Below are positions 1-64,000 of a stretch of 64,000 nt of DNA, one piece after another. The notes under the pieces were generated by a model. That model ran no database searches and was not told where the DNA came from. It saw only the letters and a list, made by a program, of their open reading frames with translations. How positions within the stretch are numbered: the stretch's first letter is position 1; each line of letters starts with the position of its first letter. Position numbers and translations under genes: made by a program. Where the stretch lies: the NCBI GenBank assembly GCA_964534795.1, contig CAZHQK010000180.1, positions 4,395 to 68,394 of the forward strand, read 5' to 3'. This DNA comes from an uncultured Acidobacteriota bacterium (GTDB taxonomy: Bacteria > Acidobacteriota > UBA6911).

Positions 1-223
1 CTGGGTGCCCGAGTGTGCTCAGCCGGGCCAGGCGCTGCAAGAGCACTCGCGAATCGTGTTCCTCCCCGCCGGGAACAAGCACCTCCTTCAACACCACTGC
101 GACACCCGCCTCCTTCAAATCGTGCGCCAGGTAGCTGTATCCCAACGGACCCCGCCCGAGGCATGACTCCACCCGGTAACGGTCCCCGACAACCGATCCG
201 ATCTCAAGAACATCGCCCGACAT
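1..223 (-). CDS. Ser/Thr protein kinase, N-terminal fragment. The gene runs off the window edge. An alternative upstream ATG lies at 350-352.
   Basis: Reverse translation gives MSGDVLEIGSVVGDRYRVESCLGRGPLGYSYLAHDLKEAGVAVVLKEV... This matches the Hanks kinase subdomain I-II pattern (Gly-loop LGRGxxGxxY, then VAVK-like Lys). The frame is open to position 1, and it is absent from the ORF track because no stop falls inside the window. Confidence 0.4.
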   Translation of the reverse strand, partial: MSGDVLEIGSVVGDRYRVESCLGRGPLGYSYLAHDLKEAGVAVVLKEVLVPGGEEHDSRVLLQRLARLSTLGHP

Positions 224-598
224 CAGATCATCCTCCCCGCAAAGCCTCAAACCATCTCTCGGAAGCCCCCGCCCATAAAAGCAGCTGTCAACGGCTGCCG
301 CAACACCGGCACGGATTCCTTTCCATCGCTGGCCAACCTCCTTCGAGCGCATGATGCGCAGATGAATCTTGGACCATTATAGATATGCGCCCGCCCTTCC
401 GGCAACCGAGCGCCGGTTATGCCGATGCCGATGGCGCTCCAGCTTGCACGATCGATTTCGCCCGATTGGGGCCGGTGCCGGGCATCCATCCGGCATAGTC
501 ACCGACTATCTAACGTCCCTGCCGGCCGAGTGAGCCACTTTTTCGCGCAGGGCCTTAGCCACTTGACAGCAGCGGGCAATTCCCCGAAACTGGCCCCG

Positions 599-2365
599 AT
601 GTACCATAAGTTGCTCGCTATGCGGCCCCGCCTCGCGGTAACGATCTGGCTCTTGTCTCATCTCTGCACCGGGCTGAATGCCCAGGAGGTTCGACCCGAA
701 TTCCTCGTCCGAAGCGGACTCTCGGGAACAAAAGGAGGCGTCCTCGTCGCCGCCATCAATGCCGATATCTCCACCTTCAACAGGATGCTCACCGCCGGCA
801 TGGCCAATGCCATGGTGGCCGACCGCCTCTCCGGAGACCTCGTACACATCAACCGCAGAACGCTCGAACTGGAACCGTCCCTCGCCTCGCGCTGGGAAAC
901 CGCAGCGGACGGCAGGACCTATACGATTCACCTGCGCCGGGGCCTGCGTTTCTCCGACGGCAGCCCATTCACGGCCGACGACGTTCTGTTTTCGTTCCAG
1001 GTGCTGCAGGATCCCGCGACAGCGGCCGATCAGGCCGGGCAGGTGCAGATCGACGGCGGCTTTCCATCCGTCACCAAGATCGACGACCACACCGTCAAGC
1101 TGGAATTCCCCCGGCCGGTCGGGATGGGGCTGCGCGCGCTGGACTCCATTCCCATGCTCCCCAGGCACCGGCTCATGGATGCCTTCCGGCAGGGGAACCT
1201 GCGCTCGGCTTGGGGCCCCGGCGTCGACCCCGAGCAGGTGGCCGGCATGGGGCCGTTTCGCCTGAAAGAATACCGGCGCGGGATCCACGTGATCCTGGAA
1301 CGGAATCCCTATTACTGGAAGAGGGATGAATCGGCACAGGCTTTGCCCTACCTCGACCGTATCGTTTTCCTCGTCATCCAGGACCGCAACGCGGAAGCCC
1401 TGCGATTCCAGGCCGGCGAGCTCGATGTGGCCTCTTCGCTCAGCCCGGAGAACTTCGCCTTGCTGCGCCGCTCGCAGCCCAGAGGAAACTACCAGCTCAA
1501 GGATCTGGGCCCCGGATTGGGAATGGAATTCCTGTGGCTCAATCTCAACCCCGGGAAAAAGCCATCCGGCGAGCCCTACCTGGATCCCGAAAAACTGCGA
1601 CTGTTCCAGAGAGTCGAATTTCGGCAGGCGGTCTCCTGCGCGCTCGACCGTGAGGCCATGAAGCGCTCTGTCTTCCTGGGTCTGGGCGAGCCGCAGAGCG
1701 GTCCGATCAGCACAGGCAACAAGGCGTGGCGGCATCCCGACCTGCGATCCGCAACTCACGACCCGGCGCGCGCACGCGAACTTTTGGCCCGCATCGGCCT
1801 CCGGGACCGCGACGGCGACGGCATCCTGGAGTACGGAAGCAGAATGGCACCGCTCGAGATCGACCTTCTCAGTTCCCGCGGCAACCTGGCCAGGGAGAAG
1901 ATGGCCCAGATTATCAAGGAGAACCTCGCTCGTGCCGGCATCCGTGCCAACGTGCAGCTCCTGCTCGCCAACGAAATCGCCGCGCGCTTTATGGAAACCT
2001 TCGATTACGAGGCCATCCTCTTCGGCATCATCCCCACGGACGTTGTACCCGACCTGCAGACTGATCTCTGGTACAGTAGCGGCCGGCTGCATTTCTGGTA
2101 CCCGGCGCAGCCAAAGCCTCTTTACCCGTGGGAGGCCACGCTCGATGAACTGACCTCACGCCTTGTCCGCACAGTGGACCCACAGGCCCGCAGGGAGCTC
2201 TGCAACCGTATGCAGGAACTGTGGGTGCAGGAAATGCCGGCCATCCCGGTCATAGCTCCCAACGTGATCGTGGGATGGAAAAGCACCGTCGGAAACGTCA
2301 GCCCTTCCATCCTCGTACCCCATCTTCTCTGGAACGCGGAAGAGCTGACCGTTGGCAGGAAGTAG
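599..2365 (+). CDS. ABC transporter periplasmic substrate-binding protein, family 5 (peptide/nickel, DppA/OppA-like)
   Basis: The 648-aa ORF (419..2365) has a signal-peptide-like segment after internal Met 61/68 (MYHKLLAMRPRLAVTIWLLSHLCTG). It shows SBP_bac_5-like content and is followed by two permease genes. The N-terminal extension before 599 is Arg/Pro-rich, typical of GC artefact. Confidence 0.7.
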   Translation: MYHKLLAMRPRLAVTIWLLSHLCTGLNAQEVRPEFLVRSGLSGTKGGVLVAAINADISTFNRMLTAGMANAMVADRLSGDLVHINRRTLELEPSLASRWETAADGRTYTIHLRRGLRFSDGSPFTADDVLFSFQVLQDPATAADQAGQVQIDGGFPSVTKIDDHTVKLEFPRPVGMGLRALDSIPMLPRHRLMDAFRQGNLRSAWGPGVDPEQVAGMGPFRLKEYRRGIHVILERNPYYWKRDESAQALPYLDRIVFLVIQDRNAEALRFQAGELDVASSLSPENFALLRRSQPRGNYQLKDLGPGLGMEFLWLNLNPGKKPSGEPYLDPEKLRLFQRVEFRQAVSCALDREAMKRSVFLGLGEPQSGPISTGNKAWRHPDLRSATHDPARARELLARIGLRDRDGDGILEYGSRMAPLEIDLLSSRGNLAREKMAQIIKENLARAGIRANVQLLLANEIAARFMETFDYEAILFGIIPTDVVPDLQTDLWYSSGRLHFWYPAQPKPLYPWEATLDELTSRLVRTVDPQARRELCNRMQELWVQEMPAIPVIAPNVIVGWKSTVGNVSPSILVPHLLWNAEELTVGRK

Positions 2366-2395
2366 CGCCGCAAGCGGCGCTCCGCGGATTCACCG

Positions 2396-3385
2396 ATGGG
2401 ATCGCACCTCGGGCTGATCGGCAGGAAGGCGGGGCAGTTGGCGGCTCTGGTGCTCGCAGTCACTTTCGCGACATTCCTGCTGTCGTCCCTGATCCCCGGC
2501 GATTTTTACGCCGGCCGCGAACTCGACCCGACAGTCAGGCGTGAGACGCTCGAACGGCTGCGCAGCATCCAGGGGCTCGACCTGCCCATGCACGTGCAGT
2601 ACCTGCGCTGGCTGCGACGCGCCGCCCGGCTCGACCTCGGGATCTCGCTCTATTACCAGGCACCCGTCGCCTCGGTGGCGGCGCAGGCGCTCGCGCGAAC
2701 TCTCTGGATCGGAGCCCCTGCCCTGCTGATCGGCGTTCTCCTGGGTTCGCTGCTGGGCTCCCTCCATGCCTTGTCTGCCGGCAGGATGCCCGGCGTTCTT
2801 TTCGACGTCCTCTCTGCGATCGCCCTATCGCTCCCCACGGTGCTGCTCGGCCTGCTTGCGCTCCTGTTCGCAGCCCACACCCGATGGTTCCCGCTGGGAG
2901 GAATGAGCGCCCCCGACCTGGCCGGAGGCCGCTTTGGGGAGTGGTTGCCGGACCGGCTGCACCACCTCGTCCTGCCGGTGCTTTGCCTCGCCGCCCCGAT
3001 CCTGGCCTATGTCGAACGCATCCAGCTGGCCTCCTGCAGGCAGACGCTGGAGCAGCAGATCGTGCGCGCGGCGCGCGCGCGCGGGCTGGGCGCCGGACGC
3101 GTGCTCGTCCACCATCTGCTGCGACCGTCGCTCAACCCGGTGCTCGCGGTTCTCGGTCCGCTGTTCGGCGCGGCTTTGAGCGGCAGTCTGGTGATCGAGG
3201 TGATTTTCGCCTGGCCCGGTCTCGGCCAGGTCACCTACGAGGCCCTCTTCAACCGCGACGTGTTCCTCCTCGCCGGATGCGTCCTTACGACCAGTCTGCT
3301 GCTCGCGCTCGGCAGCATCGGCGCCGATTTCGTCGCCGCGCTCGTCGACCCGCGCGTGCGTCCTTCGCGGGAGCGGCAAATATGA
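2396..3385 (+). CDS. ABC transporter permease (DppB/OppB-like)
   Basis: 329 aa, multi-TM, with an EAA-like loop region and synteny with the substrate-binding protein. Its stop overlaps the next permease start. Confidence 0.8.
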   Translation: MGSHLGLIGRKAGQLAALVLAVTFATFLLSSLIPGDFYAGRELDPTVRRETLERLRSIQGLDLPMHVQYLRWLRRAARLDLGISLYYQAPVASVAAQALARTLWIGAPALLIGVLLGSLLGSLHALSAGRMPGVLFDVLSAIALSLPTVLLGLLALLFAAHTRWFPLGGMSAPDLAGGRFGEWLPDRLHHLVLPVLCLAAPILAYVERIQLASCRQTLEQQIVRAARARGLGAGRVLVHHLLRPSLNPVLAVLGPLFGAALSGSLVIEVIFAWPGLGQVTYEALFNRDVFLLAGCVLTTSLLLALGSIGADFVAALVDPRVRPSRERQI

Positions 3386-4419
3386 AACGCGGCCGCCTCG
3401 CCTCCGCCCTCCTGGGCACCGCCACGGCGCTCTTCGTGCTCATCCCCCTGGGTGCGGACTTCTTCGCGAGCAATCCGCCCGAATCCCAGAATCTGGACCG
3501 ATTCTACGCTCCGCCGACGAGGGTGCGTTTCGTCGACCGGCAGGGCAGGTTTCACTGGAGGCCCTTCGTCTATGGTGCGCGCATTGCGGATCCGCTGGAA
3601 ACCGTGTATGAAGAAGATTCCGAGGCGATCCACCCGCTGTACTTCTTCACCACCGGCTACAGCTACCGCCTCCTGGGCGTAGTGCCCTGCCGGGTGCATC
3701 TGGTCGGAACGCAGGCGCCCGGAACCTTTTACCCGTGCGGCAACGACGAACTCGGCCGCGATGTGCTGGCCCGCGCGCTGGCCGGCACGCGCACCTCGCT
3801 GCTGGTCGTCCTCGCCGGCGTGGTGCTGTACGTCGTACTGGGCTCGGCGGTCGGAATCCCGGCGGGCGTTGCGGGAGGCTGGCTCGATTCCCTTCTCATG
3901 CGCTTCTCGGAATTCGTGCTCGCGCTCCCCGCCCTCTATATCATACTGGCGCTGCGCGCCCTGCTGCCGCCCAGACTTTCCTCCGCGCAGGCGTTCCTGC
4001 TGACGACGGGCACCATCGCCGCCGTCACCTGGCCGCCCATGGCTCGCGGTATCCGCGGACTGATCCGGCAGTTGCGCAGCGCCGGCTACGTGGAAGCCGC
4101 CCGCTCACTGGGTTGTTCCACGCCCTGGATCGTGCGCCGCCACATCCTCCCCGCGCTTCTCCCCTACATGCTTCAGCAGACCCTGGTGGCAGCCCCGGTT
4201 TTTCTCCTGGGAGAGGTCATCCTGTCGTTCCTCGACGTCGGTGCGGGATCATCGGGAGTCTCGCTGGGAAGCATGCTGCGCAATCTGAGGGACGCGCGCG
4301 TGCTGACGGATTTCTGGTGGAACCTCTTACCGCTGGCGCTCGTGTTCCTCGTGCTGCTCTACTTGAATCTCATGAGCACGAGGGTGATGCGCCAAGCCGG
4401 GACACGCACGGTGCTGTAG
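3383..4419 (+). CDS. ABC transporter permease (DppC/OppC-like)
   Basis: In-frame ATG at 3383 (MKRGRLASALLGTATALFVLIPLG...) inside the long ORF 2884..4419. It is a hydrophobic multi-TM protein, and the 2-nt stop/start overlap with the upstream permease is typical of these operons. Confidence 0.75.
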
Positions 4420-4573
4420 CCCACGCGGCGGGCCGATGCCGCATGCAAGCCTGTCCGACAGGAAAAATACTCCCTCCACCCTCCCCCAGTGTGAGCGGGG
4501 AACCGGAATAGGCAAAAGATGATTCTGCCGACTCGCCGGGATTCCTGCGCGATTGCCGGAATCCGCGCGCAGC

Positions 4574-4873
4574 TTACTTCTTGGCGGGCACGATGGCGTC
4601 TTTTGCCGCCTTGGCCACGCGGAACTTCACGACCGTCTTGGCGGGGATCTTTATCGTCTCGCCGGTCTGGGGATTTCTCCCGACGCGTGCCTTGCGATGC
4701 GCCTTGACCAGTTTCCCGATTCCGGGAAACACGAACTGTCCGCTCTTCTTGGTCTCGCTCACCGCAATCCTGGCGATGGCGTCGAGGACGTCCTTGGCGA
4801 TCGCCTTGGTCAGACCGGTTTCCTGCGCAAGGAACGAAACCAACTGGCTCTTGCTCATCACCTTACCTGCCAT
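4574..4873 (-). CDS. hup: HU family DNA-binding protein (histone-like)
   Basis: 99 aa, MAGKVMSKSQLVSFLAQETGLTKAIAKDVLDAIARIAVSETKKSGQFVFPGIGKLVKAHRKARVGRNPQTGETIKIPAKTVVKFRVAKAAK. This is a textbook HU/IHF fold signature (GFGxF...R.GRNPxTGE). Confidence 0.88.
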   Translation of the reverse strand: MAGKVMSKSQLVSFLAQETGLTKAIAKDVLDAIARIAVSETKKSGQFVFPGIGKLVKAHRKARVGRNPQTGETIKIPAKTVVKFRVAKAAKDAIVPAKK

Positions 4874-4998
4874 ATGACCTTGCTCCTTTCATCTCGATCA
4901 TCCCCAGCAGCAAAAAACCACAACGTTCGAATACTGCAAAGCGTCCCGCGACTTTCGCCGCAAGGCAAGCACGGATCGCAAGAATCAGGCCCGGATTG

Positions 4999-5628
4999 CT
5001 ACCTCCGCGATTGATAGTAGGGATTCCGGCCGGCCGCGTGGTCCGTAGTATCCAGGATCTCGCCTACCTCGGGAATCAACTCGCGGATCGATCTTTCGAT
5101 CCCCTGTCGCAGCGTCGCATCGGCTGCGCCGCACCCCTGGCAGCCGCCGCCCAGGCGAAGATAGACGGAGCTGTTCTTGACGTCGATCAACTCCACCCAG
5201 CCGCCGTGCATCCCGAGCGCGGGATTCACCTCCCTGTCGAGCAACTGCTGTACCTTGCGCCGGATCTCTTCGTCGGAAGGCAGGCTGCGTCGATATTCCT
5301 CGCTCACGGCGGGTTCGCCGGAGCGAATGTGCTCCCGTATCTTGGCCCCAATCTGCTTTCCGATCACAGGCCAGGGATCGTTGCCGGATTTGGTGACGGT
5401 CACCTGGTTTTCCGCAATCACCACGTTCATCACCTCGGGGATCTCGAAGATCCGCGCTGCCAGGGGAGAAAGTCTCGCGGCGTTGCGGTCGGCGAAATAG
5501 GCCGAGCCGCCGGCGTAGACGGGCCGATCCACGGTAAATTTGCATATGGCCGGATTGCTCGTCGGTTCGCCGATAATCCGGATGTCCTGGTCTGCAGGCA
5601 TTCGCCCTCCTTGTCCCATGGAATTCAC
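4999..5628 (-). CDS. NifU/Nfu-type Fe-S cluster assembly protein
   Basis: 209 aa with a C-terminal NifU domain carrying CxxC (GGGCQGCGAADATL). The N-terminal Nfu_N-like region runs ICKFTVDRPVYAG... Confidence 0.75.
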   Translation of the reverse strand: MNSMGQGGRMPADQDIRIIGEPTSNPAICKFTVDRPVYAGGSAYFADRNAARLSPLAARIFEIPEVMNVVIAENQVTVTKSGNDPWPVIGKQIGAKIREHIRSGEPAVSEEYRRSLPSDEEIRRKVQQLLDREVNPALGMHGGWVELIDVKNSSVYLRLGGGCQGCGAADATLRQGIERSIRELIPEVGEILDTTDHAAGRNPYYQSRR

Positions 5629-5802
5629 TGCTGAAATTACCCGAGCCGCGCAGGCTTGTCAATTCAATCCGCGCTCCGGATGCGCCTGCGCTTCCACATG
5701 CCGTTACCGGACCCGTTGCGTGCGGGCGCACGGGATGCTCCGGCAGGCCCGGCCTCAACGGCGATGCATGCGATGCTTCGGGCGGAGGGTGCCGGAAAGG
5801 GA

Positions 5803-6141
5803 CTATCCGGCCTTCTTGCCGACGGGGAATCCGATGAATCGGCGCTCGGCGCCGGCGAAGGCAGGCTTGTATGTGAGGGCGGGGGCTGCAGCCTCGAAGT
5901 CCATCCGCGCAATGCCGTCCCAGGCAATATCGAGGCTGCGGCCCGATGTTTCCACCTTGAGCACTTCAGGACTGGAAAAATCCAGTACGTCGGCCGGGCC
6001 GATCGCCAGGCTTTCGCCTGCTTCCGTGGTGACGACCATCCTGTCCTTGGGAGAATACCTGCCCGACCCGCCGGCCGCAGGAACCAGGTCCGCACCCTTT
6101 ATCATCTCGAGGATCCAGAACTGTTTCTTGCTCACGTACAT
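5803..6141 (-). CDS. hypothetical protein (112 aa)
   Basis: Internal ATG at 6139-6141 (MYVSKKQFWILEMIKGADLVPAAG...) of the ORF 5803..6327. The upstream part is Arg-rich, artefact-like. I recognise no domain. Confidence 0.35.
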   Translation of the reverse strand: MYVSKKQFWILEMIKGADLVPAAGGSGRYSPKDRMVVTTEAGESLAIGPADVLDFSSPEVLKVETSGRSLDIAWDGIARMDFEAAAPALTYKPAFAGAERRFIGFPVGKKAG

Positions 6142-6454
6142 CGCAACGCTCCATCCGGATGCGCGAATCCGGAAAGGTCGGCGCAACCGTCGGGCCAGTG
6201 CTCGCAGAACCGGGTGCCCGCCGACGCCTCGTCCCGTTCCCTGGTGGAACCTGTGGACACCAACCCTGCGCCTCCTTCGGCTTACTGCCCGCGCGGTATG
6301 CGAGGGGAAACATACCGCTCGCCTCAACGGGCCATATCGTTCGTTGGTGCTATTTTAAGCACAAAAAAAAAGGATGCAAGCGCCGAATCGCCCCGCTCGA
6401 CGGGGCGATCTCCGGTCTTTCCCCCGGAGGGGCCAACGCCCGCCCGGACGCTCT

Positions 6455-6838
6455 TCAGCGCACCGCATCGCGCATGATGTTCGTGATGACCTCCTCGACC
6501 TCCCTGGCCACCGGCTCGAGTTCGGGCGCGCCGAGCAGCGCGACCATGGCCGTCGGCTGCAGGGTCGCGACCTTGGTCTTCCCGCCCTCGCGATATACCG
6601 AGACCCTGCAGGGCAGCATCGTGGATACCTCGGGCCTCGCATCCAGCACTTTCTTTGCCTGATGCGGATTGCAGATCTCGAAGATGACGCATTCGCCGTC
6701 GAAGGGAACACCCTTTGCGGCCATCGTTTGCTTCAGATCGTGCGACGCCATGACGCCGAACTTGTGTTTCTGCACCACGGGTTCCACGGCAGCGCAGACC
6801 TCGCGCATCGGTTTATCGCTTTCGTAAACAATCAGCAT
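6455..6838 (-). CDS. DUF302 domain protein
   Basis: 127 aa with a composition and motif pattern (..FGVMASHDLKQTMAAKGVPFDGECVIFEICNP..) characteristic of the DUF302 family. Confidence 0.6.
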   Translation of the reverse strand: MLIVYESDKPMREVCAAVEPVVQKHKFGVMASHDLKQTMAAKGVPFDGECVIFEICNPHQAKKVLDARPEVSTMLPCRVSVYREGGKTKVATLQPTAMVALLGAPELEPVAREVEEVITNIMRDAVR

Positions 6839-6952
6839 GGCTCACTCCTCCTGCAATCGTTATCGATCCTGCCGCTTCCAACCGCAGGCACGGATTTCGC
6901 CGGCGCTTGCGCGCGACTCCGTGTCGCGGGCATCCGTCCGCACAACGCCATA

Positions 6953-7753
6953 TCAATCGCCCGCCGCCAGCATCTTTCCCGCCAGCTCCTTCAGGATCTT
7001 GGCGCACGCCGCCGCGGTAATGCCCGAAGCGTCGCGCCGCGGATTGAACTCGACGATATCCGCACCGACAATGCTGCCCCGGAGTGCCCGGATGGCTCGC
7101 AAGAGCATGCGCGTCGTGCAGCCGCCGGGTTCGTGATGCGATACGCCGGGAGCGCAAGCCGGATCGAGCACGTCCATATCGACGGAAACGTAGACCGGCC
7201 CATCGATCTCCAAAACCAAATCCTCGCGCCAGTCATCCATCTCGATCGTGCGGATGCCGAACCTGCGCGCCTGCGCCCTCAATTCCCCGGTATCGGCCCG
7301 CACGCCGACCTGGATCAAGCGATCGGCCAGCTTCGCCTCCATGATGCGCGCAAACGGGCACCCGTGCGACAACCGGTCGCCCTGGAACTCGTCATAGGTA
7401 TCGGGATGGGCATCGAAGTCGACGACGGCCAGGGTCGGGAAGAAACGGCGGAAGGATCTCACGATCGGATAGGTTACCGAGTGGTCGCCGCCCAGGCAGA
7501 CGGGGACGAAGCCCTGCTCAAGAAGGCCGGCGACCGCGCGGCTGATTTTTTCCGGAGCGTCGCCGGGCGAGCCTTCGATGTCGCCCGCGTCGTACAACAC
7601 TCCCGGGGCGCCGAGATCGATGCCGCTCTCCGACCAGAGATTCCCTGCGCCCGACCACAAGGCGCGCCGGATGAGGGGCGGCGCCTCGGCGGCGCCGCGC
7701 ATGAACGACGAGTGCTCGTCGAAGGGCAAGCCGATCAATGCAATTCGTTTCAT
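6953..7753 (-). CDS. speB: agmatinase / arginase-family ureohydrolase
   Basis: 266 aa. It carries the arginase-family Mn-binding motifs GGDHS, DAHPD and SVDMDVLDP, and is of agmatinase length. Confidence 0.8.
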   Translation of the reverse strand: MKRIALIGLPFDEHSSFMRGAAEAPPLIRRALWSGAGNLWSESGIDLGAPGVLYDAGDIEGSPGDAPEKISRAVAGLLEQGFVPVCLGGDHSVTYPIVRSFRRFFPTLAVVDFDAHPDTYDEFQGDRLSHGCPFARIMEAKLADRLIQVGVRADTGELRAQARRFGIRTIEMDDWREDLVLEIDGPVYVSVDMDVLDPACAPGVSHHEPGGCTTRMLLRAIRALRGSIVGADIVEFNPRRDASGITAAACAKILKELAGKMLAAGD

Positions 7754-7783
7754 CGGTTGAATCTCCTTGCGCCGCCGGGGGCC

Positions 7784-9058
7784 TCAGTTCTGGTAGAAGA
7801 CCAGCGTTCTCGCCGGGATCGCCTTGTCGTCGACCTCGTCGCCGCTCAGGATCCGCCCGTCGGGGAGCCGATAGAAGGTGGAAGGATAGTTCCACTTGCG
7901 ACCGGCGATGCGCACCGGGGGACGGCCGGTCTGGACGTAACCGCCGTAGGTATAGCCGACGAGAACGCGGGTTCCCCGGGGCGGGTTCTCGAGCAAGGCG
8001 CGTCCCGCGGCATTGCGCACGAGCTCCGAGCCGGTGCGTATCAGACCGTCGGGGAAAAAGTAGATCGTGGAACTTTCCGCCCATGCCTCGCCGGCAAGCT
8101 GACGCACGGTGTCGCCGTCCCTGCCGATTTCCATGAAGCCCTCGAAGGTTTCTTCACGCTCCTCGCCGGAGAACTGGACGCGCGTGCCCGCGGGTATCCT
8201 GTTCCAGTCGGCGATACGATCCCCGGGGACCCGGTCGCCGTTCGGGAAGATATACAGGGTATCCGGGCGGTTGTAACGCTCGCGCGCGATGCTCCAGGCA
8301 TTGACCCCCGGGGTGATCACGCCCGCTTCGCCGGAGGCCGCGCCCGCTTCGACACTGCCGCCTTCGGCGCCGCGCACCTCGGCGGCGGGTACCGGCATGT
8401 AGAGGTGGCGCTGCAGCTCGGCGTCCGCGACCTTCAGACGGCCGGCATCGACGTCCGGGTCGCGCTCCGGCCGGGCGCGCAGGCCCAGGCGCTCGCGCAC
8501 GTCGGGCCGCGCGAAAATCATGCCGCAGCGCTTGCGGCCGCGGTGGTTGTGCGGGTGAAACCGGTTCGGGCGCCCGTACGCCACCATGGAATGAGTCAGG
8601 ACGTTTTCGTCCGGGATCCGGTAGAGGGATTTCAGCTGGCGCAGCAGCTCCCGCAGCGCCTCGTACTGGGCGGCCGTGATGTCGCGGTCGTAACGGCCCA
8701 CGACCTCGATGCCGATGGAATAGTTGTCCAGGCCCGTGACCCCCGCCCACATGCTGCGGCCCGCGTGCGTGGCGATCCGGTGGCGCTCGATGATTCGATA
8801 GACGCGGCCCGCGGGCGTCACGAAGTAATGGGTCTCGCCGTAGCGCCGGACCTCGTTCAGGGCGCTGGTTTCGCCCCCTTCGGTGGTGTGCAGGATGATG
8901 TAACGCGTCGCGGGCCGCACCGGGCGCCGAGAATTCAGCGGGCTCAGGCGATTGCTGATCTTCAAACCTGCGGCTTCGTCCGCCGACGGGCCGCCCGCGA
9001 ATGCCAACGCCACGATCAGACACAACGAAGCCGGCAGTCTTCCCAGGATCATGATCAT
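7784..9058 (-). CDS. N-acetylmuramoyl-L-alanine amidase (amidase_2/PGRP domain) with a C-terminal repeat region
   Basis: A signal peptide (MIMILGRLPASLCLIVALAFAGG), then an amidase_2 core (YIILHTTEGG...HYFV). The C-terminus has repeated 'YxFPDG..G' modules (YIFPNGDRVPGD, IYFFPDGLIRTG, FYRLPDGRILSG). The start overlaps the upstream gene's stop (ATGATCATGA). Confidence 0.6.
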   Translation of the reverse strand: MIMILGRLPASLCLIVALAFAGGPSADEAAGLKISNRLSPLNSRRPVRPATRYIILHTTEGGETSALNEVRRYGETHYFVTPAGRVYRIIERHRIATHAGRSMWAGVTGLDNYSIGIEVVGRYDRDITAAQYEALRELLRQLKSLYRIPDENVLTHSMVAYGRPNRFHPHNHRGRKRCGMIFARPDVRERLGLRARPERDPDVDAGRLKVADAELQRHLYMPVPAAEVRGAEGGSVEAGAASGEAGVITPGVNAWSIARERYNRPDTLYIFPNGDRVPGDRIADWNRIPAGTRVQFSGEEREETFEGFMEIGRDGDTVRQLAGEAWAESSTIYFFPDGLIRTGSELVRNAAGRALLENPPRGTRVLVGYTYGGYVQTGRPPVRIAGRKWNYPSTFYRLPDGRILSGDEVDDKAIPARTLVFYQN

Positions 9059-10008
9059 TGCAGGACGCTCTTCAAGGTCTCCGGGGCGATGTTGGCGCCG
9101 CACAGAACGATCACATGGCGCTCGTCGTGCCCGCCGCAGGCGACCTTGTGGAAGGCGGCGAGCGCCACGGCGGCGGCGCCCTCGATGAGCATGCGATGCG
9201 ACCCGATGAACGAGCGCAGGGCGCCGGCGATCTCATCTTCCGAAACCAGAACGTATTCGTCGACGAGTTTTCGGCACAGATCGAAGGTGATCGAGCCCGG
9301 CTCGATGCCGCCGGCGGTGCCGTCCGAAAGCGTCGGCTTCGACTCCAGCGCGAGGATCCGTCCGGCGCGCACGGACTGCACCATGACGCACGAGTTTTCC
9401 GGGGAGCAACCGTAGATGCGCACGCCGCCGTCGAGCGCCTTGAGATAGCCGGCGATTCCCGAGATCAGCCCCCCGCCCCCGAGGGCGACGAACACGCGAT
9501 CGACACGATCCAGCTGGCGCGCAATCTCGACGCCGACCGTACCCTGCCCGCCGACGACCTGGGGATCGTTGTACGGGGAGACGTAAACCGCGCCGTTCTC
9601 CGCCGCATAGGCGCGCGCATGCATCTCGGCCTCCACGCAGTCACGGCCGTGCACGCGGACCGCCGCGCCCATGCGGCGCATGGCATCCACCTTGACCCGG
9701 GATGCGCCTTCCGGCACGAAGATCGTGCTCGGGATGCCCGCGCGTGCCGCGGCGCACGCGACCGCGGCTCCGTGGTTTCCCGTGGAAGCGGCCACAACGC
9801 CTGCCTGCCGCTGTGCCGGCGCGAGAGCAGCGATCTTGTTCACGGCCCCGCGGAACTTGAACGATCCGGTCTCCTGGAGGTTTTCGAGCTTCAGGTAGAC
9901 GGGGGCACCGCACGCCCGGCTCAAGTCCGCGGAGTACTCGAGGGGCGTTTCCCGGATCGCGCGGCGGATGCGCCTTTCCGCCAGGAGTATTTCGCGCAGC
10001 AGATCCAT
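9055..10008 (-). CDS. threonine dehydratase / serine-threonine ammonia-lyase (PLP-dependent, fold type II)
   Basis: Internal ATG at 10006-10008 (MDLLREILLAERRIRRAIRETPLEYSADL...). It has the PLP-lysine motif SFKFRGA, the Gly-rich GGGGL loop and a catalytic-domain-only length. Confidence 0.75.
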   Translation of the reverse strand: MDLLREILLAERRIRRAIRETPLEYSADLSRACGAPVYLKLENLQETGSFKFRGAVNKIAALAPAQRQAGVVAASTGNHGAAVACAAARAGIPSTIFVPEGASRVKVDAMRRMGAAVRVHGRDCVEAEMHARAYAAENGAVYVSPYNDPQVVGGQGTVGVEIARQLDRVDRVFVALGGGGLISGIAGYLKALDGGVRIYGCSPENSCVMVQSVRAGRILALESKPTLSDGTAGGIEPGSITFDLCRKLVDEYVLVSEDEIAGALRSFIGSHRMLIEGAAAVALAAFHKVACGGHDERHVIVLCGANIAPETLKSVLQ

Positions 10009-10381
10009 GCAGCTGCTCCTCACAGCGCGGTCCGGCGGAAGTTGCGCCGGACCCCCAACATGATACCCGGTGCATGCGTCAATGGGTAGGGAAACCGAGG
10101 GCCGCACGGCATCGCAAACCCGGAGCGAAAGCCGGCTCACCCTGCGCTCGCTGCCGCCCGCGCAGGGGTCGCAGGGAAGGGTGCCGATCCGATCCCCGTC
10201 GCGGCGGCACATTCTCGAAACGCCCTGAGCGTGCGGAAGCGAAGGCGGATTCTCCGCGGTCTTCCGGCCGGTTCTTTTTTGTCCATTGACGGGCTCGCAC
10301 TTTTCCGCTACTGTTTGCGCGCTGGTTTGATGTTAAGAGCGTTTCTTGCAGCAAGCCTAGCTACATAGGAGAGAGAAAGAA

Positions 10382-10498
10382 ATGGCACTGTTTGTCGCGC
10401 TAGGCGGGCTGGTCGGCGGCGCGGTCGTTCTTGCAGCGCTCCGTTCCAAGCGGAACGCCAAGAGACCGGACCACGTCACCACGGTTAAGTTGAGCTAA
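10382..10498 (+). CDS. candidate small membrane protein (38 aa)
   Basis: ATG preceded by AGGAGAGAGAAAGAA. The peptide is MALFVALGGLVGGAVVLAALRSKRNAKRPDHVTTVKLS, a single TM helix plus a basic tail. A strong intrinsic terminator follows. It is below the ORF-track size cutoff. Confidence 0.3.
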   Translation: MALFVALGGLVGGAVVLAALRSKRNAKRPDHVTTVKLS

Positions 10499-10519
10499 CA
10501 GCCTACCTCGAAAGAGCAC

Positions 10520-10562
10520 GCGGGCCCGCGCACCGGAAGATGCGCGGGCCCGTTGCGTTTCG
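10520..10562. terminator. bidirectional intrinsic terminator-like hairpin
   Basis: A perfect 12-bp stem (gcgggcccgcgc accggaagat gcgcgggcccg) is followed by ttgcgtttcgtt. It lies between the convergent small ORF and the dsrP 3' end. Confidence 0.5.
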
Positions 10563-10593
10563 TTCCCCTCGCCTACGCATCCGCCTGCCGGCG

Positions 10594-11754
10594 TCACGCG
10601 AGGCTCTCGCGCACCGAAAGCGTGATCTTGTAAAAGATCGTGATCATAAGGAAGCCGACCGCCCAGATGGCCAGCGAGATGGCGATTTCCGGCAGGGTGG
10701 GCGTGTACTCCGTCACCGCCCCGAGCGGCGAAGGCACGAAGCCCCCCACGATCAGGCCGAGGCCCTTGTCGATCCAGAGGGAAAGGAATACGGTCACGCA
10801 GGCCGCCGCCAGAAAGGCATCATGGCGGCGCAGCCGCGGCACGAGCAGAATCGCCAGCGACACCAGCGCCAACAGCACCGAGGCCCACATCCAGGGCACG
10901 AGCGAGGCGCGCCCGTGCAGTCCGACGAACAGGTACCGGAAGTGCTCCATGTGCTCCGGGATCCTGCTGTAAAAGACGGTGAAGACCTCCATCAGAATGA
11001 AGAACACGTTGACGATCATCGCGTAGGTCACGATCAGCGACAGCTTCCGTATCGGCTCGCTGCCGGGATCGAAGCGCGTCAGCCGGCGGATGATCATGCA
11101 CAGCAGGATCAGGAGCGCCGGCCCGGCGGAGAACGCCGAGGCCAGGAAGCGCGGTGCCAGGATCGCGGTCAGCCAGAACGAGCGGCCGGGAAGGCCGTTG
11201 TACAGGAAGGCCGTGACCGTGTGAATGCTGATCGCCCAGGGTATGGAGATGATGATGATCGGCTTGATCCATCCGGGAGGCGCGACTGCCTTGCGCTCGG
11301 CGCTCAGCGTCACGAGCGCGATCACCGCATTCAGCAGAAGGTATCCCGTCAGGGATACGAAATCCCAGAACATCATGGAACCGGGCGTGGGGTGGAGCAT
11401 GACATTCAGCACGCGCGTGGGCTGCCCCATGTCGACGAAGATGTAGAGCATGCACATGGTCACGGCCGCGATCGCGAGGAATTCCCCGAGGATCGTGATC
11501 TTGGAGAATACCTTCCAGTCGTGCAGATAGTATGGCAGAACCACCATGACGGCCGAGGCGGCCACGCCCACCAGGAAGGTGAATTGCGCGATGTAGAGCC
11601 CCCAGGTCACGTCACGGCTCAGCCCGGTTATGCCCAGCCCTTGGTCGAACTGGCGCAGATAGGCGATCACCCCCAAGCCGATCACGGCGAACAGGCAGAA
11701 AATCCATGCCCAGTAGCGCCGGCTTCCGACCACGGCCTTTTCGAACATGAACAT
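10594..11754 (-). CDS. dsrP: DsrP, NrfD/PsrC-family integral membrane subunit of the DsrMKJOP complex
   Basis: 386 aa with about 10 TM helices of NrfD-like hydrophobic architecture. It is the last gene of a dsrMKJOP-ordered operon. Confidence 0.85.
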   Translation of the reverse strand: MFMFEKAVVGSRRYWAWIFCLFAVIGLGVIAYLRQFDQGLGITGLSRDVTWGLYIAQFTFLVGVAASAVMVVLPYYLHDWKVFSKITILGEFLAIAAVTMCMLYIFVDMGQPTRVLNVMLHPTPGSMMFWDFVSLTGYLLLNAVIALVTLSAERKAVAPPGWIKPIIIISIPWAISIHTVTAFLYNGLPGRSFWLTAILAPRFLASAFSAGPALLILLCMIIRRLTRFDPGSEPIRKLSLIVTYAMIVNVFFILMEVFTVFYSRIPEHMEHFRYLFVGLHGRASLVPWMWASVLLALVSLAILLVPRLRRHDAFLAAACVTVFLSLWIDKGLGLIVGGFVPSPLGAVTEYTPTLPEIAISLAIWAVGFLMITIFYKITLSVRESLA

Positions 11755-11763
11755 GGGAGCACC

Positions 11764-12486
11764 TCACACGATGTAATAGATTTCGGGGGCGGTGCCGAGT
11801 TCCGCCTTGCGCCGGATGGCGAAGTTGGTGCGCAGCAGCTCGCGCACCGCCGAGCCGGGGTCTTCCAGGTCCCCGAACACCAGGGCCTTTTCCTCGCAGG
11901 CTTCCACGCAGGCGGGCGCCTGTCCGCGCGCGAGGCGCTCCTCGCAGAACGTGCATTTTTCCACCACGCCCTTCGTCCGGGTCGGATAATCCGGGTCGAT
12001 GCGCGCGATGTGCGGGCGCGGGTCAAGCCAGTTGAAGCTGCGCGAGCCGTACGGGCAGGCCGCCATGCAGTAGCGGCAGCCGATGCACCGGTGCCAGTCC
12101 ATCATGACGATCCCGTCCTCCCTCTTCCAGGTGGCCCGGGTCGGGCAGACGCGCACGCAGGGCGGGTTGTCGCAGTGATTGCAGAAGACCAGGAAGGGCT
12201 GGTCGCGAAAGACTTCGTTCACATAGGGCCCGCGCTCGGAAACGAATGCTTCCTGGAACGGCTCCTTCCAGATCCACTTGATTTCGTGCGCGCGGTTCGG
12301 GAAATCGGGTACGTTGTGCACCCGATGACAGGCCTGGATGCAGCGGTCGCACCCCTTTTCCTTCAGGCACTTCCGCGCATCGATGACCATGGCCCAGCGG
12401 CGCGCCGCCGCTTGCGCCGCGACCCGGCGGCCGGCGAGCGCCGCCATGGAAAAGCAACCCAGTCTGAGGAATTCCTTCCTATTCAT
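11764..12486 (-). CDS. dsrO: DsrO, periplasmic 4Fe-4S ferredoxin-like subunit with a Tat signal
   Basis: In-frame ATG at 12484-12486 (MNRKEFLRLGCFSMAALAG...) with a Tat-like motif. Multiple CxxCxxCxxxCP ferredoxin motifs place it in the NrfC/PsrB family. It overlaps dsrJ by 8 nt. Confidence 0.85.
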   Translation of the reverse strand: MNRKEFLRLGCFSMAALAGRRVAAQAAARRWAMVIDARKCLKEKGCDRCIQACHRVHNVPDFPNRAHEIKWIWKEPFQEAFVSERGPYVNEVFRDQPFLVFCNHCDNPPCVRVCPTRATWKREDGIVMMDWHRCIGCRYCMAACPYGSRSFNWLDPRPHIARIDPDYPTRTKGVVEKCTFCEERLARGQAPACVEACEEKALVFGDLEDPGSAVRELLRTNFAIRRKAELGTAPEIYYIV

Positions 12487-12919
12487 GAACCACCTCGCTG
12501 GAGTTCGCCCCTGCGGCGCGGGCCGCCCGGGTCTGCGCAACGGTTGCCGGGTCGACATGGCACTCCCAGCAGTAGGGAGTCCGGACGCCCGAGTAGTCAT
12601 GGCAGCGGTCGCAGAATTCAGCCTTGTTGGTATGGCACTGCTTCAGGCAGGTACCGGTGAGGCTGATCGTGTACTCCTTGCCGTCGAAGGCGGTGTAGCG
12701 GCGGTTGTTCTCGCGCACGGCCGCGTCGCGCCACTGCACGAGCAGGCTCATGTGCGAGGTCTTCATGTAATCCGTGGGTGCGACGCACGTGCCGCCGGGC
12801 GGCAGCTTGATCTCCGGCGCCGCGGCGCGCGCACCGGAGGCTGCGTTGTACCAGACGGGGAAGGTGACCAGTCCGAGGAAGAAAACCAAGCCGGCGAATA
12901 TCAGGGCTCGATCACGCAT
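12479..12919 (-). CDS. dsrJ: DsrJ, membrane-anchored triheme cytochrome c
   Basis: 146 aa with an N-terminal TM anchor and three CxxCH motifs (CLKQCH, CDRCH, CWECH). The conserved Cys in ...GGTCVAPTDYM is characteristic of DsrJ. Confidence 0.85.
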   Translation of the reverse strand: MRDRALIFAGLVFFLGLVTFPVWYNAASGARAAAPEIKLPPGGTCVAPTDYMKTSHMSLLVQWRDAAVRENNRRYTAFDGKEYTISLTGTCLKQCHTNKAEFCDRCHDYSGVRTPYCWECHVDPATVAQTRAARAAGANSSEVVHE

Positions 12920-14531
12920 GGGCCGCCGCCTCCTTGTTCTTGAGGCGCTCGCCGCGCAGATCCGTGGTGCGCTCGCGCTCGCCTTTCATGACCAGGGCAT
13001 TGCCGACAAACTCGTGAACACCGCCCACCTCGACCCCCGGCACCCAGTATTCCATGAGCGTCGGCAGGGTCGCCTTGTCGATGGCACAGACGCAGGCCAG
13101 CATGTTGACGCCGTGGCGCTCCCGCACGTAGCGGACCGCATTGGCCCGCGGGAACCCGCCGCGCATGCGCATTTCCGCATTCTCATCGGTTCCCAGACCG
13201 GCGCCGCTGCCGCAGCAAAATGTCTGCTCGCGGATCGTGTTTTCGGGCATCTCGTGGAAATTGCGGCACACGCTGCGCAGGATGTAGCGCGGCTCCTCGA
13301 GCAAACCCATGGCCCGCGCCGGATTGCACGAATCGTGGAAGGTCACGTTCCAGTGATCGTTGCGGCTGGGATCGAGATTGAGCTTGCCGTGGCGGATGAG
13401 GTCGGCGGTGAACTCGCAGATGTGCACCATGCGCGTGGAGCGGGCATGGTCGAAGCGCGTACCCGTGACGGGAGAAACCGGCACTTCCAGGAAGTCGGCC
13501 GGCCCGTTCATCGTGTCCATGTACTGGTGCATCACGCGCCACATGTGCCCGCATTCGCCGCCCAGGATCCACTTGACCTTGAGGCGCCGCGCTTCCGCAT
13601 ACACCTTGGCGTTCAGCCGCTTGATCATCTCGTGCGAGGTGAACAGCCCGAAGTTGCCGCCCTCGGAGGCGTAGGCGCTGAAGGTGTAGTCCAGCCCGAT
13701 CTCATGGAGAACCATCAGATACCCGAGCAGGGTGTAATAATGGGGCGACGCGAAGTAGTCCGCCGAGGGCACGATGAAGAGAACCTCGGCCCCCTTCTTC
13801 ATGATCGGAGCCTCGACCCGCACCCCGGTGATCTCTTCCAGCTCGTCGACGGCGAACTCGATGCTGTCCTTGAAACCGTGCGGCTGGACACCGAGGTGAT
13901 TGCCGGTACGGTGGCAGTTGGCCACCGGCTCGAGTACCCAGTTGATATTGCAGCCGATCAGGTTCAGCAGCTCCCGCCCGATCATGGTCACTTCGGCAGT
14001 GTCGATGCCGTACGGGCAGAAGACCGAGCAACGCCGGCACTCGGTGCACTGGTAGAAGTAGTAGAACCATTCCTTGATCACATCCTCGGTGAGCTCGCGG
14101 CCCCCGGCCAGCGGTCCGAAGAGGCGCCCGGCGGGCGTGAAGTAGCGGCGGTAGACCGAGCGGATCAGCTCGGCGCGCAGCACGGGCATGTTCTTGGGAT
14201 CGCCCGACCCTAGGTAATAGTGGCATTTGTCGGCGCAGGCGCCGCAGCGCACGCAGATGTCCATGAAGAGGCGGAACGAGCGGTATTTCTCCAGCCTCTC
14301 CTTCATTCCCTCGAGGATGATGCGTTTCCAGTCGGCCGGCAGCTTCCAGTCCTTGTCGAAGGGCTGCCACTCCCTGGGATTCGGCAGGCCCAGGTACTCA
14401 AGGTTCTTCGGCAGCGCACTGTAGCAGAAGGTGCCCTTGCGGAATTCGACGCTCGGGTCCATCCAGCTCTTCTTGGGGGGCCGGTAATCGATCCGGACGA
14501 GTTGTTCGGGTCTGGGCGTCGTTTCGGTCAT
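12912..14531 (-). CDS. dsrK: DsrK, HdrD-like catalytic Fe-S subunit with CCG domains
   Basis: 539 aa with two ferredoxin-type Cys clusters (CVRCGACADKC, CTECRRCSVFCP) and CCG motifs (FHDSCNPAR..., FCCGSGAG). It sits between dsrM and dsrJ. Confidence 0.9.
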   Translation of the reverse strand: MTETTPRPEQLVRIDYRPPKKSWMDPSVEFRKGTFCYSALPKNLEYLGLPNPREWQPFDKDWKLPADWKRIILEGMKERLEKYRSFRLFMDICVRCGACADKCHYYLGSGDPKNMPVLRAELIRSVYRRYFTPAGRLFGPLAGGRELTEDVIKEWFYYFYQCTECRRCSVFCPYGIDTAEVTMIGRELLNLIGCNINWVLEPVANCHRTGNHLGVQPHGFKDSIEFAVDELEEITGVRVEAPIMKKGAEVLFIVPSADYFASPHYYTLLGYLMVLHEIGLDYTFSAYASEGGNFGLFTSHEMIKRLNAKVYAEARRLKVKWILGGECGHMWRVMHQYMDTMNGPADFLEVPVSPVTGTRFDHARSTRMVHICEFTADLIRHGKLNLDPSRNDHWNVTFHDSCNPARAMGLLEEPRYILRSVCRNFHEMPENTIREQTFCCGSGAGLGTDENAEMRMRGGFPRANAVRYVRERHGVNMLACVCAIDKATLPTLMEYWVPGVEVGGVHEFVGNALVMKGERERTTDLRGERLKNKEAAAHA

Positions 14532-14533
14532 CG

Positions 14534-15526
14534 CTACTCCCTCTCGAGCGGCAACCCGGCGGCCTTGATCTTGTCATGGAACTCGTGTTCCCACTCTTCG
14601 TAAGTGTGGACGTTGACCGGGTAATTCCAGGGATTGACGTGCCGCACCATGCGGTTGTTGTTGGCCAGATTCCTGGTGGGGCTGAGGAAGACCCCCGCCA
14701 TGTGCATCAGCTTGCTGAAAGGAAAATAGGCGATCAGGGTGCAGAGAAACAGGAGATGGGCATAGAACAGCCACCCCACGGCGGGGGGCGTCGCCGGCGC
14801 AAAGGTCACCAGCCCCATGGCGAACTGTTTGACGGCCAGCAGGTCGATCTTGGCGAAGTAGCGCATGAGGATGCCGGTCGCCGCCAGCCCCAGGAGCAGC
14901 AGGAGCGCGAAGTAATCCGTAAAGAGCGAGATGTAGCGCACCTGGGGGCTGCCGAGCCTGCGGTAGAGCAGGTAGGCCAGCGCCGCGCCCAAAAACACGT
15001 CGGTCAGCAGCAGCTCCGGCGTGCCCACCTGGAAGAAGCCGTCCAGCGTCGCCAGGGCGAGCACCCAGTTCGGGACGGGCTCCATGAAAAAGCGCAGGTG
15101 CCGGAGGAGAACGACGAGGAAGGACCAGTGGAACGCAAGGGCGCCCAGCCACAACCATTTCTCCTCGCCGTAGACCAGCCTGGGCCCGGGACGCAGCTCG
15201 GCCCGCGTATTGCGGAAGAGCGAGCGGAAAAGCAGAATCTCCAGAGCCATGCGCGCCGCCGTGCCCAGCTTCGTGTAGGGGCTTTCCAGCCAGCTCGCCC
15301 GGATCCAAGGCAGCGACTTCTGCTGGCCGCAGGTGGTGGTGATGCGAAAGGGAACGGGCGACGAGGCCCAGCGCGCAACCCGCAGGATCATGCCCAGAAT
15401 GAAGGTGGTGATCGCGGCATAGGGAACGATCACGCCGATCAGGCTGCGCATCCCGCTTGCCTGTGCGCCCAGCGCTCCGATCGCGGCGATCACCACGACT
15501 GCGCCCAGCGCGGCCATGACATTCAT
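14534..15526 (-). CDS. dsrM: DsrM, NarI/HdrE-like dihaem cytochrome b membrane subunit
   Basis: 330 aa with 5-6 TM helices and conserved His pairs, and a cyt b-like C-terminal tail. It is the first gene of the MKJOP set. Confidence 0.85.
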   Translation of the reverse strand: MNVMAALGAVVVIAAIGALGAQASGMRSLIGVIVPYAAITTFILGMILRVARWASSPVPFRITTTCGQQKSLPWIRASWLESPYTKLGTAARMALEILLFRSLFRNTRAELRPGPRLVYGEEKWLWLGALAFHWSFLVVLLRHLRFFMEPVPNWVLALATLDGFFQVGTPELLLTDVFLGAALAYLLYRRLGSPQVRYISLFTDYFALLLLLGLAATGILMRYFAKIDLLAVKQFAMGLVTFAPATPPAVGWLFYAHLLFLCTLIAYFPFSKLMHMAGVFLSPTRNLANNNRMVRHVNPWNYPVNVHTYEEWEHEFHDKIKAAGLPLERE

Positions 15527-16179
15527 CAGCGCCTCCCTTCAGGACGGTCCCGCCGGCGCTCGTCGCCGCTTTCCGCGGCCTGCGCGGAGGATTCCGCCAG
15601 CGCGGGACTCATCCGTTCGAGAAGAAACATCCTCCTTTGCATCTCATGGACCCTGATCTCGAGAAGACGCTCGCGGCATTCGAGGTAGAGGTCGAAGGCC
15701 GCCAGCGCCATTTCGTCGATGCGGCCGTCGAGAGGCTCCAGGTCGATCGCGGGCATGCCCGCGGCATCGTCCTCGCGCAGCGCCGCGCGCACCACCTCCT
15801 TGAGATCGAAGACGAAGGCAACGGCCTGGCTGGCCGTGAAGTCCTGGACCGCCCGGATGCGGACGAGATCGTCGAGCGCGGCCTTCAATGCGGCGGGGTC
15901 CATTTCGCCGACGAGCTGGTCGAAAAGCGCGGGCAGGCCGCGCTTGAAGGCCAGCCCGACAGGATTGCGGAAGGGGTCTTTCTCTTCGAGGAAGAATCGG
16001 GCCGTGCTCCCGGAATAGCCGCGCAGTATCCGCGCCAGCCACGCGTCGATGACGGCACCTCTCCTGCGCGCCAGAGCTTCCGACAGGAGCCTGGAAAGCC
16101 CGGGGGCGCCCGAGCGTCGGCCCGGCGCGACCCGGCCCCCCCTTTGAGCATCCCCGGACCCGCAGCCCGTGACTTTCAC
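15526..16179 (-). CDS. dsrT: DsrT-like protein (RsbRD_N-type domain), putative regulator preceding dsrMKJOP
   Basis: The globular part (..AVIDAWLARILRGYSGSTARFFLEEKDPFRNPVGLAFKRGLPALFDQL..) resembles the RsbRD N-terminal family that defines DsrT in dsrTMKJOP operons. A GTG at 16177-16179 has GGGAGA 6 nt upstream. The track ORF extends to ATG 16278 with a Gly/Arg-rich N-terminus, so the start is uncertain. Confidence 0.45.
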   Translation of the reverse strand: MKVTGCGSGDAQRGGRVAPGRRSGAPGLSRLLSEALARRRGAVIDAWLARILRGYSGSTARFFLEEKDPFRNPVGLAFKRGLPALFDQLVGEMDPAALKAALDDLVRIRAVQDFTASQAVAFVFDLKEVVRAALREDDAAGMPAIDLEPLDGRIDEMALAAFDLYLECRERLLEIRVHEMQRRMFLLERMSPALAESSAQAAESGDERRRDRPEGRR

Positions 16180-16267
16180 CGCCGTCTCCCGACCCGGACG
16201 AACCGCAACCAAAGCAGAACCGGCTCGATCCCGTGGTCTTGATCCAATGCGTGCGTGCCGCCGGCTG

Positions 16268-16414
16268 TCAGCAATCATCTCTCAGGCATCGCGCTCCCTT
16301 CCCTTCAGGAAGCCCGATTGCCGAAAGCTGAGCGTGAAGGCTGCAGCGACGACGATCATGCTCCACCCTTGTCGACTTCTTGCCCGAAACAGGCAAGAGT
16401 TCACCGCCAAGGGA
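16268..16414. repeat. intergenic repeat element, copy 1 (dsrC 3' end to dsrT start)
   Basis: About 65-70% identical, with small indels, to 48346..48499. Shared blocks are cagcaatca, gaaagctgag, atcatgctcca(c/t)ccttg(t/c)cgac, ccgaaacag(g/a)caa and gttcaccgcca(a/t)gg. It contains the hairpin CTTGCC-cgaaaca-GGCAAG. Confidence 0.6.
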
Positions 16415-16732
16415 CTAGACGCAACCGGTAGGTTTGGGCAGTCCGGCAAGCTTGCACGCGCCCTTGGCGGGCCCGGAAGGAAAGAGTTCGTAGATCTTGT
16501 TGAGCTTGAAGCCGGTCTCCTTGCACAGTTTGCGGATCATGGGAGCGATGCCGAACTCGAGGTAGTAATTGCGCAGGTAGTGGATCACCTTCCAGTGCTC
16601 CTCGGTCAGCTCCGTGACTCCCTCGGTGGTGGCGAAATCCTTCGCGACCTCCTCGTTCCACAGCGACGGATCCTGCAGGAAACCGTCTTCATCCACTTCG
16701 TAGCTTCGTCCATGAACTGTAAATGTAGGCAT
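16415..16732 (-). CDS. dsrC: DsrC (TusE/DsrC/DsvC family) with both conserved C-terminal cysteines
   Basis: 105 aa ending ...CKLAGLPKPTGCV, the diagnostic DsrC C-terminal arm with two Cys spaced by 10 residues. Confidence 0.95.
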   Translation of the reverse strand: MPTFTVHGRSYEVDEDGFLQDPSLWNEEVAKDFATTEGVTELTEEHWKVIHYLRNYYLEFGIAPMIRKLCKETGFKLNKIYELFPSGPAKGACKLAGLPKPTGCV

Positions 16733-16793
16733 GATAGCTGTTCTCCTCTTTCAGTTGGAATGCCCTCGCGTCGCTGCAGGAGCCGCCCGGCCT

Positions 16794-16828
16794 GCCGGCA
16801 CGGCCCCGACGGCCGGCGCCGTGCCGGC
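16794..16828 (-). other. GC-rich stem-loop between dsrD and dsrC, with no U-tract
   Basis: gccggcacggc ... gccgtgccggc forms an 11-bp stem. It is followed by the dsrC RBS AAAGAGGAGAA. It looks like an mRNA processing or stability element rather than a terminator. Confidence 0.4.
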
Positions 16829-16864
16829 ACCCGCTATGCTGCAGCCCCGTATTCCCCGACCCCT

Positions 16865-17113
16865 CTATTCGGGTGCCGCTCCTTCCTTATGCGGCAGGGT
16901 GATGTAGCTGCCGCCGAAGTAGCTGTAAACGCAGCGACCGGAATCGATGAGGCTGCGGATGGCAAGCTTGCAGTCGTCCTTGGTGCAATTCTCCTCTCCG
17001 AACTTGGCGATCATGGCCTTGGTCAGATCGCCTGCTTTGAGGTTCTTCTTGCCGAGGCATTCGACCACCATCTTGTACATCTCCTCGGCAAGATCTTCGA
17101 TGCTCACGCCCAT
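16865..17113 (-). CDS. dsrD: DsrD (small winged-helix protein of reductive dsr operons)
   Basis: 82 aa, immediately downstream of dsrB. The C-terminal ..GRCVYSYFGGSYITLP resembles the DsrD YWSSGSTTMYGL wing. Confidence 0.8.
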   Translation of the reverse strand: MGVSIEDLAEEMYKMVVECLGKKNLKAGDLTKAMIAKFGEENCTKDDCKLAIRSLIDSGRCVYSYFGGSYITLPHKEGAAPE

Positions 17114-17122
17114 GGTCGCCTC

Positions 17123-18205
17123 CTAGTACTTGATATGCATGGAGCGGGCATAGGTCAATCCCGCGTGCTTGAAATCGTCGATATGATAGCGGGTGAACGG
17201 AATGCCCGTCAGCTGGAAAAAGCGCGGCCAGCCGATGCGCTCGATCCACTCGCCCATGCGCTCGTGCTTGCGGGCGTGCGCGGCGTAAACCTTGACGAGG
17301 TTGACGACCGCCTCGACCACCTCCGGCCAATGGGGCGGATTGTTGGGTATGAAGGGGATCGCCAGTTTCGAGAACTTGGGGGCGCTGCGCGCGTTGCTGA
17401 CCTTGCCCCCGACCCAGATCGACAGCCCGTCGTTGTCGGGATCGTTCAAAGGCATGGCGGGGCATACGGTGTAGCAGTTGGCGCAGAACATGCACTGCGC
17501 CTCCACCACTTCGACGGTCTGCTTGCCGTCGACGGTCTTGGGGCGGATGGCCCCCGTCGGGCATGAGGCGATCAAAGTCGGGATCTCGCAGACCTTGGGC
17601 AGCAGTTCGTGCTGCACCTTGGGCAGCCTGCGGTGCACCCCGAGGATCGCGATGTCGGAGCAGTGGACGGCACCGCACATGTTCAGGCAGCAGGCGAGGG
17701 CGATGCGCAGCTTGGCCGGCAGCTTTTCCTCGGTGAACTGGTCGCACAGGGCATCCATGACGCTCTTGACGATTCCCGAGGCGTCGGTGGCCGAGGAGTG
17801 GCAGTGGATCCAGCCCTGGGTATGCACGATATTGCTGATGGCATTGTTCGTGCCCCCCACCGGGAAGCCCGCGGCCTGGAGTTCCTTCTTCAAGGGCTCG
17901 ATATTCTCTTTCTTGTCCAGCAGGAACTCGACGTTGTTCCGGCTGGTGAAGCGGAGATATCCGCCGCAGTATTTGTCGGCCAGGTCGGCAAAGAACCGCA
18001 TGGTATGGACGCTGAGCAGACGGGGCGATCCCGCGCGGACGCTGTAGATGCGGTCTCCCGACTCGGCGACATGGCACAGGACCCCGGGGGCCACCGACTC
18101 GTGATACTTCCACTGGCCGTAATTCTTCTTGATGATGGGATGAAGGAACTTCTCGTAATGCGGAGGCCCGATATCGGTGATTCTCTTAGCAGGTTGCGTC
18201 GACAT
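17123..18205 (-). CDS. dsrB: dissimilatory sulfite reductase beta subunit
   Basis: 360 aa with the sirohaem/Fe-S Cys motifs ([23 protein letters not shown]) and a ferredoxin insert (CPTGAIRP...[12 protein letters not shown]). Confidence 0.95.
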
Positions 18206-18261
18206 GATATGAACTCCTGATCTTCAGGTTGATGGCGTTGCCGAACGATGATTGTCCGGCC

Positions 18262-19449
18262 CTAGTCTTCATCCTGCTGGAAGAAGATGTAAGGATTGTC
18301 TCTCGGGGCGCTGATCATTTCCGGCTGCGGGTCGAGACCGATGGCGTCGAGGAAATTCGCCATCCCCACCCGCTGGATCAGCTCTCCGATCCTCTCGCGA
18401 TTCATGCCGTGCTCGTCCCAGAACTCCCACACGCGGGAGATGAGCTCCTTCAGGGTCTCCAGCAGTTCCTCCTCCGGCACGAAGGGAATGATGACGGAGG
18501 AAAGCAATGCGCCCTGAACGATCGGCGCCTTGGCCCCGATCAAGACCACGGCGCCTCTTTCCGTGCCCGGGCGCAGGGCCTTGGGCATGAGGTTGATGCA
18601 GTGCATGCAGTGCACGCATTCCCGATTGTCGATCGTGAGCTTTTTGCCGTCCCATTCCATGCACTTGGAGGGGCACAGGTCGCACACCTCCTTCTGGATG
18701 CTCATGGCGGCGGCATACTCGCGCACGGCGTCGTCGTCCTGCCGGATGTCGTCCTTCCATGTGCCGATGACGGAGAGGTCGGCACGCGCGATCGATGCCA
18801 CGCAATCGTTCGGGCACCCGGAGAACTTGAACTTGAACTTGTACGGGAAGGGCGGGCGGTGGAGTTCGTCCTGGTAGGTCTGGGTGATGTCGTAGCAGAC
18901 CTTCAGGGTGTCGTAGCACGCCCACTCGCAACGCGCGGGGCCGACGCAGGCGGACGGCGTGCGCATGCAGGATCCCGAACCGCCCAGATCGAAACCGGCT
19001 TCGGTCAGTTCCTTGAAGCAGGGCTCGAGCTCTTCGGTCTTGGTGCCGAGAAAGATGATATCGCCCGTGGATCCGTGCATGTTGGTCAGGCCGGAGCCGT
19101 GACGCTCCCAGATGCCGGCCAAGGTGCGCAGCGCCTCGCTGGTATAGAACCATCCCGCCGGATGGTTGATGCGCATGGTATGGAAATGGGCCACGTTCGG
19201 GAATTTCTCCGGCACGTCGCTGTAGCGCCCGATGACGCCGCCGCCGTAACCGAGAACGCCCACGATACCGCCGTGTTTCCAGTGCCCGATCTTCTCCTCG
19301 TATGAAAGCTCCAGCTGCCCGAGGAGATCCTGGGTGACGGGATTGGTCGCGGCCGCCTTCTTCATCTCGCGGACGAAGCTCGGCCACGGTCCCGTCTCGA
19401 GCTTGTCGAGAAGCTCGGTCTTGGACTTCTTTTCATCAGCCATTATCAT
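18262..19449 (-). CDS. dsrA: dissimilatory sulfite reductase alpha subunit
   Basis: 395 aa with [31 protein letters not shown] and [14 protein letters not shown], plus the ferredoxin domain CPSKCM...CVHCMHCIN. It is of reductive type, given the linked dsrD. Confidence 0.95.
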
Positions 19450-19556
19450 CTCCTATATGATTTCGGCTTTACGCCTTGGTTGGATGCAACATCGAACATG
19501 CCGCACTCCGGCCGGCCGGCGGCTGCTGTTTCCCCCGCCTGCGCGCGGGCCAGGGT

Positions 19557-20387
19557 TCACACCGAGTCCCTTCTTTCCTGCCGCGCGGCCGCCGCGCGCC
19601 TTCTTTCCTCCATCACGGCCTTCTTGATCTTCATGGTCTTCTCGCCCAGAAGGCTGAAGCGCAGCCACTGCATGGCCAGCTCCAGCAGATCCTGGTCGTC
19701 CTGGCGCGCCGCCTCGATCCTGGTCTCATCGATCTCGAAGAGCTCGAGGAATCGGGTCTCGAAGACGAACCGGCGAAAGCGGTCCAGGTCGTAGCAAGCC
19801 ATGAAGTACATGTCCATCTGCTGCGGGCCGAGCGGTTCCTCCTTGTCCCAATGCTCATGGAGCATCAGTTCCTTGAACGATGCACCCATCATCTCGTATT
19901 GCTCGATTCCCTGCCGCTGCAGCCACTCGCGGATCGTCGATCCTCCGCCGCGCCCGTGGCCGTGGCACAAATCCTCCCGCAGCATGAAGAAGAAGCGCCT
20001 TTCGTCCGCGTTCGGGTTCTGCGGCTCGGCCATGCCGAGCGGATACATGCGGCACGACCACGGGCGGTGCGCGTAGACGGAACATCCCTCTGCGGTCACG
20101 AACGGGCAGCGTTTGGTCTCCGGGTCCATGCGGATGAGCACCGCAGGGATCTTCTGCTCCGGAGAAAAGGGCGACAGCGTGTATTTCTGCAGGAACTCCG
20201 TCGAATCGATGCCCAGGCAGCGTTTCAGGCGGAGCACGTCGTACGGCGTGAGCACGATGGACACGTCGCGGCAGCATTCATTGAAGCACTCGAGGCCCTT
20301 CTCGCAGGAGAACACGATGCGGTCCTCGAGCCCCAGCCGCGGGTATTCCCGCAGTATCTTTTCCTGGATTGCGCCGCGCTCAGTCAT
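19557..20387 (-). CDS. YkgJ/UPF0153-family putative Zn/Fe-chelating protein (CxxCxxCC)
   Basis: 276 aa with an N-terminal CFNECCRD motif and further Cys ([19 protein letters not shown]). It is co-oriented between aprA and dsrA. Confidence 0.6.
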
Positions 20388-20664
20388 CTCCCTCGCCTTC
20401 GTCGGCCATGATGCCGCTCTTGAGGGCGTCCTTGGACCAGACCGGCAGGGGCCCCATTTCCCCGGTGGTGGGGTCGAGCCTGAGCCTGTAGGAAGCCGTC
20501 ACCTGGAAATGCTCCAGCATCCAGCGCCAGCCGCGCACGAAATAGCCGCACTGGTCGTTGAAGCAGACGTACTGATACTCCCCGCTCCAGCTGCTCAGCT
20601 GGGGGTTGGCCCACCGCACCATGGGCCGCCCGCAGTGGGGGCAAATCGGCGGCGCAGCGGCCAT
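20380..20664 (-). CDS. small zinc-ribbon protein (94 aa)
   Basis: Two CxxC/CxxxxC pairs ([15 protein letters not shown]), an acidic tail and a GGAGG RBS. It overlaps the ykgJ-like start by 8 nt. Confidence 0.45.
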
Positions 20665-20681
20665 GGATCAACCTCCGGAAT

Positions 20682-20707
20682 GCGGCCCCCGCCGAAGCGG
20701 GGGCCGC
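20682..20707 (-). other. perfect 11-bp GC stem-loop immediately 3' of aprA
   Basis: gcggcccccgc cgaa gcgggggccgc, a tetraloop hairpin with no U-run. It is followed by GGAGG plus the ATG of the zinc-ribbon gene. Confidence 0.45.
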
Positions 20708-20727
20708 CGCTCCAGTGGAACCGGACA

Positions 20728-22662
20728 CTAGCCTCCCAGGAGCTCGTGCTCCTTGGGCTGCGCGAACACATAGCGTACCGGCCGCGCAAAGACCTCCCAC
20801 TGGTCGGTCTTGGGATCGTACTTGCAGTTGGCGAACACGCGCCACTTTTCCTCGTCGAGCTTCGGGCGATCGGCGCGGAAGTAATAGCCCGGCCAGCGCG
20901 TCTCCTCGCGGAAGAGCATGGTCCGGACATGGGCTTCCGCCTGCCACATGCGATGCACGTTCTCCCAGCAACGCATGAGCTCGTGCAGGTTGGCGGCCGC
21001 CAGCTTGGTCGAATCCTCCTTGAGGAGGGCGATCAATTCGAGAGCCCTCTTCAGGAGCGCCTCGTTGGTGGTGAACTGCGCGCTGATGCCGCCCGCGTAC
21101 TCATCCATGATCTTCTGCAGGCGGAACATGAACATGCGCGGCTTGATGTAGTTGGGATTGATCTCGGGATCGGTGGTCTCGCCCATGTGCTTCTGGTAGG
21201 TCTCCAGAGGCTGCAGGATCTCGACCATCTTGCGATTGATGGTCTCGTCGTCCACCTTGGGCATCGTGTTGTTCTCCACGATGAATTTGATGGCCGACTT
21301 GGCCGCGATCCGGCCCTCGGTGCACGAGCCCGAGGAGAACTTGTGGCTCGAGGCCCCCGAGGCGTCGCCCGCGCAGAAGAGCCCCTTGACCGTGGCCATG
21401 TTGGCATAGCCCCAGAAGTACTCGCCGCGGGTCTCGTCGCTCTGCAAATCCTCGGGACCGCTCACCCAGGCGCCGCTGGCTCCCGAGTGCGATCCGATGA
21501 AGTACGGCTCGGCCGCAGCGATCTCGGAACTCTTCACCTCGGGCTCCACGTTGGTGGCCGCCCACAGGATGGCCTGGGAGATGGTCATGTCAAGAAAGTC
21601 TTCCCAAGCCTCGGACTCGAGTTCCTTCATCTTTTTCTTGTAGGCCTTGGGGTCGTCCTTGTAGGCATCGGCGATGGCCTGGATGGCTTCCTCGGTTCTC
21701 ATGTAGATGGGCCCCTTGCCCTCCATGATATCGAGCATGCCCAGGTAATTGCGCAGGTTGGCGGGGATCGGCTTCACCCGGCCGTAAGGCCCCCACTTCT
21801 CGAGCTCGGCCTTGCGCTCCACCATGTAATCGCCGCCCTGCGAGTTGGTGGCCCGGGACTTGAAGAGCAGGAACCACGCACCCACCGGCCCGTAGGCATC
21901 CTTGAAGCGCACGGGAATGAAACGCACTTCCTGGCAGGTCATCTCGGCACCCGCCTGGATGGTGAAATAGGCCGAAGAACCGGAATTCCAGGGTGGATAC
22001 CACGCGCGGCCCACGCCCTCGCCCGAGCTCCTCGGCTTGAAGACGTGCACGGCACCGCCCATGGCCACCAGGGTGGCCTTCGCCTTGAAGACGTAAAACT
22101 TGTTTTCGCGCACCGAAAAGCCCACGGCCCCGGCGCAGCGATCGCCGTCCATGAGCGGACCGACGATGAAGACGCGCTCGAAGATCTGCCCGACGCCGGA
22201 CTGGAGCAGGGCGTTCTTGGCCGCCTCGGCCACGACGACCTTGTACGACTCGCCGTTGATCATCAGCTGCCAGCGGCCCTCGTGGACGTAAGCGCCGTTC
22301 TCGTCTTTCCAGATGGGGAGTCCCCATTTTTCGAATAGATGAACGGTCGAATCGACGTGACGGGCGATGTTGGCCACCAGGTCCTCGCGCGTGATGCCCA
22401 TCAGGTCGTTGCGCACGTAGTCGACATAGTCCTTTACCGTGTTCGTGCCGTCGCACAGGCCGACGTACTGGTTGATGGCCGAGAGGCCCATCGCCACGGC
22501 TCCGGAACGGTCGACCGCCGCCTTGTCGACCAGGGTCACCTTCAGGCCGTTCTGCTTGGCCCAATACGCCGCCTCGACCGCGGCGCCGCAGGCGGCCATG
22601 CCGCCGCCCAGAATCAACAGATCAGTTTCCACCACGACTTTTTCGAAATCGGCCATGTTCAT
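20728..22662 (-). CDS. aprA: adenylylsulfate (APS) reductase alpha subunit
   Basis: 644 aa with an FAD-binding N-terminus (LILGGGMAACGAAVEAAYW) and AprA-specific blocks (YFTIQAGAEMT, WGYANMATVKGLFCAGDASGAS). Confidence 0.95.
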   Translation of the reverse strand: MNMADFEKVVVETDLLILGGGMAACGAAVEAAYWAKQNGLKVTLVDKAAVDRSGAVAMGLSAINQYVGLCDGTNTVKDYVDYVRNDLMGITREDLVANIARHVDSTVHLFEKWGLPIWKDENGAYVHEGRWQLMINGESYKVVVAEAAKNALLQSGVGQIFERVFIVGPLMDGDRCAGAVGFSVRENKFYVFKAKATLVAMGGAVHVFKPRSSGEGVGRAWYPPWNSGSSAYFTIQAGAEMTCQEVRFIPVRFKDAYGPVGAWFLLFKSRATNSQGGDYMVERKAELEKWGPYGRVKPIPANLRNYLGMLDIMEGKGPIYMRTEEAIQAIADAYKDDPKAYKKKMKELESEAWEDFLDMTISQAILWAATNVEPEVKSSEIAAAEPYFIGSHSGASGAWVSGPEDLQSDETRGEYFWGYANMATVKGLFCAGDASGASSHKFSSGSCTEGRIAAKSAIKFIVENNTMPKVDDETINRKMVEILQPLETYQKHMGETTDPEINPNYIKPRMFMFRLQKIMDEYAGGISAQFTTNEALLKRALELIALLKEDSTKLAAANLHELMRCWENVHRMWQAEAHVRTMLFREETRWPGYYFRADRPKLDEEKWRVFANCKYDPKTDQWEVFARPVRYVFAQPKEHELLGG

Positions 22663-22669
22663 CCCTCCT

Positions 22670-23116
22670 CTACTCGCACGACTTCAATGTGAACAATTTG
22701 TTCAAGCGGTTGGACGCCGGCTCGGTGAAGAGGTTGGGGCTGTTCAGATCGCCGACCGTCGGGAACCCGCCATCCGGCACCGCCTGTCCCTCGGGGGTCG
22801 TGCGGATGGGGAACTTGAAGCGCTTCAGTGTACCGTTGCGGAATTTCACGGTCCACATGATCGAATCGGTTGAACGCAGGGGCGTAACGGATGCCCCCAT
22901 CGGGACGAAGTCGGCGTAGCCGCGGATCTCGATGGCCTGGGTAGGGCAGATCTTCACGCAGTTGAAGCACTCCCAGCACATCATGACGTCGCGGTTGTAC
23001 GCCTTCATCTTCTCCCGGTCCAGGACCATGAGGTCGTTGGGGCAAATGTACTGGCAAGCGGTCTTGTCCAGCGCCTTGCACCCATCGCATTTTTCGATAT
23101 TGACGTAACTCGGCAT
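22670..23116 (-). CDS. aprB: APS reductase beta subunit (2x[4Fe-4S])
   Basis: 148 aa, MPSYVNIEKCDGCKALDKTACQYICPNDLM...CWECFNCVKICPTQAI. This is the classic AprB. Confidence 0.95.
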   Translation of the reverse strand: MPSYVNIEKCDGCKALDKTACQYICPNDLMVLDREKMKAYNRDVMMCWECFNCVKICPTQAIEIRGYADFVPMGASVTPLRSTDSIMWTVKFRNGTLKRFKFPIRTTPEGQAVPDGGFPTVGDLNSPNLFTEPASNRLNKLFTLKSCE

Positions 23117-23133
23117 GACGCTACCTTTCTGGT

Positions 23134-23739
23134 TCAGAACCGCCCGCCGGGGGAAACGAGCGGTTCCAGCTTGTCGGACTTATGACGACGGTAGAAACAC
23201 TCCCGCCGGCTGAGTTCCCCGAACCTGCAATTTTCGCGATAAGAAATCCCGCATTGCAGGCATACCTCATCCGGCCGGGAGCCGTGTTGGACGATCGATG
23301 CAGCCAGACGGTCCAGAAGCTCGGCCGCCCTCTGCAGCTCACCCGGATCGAACCGGCCCAACACCTCGGCCGCCTTGCGGTGCCTGGCCTCCTCGAAGGA
23401 CCGAAGCAGCGCGCGGCTTTCGTCGGTGAGACGGAAGCAGCTGCTGCGCCGATCCTCGGCCCTCTCGGCACGTGTCAGCAGCCGGCGCCGTACCAGCTTC
23501 TCGACCGTCTTGCTGGCGGCGGCGTCGCTGACCCCGAGGAAATCCGCTGCATCGCCGACCGTGTGTTCGCCGGTCGCTGAACCGAAAAACAGCAGCTTGA
23601 GATGAGAAAAACTCAGCGATTCGTCCGCGCTCTCCCGCAGGATCTCCTGCTCGAAAGCGCGGCGGATCGCTGCGGCGAAGACGTGCGCACTGCCCAGAAA
23701 ATCCGTCCGAACCTCGGCACTCCTCGCCTCGCAAGCCAT
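23134..23739 (-). CDS. MarR-family transcriptional regulator with a Cys-rich C-terminal extension, lead gene before aprBA
   Basis: ATG at 23737-23739 with GGAGGAAG upstream. The wHTH region runs LSFSHLKLLFFGSATGEHTVGDAADFLGVSDAAASKTVEKLVRRRLLTR. The C-terminus is ..CLQCGISYRENCRFGELSRRECFYRRH. It lies 17 bp upstream of aprB on the same strand. Confidence 0.6.
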   Translation of the reverse strand: MACEARSAEVRTDFLGSAHVFAAAIRRAFEQEILRESADESLSFSHLKLLFFGSATGEHTVGDAADFLGVSDAAASKTVEKLVRRRLLTRAERAEDRRSSCFRLTDESRALLRSFEEARHRKAAEVLGRFDPGELQRAAELLDRLAASIVQHGSRPDEVCLQCGISYRENCRFGELSRRECFYRRHKSDKLEPLVSPGGRF

Positions 23740-24081
23740 TGAACTTCCTCCATCCCTAAAGCGGGATGAAATCCGGACCCAGACCAACGGCTGGCGTCCG
23801 TCGTTTAACCCTGTCGAATTTAAACTCGATTTAGTCCTCATGCAAGAGTTTTTTTCGAAAATATGGCCAGATCTGGCAGGAAATTATTGTCAAAAGATAT
23901 TAAATCAGCACAAGCACCCGGCCATTTCGGCGATTTGAAAAAGATCGGCGACGCCGAACAGCCGACGGCAGGAAAGACTTCCCATGGCTGGGCCGCGACC
24001 CTCGATCCGGGATCGGAAGTCTCATTTGGCTCACTCTGAGACCGATTTGCCCTGCATTGCTCGGCGATAGGCCGCGTTTGC

Positions 24082-24150
24082 TGCAAAAAAAAATTTAAAT
24101 ATGATGACAAGCCGGTCAATTGCGTTTATTATTAACCGCCGAAAGGATCC
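24082..24150 (+). promoter_or_regulatory. conserved 69-nt upstream element, copy 1 (qmoABC leader)
   Basis: Ungapped 48/69 identity to 36638..36706. The core GCGTTTATTATTAACCG(C/G)CGAAA(G/A)GATCC matches at 27/29. GATGACAA is shared 14 nt upstream. A GC hairpin (cccgcc-tgaaggtcc-ggcggg) follows directly. Confidence 0.55.
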
Positions 24151-24608
24151 CGCCTGAAGGTCCGGCGGGAACCTGTGAGCAGGACTGGTTCCTGAAGTGC
24201 TCCGGCCCGGGTCGAGTCGGAGAGCGGAGGCAGCGAGGTCATCATCATCGATTCGGCAAGCTATGAAAACGGCCCGTGATCGCCATCATCGCATTACCCG
24301 TCATGGCGGACCCCGCGACACATCCCCTCGACTCCTCCCCCGTCGGCCCGGGGCAGCGCTGCGGCCTGTTCCTGCGATAGAGAAAGGCAGGTGTACGACG
24401 CTCGCCCCGAGCTCGGAGCCGCGGCGCTCCGGGCTCGTCGCGCGATGACAGGCGCAGGCACCGGCTGAGCCGGCCGACGTGCCCGGCAACCCGGTCTCGA
24501 GGCTACCGACGCCTTCGCATCGGGCCGGCGGCCGGACGCTCCCGCCGGGCGCGAGACAAGCCGGGGCCGAAGCCATCGACCAGAAGTCATATTCGCGAGA
24601 GACACAAT

Positions 24609-25868
24609 ATGAATGCCAAAGCAAAACCCATTCTAGTAATCGGCGGGGGCATAGCCGGGATGACGGCGGCGGTCGAAGCCGCCGAGGTAGGGTATCCCGT
24701 CGTCCTCGTGGAAAAGGAAGCGTATCTGGGAGGACGCGTAATGCGCACCTACCGCTACTTCCCGAAGATGTGTCCCCCGACCTGCGGCTTCGAAATCAAC
24801 GTGCGCCGGATCCGGCAGAATCCCAGAATCACGGTCCACACGCTTGCGACCGTGGAGGAGATCACCGGCCGCGCGGGTGCTTTCCGCGCCAGAATCAGGA
24901 AGCGCCCCCGATACGTGACCGGCCGGGAACCGCTGAGCGATTCCCTGGCGCAACAGCTGACCTCCGAGCGTCCCGACGACTTCAACCTGGGCATGGGCCG
25001 GACCAAGGCACTCTATCTGCCGCACGCAATGGCCTACCCGCCGCAGTATGTGCTGGACCGGGACGCCCTCTCCGCAGCCGACGCCGAAATCCTCAGGAAA
25101 AACGCCGCCGGGGCCGTCGATCTCGACATGGCCGAAGAGGAGCTGCTGGTCGAGGCGGGCACCGTCATCATCGCCACCGGATGGCGCCCGTATGACGCCG
25201 CCAAGCTCGACCATCTGGGCTTCGGAAAATGCCGCAACGTCATCACCAATGTCATGATGGAACGGCTGGCGGCGCCCGGCGGGCCGACGGGCGGAGAGAT
25301 CCTGCGGCCCTCCGACGGCAGGAAAGCGGAGAACGTGGCCTTCGTCCAATGCGCCGGTTCGCGCGACGAGAACCATCTTCCCTACTGCTCGGCCGTCTGC
25401 TGCATGGCTTCGCTCAAGCAGGCCAGGTACCTGAGGGAAAAGAACGCGAACGCCAAGGCGACCATCTTCTACATCGATATCCGCGCCGTGGGCCGCCTCG
25501 AGAAGTTTTATTACGACATGCTCGAGGATGCCAACGTCACCTATGTCAAGGGAAAGGTGGCCGGAATCAGCGAAGAACCCGGAAGCGGCAACCTGATCCT
25601 GGACGTGGAGGACACGCTGGCCGGCAGAAAGCAGCATCGCGGATTCGATCTTGCGGTCCTGGCGACCGGCATGGTGCCCAATACCGCCGATGCCGGCCTG
25701 CCCCTGCAGCTCCAATGCGACGACTACGGTTTCATCGACGGCACCACGGACATCGAGGGCGTGTATGCGGCCGGCTGTGTCAAGCGCCCGTGCGACGTTG
25801 CGCGTACGACCAAGGACGCCACCGCGGCTGCGTTGAAGGCCATCCAGTGCCTTCAGAGGGGAGAATGA
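24609..25868 (+). CDS. qmoA: QmoA (HdrA-like FAD flavoprotein)
   Basis: 419 aa with an FAD Rossmann start (ILVIGGGIAGMTAAVEAAE) and the HdrA-like Cys cluster (CAGSRDENHLPYCSAVCC). Confidence 0.9.
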   Translation: MNAKAKPILVIGGGIAGMTAAVEAAEVGYPVVLVEKEAYLGGRVMRTYRYFPKMCPPTCGFEINVRRIRQNPRITVHTLATVEEITGRAGAFRARIRKRPRYVTGREPLSDSLAQQLTSERPDDFNLGMGRTKALYLPHAMAYPPQYVLDRDALSAADAEILRKNAAGAVDLDMAEEELLVEAGTVIIATGWRPYDAAKLDHLGFGKCRNVITNVMMERLAAPGGPTGGEILRPSDGRKAENVAFVQCAGSRDENHLPYCSAVCCMASLKQARYLREKNANAKATIFYIDIRAVGRLEKFYYDMLEDANVTYVKGKVAGISEEPGSGNLILDVEDTLAGRKQHRGFDLAVLATGMVPNTADAGLPLQLQCDDYGFIDGTTDIEGVYAAGCVKRPCDVARTTKDATAAALKAIQCLQRGE

Positions 25869-25872
25869 ACCG

Positions 25873-28146
25873 ATGAAAGACAAGATCGGCGTCTTTATCT
25901 GCACGGGATACGGGATCGCGGAAGCGCTCGATATCGAAGCGCTGCGCAAGGTGGTCACCTCGGAATGCAAGGTGCCCTTCTGCAAGACGGTGGATTCCTG
26001 TGAGGGGCCCGCCCTGCAAGGGATCATCGAGGATATTGCCAGGGAAGGCCTGGCCAAGGTCGTCATTGCCGGGATTTCGCCGCGCCGCTACCCGGACGTC
26101 GCTTTCCCCGAGGGCGTCGTCGTCGAAAGGTTTGCGCTCCTCGAACACGTGGTATGGACGCAACCGGCGCGCGACGAGGATACGCAGATGATGGCGGAGG
26201 ACTACCTGCGCATGTACGTCACCAAGGTGCGCGAGATGGAACCTCCCCAGCCCTTCAAGCCGGAAGAAACCCTCGACAAGAGCATCCTGGTGGTCGGAGG
26301 CGGGATCACCGGGATGACCGCGGCGCTCGAAGGCGCCCGGGCCGGGTACCGCGTGCGCCTGGTCGAGAAGAGCGACCGCCTGGGAGGCTGGCTCGCCCGG
26401 CAGCACAAGTCGGTGCCCACCAAGCCGCCTTACAGAGAACTGGAGCCGACGGGGGTCGAGGATCTCATCAAGAAGGTCGAGAGCGACCCGCACATCACCG
26501 TCTACAAGTCGGCCGCCACCGGCCGCATCGCGGGCGCCCCCGGACTTTTCGACGTGACCCTGCATTCGACCGGCAACGGCCGCCCCGCCGGGGAAGTCGT
26601 CGATACCTTCCGCGTGGGGGCGATCATCCAGGCGACCGGCTGGAGACCGGCGGAACTCCGAGATACCCTGCCCTACGGCCGGCTGCCCGACGTCATCCGC
26701 AACGTCGAGCTGGAAGAAATGGTGCGCAGCCAAGGGCGCATCATCCGCCCTTCGGACGGCAGGGAGGTCAAGAGCATCGCCTTCATCCAGTGCGGCGGAT
26801 CGCGGCGCAAGGAACACCATTCCTACTGTTCTTCGATCTGCTGTCTGACCTCGCTCAAGCAGGCCCTCTACCTGCGCGAGCGGCAGAGCGACGGCAAGGC
26901 TTACATCTTCTACGAATTCATCCGGACGCCGGGGCACTACGAAGATTTCTACCGCCGGGTGCAGCAGGATCCCGGCGTGTTCCTCACCAAGGGTGAGGTG
27001 ACCGACGTGACCCGCGAGTCGGACGGCTCGTTGCTGGTCACGGCCCAGGACACCATGCTGGGCGAGCGGATCCAGGTCCGGGTCGACCTGGTCGTGCTCG
27101 CGGCCGGGATGGTGCCGAATTCGGCCGACGGCGAGGCTATCCGGGCGCTGCACGACGCCCAGGCTACGGCGACGCGCGGCGAATCGGAGGTGCAGCGCAA
27201 GGAGGCCGCCGAAAAGGCCGAACGGCTCAAGCACCACGAGGGCACGGAGATACTCAACCTGGTCTACCGCCAGGGACCCGACCTGCCGATCCTGCAGTAC
27301 GGCTTTCCCGACTCCCATTTCATCTGCTTCCCCTATGAGAGCCGGCGCACGGGAATCTATCCCGCGGGCAGCGTACGCCAGCCCATGGACGGAGTCGGCG
27401 CCCGCGAGGACGCGGCCGGTGCCGCCTTGAAGGCAATCCAGTGCGTGGAGATGACCGCCAGGGGCGAAGCGGTCCACCCGCGCGCGGGCGACAAATCCTA
27501 CCCTGAATTCTTCCTCCAGCGCTGCACCCAGTGCAAGCGCTGCACCGAGGAATGCCCCTTCGGCGTGCTCAACGAGGACGTCAAGGGCACCCCCCTGCTC
27601 CAGGCCACCCGCTGCCGGCGCTGCGGCGTCTGCATGGGGGCCTGCCCCGAGCGCATCGTGTCCTTCAAGGACTATTCGGTGCATATCATCGCCGAGATGA
27701 TCAAGGCGGTGGAGGTTCCGGACGAAGCCGAGGAAAAGCCGAGAGTCCTGGCCCTGCTGTGCGAAAACGACGCCATCCCCGCCCTGGACCTCGTGGGTCT
27801 GCACCGCCTCCATTACAACCCGTTCGTGCGCGTCGTCCCGGTGCGCTGCCTGGGCTCGGTCAACGCCGTCTGGGTCTCCGAGGCGATTTCGGCCGGCTAC
27901 GACGGCGTGCTGCTGGTGGGCTGCAAATACGGCGACGATTACCAGTGCCACTTCATCAAGGGGAGCGAGCTGGCGTTCACCCGCGGCGGGAACATCCGGG
28001 AAAAGCTCAAGCAGATGTCCATGGAGAACGAGAGGGTCGAACTCCACCAGCTACAGATCAACGAGTATGACAAGCTGCCGATGATTTTCGACAACTTCAT
28101 GAAAGTCATCGAAAAGTTCGGCATGAATCCATTCAAGGGCATGTGA
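25873..28146 (+). CDS. qmoB: QmoB (HdrA-like flavoprotein with ferredoxin and MvhD-like C-terminal domains)
   Basis: 757 aa with FAD motifs, the HdrA Cys cluster, 2x CxxCxxCxxxCP and an MvhD-like tail. Confidence 0.9.
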   Translation: MKDKIGVFICTGYGIAEALDIEALRKVVTSECKVPFCKTVDSCEGPALQGIIEDIAREGLAKVVIAGISPRRYPDVAFPEGVVVERFALLEHVVWTQPARDEDTQMMAEDYLRMYVTKVREMEPPQPFKPEETLDKSILVVGGGITGMTAALEGARAGYRVRLVEKSDRLGGWLARQHKSVPTKPPYRELEPTGVEDLIKKVESDPHITVYKSAATGRIAGAPGLFDVTLHSTGNGRPAGEVVDTFRVGAIIQATGWRPAELRDTLPYGRLPDVIRNVELEEMVRSQGRIIRPSDGREVKSIAFIQCGGSRRKEHHSYCSSICCLTSLKQALYLRERQSDGKAYIFYEFIRTPGHYEDFYRRVQQDPGVFLTKGEVTDVTRESDGSLLVTAQDTMLGERIQVRVDLVVLAAGMVPNSADGEAIRALHDAQATATRGESEVQRKEAAEKAERLKHHEGTEILNLVYRQGPDLPILQYGFPDSHFICFPYESRRTGIYPAGSVRQPMDGVGAREDAAGAALKAIQCVEMTARGEAVHPRAGDKSYPEFFLQRCTQCKRCTEECPFGVLNEDVKGTPLLQATRCRRCGVCMGACPERIVSFKDYSVHIIAEMIKAVEVPDEAEEKPRVLALLCENDAIPALDLVGLHRLHYNPFVRVVPVRCLGSVNAVWVSEAISAGYDGVLLVGCKYGDDYQCHFIKGSELAFTRGGNIREKLKQMSMENERVELHQLQINEYDKLPMIFDNFMKVIEKFGMNPFKGM

Positions 28147-28197
28147 GCGCGGCGCGACCGCCCGCGGCTCGAGAACCATGCAGGGTGCGGAGGAAAC

Positions 28198-29469
28198 ATG
28201 ACAGTGGAAAGTGCCGTCAAGCGGGAAAGCGGCGCAGGAATGCCGGTGCCTGCGGCGCCGGGGCCCGGGCTTTCCGGCGACACGCGACCGGTGCGCATCG
28301 AACCGGACCTGGAGTTCATCCGTGCGCTTATCAGCGGGGGGGCGGACACGGTCAAGAAGTGTTTCCAGTGCGGAACGTGCTCGGCGACCTGCACCCTTTC
28401 GCCCGATCCCGAGCCGTTTCCGCGCAAGGAAATGGCCTGGGCGCTGTGGGGCTGGAAGGACCGGCTGGTGCGCGATCCCGATGTCTGGCTGTGCCACCAG
28501 TGCCAGGACTGCTCCGTTCGCTGCCCGCGGGGCGCGCGGCCGGGTGACGTGCTGGCGGCGGTGCGCCAGGAATGCGTCGCGCACTATGCCTTCCCCCGTT
28601 TCCTGGCGCGCTGGATGAGCCGGCCGCAGTACGTCCCCCTGCTCCTGGCCATCCCCATAGCACTTCTGACCTTGGCCCTGCTGCTGCGGGATACGCTCGC
28701 GGCCGCCCTGGGTTTCTCACCTCAACCGGGGGCGCGCATCATCTATGCCTACTCGAGCGTCTTCCCGCACTGGCTGCTGAACGGCTTCTTCGGTCTCTTC
28801 AGCCTGCTGGCATTGCTCGCCATGCTGGTGAGCGCCCGGCGCTTCTGGCGGGCTCTCGAAGAAGCGGATCGCATGCCGCGCATCCGGGGGCTTGCCGCCA
28901 GCACCTGGGCGGCGCTGCGCAGCATCGCCACGCACAGGAATTTCGACCTGTGCACGGCGGCGCGGCCGCGCTACCTTTCCCATCTCTGCGTGCTCGCCGG
29001 TTTCGTAGCCCTGACGCTGGTCACGCTATGGGTGATCACCGCCGAATACAACCCCCTGATCCGCTCCGACTTCGTCTATCCTTTCGGCTTCTGGAATCCG
29101 TGGAAGATGCTGGCCAACGTGGGCGGAATCGCCGTGCTGGCCGGCTGCCTGCTCATGGCCTGGGAGCGCCTGCGCGAGGGCGGCTCGATGGGCATCGGGG
29201 CCTATTTCGACTGGGTGCTGCTCGCCGACCTGTTTCTGGTCGTCGCCACGGGATTCGCCACCGAGGTGCTGCACTACCTGCGCCTGGAACCCCACCGACA
29301 TATCGCCTACTTCACGCACCTGGTCTTCGTCTTCACGCTGCTGATCTACCTGCCCTATTCGAAACTGGCCCACCTGGTCTACCGCGCCCTGGCCATGATC
29401 CATGCCGACCGCATCGGGCGCATCCTGGGAAGCGCCCCGACTCCGGGCGCTGAAAGGACGGGGCGGTGA
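28198..29469 (+). CDS. qmoC: QmoC (HdrC-like Fe-S domain fused to an HdrE/NarI-like cytochrome b membrane domain)
   Basis: 423 aa with an N-terminal CFQCGTCSATC...CHQCQDCSVRCPRG, then 5-6 TM helices. Confidence 0.85.
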   Translation: MTVESAVKRESGAGMPVPAAPGPGLSGDTRPVRIEPDLEFIRALISGGADTVKKCFQCGTCSATCTLSPDPEPFPRKEMAWALWGWKDRLVRDPDVWLCHQCQDCSVRCPRGARPGDVLAAVRQECVAHYAFPRFLARWMSRPQYVPLLLAIPIALLTLALLLRDTLAAALGFSPQPGARIIYAYSSVFPHWLLNGFFGLFSLLALLAMLVSARRFWRALEEADRMPRIRGLAASTWAALRSIATHRNFDLCTAARPRYLSHLCVLAGFVALTLVTLWVITAEYNPLIRSDFVYPFGFWNPWKMLANVGGIAVLAGCLLMAWERLREGGSMGIGAYFDWVLLADLFLVVATGFATEVLHYLRLEPHRHIAYFTHLVFVFTLLIYLPYSKLAHLVYRALAMIHADRIGRILGSAPTPGAERTGR

Positions 29470-29486
29470 CCCCGAAGGAGAAAACC

Positions 29487-29855
29487 ATGAACGAAACGCC
29501 GCAAAGTTCGCGCAGTGTTCTTTTCCTGGCCGTCCCGGCGCTGATCCTGCTGCTGCCTTTCGCCTACAGCCTGGTCGCCTACGTGGCCGGCGCGGACACC
29601 GCCGCCGCCCGGCCCTTCCTCGAAAAGCCCGATCCCAAGTATCGGAACTGCGTGCGCGAAACCGCCTACATGCGTTTCCATCACTGGGAGCTGCTCAGAA
29701 CGGTGCGCGAGGAGGTGGTGCGCCAGGGGAAGCCGAGCGAGACGGGCCTGAAGCAATGCAAGAATTGTCACACGAGCAGGGAGCGCTTCTGCAATCAGTG
29801 CCACAACGCGGTCACTCTGAACCCCGACTGTTTCGGATGCCATTACTATCCGTGA
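29487..29855 (+). CDS. DsrJ-like membrane-anchored triheme cytochrome c (paralog)
   Basis: ATG at 29487 with AAGGAGA upstream, and an N-terminal TM anchor. It has three CxxCH (CKNCH, CNQCH, CFGCH) and aligns with DsrJ, including the extra Cys (RNCVRETAYM vs GTCVAPTDYM). Its start is 18 nt after the qmoC stop. Confidence 0.75.
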   Translation: MNETPQSSRSVLFLAVPALILLLPFAYSLVAYVAGADTAAARPFLEKPDPKYRNCVRETAYMRFHHWELLRTVREEVVRQGKPSETGLKQCKNCHTSRERFCNQCHNAVTLNPDCFGCHYYP

Positions 29856-29907
29856 GCACGCAGCCGGCGGTCGGCAAATGCAAGCAGCCTTGGAGGGTCG
29901 AGCGAAA

Positions 29908-30633
29908 ATGGACAGAAGAGAATTTCTGACGGCCGGCGGGGGCCTCCTGTTGGCGGGCGCCGCCGGCACCTATGCGGTACGGTTGCTCACGCAGGCCGGG
30001 GCCGTCGAAGCGGTCACGGCAGGGCGGCACAGGTGGGGCATGGTAGTCGACCTGCGCAAGTGCCGACCGGACTGCACGGCGTGCCTGGAGGCCTGCAGGC
30101 TGGAAAACAACACGGCTTCCGTCGGCGACGCGCGCTGGGACGTGCATTGGATCCGCAAGGTCCATGTCAAGCCGAAGAACGGCGGGGCCGAGCGCTCCGT
30201 GGTGCTCCTGTGCAACCATTGCGACCATCCGCCGTGCGCCCAGGTGTGCCCCGTGCAGGCCACTTACAAGCGTGCGGACGGCATCGTCATCGTGGACCAT
30301 CACCGCTGCATCGGGTGCCGCTACTGCATGATCGCCTGCCCCTACAACGCCCGCTACTTCAATTTCAAGGAAAGCGAGGAGTGGCCCAACAAGGAGTTCC
30401 CCAAACGCTCGCACGGCGTCGCGGAAAGCTGCACGCTGTGCGCCCATCTCCTCGACGTCGGCAAGAAACCGGCGTGCGTCCAGGCCTGCGAGCGCGCACA
30501 GGCCGGAGCGCTCGTCGTGGGCGACCTGAACGATCCGCAGAGCGAGATTTCCAGGTTGGTTTCCGAGAATTCCGTCAAACGGCTCAGGGAGGATCTGGGC
30601 ACGGAGCCCAAGGTTTACTACATCGGATTATGA
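29908..30633 (+). CDS. DsrO-like Tat-exported 4Fe-4S ferredoxin subunit (NrfC/PsrB family)
   Basis: Tat signal MDRREFLTAGGGLLLAGAAG, a GGAGGG RBS and four ferredoxin-type Cys clusters. Confidence 0.8.
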   Translation: MDRREFLTAGGGLLLAGAAGTYAVRLLTQAGAVEAVTAGRHRWGMVVDLRKCRPDCTACLEACRLENNTASVGDARWDVHWIRKVHVKPKNGGAERSVVLLCNHCDHPPCAQVCPVQATYKRADGIVIVDHHRCIGCRYCMIACPYNARYFNFKESEEWPNKEFPKRSHGVAESCTLCAHLLDVGKKPACVQACERAQAGALVVGDLNDPQSEISRLVSENSVKRLREDLGTEPKVYYIGL

Positions 30634-30655
30634 CGGTTCACCTGTGAGGGACGGC

Positions 30656-31852
30656 ATGGAAGTCAAATACGAGCGCATCGCAGGAAACTCCAGGCACTAT
30701 TACCTGGCGCTGGCGGCCTTCGCCGCCGTCGGCCTGGCGGGGGTGCTGTGCACCTTCTGGGTTCTCGGTCAGGGGCTGTGGGTGACCGGCATGTACAACC
30801 GCGTGCCCTGGGGCCTGCAAATCGTCATGGCAATCTATTACATCGGGCTCTCGGCGGGCTCCCTGGTGATCTCCGGCCTCTACGGCGTCTTCGGCAAGCT
30901 GGAGTACAAGCCTTTCGCCAGAACCGCCGTCTATCTCGGCATGCTCTTCATGATCGCCGGCCTGCTTTCCATTCTCACCGACCAGGGCCGGATGGACCGG
31001 GTCTTCGTCCAGCCCTTCGTCCATTTCAACCTCCTCTCCCTGTTCTCGATCAACCCGATGCTGTATATCAGCTACATCCTCATCTGCATCGTCTACCTCT
31101 ACGCGCTCTTCCGGGACAAAAAGAAGCTCACCCGGGTCGTCGCCACCCTGGCCTTCGCCTGGGCTTTCGGCGTCCACAGCGGCACGGGGGCGATCTTCGG
31201 CTTCGGTCCCAGAACGCTCTACGATTCGCCGCTGCTGCCGGCCAGCTTCGTCGTGGCCGCCATGGCCTCGGGCACCGGCCTGATGATCGCCTTGCTCGTC
31301 GCCCTCTTCCGCCTCACCCGCAGGCACCTGGATGACGAGCTGGTCTTCGGGCTGGGACGCCTGCTGGCGCTGTTCGTTCTGGTGGTCCTCTATTTCCTGG
31401 CGGTGGAAAACCTGTATTTGGTTTACCAGGTGGAGTGGCGCGAGGCGGCCCTATACTACCTCTTCGGCGGATTCCACAGCGTGATCTTCTGGGTCGGCCT
31501 CATCGGGCTCGGCTGCGCCGTGCCGCTCTTCCTGCTGTTTTACCCGCGGACCTCGAAGTCGATCCCCTGGGTGGTGACGGCGGGCTGCCTGGTGGTTTTG
31601 GGAGTGCTGTGCGAGCGGTACGTGATCGTGATCCCCGGCCTGACGCGCCCGCCGGAGATTTTCCCCGGGATGGAAGTCAGCGGGCCGGGCCTGATCGAAG
31701 GGGTGGCGAGCTACGCGCCGACGCTCGTCGAATTCTGCCAGGCGCTGGGGGTGCTGGGAATCATCGGATTCCTGTTCCTCGCGGGCCTGAAGGTGTTCAA
31801 GTTGTTGCCGGCCGAGGCGCGCATCGCGAAACAGGCTGGCCCGGCCAGTTGA
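30656..31852 (+). CDS. DsrP-like NrfD/PsrC-family integral membrane subunit
   Basis: About 398 aa with 10 predicted TM segments. A GAGGGA RBS precedes the ATG at 30656. The gene is 11 nt from the preceding Fe-S subunit gene. Confidence 0.8.
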   Translation: MEVKYERIAGNSRHYYLALAAFAAVGLAGVLCTFWVLGQGLWVTGMYNRVPWGLQIVMAIYYIGLSAGSLVISGLYGVFGKLEYKPFARTAVYLGMLFMIAGLLSILTDQGRMDRVFVQPFVHFNLLSLFSINPMLYISYILICIVYLYALFRDKKKLTRVVATLAFAWAFGVHSGTGAIFGFGPRTLYDSPLLPASFVVAAMASGTGLMIALLVALFRLTRRHLDDELVFGLGRLLALFVLVVLYFLAVENLYLVYQVEWREAALYYLFGGFHSVIFWVGLIGLGCAVPLFLLFYPRTSKSIPWVVTAGCLVVLGVLCERYVIVIPGLTRPPEIFPGMEVSGPGLIEGVASYAPTLVEFCQALGVLGIIGFLFLAGLKVFKLLPAEARIAKQAGPAS

Positions 31853-31894
31853 AGGAGCCCGGACACCCCAAGAAGATGGTGCCGCGCCGCGATC

Positions 31895-31920
31895 GCATGC
31901 CGGCCCTCGCGCCGGCATGC
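31895..31920. other. perfect 10-bp palindromic hairpin between convergent genes
   Basis: gcatgccggc cctcgc gccggcatgc. It lies between the NrfD-like gene 3' end and the CoADR-rhodanese 3' end, with no U-tract on either side. Confidence 0.4.
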
Positions 31921-31921
31921 C

Positions 31922-33574
31922 TCAGGGATTGAATCCGCAATAGGTCACATACCCGCCCGACAGAGTGCCTGCCCGGAAGCCGTGCTGCACCAGAATGCGC
32001 ACGGCCGTATAGGAGCGCTCGCCGATGGCGCAATAGACCAAAAGCTCGCGGTCGCGCGGCAGCTCGGCGAGCCGGTCGCGCAGATCGCCGAGCGGAATGT
32101 TGACCGCCCCGTCGAGATGGTCCGCGGCGAACTCGAAGGGCTCGCGCACGTCGATCAGCAGCGCGTCCGTGCTCGCCAAACCACTCCAGCCGGCTGCGGG
32201 CATATCTCCGCGCAGCACGTTGGCCGCGACCATTCCCGCGAGATTCACCGGGTCCTTGGCACTGCCGAACTGGGGAGCGTAGCATAGCTCGCACTCCTCC
32301 AGATCGAAGACCGTCCCATTCTTCTGCAAAGCCATCGCGATCACGTCGATGCGCTTGTCCACGCCCCCTTCCCCCGTCGCCTGGGCCCCCAGAATCCTCC
32401 CCTCCGGTCGGGAGAAGATGAGCTTGATGTGCATCCGCTTGGCGCCCGGGTAGTAGGAAGCATGCTGGTATGGGTGCAGGTAGACGACTTCGTAGTCGCG
32501 CACGCCGTGCTGCTTCAGGACCTTTTCGCTCGCGCCCGTCATGGCGACGGTCATGCCGAAGATGCCGCAGACGGCCGTGCCCTGGACGCCGCGAAAGCGC
32601 GCGTTGCGGCCGCATATGGCATCGGCCGCGACACGCCCCTGGCGGTTTGCCGGCCCGGCGAGCGGCATCAGGCACCATCTGCCGGTGACCGCGTGGCGCA
32701 CTTCCACGGCATCGCCGACGGCCCAGATCGCCGGATCGCTCGTGCGCATGGACTCGTCGACGCGGATGCCGCCGAGCTCCCCGATCTCCAGTCCCGCAGC
32801 ACGCGCGAGCGCGACCTCGGGCTTGACCCCGATCGCCAGGATTACGATATCGGCGGTCAGCGACGCGCCGCCTGCGGTGCGCACGACCAGCCCGCCGCGC
32901 GCGTCCGCTTCGAAGCCCGTCACCCCGTCCCCCAGATGGAGGTCCACCCGGTTCTCTTCCAGACAGCGCATCACCGGCTCTGCCATTTCGCCATCCAGAG
33001 GAGCCATCACCTGCGGCAGGACGTCGACGACGGTCACCGCCAGGCCGCGACGCACCAGATTCTCCGTCATCTCGAGACCGATATAACTGCCGCCGACCAC
33101 GACCGCCTTGCGCGCCCGGCGCGCCGCGATCCATTCCCGGATCTCGCGACTGTCGGGGATGGTGCGCAGCGAGAAAATCCCGGGAAGGTCGATTCCGGGG
33201 AGGGGCGGGCGCAAGGGAGCGGCGCCGGGAGCGAGAACCAGTGCGTCGTATCCTTCGCGGTATTCCCCGCCGGTCGCACCGTCCCGGACGACGAGCTCGC
33301 GCCGCCGCCGATCGATGGCGGTCGCTTCGTGCAGGACGCGCACGTCGATGTTGAATCGCCGGCGGAAAAGATCGGGCGACACCATCAGCAAATCGTCCTC
33401 GTCCGGAATGACACCGCCGACGTAATAGGGAAGCCCGCAGTTCGCAAAGGAAACATACGGGCCGCGCTCGAGCAGAACGATGGCCGCGCCCTCGTCGAGC
33501 CGACGCAGACGCGCAGCGCACGAGGCACCGCCGGCCACTCCACCGACAATGATGACCTTTCTGTTTGTTTCCAT
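31922..33574 (-). CDS. CoA-disulfide reductase-family flavoprotein fused to a C-terminal rhodanese domain (NADH persulfide/polysulfide reductase-like)
   Basis: 550 aa. It has an FAD/NAD(P) Rossmann fold, the redox Cys in SFANCGLPYY, and a C-terminal rhodanese with a catalytic Cys (LLVYCAIGERS). Confidence 0.8.
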   Translation of the reverse strand: METNRKVIIVGGVAGGASCAARLRRLDEGAAIVLLERGPYVSFANCGLPYYVGGVIPDEDDLLMVSPDLFRRRFNIDVRVLHEATAIDRRRRELVVRDGATGGEYREGYDALVLAPGAAPLRPPLPGIDLPGIFSLRTIPDSREIREWIAARRARKAVVVGGSYIGLEMTENLVRRGLAVTVVDVLPQVMAPLDGEMAEPVMRCLEENRVDLHLGDGVTGFEADARGGLVVRTAGGASLTADIVILAIGVKPEVALARAAGLEIGELGGIRVDESMRTSDPAIWAVGDAVEVRHAVTGRWCLMPLAGPANRQGRVAADAICGRNARFRGVQGTAVCGIFGMTVAMTGASEKVLKQHGVRDYEVVYLHPYQHASYYPGAKRMHIKLIFSRPEGRILGAQATGEGGVDKRIDVIAMALQKNGTVFDLEECELCYAPQFGSAKDPVNLAGMVAANVLRGDMPAAGWSGLASTDALLIDVREPFEFAADHLDGAVNIPLGDLRDRLAELPRDRELLVYCAIGERSYTAVRILVQHGFRAGTLSGGYVTYCGFNP

Positions 33575-33607
33575 GGATCTCCCTCAGGCAGGCCGCACGC
33601 ACCCCGG

Positions 33608-34384
33608 TCAGCGGGAAGCGTCGTCCGGCCGGCGATCGAGCGCGCGCCGGGCCGCATCCAGCTTTTCGCGCAGGCGCACCACTTCGCCGATCACCAGCGT
33701 GGCCGGCGGCTTCAAGCCCGCGCGTTCGACCTCGTCCGCAATAGTGGCCAGCGTCGCCGTCACCACCCGCTCGTCGCGCCAGAAAGCCGTCTGGATCATG
33801 GCGGCCGGCGTCTGCGGGCTGCGCCCGCTTTCCATCAGGCGCGCGGCGATGCGCCGGACGTTCTGCACCCCCATGACGAAGACTAGGGTCTCGATCGCGC
33901 TCAGGGCGCGCCAGTCCAGGCGGCCCGGTTCGCCGCGGGCCTCGTGCCCGGTGACGATGGCCACGCACGACGCCGCATCACGGTGGGTCACCGCGATGCC
34001 CGCGCGCAGCGGGGCCGCCAGCGCCGACGAGATGCCCGGGACGACCTCGAAGGGGATGCCGTGCTCCGCGAGAAACTCCGCCTCCTCGCCGCCCCTTCCG
34101 AAAAGGAAAGGATCGCCTCCCTTGAGGCGAACCACCATCTTGCCCTCCTGCGCCTTGCGCACGAGCAGCCGGTGGATCTCCTCCTGGCGCACATCCTGCC
34201 CGCCGACGGCCTTGCCCATGTAAATGCGTTCGGCGCCGGGTCCGACCAGCGCCAGCGTGTCCTCCTGGATCAGCCGGTCGTAAACCACCACGTCGCAAGC
34301 CCGCAAAAGCTCCGCCGCCTTCAAGGTGAGGAGCTCCGGAGGGCCGGGGCCCGCCCCCACCAGGTATACCTTGCCGCTTGTCAT
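33608..34384 (-). CDS. cobA: uroporphyrinogen-III C-methyltransferase (SUMT)
   Basis: VYLVGAGPGPPELLTLKA...GGDPFLFGRGGEE...VVPGISS are SUMT signatures. ATG at 34382-34384 has a GAAGAGG RBS. The track's upstream GTG at 34408 is an alternative. Confidence 0.85.
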   Translation of the reverse strand: MTSGKVYLVGAGPGPPELLTLKAAELLRACDVVVYDRLIQEDTLALVGPGAERIYMGKAVGGQDVRQEEIHRLLVRKAQEGKMVVRLKGGDPFLFGRGGEEAEFLAEHGIPFEVVPGISSALAAPLRAGIAVTHRDAASCVAIVTGHEARGEPGRLDWRALSAIETLVFVMGVQNVRRIAARLMESGRSPQTPAAMIQTAFWRDERVVTATLATIADEVERAGLKPPATLVIGEVVRLREKLDAARRALDRRPDDASR

Positions 34385-34551
34385 CGCCGGCCTCTTCGCC
34401 GAGGGCACTCTTCTTTATCACGCCGCCTCGGGCAGTGCAACACGCGATTGGCCCCCACGGCGACTCTGACACCGGCATTGCGATTCAGATACCGGCAGCC
34501 GAGGGTGAGCCGAAGGCGAAGGCAAGCAGATCCCGCGCGCCGCGCGCGATC

Positions 34552-34598
34552 GCCGGCTTGAAGCAATAAGCCCCCGGTCCGCCACGGCGCGGCGGACC
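34552..34598 (+). repeat. 47-nt hairpin-containing element, copy A, in the leader of the cbiA/dsrN-like gene
   Basis: GCCGGCTTGAAGCAATAAGCCCCCGGTCCGCCACGGCGCGGCGGACC. It is 39/47 identical (ungapped) to copy B. It contains the stems GCTT/AAGC and GTCCGCC/GGCGGAC. Confidence 0.55.
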
Positions 34599-34835
34599 TA
34601 CCAGCCCCGGCAGGGGCCCTGAGCCGGTAGCCGGGGGTGAGCCGGAGGCGAACCCCCGGAAAGGAGCGTTAGATCAGTCGAGCCCCGGAGGGCCGACAGA
34701 CCAGGTTTCTGATTCATCCTTCTGCCGGCCCTTCGGGGCTTGTCGCATGCCGTCACCTTTTCTCCAGGTTCGCTTCCGCTCACCTGGAGCTACCAGCTTC
34801 CGTCCCTCCGGGACGGATATGCGCCGCGCGGAAAC

Positions 34836-34882
34836 GCCAGCTTGAATCAATAAGTTCACCGTCCGCCGCGGTGCGGCGGACC
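34836..34882 (+). repeat. 47-nt hairpin-containing element, copy B
   Basis: GCCAGCTTGAATCAATAAGTTCACCGTCCGCCGCGGTGCGGCGGACC. Both stems are preserved. Confidence 0.55.
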
Positions 34883-34970
34883 GGGGCAGGAGGGCATCGC
34901 GCGCAAGGGGGCCTGTGCAAGCGCCGGCGATTCATGTATCCTGAAACGCAAGTGGTCGGCTGGGTCGGTA

Positions 34971-36374
34971 ATGAGCGGTGATCGGGATGAAGCGCGGGCG
35001 CTGCCGCGCGTCGTGATCGCAGGCCTGTCCGGGGACTCCGGCAAGACGCTTGCCGCCCTCGGCCTGCTGCTTGCGGCGCGCGCGCGCGGTCTCGAGGTCG
35101 CCGCCTTCAAGAAAGGTCCGGATTACATCGACGCCGCTTGGCTGAGCTGGGCGTCGGGCCGGCAGGCCAGGAATCTCGATTCCTTCCTCGCGGGCTTCCC
35201 GGGATGCGCGGCTTCCTTCGGCCGGCACGCACTGCCTGGGGGGTTGAACGTCATCGAGGGCAACCGCGGCCTCTACGACGGCGTGGATGCCTGCGGCACC
35301 CACAGTACGGCCGAGCTCGCCAAGGCGCTGCAGGCCCCCGTGATCCTGGTCATCAACGCCGCCAAGGTCACGCGCACCATCGCCGCTCCGATCCTGGGAT
35401 GCCTCGATCTCGATCCCGACGTGCACATCGCCGGCGTCATCCTCAACCGCGTCGCCGGGCAGCGCCATGAGACCATGCTGCGCGCGGCGGTGACGGCGTG
35501 CGGCCTTCCGGTGCTCGGTGTCATTCCCCGGATCGCCGCCCCGGCGCTGTTGCCCGAACGCCACCTCGGCCTGGTGACTCCGGCGGAACATCCGGGGATC
35601 GAGGACCTCGAGCGCAACCTGCGCACCCTGGCAGAGAGGCTCGATCTGGACGGGATTGGATCGATCGCACGCGACGCACCGCCCCTCGCCGTCCCGGCAC
35701 CCGCCGCCATGCAGGGAGCGCCGGCCCGCACCGTCAGGATCGGCTTCCTGCGCGACAGCGCCTTCAATTTCTACTATCCGGAAAACCTCGAAGCATTGCA
35801 GCAGCACGGCGCCGAGCTGGTTCCGCTGTCGAGCCTGGAATCGCCCGAGCTGCCGGCGGATCTCGCCGCACTGTACATCGGCGGCGGCTTCCCGGAAACG
35901 CACGGCGCGGCGATCGCGCGCAACAGTTCCTTTCTCGGCAGCCTGCACCATGCAGCAGCCGCGGGGCTGCCCATCTATGCCGAGTGCGGCGGCCTGATGC
36001 TCCTCTCCGAAGCCGTCGTCTGGCGCGGAGTTTCATACCCCATGGCCGGCTGGCTGCCCTTCCCGGTCCACATGTGCGAGACGCCGCAGGGCCATGGCTA
36101 CGCCGAGCTTCTGGTCGACCGGCCCAATCCGTTCTACCCGCCGGGCCTCTCCCTGAAAGGCCACGAGTTCCATTACTCGAAAATCGCCCTGCAGTCCGAA
36201 GAGCCGCGGACGGCCTGCGCCGTGCGCCGCGGCACGGGCTGCTTCCACGGCCGCGAGGGCATCGTGCGCGCCAACACCTGGGCGGGCTATACGCACATCC
36301 ATGCCTCCGCGACGCCGGAATGGGCGCCGGCGTTCGTGCAATGCGCGCGGCGCTTCGCCGACAGCGCAAGATAA
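34971..36374 (+). CDS. cobyrinate a,c-diamide synthase family amidotransferase (CbiA/CobB homolog; plausibly DsrN-type sirohaem amidase given context)
   Basis: 467 aa with an N-terminal CbiA ATPase domain (VIAGLSGDSGKTLAALGLLLAA) and a C-terminal GATase-1 domain (YAECGGLMLL...). It sits next to SUMT inside the sulfate-reduction island. Confidence 0.8.
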   Translation: MSGDRDEARALPRVVIAGLSGDSGKTLAALGLLLAARARGLEVAAFKKGPDYIDAAWLSWASGRQARNLDSFLAGFPGCAASFGRHALPGGLNVIEGNRGLYDGVDACGTHSTAELAKALQAPVILVINAAKVTRTIAAPILGCLDLDPDVHIAGVILNRVAGQRHETMLRAAVTACGLPVLGVIPRIAAPALLPERHLGLVTPAEHPGIEDLERNLRTLAERLDLDGIGSIARDAPPLAVPAPAAMQGAPARTVRIGFLRDSAFNFYYPENLEALQQHGAELVPLSSLESPELPADLAALYIGGGFPETHGAAIARNSSFLGSLHHAAAAGLPIYAECGGLMLLSEAVVWRGVSYPMAGWLPFPVHMCETPQGHGYAELLVDRPNPFYPPGLSLKGHEFHYSKIALQSEEPRTACAVRRGTGCFHGREGIVRANTWAGYTHIHASATPEWAPAFVQCARRFADSAR

Positions 36375-36637
36375 CAGAGAGATCGGCTCGCTCCGCTCGC
36401 CGACCTCCGGGACCGGGAGGCATAGGCCCAAAGGGGAAAAGGCATCGGGCGACTCACAGGCGAACCCGCGCCAGTGCTTCCCGGCTCCTCGGCCCCTTTG
36501 TTTGCCGGTCTACTGCAAGCCGATTGCGAAGGCCCGGCCGGATCGGGAGCTTAACCGACCAATGGTGCGAATTGCGATGATGACGTCAGCGGTAAACGAT
36601 TCTTGGACGACAGGTCCGCTCCCGGGCATGGCTTTGT

Positions 36638-36706
36638 TGCAGAATTTTAATTAAAGGCGATGACAACGGCAGCTCCAGCGTTTATTATTAACCGGCGAAA
36701 AGATCC
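36638..36706 (+). promoter_or_regulatory. conserved 69-nt upstream element, copy 2 (sat leader, about 118 nt before the ATG)
   Basis: The core GCGTTTATTATTAACCGGCGAAAAGATCC lies at 36678..36706. It is followed by the hairpin gatccag-ggggat-ctggatc. Confidence 0.55.
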
Positions 36707-36823
36707 AGGGGGATCTGGATCGCGCTCAGGTTGAGAACGGTCATGATTTGGGACTTCAGATTGATCATTTCGGCGAGGCGATTCACGTGCCGCTTTCGCC
36801 CTTGATACGCAAGGAGGACCTCG

Positions 36824-38092
36824 ATGAGCAAATTGGTACCCCCGCATGGCAGCCCGACGCTGAAACCCTTGCTTCTCGGACAGGAGGAGGCCAAGGAAGA
36901 GCTCAAGAAGGCGCAGACGCTCAAGAAAGTGCCCATGTCGACGCGCGAGACGAGCGACCTCATCATGATGGGGATCGGCGCGTTCACGCCGCTCGACGGT
37001 TTCATGGGGCGAGCCGACTGGCAGGGATGCTGCGACACCTATACCATGCCGAGCAAGAACAATCTTTTCTGGCCTATTCCCATAACCCTATCGGCGGCCC
37101 AGGATCTGGCGGATTCCATCAAGATCGGCGAGGAAGTCGCCCTTTGGGATCTCGAAACCGAGGCCGTCATGGGAACCATGAAGGTCGTCGAAAAGTACAC
37201 CATCGACAAGGAGCATGAGTGCCGGCAGATCTTCAGGACGACCGACCCGGCGCATCCCGGCGTCGAGAAGGTGATGCAGCAGGGGCCGGTAAACCTGGCC
37301 GGACCGGTCAAGGTCATCTCCGAGTCCTACTACCCGGAAATGTTCCGCGGCATCTACCAGCGCCCGGCCGAGGCGCGCAAGGTTTTCGAGGAGCGCGGGT
37401 GGAGCACCGTGGCCGCGCTGCAGCTGCGCAATCCCATGCACTCGTCCCATGCCTACCTGGCCTGGATCGCCATCGAAGTGTGCGACGGCGTTTATATCCA
37501 CCAGCTGGTGGGCAAGCTCAAGCCCGGCGACATCCCGGCCGACGTGCGCGTGAAGGCGATCGACGTGCTGGTCAACAAGTACTTCCGCAAGGACCGCGTC
37601 GTTCAGGGCGGCTATCCCATGGAGATGCGCTATGCCGGCCCGCGCGAGGCCCTGCTGCATGCGGTCTTCCGCCAGAACTACGGCTGCTCCCATCTCATCG
37701 TCGGCCGGGATCACGCGGGGGTCGGCGACTACTACGGCCCGTTCGACGCCCAGAAGATATTCAACGAGATCCCGCAGAACGCGCTGGTCTTGCGCCCGCT
37801 CTGCATGGACTGGACATTCTACTGCTACGAATGCAAGAGCATGGCCTCGATGAAGACCTGCCCGCACGAAAGCAAGGCGGTGATCGACGAAAACGGCGTC
37901 TACAAGGGCGGCGCCAGGCTCCTGCTTTCCGGAACCCTGCTGCGCAAGCTCATGAGCGAGGGGAAACCCGTGCCGCCCGAGTTTTCCAAGCCCGAGGTGA
38001 TCGCCGTGCTCAAGGAGTACTACGACAAGCTCGAGCAGAAGGTGGATATCAAGCTGCACGGATTCGCCACGGGTGAGAAAAAGAGTTCCTAG
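36824..38092 (+). CDS. sat: sulfate adenylyltransferase (ATP sulfurylase)
   Basis: 422 aa with [18 protein letters not shown] and a PUA-like N-terminus. A GGAGGA RBS is present. Confidence 0.95.
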
Positions 38093-38257
38093 CCTGCCGC
38101 CCGATCTGCATGGCCGTGCCCGGGCTCTCTTCGAGCCCCAGGCTGCCGACGAGGTCGCAGAGGCGCTGCGCGCCCGCCGTTCCGGCGGCGGGCGCACCGC
38201 CGCCTGCCGGCGGAACCATTCCGTCGGAGCGGCCGTGCCCCGGAGAAAGGAAGCCCG

Positions 38258-39193
38258 ATGACCGCTGCTCTCTATCTGTTTCTCTACGCGATGATCCTGG
38301 TGTTCGCCGCCGGATGCGCCGTCAGAATCTACCGCTACGCGACCGCCCCGATGCACCTGCGCTGGGAGCTCTATCCCGTCCCCCACGAAGAGCCTCACCG
38401 GGTGCGACACGGCGGGTCCTACTTCGAAGCGCCGGATTGGTGGACGCGTCCCGTCCATTTCAACCTCGCAGGCGAACTCAAGTTCATGATCCCCGAGATG
38501 ATCTTTCTCAAGGGACTCTGGGAGTTCAACCGGCCGATGTGGCGGCGCTCCTTCCCCTTCCACTTCGGACTGTACCTGCTCATCGGTACCGCAGCCCTGG
38601 CGGCGGTGGCGGCGGTGCTCGACCTGATCGCCGCGGGGACTTCGAGCACGGGCCTGGGCTGGGCGATCGCCCGGCTCTATACGGTCACCGGACTCGCCGG
38701 AGCGATCCTGTGCGTCGTCGGAGCTCTGGGCCTGTTGCACCGGCGCCTGACCGACCCGAAACTGCGGCTCTATACAACCCCGGGAGACATATTCAATCTG
38801 GTCTTCTTCGTGGTCGCCGTCGCGCTGCTCTTCGCCGGCTTCGCCTTCGGCGGGCCGGACACTCCCGGGCCGGCTGCGATCGTGCGCGGGCTCGTCCGTT
38901 TCGACACCGGTCTCGAGATCCCGGCCACGCTCGCCGTCGGGCTGGCCCTCGCCGGGCTGCTGATCGCCTACATCCCGATGACGCACATGTCCCACTTTAT
39001 CGCGAAGTGGTTCACCTACCACGAAATCCGCTGGGACGACCAGCCGATCGCGCGCAGCCGCAGGCTGGCGCGCAAGCTCGCCGAGCAGCTCGCCTACCGG
39101 CCCACCTGGGCCGCCGCGCACGTAGGGGCCGACGGCAGCAAGACGTGGGCGGACGTCGCGACCACCAATCCGGCTCAAGGAGCGAAGCGATGA
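38258..39193 (+). CDS. DsrM/HdrE-like (NarI-type) membrane cytochrome b, paralog
   Basis: 311 aa with 5 TM helices and His residues positioned as in DsrM/HmeC. Its stop overlaps the next gene's start (ATGA). Confidence 0.75.
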   Translation: MTAALYLFLYAMILVFAAGCAVRIYRYATAPMHLRWELYPVPHEEPHRVRHGGSYFEAPDWWTRPVHFNLAGELKFMIPEMIFLKGLWEFNRPMWRRSFPFHFGLYLLIGTAALAAVAAVLDLIAAGTSSTGLGWAIARLYTVTGLAGAILCVVGALGLLHRRLTDPKLRLYTTPGDIFNLVFFVVAVALLFAGFAFGGPDTPGPAAIVRGLVRFDTGLEIPATLAVGLALAGLLIAYIPMTHMSHFIAKWFTYHEIRWDDQPIARSRRLARKLAEQLAYRPTWAAAHVGADGSKTWADVATTNPAQGAKR

Positions 39194-40800
39194 AGGACAA
39201 GAAGATCGATCTCAAAGACATGTCCCGGACGGAGCGCGAGCCGCTCGTCCATCTGGAGGACGGCGACCTGATGCCCTTGCCGGTTCCCTCAGCCGATGTG
39301 GTGACGGAACGCCGGTGGACGCCTCTTTCCGAGCAGATCCGGGAAAAGTACGAATGCATCCTCGACGACACCTGCGCGGTGAACGTCCCCCGGCCGCAGT
39401 CCAAGGAAGAGGAAGAGGAGCTGGTGCGCAAGTTTCTGTCCGGACTCGACAAGCTCTTCTCCAAGGAAAACAACTGGACCTTCCTGCTGCCGCTCGTGCT
39501 CACCATGGAGCATTGCGCCAAGTGCCAGACCTGCTCGGAAGCCTGCCATATCTACGAAGCCAGCGGCCGCAACGAGCTTTACCGGCCCACCTTCCGCTCC
39601 GAGATCATGCGCCGGCTTTACTACAAGTACGTCAAGCACGGGGGCCTGCTTTCGGCATGGCAGCACGGCGACATCGAGGTCAACTGGCCCCTGGTCGCCA
39701 GGCTGATCGAACTCTCCTACCGCTGCAATCTCTGCCGGCGCTGCGCGCAGACATGCCCCATCGGGGCCGACAACGGCCTCGTGGCCCATGAGCTCAGGAA
39801 GCTCTTCAGCCAGGAGATGGGGATCGCCGCCAAGGAGATTCACGATTCCGGCTCCATGCTTCAACTCAAGGTGGGCTCCTCCACCGGGATGAATGCCCTG
39901 GTGGTCAAGGACAATATCGAGTTCATCGACGAGGACATGTCGGAAAAGACCGGGATCAAGGTCGAGACCCCGTGGGATGTCGAAGGGGCCGACGTCCTGC
40001 TGATTCACAACGCCGGCGAGATCCTGGCGTGGCCGGAGAACCCCGGTGCCTTCGCCGTCATCCTGAACGCCGCGGGCATCAAATGGACCCTGTCGTCCGA
40101 GCTGGCGGGCTACGATTCGATCAACTACGGCGTGTGGTACGACGACGCCCAGTTCGCGCGCGTGGCGCTCAAGCACGCCGAGGCCGCCAGGAAGCTGAAG
40201 GTCAAGAAGATAGTCCTGGGCGAGTGCGGCCACGCGCACAAGTCGCTCTCGGTCATCGCCGACCGCGTCCTCGACGGCGAGTACAACATACCGCGCGAAA
40301 GCTCCATGACCCTGCTGCACGACATCGTGATGAACGGCCGCATCAAGCTGGATCCCTCGAGGAACGATTTCCCCGTCACGCTCCACGACCCCTGCAATCT
40401 CGTGCGTCTCATGGGCGTCGTCGAGCCGCAGCGCGAGATCCTGCGCAAGATCTGCCCGAAGTTCCGCGAAATGGAACCCCACGGCGTGGACAATTACTGC
40501 TGCGGCGGCGGCAGCGGCTTCGCCATCATGAGCCCCAACAATTTCTCCGACTGGCGCTTCCGCGTCGCGGGTCGGAAGAAAATGGAGCAGATCCTGAACG
40601 CGTTCGCGGACTGCCTCGACCCCTCGATCCCCAAGTACCTGTGCGCTCCCTGCAGCAACTGCAAGGGGCAGTTCCGCGACATGTTGGCCTACTATGACAT
40701 GTGGGAAAAGTATCGCATACTGTACGGCGGCCTGGTGGAGCTGATCGTCAACGCCATGGTCGACGTCAAGCCCGGATTCATCGAATGGGAGTGGCATTGA
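39190..40800 (+). CDS. DsrK/HdrD-like Fe-S protein with two CCG domains, paralog
   Basis: ATG at 39190 (MKDKKIDLKDMS...). It has CAKCQTCSEACH, CNLCRRCAQTCP, LHDPCNLVRLMG and YCCGGGSGF. The track ORF 38110..40800 is an upstream artefact extension. Confidence 0.85.
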   Translation: MKDKKIDLKDMSRTEREPLVHLEDGDLMPLPVPSADVVTERRWTPLSEQIREKYECILDDTCAVNVPRPQSKEEEEELVRKFLSGLDKLFSKENNWTFLLPLVLTMEHCAKCQTCSEACHIYEASGRNELYRPTFRSEIMRRLYYKYVKHGGLLSAWQHGDIEVNWPLVARLIELSYRCNLCRRCAQTCPIGADNGLVAHELRKLFSQEMGIAAKEIHDSGSMLQLKVGSSTGMNALVVKDNIEFIDEDMSEKTGIKVETPWDVEGADVLLIHNAGEILAWPENPGAFAVILNAAGIKWTLSSELAGYDSINYGVWYDDAQFARVALKHAEAARKLKVKKIVLGECGHAHKSLSVIADRVLDGEYNIPRESSMTLLHDIVMNGRIKLDPSRNDFPVTLHDPCNLVRLMGVVEPQREILRKICPKFREMEPHGVDNYCCGGGSGFAIMSPNNFSDWRFRVAGRKKMEQILNAFADCLDPSIPKYLCAPCSNCKGQFRDMLAYYDMWEKYRILYGGLVELIVNAMVDVKPGFIEWEWH

Positions 40801-40886
40801 GCGGCGGGCTTTTTTGCCGTGACCTCGCGGCGCCCGTCGTGGACAATAGACCGGGTTTCGGAGCCCGAACGCGAAGGAGGGGATCC

Positions 40887-41606
40887 ATGAAAGACGAACG
40901 AACAGTGATCTGGGGCCGCCGGAGGTTCCTCGCGGAAAGCGCCGGCGCGGCCGCGGCATTGACCTTTGCCCGGGCGGGAGGCGGAGGCCTGTTCGCGCGC
41001 TCGACGGCCGCTGCAGGCGTCAGCCTGCCCCCGCTGCCCTACGCCCAGGGAGCACTTGCGCCCGTCATTTCGGAGAACACCATATCCTTCCATTACGGCA
41101 AGCACCACCTGGCGTACGTCAACAACACCAACAAGCTGATCGCGGGCACCGATCTGGAAAACGCCCCCCTGGAGGAAATCGTCCGGAAAAGTGCCGGGCG
41201 GCCCGAGCGCAGCGCCTTGTTCAACAACGCCGCTCAGGTTTACAACCACAACTTTTACTGGGACAGCATGTCTCCCGCAGGGGGCGGCGAGCCCAAGGGC
41301 AGGATCGCCGAAATGCTGAGGGAGTCGTTCGGCTCCTACGCGAAGTTCGTCGAGGCCTTTTCCGATGCCGCGGCCACGCAGTTCGGCAGCGGATGGGCCT
41401 GGCTCGTGCAGGAGGGAAGCCGGTTGCGCGTGATCAAGACGGCCAATGCCGACACGCCGATCACCATGGGGCTCCGGCCGCTCGTCACCATCGATGTCTG
41501 GGAGCACGCCTACTATCTCGACTACCAGAATCGGCGGGCGGACTACATACGGGCGTTTGTCGACAAGCTGCTCAACTGGAGCTTCGCCGAGAAAAACCTG
41601 GCGTAG
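40887..41606 (+). CDS. sodB: Fe/Mn superoxide dismutase with a Tat signal peptide (periplasmic)
   Basis: RRRFLAESAGAAAAL Tat motif, then HHxxH..., DVWEHAYY and QFGSGWAWL SOD signatures. A GAAGGAGG RBS is present. Confidence 0.85.
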   Translation: MKDERTVIWGRRRFLAESAGAAAALTFARAGGGGLFARSTAAAGVSLPPLPYAQGALAPVISENTISFHYGKHHLAYVNNTNKLIAGTDLENAPLEEIVRKSAGRPERSALFNNAAQVYNHNFYWDSMSPAGGGEPKGRIAEMLRESFGSYAKFVEAFSDAAATQFGSGWAWLVQEGSRLRVIKTANADTPITMGLRPLVTIDVWEHAYYLDYQNRRADYIRAFVDKLLNWSFAEKNLA

Positions 41607-41756
41607 GCGTTCGGGCCGGGCCGATTCCTCGTGCCGATGCCCGCGCCGCCTTGCAGCCCGCTGCCGGCTGTCGTATAAGATCGGACGCACCCCATGATCG
41701 CCTGCCCGGGCCGCAGGCAACAGCGCGCACGCGGCGCGGGAAGAACAGGAGGAATC

Positions 41757-43112
41757 ATGGACGCGATCACGCTGGCGCGCGTGCAGTTCGCGCTCACGGT
41801 AGGCTTTCATTACATTTTCCCGCCTCTTTCCATCGGACTCGGCCTGATTCTGGTCGTCACCGAAGCCTTCTACCTCAAGACCGGCAGGCCGATGTACCGC
41901 GACCTGACCCGCTTCTGGGCGCGGATCTTCGGCCTCATCTTCGCCATGGGCGTGGCCACCGGCATCGTCATGGAGTTCCAGTTCGGTACCAACTGGGCCG
42001 CTTACTCCCGCTTCGTGGGGGACGTCTTCGGGAGCGCGCTGGCTGCGGAGGGCGTGTTTGCGTTCTTCCTGGAATCGGGCTTCCTTGCCATCATGCTGTT
42101 CGGCTGGGATCGGGTGAGCCCGAAGGTCCATTTTCTCTCCACGGTCATGGTATTCCTGGGCTCCGTGTTCAGCGCCGTCTGGATCGTGGTGGCCAATAGC
42201 TGGCAGCAGACGCCCGCCGGGTACCGCCTCGTCGAAAGCGCCGGCTCTCTGCGGGCGGAAATCACCTCGTTTTGGGACGTGGTGTTCAATCCCTCATCCC
42301 TGGATCGCCTGAGCCACGTGTTGGTCGGTGCTTTCCAGGCCGGAGCCTTCCTGGCGATGAGCGTGGCGGCATACTATCTCCTCAAGAAACGCCATGAAGA
42401 ACCGGCAAAGTTCGCCCTCAAGGTCGGTCTGATCGTGGCCGCAGCGGCCTCGCTGCTGCAGCTCGTCTCCGGACATGCCAGCGCTGTGGGCGTCGCCCGG
42501 AACCAGCCCGCCAAACTTGCCGCTTTCGAGGGCCACTTCGAGGCATCCGCGCCGGCGCCTCAGTACCTGTTCGGCTGGGTGGACGAGCGCGAGCAACGCG
42601 TGCGCGCGTCGATCGCGATCCCCGGCCTGTTGAGCCTGCTCGTCACCGGGGATTCCCGGAAGCCGGTGACGGGCCTGAATGCTTTTGCGCCGGAGGACCG
42701 GCCGCCGGTCAACCCCGTCTTTCAGTCCTACCATCTGATGGTGGGGATCGGTTTCGCGCTCATTGCTCTCAGCCTGGTCGGCCTGCTATTGTGGGCGCGG
42801 GGCACCCTCTTCGAAAGCCGCCGGCTGCTGTGGCTCTATGTTTTTGCGGTCGCGCTGCCCCAGGCGGCCAACCAGCTCGGGTGGTTTTCGGCCGAGGTGG
42901 GACGCCAGCCCTGGATCGTCTACGGGCTGCTGCGGACAAAAGACGGGGTCTCCCGGGTGGTAAGCGCAGGCCAGGCGTTGAGCTCGCTGATCCTTTTCGT
43001 CCTCGTTTATGCGCTGCTATTCGCCCTCTTCATCTACCTCCTGGATCGGAAGATTCGGCAGGGGCCGGCCGAAGAGGGCATGGAGCTGTCGTTCAAAGGA
43101 CCACGCGCATGA
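41757..43112 (+). CDS. cydA: cytochrome bd ubiquinol oxidase subunit I
   Basis: [29 protein letters not shown]..., with a Q-loop and a GRQPW motif. An ACAGGAGGAA RBS is present. Confidence 0.9.
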
Positions 43113-44131
43113 TCGCCGATCTGAATGTCGTCTGGTTCGTCCTGATAGGCGTGCTTTTTATCGGTTATGCCGTCCTCGACGGTTTCGATCTCGGGGTGGG
43201 AGCGCTCCACCTGCTGGCCAGGACCGACGAGCAAAGGCGCCTGATGCTCAACTCCATCGGCCCGGTCTGGGACGGCAACGAGGTCTGGCTGGTGACGGGC
43301 GGAGGAGCTCTTTTCGCCGCCTTCCCTCATGTGTACGCGACGGTATTCTCCGGCTTCTACACGGCATTCATGCTGCTGCTGCTCATGCTGATTTTCCGGG
43401 CCGTGGCGATCGAGTTCCGCAGCCGGCAGCCGATGCTCTGGTGGCGCCGCACGTGGGATGTCAGTTTCAGTATGGCCAGCATCGGATCGAGTCTTCTGCT
43501 GGGGGTGGCTCTCGGAAACATCGCCTGGGGCGTACCCCTCGGCCCCGACCACGAATTCGCTGGCAGATTCATGGATCTCCTGAACCCGTATGCGCTGCTG
43601 GTCGGCATCACCACGCTCGCCCTCTTCACCATGCACGGCGCCATCTACCTGGCCCTGAAGACAGAAGGCGAGATGCACGAACGGGCGCACGCGTGGGCGC
43701 GCAACGCGATCATCGGCTTCACCATGCTCTATGTCACGACCACGATGGCGACGCTGCTTTACGTTCCGCACATGACCGACACGGTCCGCGAGCACCCGCT
43801 GCTGTTCGGCCTGGCGCTTTTGAACATGCTCGCGATCGCCAACATCCCCAGGGAGATCCATCACGGCCGGGATTGGCGCGCCTTCCTTTCCTCGGCGGCC
43901 GCCATCGCGGCCCTCATCACCCTTTTCGGCGTGGGCATGTTCCCCGAGCTGGTCAGCGCCTCGAACGATCCGGCCAACAGCCTGACGATATACAACGCCG
44001 CCTCCTCTCCCAAGACGCTCGGGATCATGCTGATCATCGCCCTCATCGGCATGCCGCTCGTGCTCGCCTACACGGCCGGTATCCATTGGGTATTCCGCGG
44101 GAAAGTGCGCCTCGACCGCTTCAGCTATTGA
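43109..44131 (+). CDS. cydB: cytochrome bd oxidase subunit II
   Basis: ATGA overlap with cydA. The protein begins [31 protein letters not shown]... and is a hydrophobic 340-aa protein. Confidence 0.85.
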
Positions 44132-44170
44132 ACGGCGCGCGCGGCGCACGGAGGGCGGCGCCCGCAACGC

Positions 44171-45355
44171 TCACCGCATGCCGCGGCCCGGCACGGACGC
44201 GCTTGCCGGGGCGTGCGCGGTGGAGACCTCGACGATAGGCACCTGCTCGACTACCGTGATCCCGTAACCTTGCAGGCCGACGATTTTCTTGGGCTGGCTG
44301 GTGAGCAGGCGGATTCTGCGCACTCCGAGCGCGCGCAGGATCTGCGCCCCGATGCCGTAGATCCTGAGGTCCGAGCCGGCGCCTTGGGCGCTCTTCTTTT
44401 CCGCGCACGGCGCATCCGCAGTCTCCCGGCCGCAGGAACGTATCTCGTTGGCAATCCCGATTCCGCGGCCCTCCTGGCGCAGGTAAACCAGGATGCCCGT
44501 GCCGGCCTCGTCGATGGCTTTCAGGGCCGCCTCCAGGCGGCGCCAGCTGGGGCTGTGGTGCGCGCGGAACACGTCGCCGAGCGTCGATTGCGTCTGGACC
44601 CGCACGAGCACGGTTTCCTCCGGGTCGATCTCGCCCCGGATCAGGGCCAGGTGATGCTCGTGATCCAGGGAGTTCTCGAACACCGCAGCGCGGAAATGGC
44701 CGTACCCGGTCCGCAGCTCCGCTTCGGCGACCTTGTGGACGAAGGTTTCGGTGCGCAGCCGGAAAGCGATGATGTCGGCCACGGTCACCATTTTGAGGTC
44801 GTGGGCGCGCGCCAGCTCCTCCAGCTCCGGGCGGCGGGCCATCGTGCCGTCGTCCTTCATGACCTCGCAGATCACGCCCGCCGGATGGAGGCCGGCAAGC
44901 CGGGCCAGGTCCACGGCGGCCTCGGTCTGGCCGGTGCGCTCCAGCACGCCGCCCGGCCGCGCGCGCAGCGGGAAGACATGGCCGGGGCGGACCAGATCCG
45001 AGGGTTGCGCCTGCGGATTGACCGCGGCGAGAATCGTGGTCGCCCGGTCGGCGGCGGAAATGCCCGTGGTCACCCCGTAGCGCGCGTCGATCGAGACGGT
45101 GAAGGCCGTGCCGAATTTGCTCGTGTTCTCCTCGACCATCATGGGAAGCCGGAGCTGCTCGACGCGCTCCGGAGTCAATGCCAGGCAGATCAATCCGCGC
45201 CCGTACTTCGCCATGAAGTTGATGATCTCGGGCGTGACCTTTTCGGCGGCCACCGTGAGGTCGCCTTCGTTCTCCCGATCCTCGTCGTCGAGGACGATGA
45301 CCACCCTGCCCTCGCGGATCTCCGCGACGGCCTCTTCGACACTGCAAAAACTCAC
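44171..45355 (-). CDS. ribBA: bifunctional 3,4-dihydroxy-2-butanone-4-phosphate synthase / GTP cyclohydrolase II
   Basis: GTG at 45353-45355 with AGGAGAGAGG 6 nt upstream. The DHBP domain runs [15 protein letters not shown], and GCH2 has the Cys triad and RGYGITV-like blocks. Confidence 0.9.
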
Positions 45356-45518
45356 GACCTCTCTCCTCTCTGTCGATCGTCGGCGCGAGCAGAATAGATT
45401 ACCCATGCAATCGTGTCAATGGGCGCCGCCCGCAGCCGAACCTGCCGCAAGCGCCTCCGGCCGGCCTCCCGGCGGCGCTTCTTGCCCGCGCCGCAACCGC
45501 TGGTATATTTATCGCGCT

Positions 45519-46250
45519 ATGATACGAGCGACCGCCGTGTACCTGTTCGTCGCCATCTATGTGCTCCTGCTCGGACCCGTGGGCCTGATCTGGACCGCGC
45601 TCTCGCGCGACCCCGGGTTCAGCTACCGCCTGGCGCGTTGCTGCATCCGTGCCGCCGGCTGGATGGGCGGCATTCGCGTGCGCGTGCGCGGCCGCGAGAA
45701 GGTTCCGGCGGACCGCAACTGTCTCTTCCTCTCGAACCACCAGGGAAACCTGGACGGCCCCATACTCTTTTATGCCACGGGCCGCGACGTCCGGGCACTG
45801 GTCAAGCAGGAGATGATGCGCATCCCGCTGTTGTCGGCGGTTTTGCGGCAGGTGCACTTCGTGCCGATCGACCGGCGCGACCCGGTGCGGGCGCGCGCCG
45901 CCATCGACCGTGCGGCCGAACGGCTGCGCGGCGGCCTTCCCTTCATCGCCTTTCCCGAGGGTACGCGCAGCCGCGACGGCAGGCTCGGGCCCTTCAAGAA
46001 GGGCGTGTTCGTCATGGCCATCCGGGCGCAGGTTCCCGTGGTTCCGGTGACCATCAACCACAGCCGCGCCGTCCAGCCTCCGGGCTCCTACGCGATCAGG
46101 CCCGGGGTCGTAGACCTCCTGTTCCACGACCCCATTCCGACGGAGGGTATGACGGAGGCGGATCGGGACGAGCTGGCGCAGCGGACGCGCGCCGCCATAG
46201 CCTCGGCGCTCAGCGAGCCTGCGGCGGATTCTCGAGCTTGCGCCCCTTGA
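45519..46250 (+). CDS. plsC: 1-acyl-sn-glycerol-3-phosphate acyltransferase
   Basis: NHQGNLD (HxxxxD) and FPEGTRS motifs, with an N-terminal TM segment. Confidence 0.75.
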
Positions 46251-46857
46251 TCCAGCGCAGGGTGTTCGCCTTGTCCGTGGTGATGCTCACCAGCGATTGC
46301 ACGAAGCCGCGCACGGCCAGCTTCACCAAGAGGGGATTGTCCGGGGCGTCCAGAAACCAGCGCTCGCAGCCCCGATCGTCGACCGTCCTGACCACCGGCA
46401 GGTCCACCGGCGAGCGGTTGACCTGCACGCTGATGCGCTCGGCGCCCGTAACCGTCACCCAGCCGGGAATCGAATCCAGGGATACCTTCACTTTGCCGCG
46501 GCTTTTCAGCTCCCGGAAAAGCCGCTCGCTGAGCCACAGGATGGTTGCATTCTTCCCCGTCGTGTCCGATCCGCCCTGGAAGAGGCTGCCGTGCACGAAG
46601 ACCTTCGCCTCGCGCACGGCCTTCGCAGGCATGTAGACCGTGCCCTGCGTCGTGCGGTTCTCCCACTCGATGTAGCGGTCGGGCAGAAACCTGGCGATGC
46701 GCACGACGAGCTCGCTGTTCTCTTCCTGATGCCGGCTTTCCCATACCAGGACCGTATCCCGGCCGAACCTGGGGAGTGCATCCTCGGAAAAGCCGTGCGC
46801 CATGGCCACTCGAAGGGCCAGGAAAGCAGCGAAACCGATATGAGCCAGGGCGGTCAT
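46210..46857 (-). CDS. hypothetical secreted protein
   Basis: ATG at 46855-46857 with a GGAGGAGGG RBS and a signal peptide ([22 protein letters not shown]). I recognise no domain. Confidence 0.4.
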
Positions 46858-46861
46858 CGTA

Positions 46862-47509
46862 TCAGGAACCCTCCTCCCACAGCGATTCCATGAGCGGCCG
46901 CACCGGCCTGCCGCCCGCAAGCCCGAGCTGGAAAAAGCGCTCGAAGTACTTTGCCAGCAGGTCCGCTTCCAGGTTCACCGGATCGCCGACCCTCATATGC
47001 TGCAGGTTCGTCCCTTTCCAGGTGTAGGGTATCACCGCCACCCGGAAAGACCGCCGCCCGAGTGCGGCGACCGTAAGGCTGATGCCATCCACTGCGATCG
47101 ACCCCTTGGGAACCAGATATCGCTCGAGCTCGTGCGGGAAGGAGAATTCCATGACACCTCCCCCTCCGCTCGGCGCCGATGACACCAGGGCCCCCATGCC
47201 GTCGACGTGACCCTGGACGATGTGCCCGCCGAAGCGTGCTCCCGCGAGAAGCGCCCTTTCCAAATTCACGTACGTCCCCTCCCGGGCCAGCCCCAGGCTG
47301 CTGCGCGCCAGAGTCTCGCCCGAAAGATCGCACGAAAAGAGCTCTCCCCGTCGCCCGGTCACCGTCAGGCATACGCCGTTGACCGCCACCGAATCCCCCG
47401 GGTTCAGGGCGGGCGCAAGCTGCGGGGCGCTGATCTCGAGAACCGCCCCCTGCCGCTCCCTGCGCAGAGAACGGACGCGGCCGATTTCTTCTATGATCCC
47501 CGTAAACAA
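46862..47509 (-). CDS. ribE: riboflavin synthase (alpha subunit)
   Basis: TTG start with a GGGAGG RBS gives MFTGIIEEIG..., the canonical riboflavin synthase N-terminus. Both lumazine-binding repeats are present. Confidence 0.8.
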   Translation of the reverse strand: MFTGIIEEIGRVRSLRRERQGAVLEISAPQLAPALNPGDSVAVNGVCLTVTGRRGELFSCDLSGETLARSSLGLAREGTYVNLERALLAGARFGGHIVQGHVDGMGALVSSAPSGGGGVMEFSFPHELERYLVPKGSIAVDGISLTVAALGRRSFRVAVIPYTWKGTNLQHMRVGDPVNLEADLLAKYFERFFQLGLAGGRPVRPLMESLWEEGS

Positions 47510-47510
47510 C

Positions 47511-48332
47511 TCAGCCTCCCTGCGGATCCGGCGCGTCGCCGGCTGCAGGCTCACGGTGCCGCTCGCCCCGGTCGGCGCGCCCGCGGCGCTCTCCGCCCTG
47601 TGGAGCCTTCCGCCTCGACAGCCGGTAGATCTCGGCGACTTCTTCCGGGCTCAGCGGCCGATAGCTGCCCGGCGCCAGCCCCCGGTCGGTCAAGAACCCG
47701 ATCCGCTTCCGGCGCAGCTTGACCACCGGATGGCCGACGGCCTCGAACATCCTGCGAATCTCCCGGTTCTTGCCCTCGGTCAACGTCACTTCGAGCCAGG
47801 TGTTGGCCCCGCCGCGCAGTAGCTTCAGGCGGGCCGCCGCCGCCTGCGTGCCGTCGGCCAGGCGCACACCCGCGCGCACGCGCTCCAGGTCATGTCCGTC
47901 CGGCACACCCCGCACCTTGACATGATAGACGCGCGGGAAGCGTTCGCCCCCGTCACCCACGATCCTGGCGAGTTCGCCGTCGTTGGTGAGCAGAATCAGA
48001 CCCTCGCTCTGGCAATCCAGGCGCCCGACGTGAAAGATTCTGCCCCCGGCCCTGACCAGGTCCCGGACCGTCGTGCGGCCGCGCGGGTCGCTCACGGCGG
48101 AAATCACCCCCCTGGGCTTGTTCAGCAGCAGGTATACCTTGGGCCCCGGCGGCCGGATGCGGCGGCCGTCGACCTTGATGTGATCCCGCTCGGGATCGGC
48201 CTTCACGCCCAGTTCCGTCACCACCCGGCCGTTGAGCGAGACGCGTCCCTGCCGGATATACGACTCGCACTTGCGCCTCGATGCGATGCCGGCGGCAGCC
48301 AGTATTTTCTGCAGACGTTCGGTTGGCGCCAT
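47511..48332 (-). CDS. rluB: rRNA pseudouridine synthase (RluB/RsuA family) with an S4 domain
   Basis: An N-terminal S4 domain (RLQKILAAAGIASRRKCESYIRQGRVSLNG), the catalytic GRLDxxSEGLLLLTNDG, and a basic C-terminal tail. Confidence 0.8.
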   Translation of the reverse strand: MAPTERLQKILAAAGIASRRKCESYIRQGRVSLNGRVVTELGVKADPERDHIKVDGRRIRPPGPKVYLLLNKPRGVISAVSDPRGRTTVRDLVRAGGRIFHVGRLDCQSEGLILLTNDGELARIVGDGGERFPRVYHVKVRGVPDGHDLERVRAGVRLADGTQAAAARLKLLRGGANTWLEVTLTEGKNREIRRMFEAVGHPVVKLRRKRIGFLTDRGLAPGSYRPLSPEEVAEIYRLSRRKAPQGGERRGRADRGERHREPAAGDAPDPQGG

Positions 48333-48345
48333 AACAGCTTTCAGC

Positions 48346-48499
48346 GGTCAGCGTTCAGCAATCAGCTTTCGCCGACATGAGGGCGGAGGCCGGCAGCCGA
48401 TGACGGAAAGCTGAGAGCCGAGAGCTCCAAGCAGCAGCCATCATGCTCCATCCTTGCCGACGTCCCGGCCGAAACAGACAAATGTTCACCGCCATGGAT
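48346..48499. repeat. intergenic repeat element, copy 2 (scpB 3' end to rluB start)
   Basis: See 16268..16414. In both copies the six-frame track even produces an ORF starting MLHPCR..RNRQ.FTA from this element. Confidence 0.6.
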
Positions 48500-49039
48500 C
48501 TACAGCTGCTCTCCCGCCATCTGGGCGAATTCCTCCAGCGTGGGGAGATCGGACAGATCCTTCAGGCCGAAATGGACGAGGAATTCCTTCGACGTCCCGT
48601 ACAGGATCGGACGGCCCACGACCGGCTTGCGCCCCAGAATGGTCACCAGCTTCTTTTCGAGCAATGTGTGCAGGGCGGTCGTCGACTTCTTGCCGCGGAT
48701 CGCCAGAATCTCCGCGAGCGTGACCGGCTGGCGGTAGGCGATCACCGCCAGGGTCTCCAGGGCCGCCAGCGAGAGCTTGGCGCCGGGCTTCGATTTCAGA
48801 TAACTCCGGATATATTCGTGGTACTCGGGGCGCGTGCTCATCCGGTAGCCGCCGGCGACCTCGCGGATGCACATGCCGCCGCGGCGCGCATTGAACTCCT
48901 CGACCAGCCTGTGGAGCGCGACCTCCAGCTTGTCATAGCTCTCGTCCGGGAAAAGCTCCTTGAGTTGCTCGACGCGCACGGGGTCGTCGGCCACGTAAAT
49001 GACGGCTTCCAGGATGGGCTGGATGTCTTCGATTTCCAT
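48500..49039 (-). CDS. scpB: segregation and condensation protein B
   Basis: 179 aa with the tandem winged-helix ScpB signature (LEAVIYVADDPV...LETLAVIAYRQPVT). Confidence 0.85.
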   Translation of the reverse strand: MEIEDIQPILEAVIYVADDPVRVEQLKELFPDESYDKLEVALHRLVEEFNARRGGMCIREVAGGYRMSTRPEYHEYIRSYLKSKPGAKLSLAALETLAVIAYRQPVTLAEILAIRGKKSTTALHTLLEKKLVTILGRKPVVGRPILYGTSKEFLVHFGLKDLSDLPTLEEFAQMAGEQL

Positions 49040-49044
49040 GGGTC

Positions 49045-49818
49045 TCAGGCCGTACCTCCGGAAGTGTTGTTCCTGCCGATGCGGATTTCTCCGAACGTCT
49101 TCTGCTGGCGTATCCAGATCTCCCTGAGGCGCACGAGCTCCAGGAGCGCCAGGAAGGTCGCGATCAGGTGCCGCCGGGACGAAGCACTCTCGAAAAAGGT
49201 CGAGAACGACAGGCTCTCATGGACGAGCAGCAGCAGCCGGATCTCTTCCATCGCCTGTTCGATCGACACCTCCTCGGCGGCAACCTGCATCCTGTTGCGG
49301 TCCTCGAAGCGGCGCACCACTTCGTGAAACGCTTTCAGCAGGTCGAAAAGCGTCACGGCCACCGCCTCCTTGCCCTCCTCGAGGACTTCCGGCGGAGGGG
49401 AGGACCAGACCGAGCTCTCGATCTCCTCGCGCGTATGCAGCATCTGGGCGGCGGCTTTGAATTTCTGGTGCTCGAGCAGCTGGCAGACCAGTTCGGTACG
49501 CGGGTCCTCGCGCTCCTCCTCGGCGGTTTCCGCCGCAGGATCGGGCGGAAGCAGCATGCGCGACTTGATGTAGATCAGAGTGGCCGCCATCACCAGCCAT
49601 TCCCCGGCGACGTTGATGTTGAGATCGCGCATCCATTCCAGGTACTCGAGATACTGCTCGGTAATGCGCGCGATGGGAATGTTCCAGATATCGATCTCCT
49701 CGCGCCTGATCAGATGCAGCAGGAGATCCAGCGGCCCCTCGAAGCAATCCAGGCGGATCGTGATTCCCGGCCCGCCGGCGTCGATCGCTTCCCGCTGCTG
49801 GTTGCCCTCGCTCTCCAT
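49045..49818 (-). CDS. scpA: segregation and condensation protein A
   Basis: 257 aa with the kleisin ScpA pattern (FEGPLDLLLHLIRREEIDIWNIPIARITEQYLEY...). Confidence 0.85.
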   Translation of the reverse strand: MESEGNQQREAIDAGGPGITIRLDCFEGPLDLLLHLIRREEIDIWNIPIARITEQYLEYLEWMRDLNINVAGEWLVMAATLIYIKSRMLLPPDPAAETAEEEREDPRTELVCQLLEHQKFKAAAQMLHTREEIESSVWSSPPPEVLEEGKEAVAVTLFDLLKAFHEVVRRFEDRNRMQVAAEEVSIEQAMEEIRLLLLVHESLSFSTFFESASSRRHLIATFLALLELVRLREIWIRQQKTFGEIRIGRNNTSGGTA

Positions 49819-49836
49819 ACGCGTCCGCAGGCTCCG

Positions 49837-50532
49837 CTAGAAACGAAACAGAAGGCCGATCACCCACCACAGGGGCGCAAAGAGAAAACGGAAAATCCCG
49901 AGGAACATCATGCCGTACAGCACCATAATGCCGAAGCCGCTGACGCGCTCGAGCGCCCGCGCGGCATTATAGGGCAGCACTCCATACAGGATCCAGTGCC
50001 CGTCCAGCGGCGGGATCGGGATCAGGTTGAAAAGGGCCAGGGCCAGGTTGATGACCAGCGCAAAAAACAGCAGCCCCGCCAGCGGAGCCAGAAGCGAACG
50101 TTCCGGCGGCACGCTCATGGTCACCATCATGTTGAGCAGCAGCCCGTTCGCCTGGGGCGACACCGCTTTGAGCACCGCCAGCGCCGCGAAGGCCGCCACG
50201 GCCGCCGCCAGATTCGAACCGGGGCCGGCGAGCGATATGAAGATCTGGTCGCGCTGCGGGCGTCGCAGGTGCGCTGCGTTGACCGGGACCGGCTTCGCCC
50301 AGCCGATCAGGGGAAGGCCGGTGAAAAACTGCAGCAGCGGAAACAGCAGCGTGCCGATCGGATCGATGTGCGCGATCGGATTCAGGGTGACCCTGCCCAG
50401 ATAGCGGGCCGTATAATCGCCGAAACGGTCGGCCGTCCAGGCATGGGAAGCCTCGTGCAGGCTCAGGGAAAAGAGAAGTACCGCCAGCTGGATCAGCGCA
50501 CTGCCGAAATTGAAGTTGTGAAGGAAATCCAC
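49837..50532 (-). CDS. M50 family (site-2 protease-like) zinc metallopeptidase
   Basis: HEASH (HExxH) within a TM helix, and the LDG motif (PLDGHWIL). The GTG at 50530-50532 has a GGAAGAGAGA RBS. The track ORF extends to 50577. Confidence 0.7.
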   Translation of the reverse strand: MDFLHNFNFGSALIQLAVLLFSLSLHEASHAWTADRFGDYTARYLGRVTLNPIAHIDPIGTLLFPLLQFFTGLPLIGWAKPVPVNAAHLRRPQRDQIFISLAGPGSNLAAAVAAFAALAVLKAVSPQANGLLLNMMVTMSVPPERSLLAPLAGLLFFALVINLALALFNLIPIPPLDGHWILYGVLPYNAARALERVSGFGIMVLYGMMFLGIFRFLFAPLWWVIGLLFRF

Positions 50533-50813
50533 GGTCTCTCTTCCCGAATCCGATCGACGGGTCGCCTCGGCGCGCACCGGACCCGAATCCGCCCGGCACG
50601 CATGATCGAAGACGGCAAACCGGCGATCCCCCGGGATTCGCGCGGGCTCGGGTCCTGGCGAGCAATCCCGGAGCTTCCGACCTCACCCGAGATCCGGCCC
50701 GGATTTCAATATATCACAAGACAACCGGCCCGTGGCGCCGCAACCGCAGGTCTCCGGACATATCGCTGGCATGACCGGGCTTCGGAGTCTAAAATTGCGT
50801 TTTTCCGGTCTGG

Positions 50814-51755
50814 GTGGCGATGCCCCTGCAGGTCCTGAGAATCGGAAGCCGCGGCAGTACCCTGGCCCTTGCGCAGGCGAATTGGGTCCGCGATCGCATC
50901 CTTGCGTGCCGGCCGCACATGCAGGCCGTCATCTGCGTGATCCGGACCGCCGCCGACACCCGGCCCGACCTGCCGATCCGCGACGCCGGATCCACCGGCG
51001 TCTGGGTCAGGGAGATCGAACAGGCGCTGCTCGCCCGCGACGTGGATCTGGCCGTGCACAGCATGAAAGACCTGCCCACCAGGATTCCGCAAGGCCTCGC
51101 CATCGGCGCGATTCCCGAACGCGAAGACGCGCACGACGTCCTGGTAACCAGGCAGCCCGTCCGGGCACTGTCGGACCTGCGCCCCGGATCGGTCGTGGGC
51201 ACGGGAAGCCTCCGGCGGCGCGCCCAGATACTCGCGGCCCGTCCCGACCTGCAGGTGCGCGATATCCGCGGGAACGTCGACACGCGCCTGCACAAGCTCG
51301 AGCGCGGGGACTGCGACGCGCTCGTGCTGGCCGCGGCCGGCCTCAGGCGCCTGGGGCTGGAAGACCGCGCCGCACTGCGGCTGGAGTTCGAGGAAATGCT
51401 TCCCGCACCGGGCCAGGGGGCCCTGGCCTTGGAAACGCGCAGCGGCGACCTGGCGACCGCTTCCCTGCTCGCCGCCTTGCACCACGAGTCCACGGCGGCG
51501 GCCGTGCTTGCCGAAAGAACTTTCCTGCAGCACGCGGGCGGCGGGTGCAACAGCCCGGTTGCCGTGCACGCGCAGCCTCGAGGCGACCGGTTCTCGATCA
51601 CCGGGCTGATCGCCGCACCCGACGGCACCCGGGTCGTGCGCGAGACGCTCGCCGCGGGCGCGGGCGAAGTCCAGGAGATCGCCCGGGAGCTCGCCGCAAC
51701 GCTCCTGGCGCGCGGCGGGCGCGAGATTCTCCGCTCCATAGGTCGCATGCCATGA
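50814..51755 (+). CDS. hemC: porphobilinogen deaminase (hydroxymethylbilane synthase)
   Basis: LRIGSRGSTLALAQA..., and a dipyrromethane cofactor Cys region (GGCNSPVA). Confidence 0.9.
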   Translation: MAMPLQVLRIGSRGSTLALAQANWVRDRILACRPHMQAVICVIRTAADTRPDLPIRDAGSTGVWVREIEQALLARDVDLAVHSMKDLPTRIPQGLAIGAIPEREDAHDVLVTRQPVRALSDLRPGSVVGTGSLRRRAQILAARPDLQVRDIRGNVDTRLHKLERGDCDALVLAAAGLRRLGLEDRAALRLEFEEMLPAPGQGALALETRSGDLATASLLAALHHESTAAAVLAERTFLQHAGGGCNSPVAVHAQPRGDRFSITGLIAAPDGTRVVRETLAAGAGEVQEIARELAATLLARGGREILRSIGRMP

Positions 51756-52591
51756 GCGTTCATCCATCCGGCCCGGCAGGGAAACCGCTCGCAGGCATGC
51801 GCGCTTTTGTCGCATGCAGCGAAAAGACGGCCGTGCGCCTGGAAGAAGGCCTGAGGCTGCAGGGAGCGCATGCGCGTGCCGTTCCCGTCATCGAAATCCG
51901 CGCGAGCGCGTCGCCCGGGTTGCTCGATGCCGCTCTCGACTCCCTCGGCTCCTATGAGTGGGTCGTGTTCACCAGCTCCTACGGCGTGCTCCACTGCCTC
52001 GAGCGCATGAAGCAGCGCCGCCTGCCGCCGGACCGCCTCGCCGACGTCAAGATCTGCGCCATCGGCCCCGAAACGGCCTCTCGGCTCCGGGCGGCGCACC
52101 TGGAGCCGGCGCTGCTGCCCGAAGAATATACCGCCGAGGGGATCGTGGCCGCCCTCACCGCATGGTATGGCGGTACGGCCCGCCTCGCAGGCCGCCGCAT
52201 CCTGCTTTTGAGAGCGCGCGAGGCCAGAGACCTGCTCCCGGGGGAGCTTTCGGCTGCAGGAGCCGTCGTGGATGTGGTCGCGTGCTACGAAAACGTGCCG
52301 GCGGCCGTGGATCCGGCCGTGGTCGAAGACCTGCGCCGGAATCCGCCGCACCTGCTGGTCTTCACCAGCTCGCTCACAGTCCGCAACTTCATCGCGCTGC
52401 TGGGAGATCGGGACGGGCGCAGGCTTCTGGCATCGGCCACCGTCGCCGCCCTGGGCCCGATCACGGCAGGAACGGTGCAATCCTACGGCAGGAAGCCCGA
52501 AATCGTTCCGCCGCAAAACACGGTCGCCTCGCTCCTGGAAGCCATCCGCAGCCACTTCGAACGGGCGCGCGCTCCGCGCGGGGAATCATGA
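51752..52591 (+). CDS. hemD: uroporphyrinogen-III synthase
   Basis: ATGA overlap with hemC. It is about 279 aa with HemD-like fold periodicity (..VVFTSSYGV..., ..LLVFTSS..). Confidence 0.7.
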   Translation: MSVHPSGPAGKPLAGMRAFVACSEKTAVRLEEGLRLQGAHARAVPVIEIRASASPGLLDAALDSLGSYEWVVFTSSYGVLHCLERMKQRRLPPDRLADVKICAIGPETASRLRAAHLEPALLPEEYTAEGIVAALTAWYGGTARLAGRRILLLRAREARDLLPGELSAAGAVVDVVACYENVPAAVDPAVVEDLRRNPPHLLVFTSSLTVRNFIALLGDRDGRRLLASATVAALGPITAGTVQSYGRKPEIVPPQNTVASLLEAIRSHFERARAPRGES

Positions 52592-52607
52592 AGCGCGCCC
52601 GCCGGCT

Positions 52608-53510
52608 TCAGGGCTTCCTGGCGGCTTCGGGAGGAGGAAAATCGACGTAGAACTCGATCCGCCCTTCGAGCACTTCGCCATTCTTGGTTGCGGGCAAAAA
52701 CACCCAGCTGTTCCTGACGGCCTCCACGGCGCGCTCATCCAGGCCTCGCCCCAGGCCCTTCTCGACCCGAATGTCCTGGAGACCCCCGTTGCGGTTGATG
52801 AGTGCCGAAAGCTTCACGCGGCCGTAGGTCTTCGTGCGTATCGCCTCCTCCGTCGGAGCCACGGGCGGTCGCTCGATGATCTTGGGGACGTTCACCCCGT
52901 CTTCCCTGATGAGGCTCTGCCAGTCGCGGTCCCATTCCGACGTGCCGTCGGTCGTGCGCACGCTCCCCATCGGCCGCAGGTTGGCCTGCTCGAGGGCGTC
53001 CTGCGGATCCTCGCTTTCGAGATCGAGCTCGCCGATCTTGGCCGCCAGGATTTCGAATTCGGCCCGCCCCAGAGGTTGCATATAGTAGCGCCGTGCGCCG
53101 ATGCGGATGCTCGCTTCGGCGATGCCGTCCAGCTCCCGGAAAGCGCCCAGGACGGTCAGGCCTGTGAAGGATTTGCTCTTGATCAGCGTGGAAGCGGAGT
53201 ACTTGTAGGTCTGGCCGCGGCTGTCGGTGGTCGGCTTTTCGAAAACCTGGCCTATGTAGAAAGCGCCCGACGCGCCCTTGTAGATGAACTCATTGGGCTG
53301 GATCACCAGCACGAACTCGGAAAGGTTGATCAGGTTGAGAATGAAACTGTGAGGCCCGGCCACCTCCGCCGTTATGATGAGCTGGGGTGAAACGAACGCA
53401 AAACAGCGGAACGGCTCCTGGGATCGGACCTCCGTCGCGCCCAGCAGCCAGGCCAGCAGTCCTATCTTCCACCAGCGGCGCATCCATGCCGGCCGGTCCA
53501 TGATACGCAT
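52608..53510 (-). CDS. TonB C-terminal domain protein (periplasmic, signal peptide)
   Basis: The C-terminal 80 aa match the TonB_C pattern (GRVKLSALINRNGGLQDIRVEKGLGRGLDERAVEAVRNSWVFLPATKNGEVLEGRIEFYVDF). An N-terminal signal (MRRWWKIGLLAWLLGA) is present. The start is uncertain. Confidence 0.5.
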   Translation of the reverse strand: MRIMDRPAWMRRWWKIGLLAWLLGATEVRSQEPFRCFAFVSPQLIITAEVAGPHSFILNLINLSEFVLVIQPNEFIYKGASGAFYIGQVFEKPTTDSRGQTYKYSASTLIKSKSFTGLTVLGAFRELDGIAEASIRIGARRYYMQPLGRAEFEILAAKIGELDLESEDPQDALEQANLRPMGSVRTTDGTSEWDRDWQSLIREDGVNVPKIIERPPVAPTEEAIRTKTYGRVKLSALINRNGGLQDIRVEKGLGRGLDERAVEAVRNSWVFLPATKNGEVLEGRIEFYVDFPPPEAARKP

Positions 53511-53519
53511 CCCTCGAGG

Positions 53520-54668
53520 CTATCGCATCGACCGCAGCAGCCCGCACAGGAATGCGGCCCGCCGCGGTATATCGGGTATGACAATATGTTCGTCTTCCGC
53601 ATGCGCACCGCCGCCGTCCACGCCCAGCCCGTCCAGGGTCGGTTTGCCCATGGCAGCGGTGAAGGAGCCGTCGCTGCCGCCTCCGGACGACCCTTCGCCG
53701 AAGGGCATGCCGACGGCCGCCGCAATCGAGCGTGCCTTCTCGTAGAGAGCGGCCACTTCCCGGGTCCTCTCGAGCGGCGGCCGCTCGATGCCTCCCGTCA
53801 CCGCCAGCCGGCAGCGCGCATCGGAGGGCCGCAAGCCGCGCACCCGCTCCTCCAGGAAGCGCCCCTGCTCCCGAGTGACGAATCGGAAATCGACCGCCGC
53901 TTCGGCGTACGCAGGGACGACGCTCACGGCGATCCCGCCGCGCACCGTGCCGACGCTGAAGGTGACGCCGCTCCCATAATCGGTCATCTCCTGCATTTGT
54001 ATCACAATCCGGCTCAGCTCGACTATGGCATTTGCGCCCCGCTCGTGATCGAGTCCGGCATGGGCTGCGATCCCCTCGACGGCCACGTGGAACTGCCCTA
54101 CCCCCTTGCGCGATGTTTTGGCCTTGCCCCCGGGCAAAGGGGGCTCGAGGCACAGAACAGTGTCGCACGGGCGGGCGGCGGCCTCGAGAAGCGGCAAGCC
54201 GTGCGCCGTGCCCGTCTCCTCGTCCGGCGTGAAGAAAAAAACGACGTCCCGGCCCGGGTGTGCCACCCCCTCGTGAAAGGCCCGGCACGCGAGCAGGCAG
54301 AGCAGGATGCCGGCTTTCATGTCGAAAATCCCGGGGCCGAAGGCCTTGTCGTTTTCGATGCGGAACGGGCGGCGAGCGACCGTTCCCGCAGGCCAGACCG
54401 TATCGAGATGGCCCAGCACCATGACGGCGGGCCCGGGGCATTCGCCCGGCCACCGGGCTTCGAGCGCATTTCCGCCGGACTCGATTTCCAGGATCGCCGC
54501 GGCCGCGCCGCGCCTGCGAAATTCGAGAGCGAGAAACGCCGCCAGGGCGTCGACGCCGCACTTGTCGTCGGAGCAGGACTCCAGATTCACCAGCGCCTGC
54601 AGCAGAGCGAGGTCGGCGCTCAGGCTTCTCTCGAAGTAACCGCGGAGTTCCTGCAGGACGAGGCTCAT
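53520..54668 (-). CDS. M20 family metallopeptidase (ArgE/DapE/CPG2-like deacylase)
   Basis: Internal ATG at 54666-54668 (MSLVLQELRGYFERS...). Metal-binding blocks are HLDTVW, DMKAG and TPDEETG. Its start overlaps the dapF stop (ATGA). The track's 504-aa version carries an Arg-rich artefact N-terminus. Confidence 0.75.
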   Translation of the reverse strand: MSLVLQELRGYFERSLSADLALLQALVNLESCSDDKCGVDALAAFLALEFRRRGAAAAILEIESGGNALEARWPGECPGPAVMVLGHLDTVWPAGTVARRPFRIENDKAFGPGIFDMKAGILLCLLACRAFHEGVAHPGRDVVFFFTPDEETGTAHGLPLLEAAARPCDTVLCLEPPLPGGKAKTSRKGVGQFHVAVEGIAAHAGLDHERGANAIVELSRIVIQMQEMTDYGSGVTFSVGTVRGGIAVSVVPAYAEAAVDFRFVTREQGRFLEERVRGLRPSDARCRLAVTGGIERPPLERTREVAALYEKARSIAAAVGMPFGEGSSGGGSDGSFTAAMGKPTLDGLGVDGGGAHAEDEHIVIPDIPRRAAFLCGLLRSMR

Positions 54669-55540
54669 CGACAATCGTTTTCCGGCACGACGGCGTGCAG
54701 CTTTCCTTCGCAGATCAGCTCGGCGCTGCCCGTCAGCACGACATCCGACGGCGGATCCCACGATACCTGCAATTCGCCGCCGTCGGTGTGCACGCGCACG
54801 GGGCTCGCGGCGAGACCGCAGAGAATGGCGGCGACGGCGGCCGCGCAGCTCCCCGTCCCGGAAGCCTCGGTCCTGCCGACCCCCCTTTCCCAGAAGCGAA
54901 CCCGCAAGTTGTGCCGGTCCAGCACCTGGATGAACTCCACGTTCGTCCGCCTCGGGAAGGCGCCGTGCCTTTCCAGCAGCGGGCCCAGCCTGTCGACGGG
55001 CACGGCGAGCACATCCGGCCAGAAGAGCGCGCAATGCGGATTGCCCATCGACAGTACGGTCACCGGGTACACCTCATCGCCCACCTCGAGAGGATACTGG
55101 ATCAGCGGGCCTGCTCCGGATCCCAGAAGCACGGGAACAAGCGCCGGTTCCGTCACCGGCCCGCCCATCGAGCTTTCGTAAGTGTAGCTGCAGCCCCGGC
55201 GATCTTTCAGCGTACAGCAGCGGATGCCCGCCACGGTCCGTATCCTGGCCGTCGGCGGCAGCAGCCCGCCGGAATGGTGGAGGTAGGCCGCCAGGCAGCG
55301 AATGCCGTTTCCGGATACTTCGGCCTTGCTGCCGTCGGCGTTATAGATCAAGGCCGAGCAGTCGGCATCGGGGTCGCCGCTCGTGGGCCGGTAAAACACC
55401 ACCCCGTCGGCGCCCACGCCGCGATGACGATCGCAGGCCCGCCTGGCCAGATCGGACAGCGGCACGGCGGAATCGCCGGCCGTGTCGATGCGTATCACCA
55501 GGAAGTCGTTCCCGAGCCCATGCAGTTTTGCGAAGTTCAT
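54665..55540 (-). CDS. dapF: diaminopimelate epimerase
   Basis: ATG at 55538-55540 (MNFAKLHGLGNDFLVI...) with both catalytic Cys regions (SGNGIRC, GSC). It is 291 aa. Confidence 0.85.
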   Translation of the reverse strand: MNFAKLHGLGNDFLVIRIDTAGDSAVPLSDLARRACDRHRGVGADGVVFYRPTSGDPDADCSALIYNADGSKAEVSGNGIRCLAAYLHHSGGLLPPTARIRTVAGIRCCTLKDRRGCSYTYESSMGGPVTEPALVPVLLGSGAGPLIQYPLEVGDEVYPVTVLSMGNPHCALFWPDVLAVPVDRLGPLLERHGAFPRRTNVEFIQVLDRHNLRVRFWERGVGRTEASGTGSCAAAVAAILCGLAASPVRVHTDGGELQVSWDPPSDVVLTGSAELICEGKLHAVVPENDCR

Positions 55541-55676
55541 GGCCGTAGCCGCTGCCGGCCGGAGGCTCATGCCGGCATCCGGAAGCGCAGGCCTTCGAGA
55601 GCCCGCGCCGGGGCGCATTGTCGCCGATCGCCGGCAAGTCTGTCAAACGCAGCGCCGCGCGCCGCCGGTCGCGGGC

Positions 55677-56750
55677 TCAGCGGCTCAGTTCCCGCTTCAG
55701 GTATTCGATCACCTCGACCGGGGTCGGATCGACGCCGTTGAGGTAGGCAAGATACAGGCTGACGAAATCGCCCAGGTAGACAGCGGAAAATATGCGCGCA
55801 AGGCGCGAAGTCCCTTCCGTCCACACCTGATGCAGGGCGCCGCAGCGGCCGGTCAAGAGCCCGCACGTCAGGTCGAATCTCCGCCGCACCTGCGGATGGT
55901 CTTCGCGATCGCGCAGCATCACGACCCCGATACGTTCCAGAACGGGCGATTTCATCTCCCAGCCGACCAGCTCGTTGTGGTTCATCTCCGGCAGCGCGTG
56001 GTGCAAGGCGAGGTTCTTGGCGTTCTCCTCGATCTGGCAGCGCCAGCGATAGGCGGCAGGTTCGAGCAACCCGGCCGATCCGTATATCGCGGCGATCCTT
56101 CCGTGCAGCGAGCGTGCCAGCTGCTTGGCGGGGTTGGCGCTCTCCGGAATCTCCGGCTGCCAGCGGCGCCCCAGGGCATCGAGCAACGATTCCGTCTCCG
56201 CCAGGGATTCGTCGATGCCCCCGATCACGCCGGCGGCGCGCAGAAGGCCGAGGATCGCCACGGTCGAGTAGCCCAATGCCGCGCGCGGCGGGAGGCCGGG
56301 CGGTATAAGGACCAGGGGCATGCGATCGGCGGCCGCCAGGCGCGCCAGCTCCCCGCCTGAAGTCACGCATGCGACCGCCGCCCCGGCACGGCGGGCCTCG
56401 CCCACCGCCTGCAACGTCTCTTCGGTATTGCCCGAATAGCTGCTGGCGATCACCAGCGTGCGCGCGTCGGCAAAGGCGGGCAGGGCATAGTCGCGCTGGA
56501 CGGCGAGCGGAACCTGCAGGCGATCCGATGCGGCCGCGCGCGCGATCTCGCCGCCGATGGCGGAACCGCCCATGCCGGCTACGATCACATTGTCGATCCG
56601 GTCGCGGGGCAGCAGGCGGAGATTTCCGACCAGGCCGCGGGCAGCCCGCATCTGCGCCGGAAAAGAGGCCACCAGGTCCTTCATCGCACGCGGATCCGCT
56701 TCCTGCCACAGCTCCGGCCGATCGAGATCCTGCATCGTCCCTCCCTTCAA
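55677..56750 (-). CDS. bifunctional phosphoglucose/phosphomannose isomerase (SIS domain)
   Basis: 357 aa with SIS motifs (VIVAGMGGSAIGG, IASSYSGNTEET) and a PGI/PMI C-terminal region. Confidence 0.7.
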   Translation of the reverse strand: MKGGTMQDLDRPELWQEADPRAMKDLVASFPAQMRAARGLVGNLRLLPRDRIDNVIVAGMGGSAIGGEIARAAASDRLQVPLAVQRDYALPAFADARTLVIASSYSGNTEETLQAVGEARRAGAAVACVTSGGELARLAAADRMPLVLIPPGLPPRAALGYSTVAILGLLRAAGVIGGIDESLAETESLLDALGRRWQPEIPESANPAKQLARSLHGRIAAIYGSAGLLEPAAYRWRCQIEENAKNLALHHALPEMNHNELVGWEMKSPVLERIGVVMLRDREDHPQVRRRFDLTCGLLTGRCGALHQVWTEGTSRLARIFSAVYLGDFVSLYLAYLNGVDPTPVEVIEYLKRELSR

Positions 56751-56820
56751 TCCCCCCAGCAGCCTGCGGCGCCCCGGCGCGCATGGGGCTTTGCGGCGCC
56801 CAGCCGGCCAAGCCCGGCCG

Positions 56821-58956
56821 TCAGCGGACCTTGCCGATGATGAGCGTCATGTCGTCGTCGCGCTCCTCCTCGAAGGTCCATTTCAAGACTTCCTCGACCA
56901 CAACCTTTTGGATCTCGGAGGCCGGCAGCTGCCGGTGGTCCTGCACCAGGCGGATCAGGCGCGCCTCGCCGAACTCCTCGCCGTACTCATTGACGCATTC
57001 CAGGATGCCGTCCGTGTAAGCCAGCAGCAGATCTCCCGGAGCGAGCCGGATGGTCTCCTGCTCGTAGTCGGCCTCGGCGAAGATGCCGACGACGGTACCG
57101 CCGGTTTCCAGGCGCCGCCACCCGTCCCTGCCGAGGAACAGCGGCGGGTTATGGCCGGCATTGCAGTACGTCAGGCAAAGCCCGCCCTCCTCGAAAACCC
57201 CATAGAAAAGCGAGGCGAACTTGTTGGTGGAGGTGTAGTGCACGATATGACGGTTCAGCGCCGTCACCACCCGCGACACCTGGCTGCCGGCGCGCGCGCC
57301 GCCGCCATCGCCCGCACCGTGGACGAAGTTGGCCGCATTGCTGCGCAGTGCGGCCTGCAGGTTCGCCATCAGCAGGGCCGCCGATATTCCCTTGCCGCAT
57401 ATGTCTCCGAGCGCCACCCCAACGGCGTTCGCGTCGAAAGGGAGGAAGTCGTAATAGTCGCCGCTCACCACCCGGGCGGGCAGACACAGCCCCGTCAGTT
57501 CCAGACGTTCCAGACGCGGCGCCTGGTGCGGGAAAAGGCGCTCCTGCACCTCCTTGGCGATCTCCAGCTCGCGCTCCAGCCTTTCCTTCTGCACCCGCTC
57601 CTTGACCAGCGTCTGGATGTACTCGGTCATCTGATTGAAGGAACGCGCCAGCGCCCCCAGCTGGTCGTCCGATTTGACCACGATGCGATGGCTGAAATCC
57701 CCGCGCCGGATGAATTCCGTCCCGCGGTAGAGGTTGTGCACCGCGGTGGTGATCGACTTGGTCAGGAGAATCCCGACGAGCAGCGAGAAAATCTCCACCA
57801 CGATGAAAAACCCGATGACGATGCGCAGCACGTCCAGTATCGTCCGGCCCACGGGATTGTCGGAGCGGAAGAGATTCTGCAACAGCTTCGAGGTCGAAAG
57901 CTCCACGAACAGCACCTGCGAGTCCGCGCTTTCGGTCTCCACGCCCGTGGCCCACGACACCGGGTACAGCAGGATCGACCACATCGGCCGGCCGGCGCCG
58001 CCCTCGGCGCCCTCCGTCTCGAAGGTCGAGCCGACGATGTTCTGCCGCAGAATGCTGCTGTCCTGCAGCATGATGTTGAGCCCGCCGGTCGGCACGCGAT
58101 CCGCCAGAAGCATCTCCTGGCCGGTGGCGGCCTTGAGCCGATCGAGCATGTAGCCGTCGAAAGGCACGGAGCTCTCCAGGAAGAACTGCAGCCCGGGGCG
58201 CAATTCGCCGGCGACGCAACTGCGAAGGTACAGGCGCGCGCGCTTTTCCCCGTCCGCCGCCGGCAAGTCCGGCTGGTAAAGACCCGGCTGCAGATCCTCG
58301 GCCACCAGGCCGCTGTATTCCCGGCCCTCGATCCAGCGGGGCGGCTCCTGGTATTCGCGCAGCCGCTCCGGGCGCACTTTGCCGGCGCCGAACGTCTGGC
58401 GCCGGCCCGCGGCCGAGTCCGTCACCTGCAGAATCACGGCAGCCGACGGATACGCCCCCAGCAGATACCGGGAAACCTGGCCGAGCAGCGCATCGGGATC
58501 GCCGCGGCCCGCGGGCCATCCCGCCGCCGCCTGCTGCAGTCCCGAAGCGAGCGAGAGGTTGAAGGCATGCAGCTGCCCCAGATGGATGCCGATCTGGTTC
58601 ACGATCAGGTAATAGGTATACTGATAGTAGAAAAGCAGGGCGGAGATCCACAGGATCACGATTACCAGGAGCACCGGGATCAGGCCGATGAAGGTATGGG
58701 CCAGGATCAGCCGGCGGCGGATCCGCCAAAGGAGTCTGCGCCGGAGCGCAGCCGAAAGCACCCAGGCATAGTAAAGCGCCGGAAGCGCCAGCAGCAAAGT
58801 CAGGGAGTCGAGAAAAAACAGAAGGCCGGCGGGCAGCGCCTGCCGCCCGGCCAGCGCCACGAACAGCGACTTGAGGAGCCAGAGGAGAATCAGGCAGACG
58901 GTGAAGATCCCCATCCGCGTCCGCGGGATCGCTCGCCTCACATTTCCTCCGCACAA
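56821..58956 (-). CDS. membrane sensor PP2C-family protein-Ser/Thr phosphatase (SpoIIE/RsbU-like) with a HAMP domain
   Basis: TM helices, an extracytoplasmic domain, HAMP, and a C-terminal PP2C (SGDYYDF...GDICGKGISAALLMA...TDGILE). The start is uncertain (TTG 58956, or ATG 58914). Confidence 0.7.
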   Translation of the reverse strand: MCGGNVRRAIPRTRMGIFTVCLILLWLLKSLFVALAGRQALPAGLLFFLDSLTLLLALPALYYAWVLSAALRRRLLWRIRRRLILAHTFIGLIPVLLVIVILWISALLFYYQYTYYLIVNQIGIHLGQLHAFNLSLASGLQQAAAGWPAGRGDPDALLGQVSRYLLGAYPSAAVILQVTDSAAGRRQTFGAGKVRPERLREYQEPPRWIEGREYSGLVAEDLQPGLYQPDLPAADGEKRARLYLRSCVAGELRPGLQFFLESSVPFDGYMLDRLKAATGQEMLLADRVPTGGLNIMLQDSSILRQNIVGSTFETEGAEGGAGRPMWSILLYPVSWATGVETESADSQVLFVELSTSKLLQNLFRSDNPVGRTILDVLRIVIGFFIVVEIFSLLVGILLTKSITTAVHNLYRGTEFIRRGDFSHRIVVKSDDQLGALARSFNQMTEYIQTLVKERVQKERLERELEIAKEVQERLFPHQAPRLERLELTGLCLPARVVSGDYYDFLPFDANAVGVALGDICGKGISAALLMANLQAALRSNAANFVHGAGDGGGARAGSQVSRVVTALNRHIVHYTSTNKFASLFYGVFEEGGLCLTYCNAGHNPPLFLGRDGWRRLETGGTVVGIFAEADYEQETIRLAPGDLLLAYTDGILECVNEYGEEFGEARLIRLVQDHRQLPASEIQKVVVEEVLKWTFEEERDDDMTLIIGKVR

Positions 58957-58986
58957 GGCAGTCTTGCCGTTGCGGGCAAGGCCGGC

Positions 58987-61752
58987 CTAGCTCTCATCCC
59001 TCCCGCGCAGAATCACGGTCACCGCCCTTTCCCGGTCGAAGACGCGCTTCGCGACCTCCGGCAGATCCTCCTGCATGACCTCCTGCAGCCGGTCGAGCCA
59101 GCCGGTGAAATCCTCGAGTCCCCGGCCGGCCAGCACCGTCCGCACCAGGTGCCGGAACTGCTGCACCCGCAGCTGGCGCGCGATTTCGAAGCGGCCTGCC
59201 GCTGCCTGGCGCGCCGCGCGGAAATCCCTGTACGACATCTCCCCGCTCGCCCGGCGGGCGATCACCTCGGCGAGCGCCTGCACCAGCTTTTCGGTGTCGG
59301 CCGCCGGGCCCGTGCTGCAGACCGTTATGGCCCCGCCGCGCAAGCCCGCATCGCTCGACACCGAGAACGAATAGGCGCGGCCCTGCTTTGCGCCGACCGC
59401 GGCGAAGTACTCGCGCGCCGCTCCCGCCAGGTGCTCCGCGAGCACAGCCAGCGGATACCAGCCCTCGTCGCCGAAGGGAGGCGCCTGGAATGCCGCCGCC
59501 ACGAGGGTGCGCGGGCCGCCCCAGATCCGGTCGCTCGTGATCGTCTTCTCCGGCGCCTGCGGGAAAGCCTCCGGCAGCCGGGCATCCTGGTAGCGCGAAC
59601 CGGAAAAGTTCTCGACGAAGTACTCGGCCAGGCTCGTCCCGCGCGTGTCCCCCATGATGACAACGACCGGCTTGCGGTAGCGGACCGTCCGGTCATACCA
59701 GGAGCGCACCGCTTCCGGCGTCAGGGAAGATACGCCGGCTTCCGTCCCCGGCCCCGGCAGCCCGTACGCATGCTCGCCGAACAACAGACGGTCGGTCTCG
59801 TTCTGCATCAAGGTTGCGACGTCGCTCTCCCGCTGCCGGATGGCGGCCAGCAGAATCTCTTTCCGCCTTGCGATCTCCTCGGCATCGAACCTGGGCGATT
59901 TGATGAGCCCGATCAGTTCGTCGAGCGCCGGCTCGACATTCGCGGATGAAACCGCGAGCTCGATCCCGAAGTAGTCCCGGTCCACGACCGGGGTCAAGCG
60001 GCCGCCGTAGATTTCGAGCTGGCGGTGCACGTCGCCGGCGCTCCGCTCGGTGGTGTCCCTCAGCATGGCGTGCAGCATCAAGGCGGTGATGCCGGAATCG
60101 GCCGCGCTTTCGAGCAGCTTGCCGCCGGCATAGTAGAACCCCAGATAGACGACCGGCTGCGTGTGGTCCTCGCGCACATAGAGATCGGGGCCGCGCAGAA
60201 TCGAGGCTTTGCGCCAGTCGTAGATCAGCTCGCTCGGTTTGAAACCCGCAGTCGGTTCCGGAATCTCGAAGGCCGGCCTGGTCTCCTTCTCCCTCTCGGC
60301 CAGTTCCTGCGCCGTCGAGGATTCCAGCAGGCCGCGCAACAGCTCCTGAATGCCCTCGGAGGTCAGGTTTCTCTCCTCGTGGCCGAGCGGCAGACACTCC
60401 ACGAGCACGGCGTCCTCGAGGCCGAGATATCGCCGCGCCGCACGCTGGACGTCCTCGGCCTTCACCTTTCTCCAGCGGGCGGGGTAGGATCCCGGGCTGC
60501 TCTTCCACTCGCCGCGCAATTCCAGCGCCGCCAGCGCTCGGGCCTTCTGCGAAACGGTCTGCTGCCCTTCCCAGTAAGCCGTCTCGAGTCGCGCGACGGC
60601 GCGCGCCATCTCCTCAGGATCGGGTTTGGCCCGCCGGAGCAGTTCCAGCTCCGTGAAGGCGGCGATTTCGCAGCGATCCACATCCTTCGCATCCACCAGC
60701 ATCGCCAGGCTCAGGAGCCCGCGGTCGGCATAACCGAGCAGCCTCCCCCTGGCTTCGTAGATCACTTTCTTGCGATCCCGCAGCCGCCGATGCAACAGGG
60801 ATGCCTCGCCGTCGGCCAGCATGGCGCCGAGGATTTCCAGCGCCGCGTAGTCCGGCGACGACGTGCCCGGCGTACGGAAGCCGATCCATACCATCGGGAG
60901 CGCGATGTTCATCCGGGCCTGCTCATAGCGGAAACCGCCCGCGCCTGCCCCGCGGGACATGATGCGGCCCGCTGCGGGCGATTTTGCGCCCTTGCCGTAC
61001 AGTTGCACGACCTGGGCAAGCACCTCGGAGGTCGCGGCATCGCCCGCAATCACGAGCAGCGTGCGGCCCGGAGCGTAGTTCGTCCGGCGATACTCGCGCA
61101 GCCGTTCGTGAGTGATATCGTCCACGCCGGAAAAGGGAAACCCGGCCAGGCGCGCCAACGCGCCGTCCGGATAAGCCAGGGAAAGCACCCTCTCGTATGC
61201 GGCATCTTCCTTGGCGAGGATGCGCCGGCGCGCCTCTTCCGCAAAGCGCCCGCGCTCGCGCAGGAACTCGTCCGGGCTCCATTCCGGCCCGGCAAGCAGG
61301 GCGGCCTGGATCTCCATGGCCCTCTTCCACTGCGGGGCGGGCACAGTGATCTCGTAGCAGGTGCGGTCATAGTCCACCTCGGCCCGCAGTTCCCCGCCGA
61401 CCGCCTGGAGATCCTTAACCAGATCGCCCGTCAGCGATGCCGAAGAACGCTCCAGAATCATGTGCTGGAGCAGCCGGGAGATGCCTTCGAGACCTTCGGG
61501 CTCGTGGGCGAATCCCGATTGGAATACGGCGAGCAAAGAGACGACCGGCTGCGAGCGGGTTTCGAGCACGAGCACTCTGGTGCCGTCTTTCAGGACGGCG
61601 CGCACCACGGAACCGCTCTGCTCATAGGAAGCCAGCTGGGTCATGTAAGCGGCACGGGGCGTCGCCGGCCGCTGGGGACGCGCCTGCGGGAATGGGAATG
61701 CGGCGGGGGCTCCAAGCTGCGCCAGCATGACCAGCCAGATTCGGAAGTTCAT
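58987..61752 (-). CDS. secreted tandem M16 (pitrilysin/insulinase-like) peptidase-family protein
   Basis: About 920 aa with a signal peptide (MNFRIWLVMLAQLGAPAAF) and two Peptidase_M16 plus M16_C units. The HxxEH zinc motif appears degenerate (GFAHEPEG), so it is possibly non-catalytic. Confidence 0.65.
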   Translation of the reverse strand: MNFRIWLVMLAQLGAPAAFPFPQARPQRPATPRAAYMTQLASYEQSGSVVRAVLKDGTRVLVLETRSQPVVSLLAVFQSGFAHEPEGLEGISRLLQHMILERSSASLTGDLVKDLQAVGGELRAEVDYDRTCYEITVPAPQWKRAMEIQAALLAGPEWSPDEFLRERGRFAEEARRRILAKEDAAYERVLSLAYPDGALARLAGFPFSGVDDITHERLREYRRTNYAPGRTLLVIAGDAATSEVLAQVVQLYGKGAKSPAAGRIMSRGAGAGGFRYEQARMNIALPMVWIGFRTPGTSSPDYAALEILGAMLADGEASLLHRRLRDRKKVIYEARGRLLGYADRGLLSLAMLVDAKDVDRCEIAAFTELELLRRAKPDPEEMARAVARLETAYWEGQQTVSQKARALAALELRGEWKSSPGSYPARWRKVKAEDVQRAARRYLGLEDAVLVECLPLGHEERNLTSEGIQELLRGLLESSTAQELAEREKETRPAFEIPEPTAGFKPSELIYDWRKASILRGPDLYVREDHTQPVVYLGFYYAGGKLLESAADSGITALMLHAMLRDTTERSAGDVHRQLEIYGGRLTPVVDRDYFGIELAVSSANVEPALDELIGLIKSPRFDAEEIARRKEILLAAIRQRESDVATLMQNETDRLLFGEHAYGLPGPGTEAGVSSLTPEAVRSWYDRTVRYRKPVVVIMGDTRGTSLAEYFVENFSGSRYQDARLPEAFPQAPEKTITSDRIWGGPRTLVAAAFQAPPFGDEGWYPLAVLAEHLAGAAREYFAAVGAKQGRAYSFSVSSDAGLRGGAITVCSTGPAADTEKLVQALAEVIARRASGEMSYRDFRAARQAAAGRFEIARQLRVQQFRHLVRTVLAGRGLEDFTGWLDRLQEVMQEDLPEVAKRVFDRERAVTVILRGRDES

Positions 61753-61825
61753 CTCGGATCGTTCCGCCGCCAATTATAGCCTAATCGAGGAAATACCCGC
61801 CAAAAGGCCGCAGGCCGGACGCAAC

Positions 61826-63835
61826 TCAGCGCCGGGGGCTGCCGGCGCGATCGGCGTGCAGGCGCCCGCGGCCGGCGCCCGCATCTCCCCAATCCAGGCG
61901 GTAGATCCCTTCCGACTCCGTCCCGAGGAAAAACGAGTAAGGCCTTGTGGGGTCCGGTGTCAGGCACTGCACCGGAGATCGCAGTTCGGGCACGTCCAGC
62001 CTGAACCATTGGCGGCCGCCGTCCTCGGAAACCCAGATTCCGGCCAGGGTGCGATTGGCCGCCATCACCAGCGACCTTTGGGGCAGAGGGAAAACGACCG
62101 CGGGAACATGTCCGCCCGCACTCCCCAGGGGTACCTCGTGCCATCGATCGCCGCCGTCCTTCGATTCGTAGAGGCCCGCCGCCGTGCCGGCAAAAATGTG
62201 CCGCGCGTCCGTCGGGTCGACGGCAAGGCATTCGACCGGCGTGTCCGCGGGCAGCCCGGAATAAAGGATGTCCCACGTCGCTCCCGAGTCGGAGGAGCGG
62301 AGAAGGCCCATATGCGTGGCTGCAAAAACCACGTCGGGAGAGGCGGGCGAGAGAATGAGCGAGTAGACTCGCGGCAGCAGGCGGTATCCTGCAGGCCTCC
62401 GGAAATCGAGAGTCTCGGGCCGCGCGCGATAGATCCCCTGGCTCGTGCCTGCAAAGATCCAGCCGCTCCGCTCGTCCGCAACGAGATCGTAGACGGCGAG
62501 CCGCCCGATCGTTCCCGCAAGCTTCTGCCATTCCCGTGCGCCGGCCTTTTCCCGATACACTCCCTGCGGCGTGCCGAACAGCCTCCCCAGCCCGCCGGGC
62601 AGTGCCACGGCCGACAGGATGGCTGTTGCGGGATTGTCGCGGGAGGGGAGCGGAATCCACTCGTTGCGTTGCGCGTCGAACGAGAAAAAGCCGCCCTTGT
62701 CCCCGTCCGACAGCAATCCCGTCAGGGTGCGGCGATCGGGGCCGGGGACGGCAACGATGCGCGCGACGCGGCGCGCCGAGAAGCCGGTGTTCGAGGGAAT
62801 CCATGTCCTGCCGCCGTCGCCGCTGCGCAGCACCCCTTCTTCCTCGGTCCCGGCCAGGATCTTCCGGTTATCGCGTCGGTCGATATCGAGCGCATTGACC
62901 GTGAGCCGCCCGGAAGTCAGCCTGCGCCAGTTGAGCCCGTCATTGTCGCTGACGTACAGCCCTTCGGTGGTCCCGGCATAGACGCGCCGCGGGTTCACGG
63001 GATCGATACGCACGACCTGGGTGCGGATCACATAGGTGTCGCGCAGTACCCGCAGCCTCGTCCAGGAAGCGCCGCCGTCGACGGAACGATAGACCCCCGT
63101 GCATGCGCCCGCATAGGCGATCTTCTGGTTCGTTTCGTCGAAGACCAGGGAGAACAGGTCGGAATCGAACATCATGCCGCGGCTGTTTGCCGCCCATGTG
63201 CGCCCGAAGTCCCGCGAGCGGGATCCGAGCCGCCACGTCCCGACCAGCAGGACGTTGGAATCCTGGGGACCGATGGCAACCGACTCCACGTTGCGGAAGC
63301 CGCCCTCCGCCGGCTTCACCTCGCGCCATTCCGCGCCGCCGTCCTCGGTGACATAGACACCCGCGAGCGTACCCACCACCATGCGGTGCGGCGCCGATTT
63401 GCTGATCGCCAGGCTTCGGACGGCGACGTCCCCCCCGGGAAGGCGCGCGGCCGACCAATGCGCTCCCCCGTCCCGGGATTCGAAAAGTCCGCCCCCGTGC
63501 GAGCGCAGATCCCATGCCCCGGCATACAGGCGCCCGGGCTCTTCCGGATGCTCGACCAACGTGTCGACCGCCAGGTGCCGGCGCCCGATGCCCGGGTGGA
63601 GTGTCTTCCATGTGGCTCCGCCGTCGGCGGATTTGAGAATGCGCCCGTCGGCCGTGCCGAGGTACGCCGCGGCCGGCTCGTGCCGGCTGATGAGAATCGA
63701 GCGCACGCTGCCGCCGAACGGGCCGACGGCCTCGACCTTGACGGAGAATCCGGCGGCAGGGGAGGCGCTGCAGGGCCCGCGCGCCGCGCACAGCAGGAAC
63801 AGCAGCACCATGCTCGACGGGTATCTTGCATTCAT
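61826..63835 (-). CDS. secreted BNR/Asp-box repeat beta-propeller protein
   Basis: There are at least eight S/DxDGGxxW Asp-box repeats (DGGATW, DGGAHW, DGGAEW, DGGASW, DGGRTW, DSGATW, DGGDRW, DGGRQW) after a signal peptide. The start is roughly 63835, or GTG 63889. Confidence 0.7.
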   Translation of the reverse strand: MNARYPSSMVLLFLLCAARGPCSASPAAGFSVKVEAVGPFGGSVRSILISRHEPAAAYLGTADGRILKSADGGATWKTLHPGIGRRHLAVDTLVEHPEEPGRLYAGAWDLRSHGGGLFESRDGGAHWSAARLPGGDVAVRSLAISKSAPHRMVVGTLAGVYVTEDGGAEWREVKPAEGGFRNVESVAIGPQDSNVLLVGTWRLGSRSRDFGRTWAANSRGMMFDSDLFSLVFDETNQKIAYAGACTGVYRSVDGGASWTRLRVLRDTYVIRTQVVRIDPVNPRRVYAGTTEGLYVSDNDGLNWRRLTSGRLTVNALDIDRRDNRKILAGTEEEGVLRSGDGGRTWIPSNTGFSARRVARIVAVPGPDRRTLTGLLSDGDKGGFFSFDAQRNEWIPLPSRDNPATAILSAVALPGGLGRLFGTPQGVYREKAGAREWQKLAGTIGRLAVYDLVADERSGWIFAGTSQGIYRARPETLDFRRPAGYRLLPRVYSLILSPASPDVVFAATHMGLLRSSDSGATWDILYSGLPADTPVECLAVDPTDARHIFAGTAAGLYESKDGGDRWHEVPLGSAGGHVPAVVFPLPQRSLVMAANRTLAGIWVSEDGGRQWFRLDVPELRSPVQCLTPDPTRPYSFFLGTESEGIYRLDWGDAGAGRGRLHADRAGSPRR

Positions 63836-64000
63836 CCGAAATTCCCTGCGTGACGAAACAGGTGGTGGGCGGACCGTGGCGATGTGCACTGAACGGAAAG
63901 GGGGCGAAAGTCGCCTTTCGCCCCCCGGCCGGAAGCCTGTAGCCTGCGCCCGCGGCCTGCGCTAGCGGACGGAAAGTTCGACCTCGATCCGGCGGTTCTG

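Follow-up and report, generated by a model that had tools for sequence, protein, structure and literature searches.

Gene content of the sulfur cluster

The window, i.e., the whole stretch of DNA analysed, was 64,000 nucleotides long. Judged by its genes, positions 10,594-40,800 of the window are a sulfate-respiration gene cluster, for which reduction, disproportionation and oxidation would all be possible directions. The cluster encoded sat, aprBA, qmoABC, dsrAB, dsrC, a protein at the dsrD position, dsrN, dsrT, dsrMKJOP, a DsrM2K2 pair and a DsrJOP-like trio (J', O' and P'). Subunit identities were checked by NCBIfam and Pfam, and scores are given as bits/NCBIfam equivalog cut-off.

9055-10212: PALP gene, flank
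10594-11754, -: dsrP (NCBIfam DsrP, 474/350)
11764-12486, -: dsrO (NCBIfam DsrO, 299/200)
12479-12919, -: dsrJ (NCBIfam DsrJ, 149/100)
12912-14531, -: dsrK (NCBIfam DsrK, 730/400)
14534-15526, -: dsrM (NCBIfam DsrM, 508/300)
15526-16179, -: dsrT-like, RsbRD_N domain (Pfam PF14361, 73 bits), directly upstream of dsrM
16415-16732, -: dsrC (TIGR03342, 125.7/53.5)
16865-17113, -: 82-aa gene in dsrD position, following dsrB after a 9-nt gap
17123-18205, -: dsrB (TIGR02066, 522/342)
18262-19443, -: dsrA (TIGR02064, 591/393)
19557-20387, -: CxxCxxCC/YkgJ-like (Pfam PF03692)
20380-20664, -: Ogr/Delta-type zinc-ribbon, znr (Pfam PF04606)
20728-22656, -: aprA (TIGR02061, 903/642)
22670-23116, -: aprB (TIGR02060, 205/136)
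23134-23739, -: MarR-family regulator with Cys-rich C-terminal tail (Pfam MarR_2), first gene of the apr-dsr unit
23740-24608: divergent control region, marR/qmoA spacer, 869 bp
24609-25868, +: qmoA, HdrA-like
25873-28146, +: qmoB, HdrA-like
28198-29469, +: qmoC (qmoC equivalog model, 390/300)
29487-29855, +: J', triheme DsrJ-like cytochrome c (DsrJ model, 64/100, below cut-off)
29908-30633, +: O', Tat-exported DsrO-like Fe-S protein (DsrO model, 296/200)
30656-31852, +: P', NrfD/DsrP-like membrane protein (DsrP model, 73/350, below cut-off; Pfam NrfD, 178 bits)
31922-33574, -: CoA-disulfide-reductase-family flavoprotein (CoADR) with C-terminal rhodanese, 550 aa (TIGR03385, 446 bits, cut-off 579; Pfam Pyr_redox_2 and Rhodanese)
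33608-34408, -: SUMT, uroporphyrinogen-III C-methyltransferase, sirohaem branch (TIGR01469, 300/185)
34971-36374, +: dsrN, CobB/CbiA (NF002204, 402/254)
36660-36688, +: predicted sat-dsrM2-dsrK2 promoter, a block also found upstream of qmoA
36824-38092, +: sat (NCBIfam, 478/387)
38258-39193, +: dsrM2, DsrM-like, NarI-like fold family
39190-40800, +: dsrK2, DsrK-like (DsrK model, 328 bits, cut-off 400)
About 41022-41606: SOD, flank

The gene content and order were as originally predicted, and the core enzymes exceeded their equivalog cut-offs. Beyond the qmo operon, SUMT, DsrN and Sat, all above cut-off, and the M2K2 pair were likewise confirmed; the CoADR-rhodanese gene had been missed. The claim of an entire pathway held for the enzymatic and electron-transfer core, but the cluster held no sulfate transporter or pyrophosphatase genes. 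Two independent assemblies (L081, ENA ERZ27245602; L082, JGI 3300022548) matched 20.4 kb and 14.2 kb of the window at 99.98% identity with unchanged order, and the gene order of a 96%-identical population was the same. An assembly chimera, which the original prediction had considered, was rejected because all of these were co-linear. The supercluster would comprise at least four transcription units: marR-aprBA-znr-ykgJ-dsrAB-(dsrD)-dsrC-dsrT-dsrMKJOP on the minus strand, the divergent qmoABC-J'O'P', CoADR-rhodanese with SUMT, and dsrN followed by sat-dsrM2K2.

In the apr-dsr unit, the neighbouring genes of dsrMKJOP (10594-15526, -) overlapped or lay 2-9 nt apart. The dsrT-like gene, whose start followed the gene call in L081, had homologs of 43-46% identity at the same position in acidobacterial loci. 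DsrC kept both C-terminal cysteines (...GACKLAGLPKPTGCV), and DsrAB was 74-85% identical to DsrAB of acidobacterial MAGs. In many acidobacterial loci, aprB was preceded by a homolog (43-54% identity) of the marR gene (201 aa according to gene calls in L081 and the 96%-identical relative). Moreover, the znr and ykgJ-like accessory genes followed aprA in nearly all of 80 AprA loci; this pair was previously recorded as "two conserved hypothetical genes" (PMC6338057). The gene originally named dsrD did occupy the dsrD position, but its identity gained no support from profile or fold searches, and neither Pfam DsrD nor PDB sequences gave a match. Homologs with 46-79% identity also followed dsrB in loci of Acidobacteriota, Kapabacteria and others, and the acidobacterial family was named DsrD in a previous study (PMC6018796). 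Considering its position and this literature, the 82-aa protein is probably a DsrD-type winged-helix activator.

On the other side, SUMT homologs (70-72%) were found upstream of marR-aprBA in Bryobacterales MAGs, and DsrN homologs (56-61%) in acidobacterial dsr clusters. The spacer between SUMT and dsrN contained a MITE-like insertion of ~320 bp. K2 carried a CCG motif and two CxxCxxCxxxC motifs, and the M2K2 pair resembled those of Acidobacteriaceae loci (M2 47-54%, K2 75-85% identity).

The divergent spacer and the six-gene qmo operon

The spacer between marR and qmoA had been described as an 870-bp AT-rich control region. Its length was 869 bp; however, it had ~60% GC overall, compared with ~64% for the window, and only two AT-rich pockets, at 23800-23950 (36-40% GC) and 24050-24150 (44% GC), while 24350-24550 reached 72-79% GC. 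Back-to-back sigma-70-like promoters were predicted at ~24092-24132, and the qmoA leader was GC-rich (~475 nt). Conservation against the 96%-identical relative was 97% across 24090-24440 and lower across 23840-24090. In addition, the block GATGACAA-N16-GCGTTTATTATTAACCG... preceded qmoA as well as sat (2 matches against 0.01 expected) and was confined to this lineage. This common promoter block suggests that the qmo-J'O'P' and sat-M2K2 operons may be co-regulated.

Downstream of qmoC, J' contained three CxxCH haem c sites and retained the DsrJ Cys/Met/His motif C-V-x4-Y-M-x3-H; O' had a Tat signal (RREFL), and P' was of the NrfD type with about 10 TM helices. J', O' and P' were 30%, 41% and 24% identical to the DsrJ, DsrO and DsrP of the window itself. 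The CoADR-rhodanese gene sat between P' and SUMT, convergent with the qmo operon. Its homologs (37-38%) directly followed qmoC in L052 and L072, and a partial match (38%) lay ~3 kb downstream of qmoC in L064.

The six-gene order was found in all three contexts of the nearest QmoB homologs. In 80 metagenome loci of the P' family, it was kept in the informative cases for O' (65/65), J' (58/58), qmoC (41/41), qmoB (31/32) and qmoA (23/24). Intergenic gaps were short within the operon, both in the window and in homologous contexts. No description of a six-gene qmoABC-J'O'P' operon was found in the literature.

In neighbour-joining (NJ) trees built from tblastn-derived segments, without bootstrap and leaving out reference type I/II Qmo sequences, 48 JOP-linked QmoCs fell within one 50-tip MRCA clade, and QmoBs of JOP-linked modules formed three separate clades. 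QmoC and J'O'P' therefore appear to co-evolve, with qmoAB apparently swapped between modules. The QmoB of the window lay inside a clade of 757-aa proteins, beside an Acidobacteriota MAG (L085) and distant from the in-operon acidobacterial clade. Similarly, QmoA/B of the window were 75-81% identical to the large clade of 757-aa QmoB proteins. The in-operon copies matched them at 50-57% in relatives with Apr proteins of 80-88% identity.

Origin of the cluster

Among the 80 species-representative AprA loci, the relatives closest by AprA (82-88% identity), almost all of them Acidobacteriota, had aprBA-znr-ykgJ-qmoABC-dsrAB in one direction, and qmo was divergent from marR-aprBA in none of them. 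The prediction that the divergent apr/qmo arrangement was unusual was thus borne out. The 64-kb window contained no further qmo, no dsrL and no 143-aa gene. It may be inferred that, within the 64 kb seen, this lineage has lost the qmoABC that usually lies in the operon between ykgJ and dsrA, and only the six-gene module and its adjoining CoADR gene, between SUMT and marR, look like an insertion or replacement specific to the lineage. By parsimony, in-operon qmoABC would have been lost, and a normally stand-alone six-gene operon would have been placed there with the CoADR-rhodanese gene and a promoter of the sat type. The six-gene module was fully ameliorated in composition.

The backbone sat/dsrN-SUMT-marR-aprBA-znr-ykgJ-...-dsrAB-...-dsrTMKJOP was common to dozens of Acidobacteriota MAGs. 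The order (marR)-aprBA-znr-ykgJ-qmoABC-dsrAB... was seen in Bryobacteraceae contigs as well as in the majority of the 44 closest loci, and L001, L007 and L009 had sat/dsrN/SUMT upstream of marR, with SUMT running into marR. The backbone order was accordingly shared across Acidobacteriota and beyond, except for the qmo module, and is likely ancestral to the sulfate-reducing Acidobacteriota. For the backbone, this is the outcome that the original prediction had itself named as counting against an accessory island. Clustered acidobacterial dsr/apr/qmo/sat genes have already been published (Hausmann et al. 2018, PMC6018796). As in those clusters (PMC6018796; Dyksma & Pester 2023, PMC10564751), the window showed the same phylum-level affiliation, conserved hypothetical genes after aprA, clustering on a single scaffold (as in SbA2) and oxygen-related genes close by. 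In contrast, it lacked dsrL and a qmoABC between ykgJ and dsrA; its Qmo belonged to another clade, was extended by J'O'P' and diverged from marR-aprBA; and it had a CoADR-rhodanese gene. The operon of "Ca. Thermonerobacter thiotrophicus" (sat-aprBA-hyp-hyp-qmoC-dsrAB-dsrD-dsrN-..., PMC6338057) likewise had two hypothetical genes after aprA, co-linear apr-dsr genes and dsrM2K2. However, it kept qmoC alone with qmoAB elsewhere, and J'O'P' was absent after qmoC in loci of this type (L045, L077).

The whole ~30-kb cluster had also been proposed to be a transferable or recently assembled island. All that is needed does stand together, and the "metabolic island" hypothesis goes back to clustered sulfate-respiration genes, namely dsr, apr, qmo and sat co-localised on environmental fosmids of an uncultured organism (Mussmann 2005, J Bacteriol 187:7126, as cited in PMC6338057). 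Furthermore, the aprBA-znr-ykgJ-... architecture in MAGs labelled Zixibacteria, Ignavibacteria/Kapabacteria, Gemmatimonadota, KSB1 and others would fit an old inter-phylum transfer, and the MITE-like insertion may point the same way. Nevertheless, the cluster was not distinguishable from its flanks in GC3 (0.842 ± 0.039 vs 0.825 ± 0.026 for flanking housekeeping genes) or in how far its codon usage lay from that of the pooled flanks (0.82 vs 0.80). A search of the cluster and its flanks in the window gave no tRNA, no integrase or transposase and no direct repeats at the borders. The flanks held a peptide ABC transporter, NifU, arginase and the PALP enzyme on one side, and SOD, cytochrome bd, riboflavin genes, scpAB, hemC and dapF on the other. 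Housekeeping RibBA and the Apr/Dsr proteins all pointed to Acidobacteriota, the backbone order was that of the other sulfate reducers of the phylum, and the 96%-ANI population was identical in order. Unlike the island as described through that citation, the window thus bore no signs of recent transfer in composition, flanks or phylum-wide synteny. The island reading is highly improbable, and its "recent" part is largely refuted.

Predicted role of the qmoABC-J'O'P' operon

Sat converts sulfate to APS, which AprBA reduces with Qmo as electron donor, and DsrAB with DsrC reduce sulfite. DsrMKJOP is a membrane complex that re-reduces the DsrC trisulfide with menaquinol, a step to which DsrM2K2 may also contribute, and the sirohaem (amide) cofactor comes from SUMT and DsrN. 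We consider it fairly probable that the locus is a chromosomal, vertically inherited sulfate-reduction supercluster of an uncultured acidobacterium, in which the usual qmoABC was replaced by a six-gene qmoABC-J'O'P' feeding APS reductase. QmoC (di-haem b and Fe-S, HdrE/HdrC-like) would take the role that DsrM has in DsrMKJOP, and J' (periplasmic triheme cytochrome c), O' (Tat-exported Fe-S) and P' (NrfD-type, quinone-interacting) would dock onto it. Synteny and co-phylogeny suggest this physical association. The likely product is a six-subunit transmembrane Qmo complex of DsrMKJOP-like build, in which a second site, for quinone/periplasmic electron input or for proton coupling, would feed QmoAB and then AprBA.

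The predicted architecture matched that of DsrMKJOP (Hme) and Hmc/Tmc-type complexes (Barbosa et al. 2024, PMC10861901): a di-haem cytochrome b, a cytoplasmic Fe-S/flavin module, a periplasmic triheme cytochrome c (with the ligand motif of DsrJ retained in J'), a Tat-exported NrfC-like Fe-S protein and an NrfD-like membrane subunit. The cytoplasmic module was different, being QmoAB (HdrA-like flavoproteins) instead of DsrK (HdrD-like, CCG cluster). The role of DsrJOP has been termed "an enigma" (PMC10861901). The sat-aprBA-qmoABC clusters of Desulfovibrio and Chlorobaculum (Ramos et al. 2012, PMC3333476) shared with the window AprBA, a model-passing QmoC and HdrA-like QmoA/QmoB, with Qmo as the presumed donor to AprBA. 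There, qmoABC extended the aprBA operon without a co-localised partner gene, whereas the window had a divergent qmo followed by the DsrJOP-like periplasmic/membrane trio. In the same study, menaquinol alone failed to drive APS reduction through QmoABC in vitro, and a "third partner" was proposed. The six-gene operon was widespread and may be relevant to the energetics of APS reduction.

Instead of being Qmo subunits, J'O'P' could belong with DsrM2K2, the two sets making up a second, split DsrMKJOP complex with DsrC as its substrate. M2K2 had no JOP of its own, exactly one spare set was present in the window, O' passed the DsrO cut-off, and the two operons had the promoter block in common in this lineage. 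This is quite unlikely, as J'O'P' directly followed qmoC in all 41 informative metagenome loci, almost never with M2K2-like genes close by, and was phylogenetically linked to QmoC. Moreover, M2K2 stood beside dsrAB or aprBA without J'O'P' in Acidobacteriaceae loci, and in the window the two sets belonged to separate operons, 6.4 kb apart. A function other than APS reduction, e.g., a general HdrA-type quinone/periplasm-linked redox hub, with incidental adjacency to marR-aprBA and the Apr partner encoded elsewhere, is doubtful. It would suit the stand-alone (class-i) modules, which usually had unrelated neighbourhoods, with aprA within the fetched flank, often short, in 1 of 33. It would also suit L139, with a class-i module plus in-operon qmoAB beside aprBA, and the Qmo-like proteins of some organisms without Apr/Dsr (PMC10504309). 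Because most stand-alone operons were not beside aprBA and L139 had both qmo types, the partner of the module need not in general be AprBA. In the window, however, feeding of APS reductase is favoured by the lack of a further qmo within 64 kb, the promoter in common with sat and a QmoC that passed the equivalog model. Elsewhere, J'O'P'-extended in-operon versions came straight after aprBA-znr-ykgJ in L032, L122, L148, L160 and L168, and dsr genes were near several stand-alone modules (L083, L127, L131).

Gene content, gene order and assembly of the cluster

The window had a GC content of about 64%, and genes were therefore called by GC3 frame bias and then checked with NCBIfam and Pfam. The sulfate-reduction genes between 10,594 and 40,800 were arranged as follows.

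23,739 down to 10,594 (-): MarR-like regulator, aprB, aprA, znr (Ogr/Delta-type zinc-ribbon gene), ykgJ (CxxCxxCC gene), dsrA, dsrB, an 82-aa gene, dsrC, a dsrT-like gene (RsbRD_N), dsrM, dsrK, dsrJ, dsrO, dsrP
24,609-31,852 (+), beyond an 869-bp spacer: qmoA, qmoB, qmoC and three DsrJ-, DsrO- and DsrP-like genes, termed J', O' and P'
Downstream of P', in order: a convergent CoA-disulfide-reductase (CoADR)/rhodanese gene (31,922-33,574, -), SUMT, a 562-bp divergent spacer, dsrN, a 449-bp spacer, sat, and a DsrM-like/DsrK-like pair termed M2K2

Most genes of the minus-strand unit overlapped or lay less than 65 nt apart, whereas spacers of 107-136 nt preceded dsrA and flanked dsrC. Sat, AprBA, Qmo, DsrAB/DsrC and DsrMKJOP have well-established functions. 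All catalytic subunits scored above their respective NCBIfam equivalog cut-offs. The scores and cut-offs were 478 and 387 bits for Sat (NF003166), 903/642 for AprA (TIGR02061), 205/136 for AprB (TIGR02060), 591/393 for DsrA (TIGR02064), 522/342 for DsrB (TIGR02066) and 126/53.5 for DsrC (TIGR03342). The two conserved C-terminal cysteines of DsrC were present (C-terminus GACKLAGLPKPTGCV). Furthermore, five of five DsrMKJOP subunits exceeded their cut-offs, and K2 reached 328 bits on the DsrK model, under the cut-off of 400, with the CCG motif present. With the core subunits above these cut-offs, the gene content and pathway clustering of the original prediction were borne out with small corrections. 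The gene order was also as stated, but the CoADR/rhodanese gene had been left out.

Acidobacterial DsrAB have been assigned to the reductive type (PMC10564751). The DsrAB of the window showed 74-85% identity to acidobacterial DsrAB, and dsrL and dsrEFH were absent from the 64-kb window, which suggests that the enzyme is of the reductive bacterial type. DsrD serves as a marker for the reductive direction of the pathway, and the dsrD label was the one label of the cluster without confirmation by a sequence or fold test. The 82-aa gene (16,865-17,113) had conserved homologs at the same position in relatives. The protein and eight homologs gave no match to Pfam PF08679, and no DsrD match was obtained in PDB by phmmer or by profile search. 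Its single-sequence AlphaFold2 model (pLDDT 63.5) had three helices and a disordered C-terminus, and Foldseek against PDB gave no link to DsrD. Across the sequence and fold searches, only weak winged-helix family matches were obtained. The relatives were of two types after dsrB, with either the putative dsrD (82 aa), as in the window, or a 143-aa gene and dsrL (11,103-13,205 in the locus L088).

Five contigs carried the exact AprB of the window, and two of these belonged to independent assemblies (ENA ERZ27245602 and JGI 3300022548). Over 20.4 kb and 14.2 kb, respectively, they matched the window at 99.98% identity, with the order unchanged. An assembly chimera, which the original prediction had named as a caveat, was thus ruled out and the arrangement is real. 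In addition, a distinct population with 96% nucleotide identity (ENA ERZ4756918/9; 163-kb contig) had the identical order from dsrT through sat-M2.

Conserved backbone and flanks

The synteny was determined by mapping 27 cluster proteins by tblastn onto 80 loci obtained in an AprA scan with one genome per GTDB species. The 44 closest loci, with 81-88% AprA identity, were Acidobacteriota MAGs (Bryobacterales, Terriglobia, Acidobacteriaceae, Thermoanaerobaculia and Vicinamibacterales), save three by label. The usual acidobacterial order was (marR)-aprB-aprA-znr-ykgJ-qmoA-qmoB-(qmoC)-dsrA-dsrB-(dsrD or dsrL-dsrC)-..., with all genes co-directional. The Bryobacteraceae contigs had a tight operon of about 20 kb, marR-aprBA-znr-ykgJ-qmoABC-dsrAB-143aa-dsrL-dsrC-dsrT-dsrMKJOP-PF03601-TauE. 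A SUMT(-fusion) gene ran directly into marR-aprBA in three loci of Bryobacterales (L001, L007 and L009), and in L007 and L013 sat, dsrN and dsrD lay just upstream on the opposite strand. Moreover, M2K2 pairs adjoined dsrAB/aprBA in Acidobacteriaceae, with K2 75-85% identical to that of the window. Since this order is common to relatives, the backbone sat/dsrN-SUMT-marR-aprBA-znr-ykgJ-...-dsrAB-...-dsrTMKJOP is ancestral, and the proposal of an accessory island failed for it. Acidobacterial clusters of this kind have been published before (PMC6018796); they contain dsrM2K2 and SUMT-like genes, and in one MAG a single scaffold carried the whole gene set. The pair of conserved hypothetical genes downstream of aprA had also been reported already (PMC6338057). 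The idea of clustered genes and concomitant transfer is that of Mussmann 2005, as cited in PMC6338057.

The znr and ykgJ pair (19,557-20,664, -) followed aprA in nearly all of the 80 loci, in many phyla within this AprA clade, and is clearly part of the apr unit. The MarR-like regulator (23,134-23,739, -), conserved 5' of aprB in many Acidobacteriota, had a Cys-rich C-terminal tail, CLQCGISYRENCRFGELSRRECFYRRH, which may be a redox- or metal-sensing extension.

The flanks contained the following genes.

Left flank: peptide ABC transporter, NifU, DUF302, arginase family, amidase, PALP enzyme
Right flank: Fe-SOD, cytochrome bd, ribBA/ribE, rluB, scpAB, M50 protease, hemC, then TonB-like, dapF, PGI-like SIS protein, SpoIIE-type phosphatase, M16 peptidase

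Only housekeeping genes were found in the Pfam scans of the flanks. The DsrB of the window fell in a 90% cluster with a Bryobacteraceae protein. The flanking ribBA had named relatives only in Acidobacteria (68-69% identity); its own species cluster matched at 96%, with otherwise no match closer than 77%. On the basis of these AprA, DsrB and ribBA relatives, the cluster genes and the flanks told the same taxonomic story. The 27 cluster genes had a GC3 of 0.842 ± 0.039, compared with 0.825 ± 0.026 in 23 flank genes. Measured against pooled flank usage, the codon-usage distance was 0.82 ± 0.21 in the cluster and 0.80 ± 0.18 in the flank genes. The cluster therefore did not deviate from its flanks, and the small shift toward C-ending codons is as expected for well-expressed genes. 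No tRNA was found in a scan of the window, no integrase or transposase was among the annotated genes of the cluster and flanks, and the repeat search of the window gave no long direct repeats flanking the cluster. The presence of the backbone was not patchy, since it was kept across Acidobacteriota with an identical order at 96% ANI, and only the qmo module differed. A genomic or mobile island is very unlikely in view of the shared taxonomy, the ordinary flanks, the matching composition, the lack of mobility genes, tRNAs or repeat borders and the conservation of the backbone in the phylum. The transferable or recently assembled island of the original prediction is therefore unsupported, and the cluster should not be presented as mobile.

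Two observations concerned the borders. A PALP-dependent enzyme of the cysteine-synthase-like fold family (9,055-10,212, -) lay immediately 3' of dsrP, where the Bryobacteraceae relatives carried PF03601 and TauE-type exporters. Directly after dsrK2 came genes for an Fe-superoxide dismutase and a cytochrome bd oxidase (40,701-44,238, +); the SOD ORF may extend about 107 codons further at its N-terminal end, into the end of K2. Their position fits the oxygen respiration and tolerance reported for sulfate-reducing Acidobacteriota (PMC10564751).

The six-gene qmo operon

Taken as a whole, the cluster is an ordinary acidobacterial sulfate-reduction locus of a known kind, and its real departure is the qmo module. 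The unusual qmo arrangement noted originally was confirmed: the module is divergent from marR-aprBA, the in-operon copy found between ykgJ and dsrA in relatives is missing, and QmoB belongs to another clade. The ykgJ-dsrA interval was 107 bp and contained no genes. A remnant of a deleted qmoABC in this interval was rejected on its length and the lack of any tblastn signal. QmoA and QmoB of the window were 50-57% identical to the in-operon copies, compared with 81-88% for AprA and 74-85% for DsrAB of the same relatives. QmoB proteins of 753-760 aa with 75-81% identity to that of the window formed at least 120 clusters in a database search, with named members in Planctomycetota, Acidobacteriota, Zixibacteria and 'Ca. 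Electryonea'. In a QmoB NJ tree (93 sequences) the window fell inside this clade, beside an Acidobacteriota MAG (L085) and far from the acidobacterial in-operon clade; members of the clade are named QmoB by JGI. QmoC scored 390 bits on NF038018 (cut-off 300) and had two CxxCxxCxxxC motifs, about six hydrophobic segments and the expected HdrC-like Fe-S domain fused to an HdrE-like membrane cytochrome b domain. QmoA and QmoB each gave partial HdrA2-model matches, and QmoB also contained VhuD/FlpD and 4Fe-4S domains.

Three differences separated the window from the L007-type backbone. The inverted six-gene operon and the CoADR-rhodanese gene occupied the exact interval from SUMT to marR, qmoABC was missing from its in-operon place, and the putative dsrD followed dsrB where the relatives had the 143-aa gene and dsrL. 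Judging from the sequences, the arrangement probably arose from such a backbone through these changes. The inserted genes were compositionally ameliorated, indicating that the event was not recent.

J' (122 aa) was membrane-anchored and contained three CxxCH motifs. O' (241 aa) was an Fe-S protein bearing the twin-arginine signal RREFL, and P' (398 aa) was an NrfD-type membrane protein (Pfam NrfD, 178 bits). O' was over the cut-off of the DsrO model (296/200), while J' (64/100 on the DsrJ model) and P' (73/350 on the DsrP model) were under theirs, and the trio is therefore paralogous, not orthologous, to DsrJOP. Within the window, J', O' and P' were 30%, 41% and 24% identical to DsrJ, DsrO and DsrP, respectively. 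Among 10 J' and 6 DsrJ sequences, the three haem c sites and the DsrJ-specific C-V/I-x4-Y/F-M-x3-H motif were kept, and J' was without an insert of about 10 residues. The motif region of DsrJ has been proposed to give His/Cys and His/Met ligation.

The closest QmoB homologs had the same operon in three of three fetched contexts, qmoA-qmoB-qmoC-J'(121-126 aa)-O'(244-246 aa)-P'(397-404 aa), standing alone in unrelated neighbourhoods. Metagenomes scanned with aligned P' proteins gave 80 loci, and counts were made only where the upstream DNA was sufficient.

Genes found upstream of P' in informative loci
O': 65 of 65
J': 58 of 58
qmoC: 41 of 41
qmoB: 31 of 32
qmoA: 23 of 24

The trio was not encoded with dsrMK and followed qmoC wherever the locus was informative (41/41). 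In a first class, comprising 33 loci, QmoB shared 65% identity or more with that of the window; these modules were stand-alone, and aprA was in the flank only in L139. In a second class the trio followed qmoABC in the canonical place, aprBA-znr-ykgJ-qmoABC-J'O'P'-(dsrA or sat/dsrC/dsrTMK...), as in L032, L122, L148, L160 and L168. A third placement, qmoC...O'P' upstream of marR-aprBA, was found in the UBA6911-like L036 and L044. In L036 (38-9,687) two additional ORFs of about 340 aa and then one of 134 aa separated the qmoC 5' of marR-aprBA from O' and P', and in L044 (141-4,444) qmoAB remained in the operon without qmoC. L139 (3,896-21,177, JABAOH010003573.1) had a stand-alone-type qmoABC-J'O'P' and, about 3 kb downstream, aprBA-znr-ykgJ with a second, in-operon-type qmoAB, indicating that the two Qmo kinds can coexist.

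The 48 JOP-linked QmoCs of a QmoC tree (94 tips) fell within one MRCA clade of 50 tips, whereas the QmoBs of the JOP-linked modules fell in three separate clades. Therefore, qmoC-J'-O'-P' behaves like a co-evolving four-gene unit joined to different qmoAB lineages. The two kinds of QmoC each matched the NCBIfam qmoC model (cut-off 300), with 378-401 bits for JOP-linked QmoC and 231-367 bits for in-operon short QmoC. No description of a qmoABC-DsrJOP-like operon was found in the literature searched, from which most subscription journals were absent, so that an earlier mention is possible. As far as could be found, it is a hitherto undescribed variant of the Qmo system.

Promoters and possible role of the operon

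The spacer between marR and qmoA, originally described as an AT-rich control region, was about 60% GC overall, but it did contain two AT-rich pockets. A block common to the regions upstream of qmoA (24,104-24,150) and sat (36,660-36,706) read GATGACAA-N16-GCGTTTATTATTAACCG(C/G)CGAAA(G/A)GATCC. It had identical -35 and -10 hexamers (ATGACA-17-TATTAT) and a 29-nt core with 93% identity, and gave two matches against 0.01 expected by chance. The block was restricted to this species-level lineage and absent 5' of the qmo modules of other lineages. It suggests regulatory integration of the inserted operon, with qmo kept in step with sat through a shared promoter/operator; the adjacent MarR-like regulator is a candidate for the binding factor. 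A second promoter-like site on the opposite strand (24,119-24,092) faced marR. Compared with the 96% relative, the qmoA promoter and proximal leader (24,090-24,440) were 97% conserved, and the marR-proximal half of the spacer was the most variable. A structured RNA or riboswitch in the qmoA or sat leader was rejected, with no Rfam match in the window and folding z-scores of -0.89 and -0.85.

In a previous study, purified QmoABC and AprAB showed no electron transfer from menaquinol analogues to APS, and a third partner or confurcation was proposed; no partner genes were co-localised with sat-aprBA-qmoABC (PMC3333476). DsrMKJOP has been described as DsrMK plus a DsrJOP module, whose role is "an enigma", possibly quinone cycling or proton pumping (PMC10861901). 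We tentatively propose that qmoABC-J'O'P' might encode a true six-subunit transmembrane Qmo complex serving AprBA, the Qmo counterpart of DsrMKJOP. The direct basis is in genes, motifs, targeting signals, synteny and co-phylogeny. The HdrE-like di-haem b domain of QmoC would take the place of DsrM, and J'O'P' would dock on QmoC. The outcome would be a DsrMKJOP/Hmc-like complex with its cytoplasmic output through QmoAB to AprBA, in which the trio would provide APS reduction with its long-sought additional partner for electron input or energy coupling. This lineage would have no Qmo other than this complex.

It is unlikely that the six-gene module has another function, with a different Apr partner encoded elsewhere in the genome; the module contains the only qmo-like genes in the 64 kb. 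It adjoins marR-aprBA, divergent over the 869-bp spacer and not downstream of aprA. A pairing of J'O'P' with M2K2 would agree with the promoter block shared by the qmoA and sat(-M2K2) operons, but the constant linkage to qmoC elsewhere speaks against it, and it is unlikely.

If the six-subunit Qmo complex is real, such a form would be the only Qmo for AprBA in this acidobacterium, a natural example, and the JOP module would be portable, an addition to HdrE-type cytochrome b modules whatever the cytoplasmic chemistry. The operon has a plausible bearing on two open questions of sulfate respiration: how APS reduction through the menaquinol-linked Qmo becomes thermodynamically feasible and energy-conserving (PMC3333476), and what the DsrJOP module does (PMC10861901). 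Both become testable with a JOP-like trio on QmoC in a strictly conserved, widespread operon. The qmo module is thus the part of the cluster that could matter. For heterologous expression, the Qmo of this organism probably requires six genes, not three, and znr and the YkgJ-like gene are conserved parts of the unit too.

The CoADR-family flavoprotein with a rhodanese domain (persulfide/polysulfide-reductase-like) adjoins the qmo operon in the window. Such a gene also came directly after qmoC in the non-acidobacterial L052 (10,174-11,754) and L072 (18,424-20,007), and a partial match (21,055-21,885) lay about 3 kb 3' of qmoC in L064. The association with qmo recurs across loci.

An insertion of about 320 bp was found in the SUMT/dsrN divergent spacer (34,540-34,897). 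The window contained one copy, and neither the 96%-identical relative (L086/L087) nor any of the 171 fetched loci carried it. Its 26-nt inverted terminal arms (34,572-34,597 and 34,861-34,886), the direct repeats GCTTGAAGCAATAAG and GCTTGAATCAATAAG at its flanks, an internal copy of the flanking motif CAGCCGRGGGTGAGCCGRAGGCGAA and the very high stability of its ssDNA fold (z = -6.3) give it the appearance of a MITE.

Follow-up and report, generated by a model that had tools for sequence, protein, structure and literature searches.

Related non-coding, hairpin-forming insertions behind dsrC and scpB in operons of an uncultured sulfate-reducing Acidobacteriota bacterium

The window analysed here, meaning the whole stretch of 64,000 nucleotides, contains a pair of related non-coding, hairpin-forming insertions of ~224 and ~161 bases in tightly packed operons of an uncultured sulfate-reducing Acidobacteriota bacterium. 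One separates dsrC from dsrT and the other scpB from rluB, and both are found on the minus strand, the coding (sense) strand for dsrC/dsrT and scpB/rluB. The features of the two loci are as follows.

16415..16417, minus strand: dsrC stop codon TAG, directly adjoining the 5' end of the element
16191..16414, minus strand: full dsrC-side insertion, 224 nt, delimited against the empty sites in L017, L027 and L028/L031
16366..16413, minus strand: domain 1, a 5' bulged hairpin (-23 kcal/mol, z = -3.6) beginning 1 nt past the stop codon
16353..16376, minus strand: most conserved block, GTCGACAAGGGTGGAGCATGATCG, nearly invariant in four of four lineages
16264..16347, minus strand: domain 2, a long imperfect central hairpin with inner hairpin CUUCC/GGAAG (-41.9 kcal/mol, z = -3.1)
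16191..16238, minus strand: domain 3, the 3' terminal hairpin (z = -2.4)
16177..16190, minus strand: dsrT ribosome-binding site GGGAGA (16190-16185) and GTG start (16179-16177), present before the insertion and lying immediately on its 3' side
48500..48502, minus strand: scpB stop codon TAG (as GTAG), adjoining the element
48339..48499, minus strand: scpB-side copy, ~161 nt, retaining the conserved block and domain 2, with domain 1 decayed and domain 3 missing
48451..48498, minus strand: domain 1 remnant (z = -0.7), its structure no longer significant
48438..48461, minus strand: conserved block GTCGGCAAGGATGGAGCATGATGG, shared with the dsrC copy
48341..48421, minus strand: domain 2, a long hairpin UCAGCUUUC...GAAAGCUGA (-38.9 kcal/mol, z = -2.7; inverted repeat I1)
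48335..48370, unstranded: short tandem array of the 14-nt unit CAGCTTTCAGCAAT (x2.6, 7-nt sub-period), making up the scpB copy's 3' arm and tail
48330..48338, minus strand: 6-nt spacer GCTGTT, probably ancestral (TCTGTC in the empty site L039), and rluB ATG

The first-pass annotation had described a ~150-nt element duplicated behind the two genes, and this similarity withstands statistical alignment. With copy 1 as query, BLASTN against the window returned copy 2 at E = 1.9e-12, nhmmer matched the dsrC and scpB copies at 6.3e-12 over positions 3-152, and the 22-mer ATCATGCTCCAYCCTTGYCGAC occurs twice in the window against 0.00 expected from shuffles. Column identity between copies 1 and 2 is 77% over ~150 nt (MAFFT), rising to 81% in a 63-nt ungapped stretch, and all the shared blocks listed earlier were found in both copies. 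The extent of ~150 nt is revised for the dsrC copy, which in full spans 224-225 nt, the 1-nt ambiguity being due to a G common to the TAG/GGGAGA junction. The location and the common strand were given correctly, whereas the end of the dsrC copy had been placed at a dsrT ATG (16278). This start is a longest-ORF artefact lying inside the element; dsrT begins at GTG 16179, as in all relatives, with gene calls of 215-218 aa. An annotation trap is thus corrected, in which the longest-ORF start of dsrT falls within an insertion.

Comparison with relatives revealed unoccupied alleles of both junctions. In relatives from other metagenomes (L017, L027 and the outgroup L028/L031), dsrC and dsrT are separated by TAG plus 10 nt; these empty sites read GTCTAG/GGAGAnnGCnGTGAAAGTC, and the GGGAGA...GTG sequence directly follows TAG. 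Empty scpB-rluB junctions (L032-34, L035, L036-38, L039) have the stop codon plus 5-6 nt before rluB, the nearest of them with TAA in place of TAG. Since relatives are empty at both loci, both copies are derived insertions, each in an operon junction that was formerly 5-10 nt long. An assembly artefact is excluded because the filled sites also appear in independent JGI, ENA and Logan assemblies.

Each of the two copies begins directly after the TAG of the upstream gene. TAG precedes the element at the two loci with known boundaries and in both lineages found at the scpB site, the tag being GTAG at scpB in the window, L022 and L024, and CTAG at dsrC. At the same scpB TAG, L024 carries a lineage of the element with 73% identity, despite 96% identity between its scpB coding sequence and that of the window. 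A full-length copy occupies a third locus, bamA-skp, in another metagenome (L026), where TTGG precedes the aligned start. The 3' 75 nt of the dsrC copy, with domain 3, are present in L026 and missing from the scpB copy, which is a 3'-truncated, decaying version of a full-length element of ~225 nt. Every known copy points the same way as its flanking genes, and orthologous copies show a divergence close to that of third codon positions.

On the sense strand, which is the G-rich one, the element folds into three hairpins, one at the 5' end, a long one in the center and one at the 3' terminus (structure z-scores of -2.4 to -4.0). G.U pairs are plentiful, and the sense fold beats the antisense fold by 10-24 kcal/mol in eight of nine variants. 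In domain 1, an outer stem CCCUUG/CAAGGG surrounds CGGU/GUCG and an inner hairpin UCUUGCC-UGUUUCG-GGCAAGA. The latter is the hairpin previously noticed in the dsrC copy, now located at 16379-16397; it is degenerate in the scpB copy. The architecture of domain 1 recurs in L026 (z = -2.8) and in the orthologous scpB copy L022 (z = -1.6), and its outer stem shows a compensatory C-G to U-A change; neither the window scpB copy nor L024 retains domain 1. Domain 2 was detected by nhmmer as a reverse-strand self-match. Its inner hairpin CUUCC/GGAAG becomes CCUCC/GGAGG via a G.U intermediate in L012, and L016 has a perfect 14-bp stem. The 3' strand of domain 3, CCGGGUC, forms the last 7 nt of the dsrC insertion, and L026 keeps the closing stem of this domain, in which a G-C pair has become A-U. 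The block of highest conservation is single-stranded, outside any palindrome. This block resembles a ribosome-binding site followed by ATG, and the ORF behind it is not conserved. An alternative long-range helix pairing GGCGGUG with CCGCCGG, proposed by RNAalifold for close dsrC orthologues, is not kept in L026 and was not adopted.

Covariation of the fold across copies had been suggested earlier as a check. The alignment fold has 92% of cells paired, and six pairs changed on both sides against 2.8+-1.2 in shuffles, a small number of compensatory changes in favor of the fold. RNAalifold's covariation term for the whole fold, at +1.4, is slightly unfavourable.

Furthermore, we looked for the marks of known mobile elements. 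No target-site duplication was found at dsrC, where the empty TAG/GGAGA compares with the filled TAG/TCCC...GGGTC/GGGAGA, nor at scpB in the comparison of filled and empty sites. The dsrC insertion is bracketed by short repeats (the 9-mer GGCGGTGAA at 16400-16408 and 16175-16183, and a 15-mer at 16412-16426 and 16196-16210), which we rejected as a target-site duplication because the duplicated unit is missing from the empty sites. No inverted repeat links the termini of either window copy; end-to-end similarity reaches at best ~11/20 by eye, part of that coming from the flank. An inverted doublet of domain 1 was not found. Neither the window nor any other locus examined contained a transposase gene, the Y1_Tnp domain was absent from the gene tables and Pfam scans of the same sequences, and these held no autonomous IS200/IS605-type parent (tnpA with or without tnpB). 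An integron attC site was discarded by inspection: GGTGAAC misfits RYYYAAC, the 3' end is without GTTRRRY, and the flanks are core operon genes rather than cassettes. Of the REP/MITE-like reading offered initially, the dispersed element is supported by the empty sites, the third locus and the different lineage at scpB, but a classical MITE is not, being at odds with the lack of a target duplication and of convincing terminal inverted repeats.

The copy number looks low, whereas REPs and MITEs usually number tens to hundreds. Within the window, nhmmer --max and the covariance model R1, run with its filters off, each detected two copies only, and none was added by the 4.4 kb to its left, the 7.4 kb to its right or the relatives' loci, which gives two copies in ~76 kb. 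Among 185,579 GTDB species representatives, a collection from which the source genome is absent, an exact pattern gave no real matches; ATCATGCTCCA-N28-40-GTTCACCGCC hit nine unrelated single sites in diverse phyla, judged to be chance (nhmmer E>1). JGI metagenome contigs with exact GTCGRCAASGRTGRAGCATGAT, again with the source genome absent, comprised one true copy (L026) and one chance match in a hydrolase gene (L025). Viral contigs, plasmids and phages gave no match.

The reading that we consider somewhat probable, from these comparisons, is a small non-autonomous insertion element, REP/BIME-like or IS200/IS605-derived-like, of an unnamed family and served by a putative mobilising enzyme. 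An HUH/Y1 tyrosine transposase of the IS200/IS605-RAYT type, supplied in trans, would mobilise the element as single-stranded DNA and recognise both its terminal hairpins and (G/C)TAG, the latter either as a tag or as a target. Mobilisation of this kind would account for the abutment on stop codons, the uniform orientation and the lack of a duplication. After insertion, the element would be co-transcribed with the operon, where its hairpins are presumably tolerated; as a side effect, they may lend stability to the upstream message or uncouple translation of the gene downstream. It would drift at about the neutral rate, with the exception of one block. The IS200/IS605 family has a lagging-strand-template bias, with which the G-rich sense strand is weakly consistent.

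It is important to consider that the abutment on stop codons, with boundaries known at two sites, could also reflect selection against insertion elsewhere in short spacers. The tag at dsrC also counts against the mobile element reading: it is CTAG, so the tag is not uniformly GTAG. Further points against this reading are the lack of a transposase gene in the sequence examined, the low apparent copy number, the loss of domain 1 from the window scpB copy and L024, and the slightly unfavourable covariation term. If the abutment is targeting, the REP/RAYT pattern in which GTAG provides the stop codon extends to a larger composite element; if it is not, the element is ordinary selfish DNA.

The likeness to REPs, BIMEs and REPINs lies in the intergenic position, mostly just 3' of genes, presumed co-transcription, imperfect palindromes with G.T pairs and no target duplication. 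In REPs, an unpaired (G/C)TAG at one end can double as the stop of the neighbouring ORF (PMC3733652), and the TAG abutting the element may be its counterpart. The mosaic of several hairpins recalls BIMEs, and domain 1 is a 48-nt bulged palindrome. However, REP units measure 20-40 nt, whereas the element has 160-225 nt and three unlike hairpin domains, and its most conserved block is single-stranded rather than part of a palindrome. CTAG at dsrC, a very low apparent copy number and the absence of a RAYT gene from the sequence examined also differ from REP/RAYT systems.

Like IS200/IS605-derived PATEs (palindrome-associated transposable elements), the dsrC copy and L026 have hairpins at or close to each end and show neither terminal inverted repeats nor a target duplication; the scpB copy differs in being without the 3' hairpin. 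A single orientation with respect to the G-rich strand is a further likeness, and insertion immediately 3' of a short specific sequence, which in PATEs is a fixed target of 4-5 nt, may be another. In contrast, a TAG target would be deduced here from two loci only, the terminal hairpins of the element are unlike each other, and no Rfam IS605-associated RNA or omega-RNA family matches it. We know of no parent IS with ends matching the element. Classical bacterial MITEs found co-transcribed within operons (Correia/NEMIS, ERIC/IRU, RUP, BOX) share a length of 100-250 nt, a non-coding, intergenic nature, long RNA hairpins and presence/absence polymorphism between strains, but they have terminal inverted repeats and target duplications (TA for Correia), and the element has neither. 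The family is new but rare; it is real and of an ordinary kind. An unnamed family of small insertion elements is thereby added for Acidobacteriota, a phylum with a poorly described mobile-element repertoire. The clean filled and empty alleles within a core dissimilatory sulfate-reduction operon constitute a natural experiment, and the dsrC-dsrT junction with or without a 224-nt structured spacer could probe the coupling of dsrC and dsrTMKJOP expression.

An unlikely alternative to a mobile element is that the sequence works as a cis-acting RNA module or small RNA (an intercistronic stabiliser, a processing site or an insulator uncoupling dsrC from dsrTMKJOP) and was copied because it is useful, with its sense-strand structure under selection. 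The strand-specific structure rich in G.U pairs, the compensatory and wobble-mediated changes, the co-orientation of all known copies with their flanking genes and the 24-nt block nearly invariant across four lineages are consistent with it, as is the start of domain 1 at 1 nt past the stop codon. E. coli REP hairpins within <=~15 nt of the stop codon reportedly affect translation of the upstream gene (work attributed to Liang, Rudd & Deutscher, 2015). On the other hand, the downstream genes dsrT, rluB and skp are functionally unrelated, close relatives function without the element, the drift of orthologous copies equals or exceeds the synonymous rate, and both the scpB copy and L024 have a decayed domain 1. 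Nor was the element matched to a known RNA class: Rfam gave no match at gathering score over the whole window and only chance lncRNA fragments at E<=10 for both copies, covariance models of Acido-1, Acido-Lenti-1, IS605-orfB RNAs and ribozymes did not match, and ARAGORN found no tRNA or tmRNA. The lack of a promoter and the single, weak terminator-like site also argue against an independent RNA.

Illegitimate or microhomology recombination, or gene conversion, could instead have copied an intergenic segment between loci without dedicated mobility machinery, which we find distinctly improbable. The low copy number and the short direct repeats around the dsrC insertion agree with such an origin, and L024 could reflect conversion from an unsampled copy. 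Nevertheless, it would require two or three separate insertions, each exactly at TAG (boundaries known at two sites). The insertions are also clean and their terminal hairpins conserved; one 5' end recurs at all sites, and the dsrC copy and L026 agree in their 3' end. Moreover, the bracketing repeats do not act as a duplication of empty-site sequence.

Very doubtful, in our judgment, is a stop-codon-seeking mobile module that would target, or itself supply, (G/C)TAG and so colonise translationally coupled junctions while sparing both genes. It would use an undescribed transposition chemistry or guide, with the invariant single-stranded block GUCGACAAGGNUGGAGCAUGAUCG and the terminal hairpins as recognition signals, and once in place would rewire the dsrC:dsrTMKJOP expression ratio of sulfate-reducing Acidobacteriota.

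A portable promoter, among the earlier suggestions, or a terminator cassette driving or separating the downstream genes would fit the position just upstream of those genes and the sole terminator-like site, a weak one at 16233..16215. This reading is highly improbable: no sigma-70-like promoter was found on either strand of either copy, and candidate ECF-type (GAAC...GTC) and sigma-54-type spacings, measured by eye, are 18-22 nt and not constant between copies. In addition, the hairpins are without a following U-tract, and the terminator-like site falls within domain 3, which is missing from the scpB copy.

Judged by its sequence, the element is non-coding; the earlier claim that conservation acts at the nucleotide level is upheld, with indels that shift the reading frame. 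Gene callers called no ORF at the element, and the peptide of the upstream 55-aa ORF of the dsrC copy (conserved ATG in frame) had no word-sharing candidate among 5.8 billion proteins; in L016, this upstream ORF contains a TGA. We give next to no credence to a small protein of ~25-30 aa from the conserved GGAG-N-ATG, whose resemblance to a ribosome-binding site and start codon is accompanied by open 29-30-codon ORFs ending in GAT TGC TGA (L011, L012, L016, window scpB copy, L022) and by four synonymous and no non-synonymous differences between L011 and L016 in the first 15 codons, and we rejected it on frameshifts, premature stop, read-through and substitution pattern: a 1-nt deletion frameshifts the window dsrC copy relative to 96%-identical relatives, the L026 ORF runs into skp without a stop codon, the frame differs between dsrC-type and scpB-type copies across the common block CTCAGCTTTC, and the window scpB copy shows six differences from L022, every one of them non-synonymous.

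The non-coding stretches that directly follow the TAG stop codons of dsrC and scpB on the minus strand are homologous, and the repeat is real. The genes flanking the two copies are:

dsrC, 16415-16732, minus strand
dsrT, 15526-16179, minus strand
scpB, 48500-49039, minus strand
rluB, 47511-48332, minus strand

The MAFFT alignment gave 77% identity between the two copies over ~150 nt. A 63-nt ungapped stretch is 81% identical, and a 22-mer common to both had an expectation of 0.00 in shuffled sequences. BLASTN (E=1.9e-12) and nhmmer (6.3e-12) recovered the same match. These results bear out the first-pass annotation in its claim of an element duplicated 3' of both genes on the same strand, and the common blocks and the hairpin (16379-16397) it had listed were all found.

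Searches by exact protein recovered these loci in JGI, ENA, and Logan assemblies that are independent of one another. The lineage is represented in the runs SRR5216256, SRR10095340/42, SRR12999147, DRR438499, ERZ27245602, ERZ27247220, and JGI 3300022548. At dsrC, the element is present in strains that are 94-100% identical to the window. The dsrC-dsrT junction is empty in two loci of relatives with 79-81% identical DsrT (L017 and L027) and in the outgroup loci L028-31 (57% identical). These empty junctions all read GTCTAG GGAGAnnGCnGTGAAAGTC, with the TAG, the ribosome-binding site, and the dsrT GTG within 10 nt. The window therefore carries an insertion of 224-225 nt (16414..16191), with one end abutting the stop codon and the other the pre-existing GGGAGA/GTG (16190-16177). 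The extent of ~150 nt proposed at first was too short here, and the ATG at 16278 then taken as the dsrT start falls inside the insertion. The longest dsrT ORF does begin at that ATG; the empty-site comparison places the true start at GTG 16179, after GGGAGA, and automatic annotation could thus give dsrT 33 spurious residues (window 16177-16278).

In relatives with 83-91% identical ScpB, 5-6 nt separate the stop codon from the rluB ATG (24 nt in one relative), and the empty junctions read CTTTAA CCCGCG ATG, CTTTAA TCTGTC ATG, and TTGTAG GAATT ATG. The window instead has ~161 inserted nt (48499..48339) followed by GCTGTT, which looks like the old spacer. From these filled and empty sites, both window copies are derived insertions. 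Neither site has inverted repeats at the termini of the element or any doubled flank sequence relative to the empty sites. Two short direct repeats flank the dsrC insertion, namely, GGCGGTGAA on the sense (minus) strand (16175-16183 / 16400-16408) and the 15-mer GGTTGCGnnnnnTCC (16196-16210 / 16412-16426); since no flank is doubled, a simple target duplication does not account for them, whereas microhomology or chance could. In the scpB copy, the 3' arm and tail consist of a 14-nt tandem array, CAGCTTTCAGCAAT x2.6 (window 48335-48370), whose sense strand has a GCTGAnn period of 7 nt, suggesting that local slippage followed insertion.

When JGI metagenome contigs were scanned with the most conserved block, a single true relative turned up, at locus L026. 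This copy is full length (~225 nt), includes the 3' 75 nt missing from the scpB copy, and is flanked by a bamA-like gene and skp, once more in sense orientation. It may be longer on the 5' side, because a GTAG lies ~105 nt upstream of its aligned 5' end and a 16-nt inverted repeat (75%; CCCGGAC.../...GTCCGGG) brackets the region. At L024, another relative's locus, the scpB coding sequence shares 96.3% identity with that of the window, while the element at the same TAG (L024 1337-1415, scpB stop and downstream) shares just 73% with the scpB copy of the window and is no nearer to any other known copy. This disparity implies either an independent insertion at the scpB TAG or conversion from an unsampled copy. 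The element thus has at least four lineages.

The full element has four parts:

Domain 1, sense (minus) strand, bulged hairpin of 48 nt that begins 1 nt past the TAG, -23 kcal/mol, z=-3.6
Single-stranded block GUCGACAAGGNUGGAGCAUGAUCG, sense strand, nearly invariant in all lineages
Domain 2, sense strand, long central hairpin, z about -3 in both window copies, also picked up as a reverse-strand self-match
Domain 3, sense strand, 3' hairpin; its 3' strand makes up the final 7 nt of the insertion

The architecture of domain 1 is the same in L026 and in L022, a further relative's locus; in L024 and the scpB copy of the window this domain is decayed. The sense fold beats the antisense fold by 10-24 kcal/mol in eight of nine variants and contains many G.U pairs. 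Covariance was the check first proposed for the fold. In a seven-sequence alignment with 92% of cells paired, six pairs carried changes in both partners; shuffles gave 2.8+-1.2, and 5 of 500 reached six. The overall RNAalifold covariation term was slightly unfavorable (+1.4). Examples of the paired changes are C-G to U-A in the outer domain 1 stem, G-C to A-U at the closure of domain 3, and CUUCC/GGAAG to CCUCC/GGAGG through a G.U intermediate. Structure conservation is modestly supported, by three or four lineages that are independent. Between orthologous copies, divergence is about that of third codon positions, or faster at scpB.

The portable promoter suggested initially found no support, as promoter scans were negative; Rfam and ARAGORN were negative as well, and the terminator scan gave a sole weak, terminator-like site (16233..16215). 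A small protein could be read from the ATG of the conserved block, which opens ORFs of 29-30 codons in several variants. However, the window dsrC copy is frameshifted, the L016 copy from another relative has a stop in the upstream frame, and the ORF of the L026 copy (within L026 1985-2325) continues in frame into skp. Furthermore, dsrC-type and scpB-type copies differ in frame, all six differences between scpB orthologues are non-synonymous, and a peptide search gave no word-sharing candidate. The original description of the element as non-coding is upheld.

Precise insertion after TAG, without duplication or terminal inverted repeats, together with hairpins at both ends, a single orientation, and strand-specific structure, are hallmarks of single-strand HUH/Y1 transposition, and because of them we infer that the element may have moved as do IS200/IS605, their non-autonomous derivatives, and REP/RAYT. 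Selection alone could also explain the position, since in a 10-nt spacer it could confine insertions to the part ahead of the ribosome-binding site. Against HUH/Y1 transposition stand the transposase, not found in the window or the flanking sequence examined, an apparently low copy number, and the dsrC tag, which is CTAG. The IS200/IS605 family shows a lagging-strand-template bias, with which the G-rich sense strand of the element is weakly consistent. The scpB stop codon, TAA in the closest empty sites and GTAG in all filled ones, would fit an element that carries its tag with it, although TAG is also seen in one empty site (L036). In GTAG-tagged REPs, the tag often serves the flanking ORF as its TAG stop codon, their G.T pairs suggest an RNA role, and Acidobacteria have a distinct group of RAYT-like transposases (PMC3733652).

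No third copy was detected in the 64-kb window (nhmmer --max; covariance model with filters off), nor any in the adjoining 4.4 kb to the left and 7.4 kb to the right. Public collection scans, limited to exact matches and with the source genome absent from both large collections (GTDB representatives and JGI metagenomes), gave no real match in 185,579 GTDB species representatives and none in viral contigs, plasmids, or phages. Copy number per genome looks low, and nothing points to a high count. The "dispersed REP/MITE-like element" of the first-pass annotation is essentially right, given the derived insertions and the third locus, L026; unlike a classical MITE, however, the element lacks terminal inverted repeats and target duplication. 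It belongs, as a new and rare member, to the known class of small, non-autonomous insertion elements in intergenic DNA. Speculatively, it might stabilize the upstream message, abolish translational coupling, or disturb termination, since its first hairpin lies 1 nt from the stop codon; Liang et al. reportedly observed in 2015 that E. coli REPs with a hairpin near the stop codon interfere with termination.

The window holds a sulfate-reduction island (sat, aprBA, qmoAB, and dsrABDCTMKJOP), and for ScpB, DsrB, and DsrT the closest named relatives come from Acidobacteriota MAGs (Bryobacteraceae, "Acidoferrum"). The complete dissimilatory island spans 10594-38092 in an Acidobacteriota background of 65% GC and comprises dsrMKJOP, dsrT, dsrC, dsrD, dsrBA, two small Zn-finger/CxxCxxCC genes, aprAB, a MarR-like gene, qmoA, qmoB, a further Fe-S/NrfD complex, and sat. 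A 140-nt direct repeat with 71% identity inside qmoA and qmoB (25299-25438 and 26740-26879) looks ordinary and most likely represents paralogous FAD-binding domains. Between the MarR-like/aprBA unit and qmoA lies a 767-nt divergent intergenic region (23842-24608), where a 58-aa ORF is called in relatives.

Follow-up and report, generated by a model that had tools for sequence, protein, structure and literature searches.

The gene pair and its neighbourhood

The analysed stretch of DNA, called the window in the following, comprises 64,000 nt, and all coordinates given here refer to its numbering. It carries the apr, qmo and dsr genes and, between aprA and dsrA, a pair of additional genes. The pair as well as the apr and dsr genes are encoded on the minus strand in the order MarR-aprB-aprA-94-aa ORF-276-aa ORF-dsrA-dsrB-DsrD-like. 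The aprA gene for the alpha subunit of APS reductase (20728-22662; TIGR02061, 902 bits), the proposed client of the pair, is preceded by aprB for the beta subunit (22670-23116; TIGR02060, 205 bits), and a gene for a MarR-family regulator (23134-23841; Pfam MarR_2, E 2e-9) is located 17 nt upstream of aprB. The MarR gene is found at the same position ahead of aprB in many acidobacterial loci, and it is likely to be a dedicated regulator of the apr operon. On the other side of the pair, dsrA (18262-19449; TIGR02064, 591 bits) is followed by dsrB (17123-18205; TIGR02066) and then, as judged from the gene order in the window, by an 82-aa DsrD-like ORF, dsrC, a gene for an RsbRD_N (DsrT-like) protein, dsrMK and an Fe-S/NrfD gene pair resembling dsrOP, all on the same strand. 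The genes qmoA, qmoB and qmoC (24609-29469), which were assigned from their ORFs, from synteny in tblastn searches and, for qmoC, from a Pfam match, are on the plus strand and are thus divergent in the window. Scans of the window with Rfam and for tRNA genes gave no matches.

The first gene of the pair (20664-20380, minus strand) encodes a 94-aa zinc-ribbon protein with a match to the Pfam family Ogr_Delta (PF04606), and the second one (20387-19557, minus strand) a 276-aa protein of the CxxCxxCC/YkgJ family (PF03692). As developed below, the 276-aa protein may be an Fe-S enzyme dedicated to APS reductase and a candidate lysine N-methyltransferase, and the zinc ribbon may serve it as an adaptor subunit. 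Two co-oriented genes that overlap by 8 nt had already been described in the initial annotation, and we found both ORFs with the same boundaries. A GGAGG sequence is present 7 nt ahead of the ATG of the 94-aa ORF. The overlap ATGACTGA (20380-20387, minus strand) joins the stop codon of the 94-aa ORF to the start codon of the 276-aa ORF. Such an overlap of stop and start codons was found in 45 of 72 pairs of zinc-ribbon and CxxCxxCC genes, and the two genes are separated by 0 to 30 nt in 18 more. The overlapping codons indicate that the two ORFs are translationally coupled, and the zinc ribbon would thus be made in step with the 276-aa protein. The database contains 504 homologues of the 94-aa and 4846 homologues of the 276-aa protein, mostly from Acidobacteriota MAGs, and the alignments have 31 and 57 invariant columns, respectively; both ORFs are therefore real genes rather than the product of chance. 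The apr, qmo and dsr models of Pfam and NCBIfam matched neither protein, in good agreement with the earlier view that both genes are outside the canonical pathway.

The 63-nt spacer between aprA and the pair contains a G+C-rich stem-loop with an 11-bp stem and a 4-nt loop (20682-20707, minus strand), and this confirms the hairpin that had been noticed 3' of aprA, ahead of the 94-aa gene. For the spacer in the window, the minimum free energy is -39.2 kcal/mol (z = -4.2 as compared to shuffled sequences), and z is below -2 in 42 of 48 related aprA-to-pair spacers. In AT-rich lineages, the stem is followed by a U-run, as in an intrinsic terminator. The hairpin is likely to lower the expression of the downstream genes, either as a partial terminator or as a transcript-stabilising element. 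The recurrence of a stable hairpin after aprA points to an expression of the pair and of qmo that is weaker than that of aprBA.

Linkage to aprBA and qmo

The gene context of the pair was compared in five genome loci, two long acidobacterial contigs, 80 metagenome loci, two Chloroflexota contigs and three loci that were reached via the zinc-ribbon protein. In the 80 metagenome loci, the CxxCxxCC protein is from 71% down to 44% identical to the 276-aa protein. Of the 41 metagenome loci with enough flanking sequence, 40 have aprA on the upstream side of the CxxCxxCC gene, and the zinc-ribbon gene immediately precedes the latter in 58 out of 65. Directly downstream, 36 of 52 loci have qmoA and seven have qmoC (together 43 of 52). 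The usual acidobacterial order is MarR-aprB-aprA-ZR-CxxCxxCC-qmoABC-dsrAB-dsrD (ZR, zinc ribbon), and an Ignavibacteriaceae locus (L003) has the order qmoAB...aprBA-ZR-CxxCxxCC-qmoC. All three loci that were found via the zinc-ribbon protein have the apr-linked order as well. If qmo has been relocated, as in the window and in the loci L051, L074 and L086, the pair remains beside aprA.

A different picture emerged for dsr: in none of the 52 related loci is the pair directly followed by dsrA, and a role of the pair as a link between apr and dsr is therefore ruled out. The position exactly between the apr and dsr genes, as highlighted in the initial annotation, is real in the window and particular to it, and dsrA adjoins the pair here for no other reason than the divergent placement of qmoABC on the other side of aprBA. 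Only in this window are the dsrAB genes adjacent to the pair, and they stand outside the conserved module; the conserved linkage is to aprBA and qmo rather than to dsr. The idea that the pair is tied to dissimilatory sulfate reduction thus holds, given the position of aprA upstream in nearly all assessable loci. Likewise, the co-occurrence with aprBA and dsrAB that had been suggested as a check is strongly positive for aprBA (40 of 41 loci) and reveals no specific link to dsrAB (0 of 52). The proposed connection to sirohaem lost its basis, since the pair has no specific tie to dsrAB, which in the usual order follow only after qmoABC.

The module is present in Acidobacteriota and Ignavibacteriota and, without the zinc ribbon, in Chloroflexota. 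Six loci have the CxxCxxCC gene so close behind aprA that a zinc-ribbon gene would not fit between them. For one such zinc-ribbon-less protein (locus L075), all named relatives are from Chloroflexota MAGs, and the annotated Chloroflexota contigs have the order sat-aprB-aprA-CxxCxxCC-qmoA-qmoB. The absence of the zinc ribbon from the six Chloroflexota-type loci implies that it is not essential. Since the CxxCxxCC gene is kept beside aprA even there, the tightest link is that between aprA and the CxxCxxCC gene; the zinc ribbon often accompanies them but can be dispensed with. Among cultured sulfate reducers, the locus tags of aprA and qmoA are consecutive in Thermodesulfovibrio sp. N1 and in Desulfotomaculum reducens, leaving no pair at this position. 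Green sulfur bacteria have the order sat-aprBA-qmoABC (PMC6338057). Full-length relatives of the 276-aa protein with 36 to 41% identity were found away from apr genes in one Thermodesulfovibrio MAG and in one archaeon, and the fold is therefore not specific for Apr. Look-ups of the sequence clusters yielded few taxa, i. e. Zixibacteria, Planctomycetota, a Deltaproteobacteria MAG and a Methanosarcinales MAG. The AprA proteins of the carriers are closely related (72 to 92% identical).

The genes of the pair have been noticed before as unnamed hypotheticals, a fact that had escaped the initial annotation, and they have never been given a family, a survey or an explanation. In Thermonerobacter thiotrophicus, such genes are mentioned only as "hyp-hyp" (Thiel et al., PMC6338057); we liken them to the pair because they are located between aprA and qmoC, as are the genes of the pair in the Ignavibacteriaceae locus L003. 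In the sulfur loci of peatland Acidobacteria, syntenic genes 1 to 4 were listed as being of unknown function (Hausmann et al. 2018, PMC6018796), and these are likened by the acidobacterial hosts and the type of locus. Both papers give no family, distribution or function for the genes. Our literature search found no paper that joins aprBA with YkgJ, or CxxCxxCC with sulfate. The DVU0851 gene resembles the pair in being an uncharacterised gene attached to the apr-qmo operon of D. vulgaris. It was rejected as a homologue: it is located after qmoC, and it has been reported to lack homologues outside of Desulfovibrio.

Two protein families and their relatives

The 276-aa protein matches the Pfam family CxxCxxCC (PF03692) with 39.4 bits (cut-off 23; E 1e-9) over residues 28-118, and the relatives encoded in the loci L003, L004 and L005 also pass the threshold of this family. 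Its assignment to the YkgJ family with a CFNECC motif thus stands; the motif is part of the sequence LECFNECC at residues 32-39. Eight cysteines (C28, C34, C38, C39, C94, C102, C112 and C141) are invariant among 43 sequences, and His144 is nearly so. The first motif has the form CX5CX3CC in 81 of 85 loci. The family is acidic (median pI 5.3) and has a conserved C-terminal helical domain with the signature D-x-D-R-F-R-x-F-V-F. An exhaustive profile search retrieved 2561 cluster representatives at E <= 1e-3, of which 239 also passed a limit of E <= 1e-30. One full-length member of the family (P0371) is fused to a radical-SAM domain, and a radical-SAM gene directly follows the gene of the archaeal homologue in locus L005; both were counted as a link to SAM chemistry.

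The 276-aa protein contains no ferredoxin-type motif, no match to the Fer4 family of Pfam and no recognisable SAM-binding motif, and the Pfam search at E <= 10 gave no DUF3109 signal. Even at E <= 10, neither protein of the pair nor three relatives matched any NCBIfam model. This library presumably includes a FliB model, and the lack of any match implies that there is no similarity at the level of FliB. An AF2 model of the 276-aa protein (pLDDT 82) had no match in a fold search of the PDB, and profile searches with both families against PDB chains returned nothing relevant. Foldseek searches with this model for DpdM-like phage proteins in BFVD gave a best E value of 0.37, which is not significant.

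We found two characterised relatives in the CxxCxxCC/YkgJ superfamily, FliB and DpdM, and both are metal-dependent amine N-methyltransferases. FliB, the flagellin lysine-N-methyltransferase of Salmonella, binds an oxygen-sensitive [4Fe-4S] cluster via a CX4CX3CC motif and has eight conserved cysteines; the cluster is required for the SAM-dependent methylation of flagellin lysines. The 276-aa protein also has eight conserved cysteines and an N-terminal cysteine motif that ends with CC, but the first spacer of this motif is one residue longer (CX5CX3CC). In contrast to the 276-aa protein, FliB is about 400 aa long and acts on flagellin, the D-x-D-R-F-R-x-F-V-F C-terminal domain is specific to the 276-aa family, and no zinc-ribbon partner has been described for FliB. 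The second relative, the phage protein DpdM, belongs to DUF3109, and YkgJ is its homologue in E. coli. DpdM is a dPreQ1 N-methyltransferase, and in vivo it adds a methyl group to the aminomethyl moiety of preQ1. DpdM has a motif of the CxxxCxxCC type and four more cysteines, and its authors predict two metal sites, one formed by three cysteines of the motif and C150, and the other by the fourth cysteine of the motif, C42, with C92, C102 and C112. The number and order of the cysteines match those in the 276-aa protein, where C28, C34 and C38 would belong with C141, and C39 with C94, C102 and C112, a correspondence obtained by sequence mapping. The eight invariant cysteines most likely provide a [4Fe-4S] site and, in addition, another site for a metal. 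The substrate of DpdM is a modified DNA base, and its groove is positively charged, whereas the 276-aa family is acidic. The similarity of the 276-aa protein to both FliB and DpdM is limited to the cysteine-rich domain of about 90 aa.

The 94-aa protein matches Ogr_Delta with 46.4 bits (cut-off 26.3), a family membership that had been missed in the initial annotation. The latter had described a zinc ribbon with an acidic tail. The four-cysteine zinc ribbon (invariant C8, C11, C34 and C39) and the tail DEGEGDD are both present, but the tail is not conserved in the family and was dismissed as a functional feature. The spacing C-x2-C-x22-C-x4-C occurs in 62 of 64 loci and is identical in a phage Ogr-like protein, as it is in the Ogr/Delta activators of P2/P4-like phages. 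In contrast to these activators, the 94-aa protein is acidic rather than basic (median pI of 5.6 for the family as compared to 9.2 for the phage Ogr-like protein), and it has a Trp-rich C-terminal half of its own with five conserved Trp residues and an invariant GPLPVWS. Moreover, its gene is chromosomal, located in a respiratory operon and coupled to the gene of the putative Fe-S protein. A tblastn search against 50,697 phage records returned only an Ogr/Delta-like gene at E = 1, which is not significant, with similarity restricted to residues 8-42. The acidic and Trp-rich character of the zinc ribbon fits better to protein binding than to DNA binding, and it most likely binds the 276-aa protein as a small adaptor or targeting subunit.

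Possible functions in APS reduction

Judged by gene order, the pair is an accessory module of the AprBA/Qmo step, and not of the Dsr step. An AprBA-directed activity of the pair would have known targets. In D. vulgaris, the lysine in the peptide SADSIMWTVK*FR of ApsB is trimethylated, and that in ...GPVGAWFLLFK*AK of ApsA carries one, two or three methyl groups (the asterisk follows the modified lysine; Chhabra et al. 2011, PMC3125180, Table 1). The same study (PMC3125180) reported that the methylated lysines are conserved and that MetK and AhcY were co-purified together with ApsA, and it did not name a methyltransferase. The equivalent residues in the window are Lys268 of AprA and Lys91 of AprB. 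The motif GPVGAWFLLFK of AprA is kept in 49 of 50 and the motif DSIMWTVKFR of AprB in 34 of 35 loci. In chain A of the A. fulgidus structure 1JNR, Lys268 aligns to position 281, 16 residues past the position that aligns to Arg-265.

The kinship to N-methyltransferases and the conserved lysines of AprBA that are methylated in D. vulgaris led us to propose that the 276-aa protein may be a FliB/DpdM-like, metal-dependent lysine N-methyltransferase dedicated to AprBA. The zinc ribbon would help to recognise AprBA as the client, and the complex would install the methyl-lysines on AprA (Lys268) and AprB (Lys91). The fliB gene presumably adjoins that of its substrate. We regard an AprBA-dedicated Fe-S lysine methyltransferase with a zinc-ribbon adaptor as a tentative proposal that, in our estimate, would be correct in only about one case out of three. 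The narrower version, a dedicated oxygen-sensitive [4Fe-4S]/SAM lysine methyltransferase system with a FliB/DpdM-like catalytic and a zinc-ribbon targeting subunit, draws on the analogy to the two characterised enzymes and is a little more doubtful still. The conservation of the lysines does not discriminate between the explanations since they are conserved irrespective of the presence of the pair. Moreover, AprAB of D. vulgaris is methylated, but in cultured sulfate reducers aprA is immediately followed by qmoA; there, another enzyme or an unlinked homologue must therefore be responsible. The superfamily is large and has only two characterised members, and this speaks against the methyltransferase reading, as do the restriction of the similarity to the cysteine-rich domain, the lack of NCBIfam matches and of a SAM-binding motif, the loci devoid of a zinc ribbon and the family members away from apr genes.

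APS reductase is among the central enzymes of the sulfur cycle worldwide. Sulfate reduction was recently proposed for many lineages, among them Acidobacteriota, Ignavibacteriota and Chloroflexota, from which no sulfate reducer is in culture, and their operons are therefore read solely by analogy to Desulfovibrio. The conserved gene or gene pair between aprBA and qmo suggests that APS reduction has a component that is absent at this position from the model organisms. If the pair indeed encoded a methyltransferase for AprBA, this would account for the modification seen in D. vulgaris and give a genetic handle on its role. The enzyme would be the first one identified for the methyl-lysines of dissimilatory sulfate-reduction enzymes, and it would extend the FliB/DpdM class to respiratory enzymes, i. 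e. to a third class of substrates for this fold. Whatever the mechanism, the gene can usefully serve to mark apr-qmo operons of this type.

Alternatively, the pair might act in the maturation of APS reductase, similar to NarJ: it could insert the Fe-S clusters of AprB or the FAD of AprA, or hold AprBA until docking to Qmo. This reading is the closest to the original suggestion. In the narGHJI operon, narJ is located between the genes for the catalytic subunits and the membrane complex, and the pair has a corresponding place within its own operon. The tight linkage to aprA also fits to a maturation factor, as does the strong hairpin after aprA, which would reduce the expression of the downstream genes relative to aprBA. 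However, neither protein is similar to known chaperone or Fe-S scaffold families, AprBA matures without the pair in cultured sulfate reducers, and the eight invariant cysteines as well as the kinship to FliB and DpdM point to a catalytic metalloenzyme. We therefore consider a NarJ-like function to be unlikely.

A transfer of electrons is similarly improbable. In this case, the 276-aa Fe-S protein and the zinc ribbon would carry or gate electrons between QmoABC and AprBA. The route of the electrons from Qmo to AprBA is not known to be settled, and the gene is located exactly between aprA and qmoA or qmoC in most loci (43 of 52). Moreover, a cluster could be held by the eight invariant cysteines, among them a motif that in FliB ligates [4Fe-4S]. 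Yet the protein lacks the ferredoxin-type features mentioned above, and none of the characterised members of the superfamily is an electron carrier. In addition, AprBA and QmoABC are the same in cultured sulfate reducers, which do well without a CxxCxxCC gene at this position, and the gene remains with aprA rather than with qmo if the latter has been relocated. A role as chaperone, insertion factor or redox partner, as envisaged in the initial annotation, is thus possible but not supported; the characterised relatives are N-methyltransferases.

Redox-sensing regulation is less probable again, and we give it little credit. Here, the Ogr/Delta zinc finger would act as an activator and the Fe-S protein as a sensor of oxygen or redox state, and together they would tune apr, qmo and dsr in facultatively aerobic hosts. 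The Ogr_Delta match above the cut-off, with exactly the spacing of the phage activators, and the oxygen sensitivity of the FliB cluster are in agreement with this idea, and the acidobacterial carriers are predicted to respire oxygen, too (PMC6018796). On the other hand, the zinc ribbon differs from the phage protein in its acidic pI and shares with it no more than residues 8-42 (E = 1), the MarR gene is already present directly upstream of aprB in many loci, and the Chloroflexota retain the Fe-S gene without the zinc finger. Moreover, regulator genes are not usually found amid the structural genes of an operon.

Finally, it is highly improbable that the genes are passengers of unrelated function that entered the operon a single time and were passed on with aprBA by descent or transfer ever since: such a single insertion that spread with the cassette is conceivable given the 72 to 92% identity of the carrier AprA proteins and the absence of the pair from the aprA-qmoA interval of cultured sulfate reducers, but both the position and the strong constraint have been kept despite a divergence to 44% identity, in at least three phyla and through several rearrangements of the operon.

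Position of the qmo genes and the MarR-family gene

In the window, the qmoABC genes (24609-29469, plus strand) are oriented divergently from MarR-aprBA, and the two units are separated by a 767-nt intergenic region (23842-24608) that contains sigma-70-like sites on both strands (at about 24092-24132), located in an AT-rich patch. This arrangement differs from that in most of the related loci: Among the 52 metagenome loci in which the gene directly downstream of the zinc-ribbon/CxxCxxCC pair could be assessed, this gene was a qmo gene in 43, i.e. qmoA in 36 and qmoC in seven cases. One locus, L076 (4-12261), has two qmo sets: A qmoCBA set precedes aprBA and is encoded on the other strand, whereas qmoAB follows the pair.

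The MarR-family gene (23134-23841) is located 17 nt upstream of aprB, and a MarR gene occupies the equivalent position upstream of aprB in many acidobacterial loci. The protein encoded in the window has a Cys-rich C-terminal tail, CLQCGISYRENCRFGELSRRECF, and it may regulate the apr operon in response to redox state or metals.

Variant loci and the genomic company of the CxxCxxCC family

Two Chloroflexota contigs, L089 (2581-10389) and L090 (5542-13566), carry the CxxCxxCC gene in their apr-qmo operons without the zinc ribbon. Here, qmoB is followed by a gene for a CCG-domain (HdrB-like) Fe-S protein, an order that resembles the Gram-positive arrangement. On the Zixibacteria-type contig L068 (7560-8840), the genes for an ECF sigma factor and for toast-rack/LiaF-like proteins precede the pair; no aprA gene was found within 7.5 kb upstream of it, and the contig breaks off immediately behind the two genes. 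The zinc-ribbon ORF of L068 may have an N-terminal extension, the longest ORF being 145 aa.

Two observations link the CxxCxxCC family to radical-SAM proteins: In the 690-aa protein P0371, a radical-SAM domain is fused to a full-length family module, and in the uncultured archaeon represented by L005 (6221-7873), a radical-SAM gene lies less than or equal to 10 nt downstream of the family gene. Taken together, the fusion and the adjacent gene hint at a wider functional tie of this family to SAM enzymes.

Further genes in and next to the sulfur island

Directly after qmoC, genes for a 4Fe-4S dicluster protein and an NrfD-type membrane protein (29878-31852) form a second pair of this kind, the other being the DsrOP-like one at 10594-12600. 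A CoA-disulfide-reductase-like fusion of a pyridine-nucleotide-disulfide oxidoreductase and a rhodanese domain adjoins the sulfur island in the window (31922-33574) as well as in two acidobacterial genomes (L006, 4852-6495; L007, 4738-6390).

Finally, dsrB is followed by an 82-aa ORF (16865-17113) that has no match in Pfam or NCBIfam and shares 73-85% identity with the ORF at the same position of related loci. This ORF presumably encodes DsrD, scoring below the library models.
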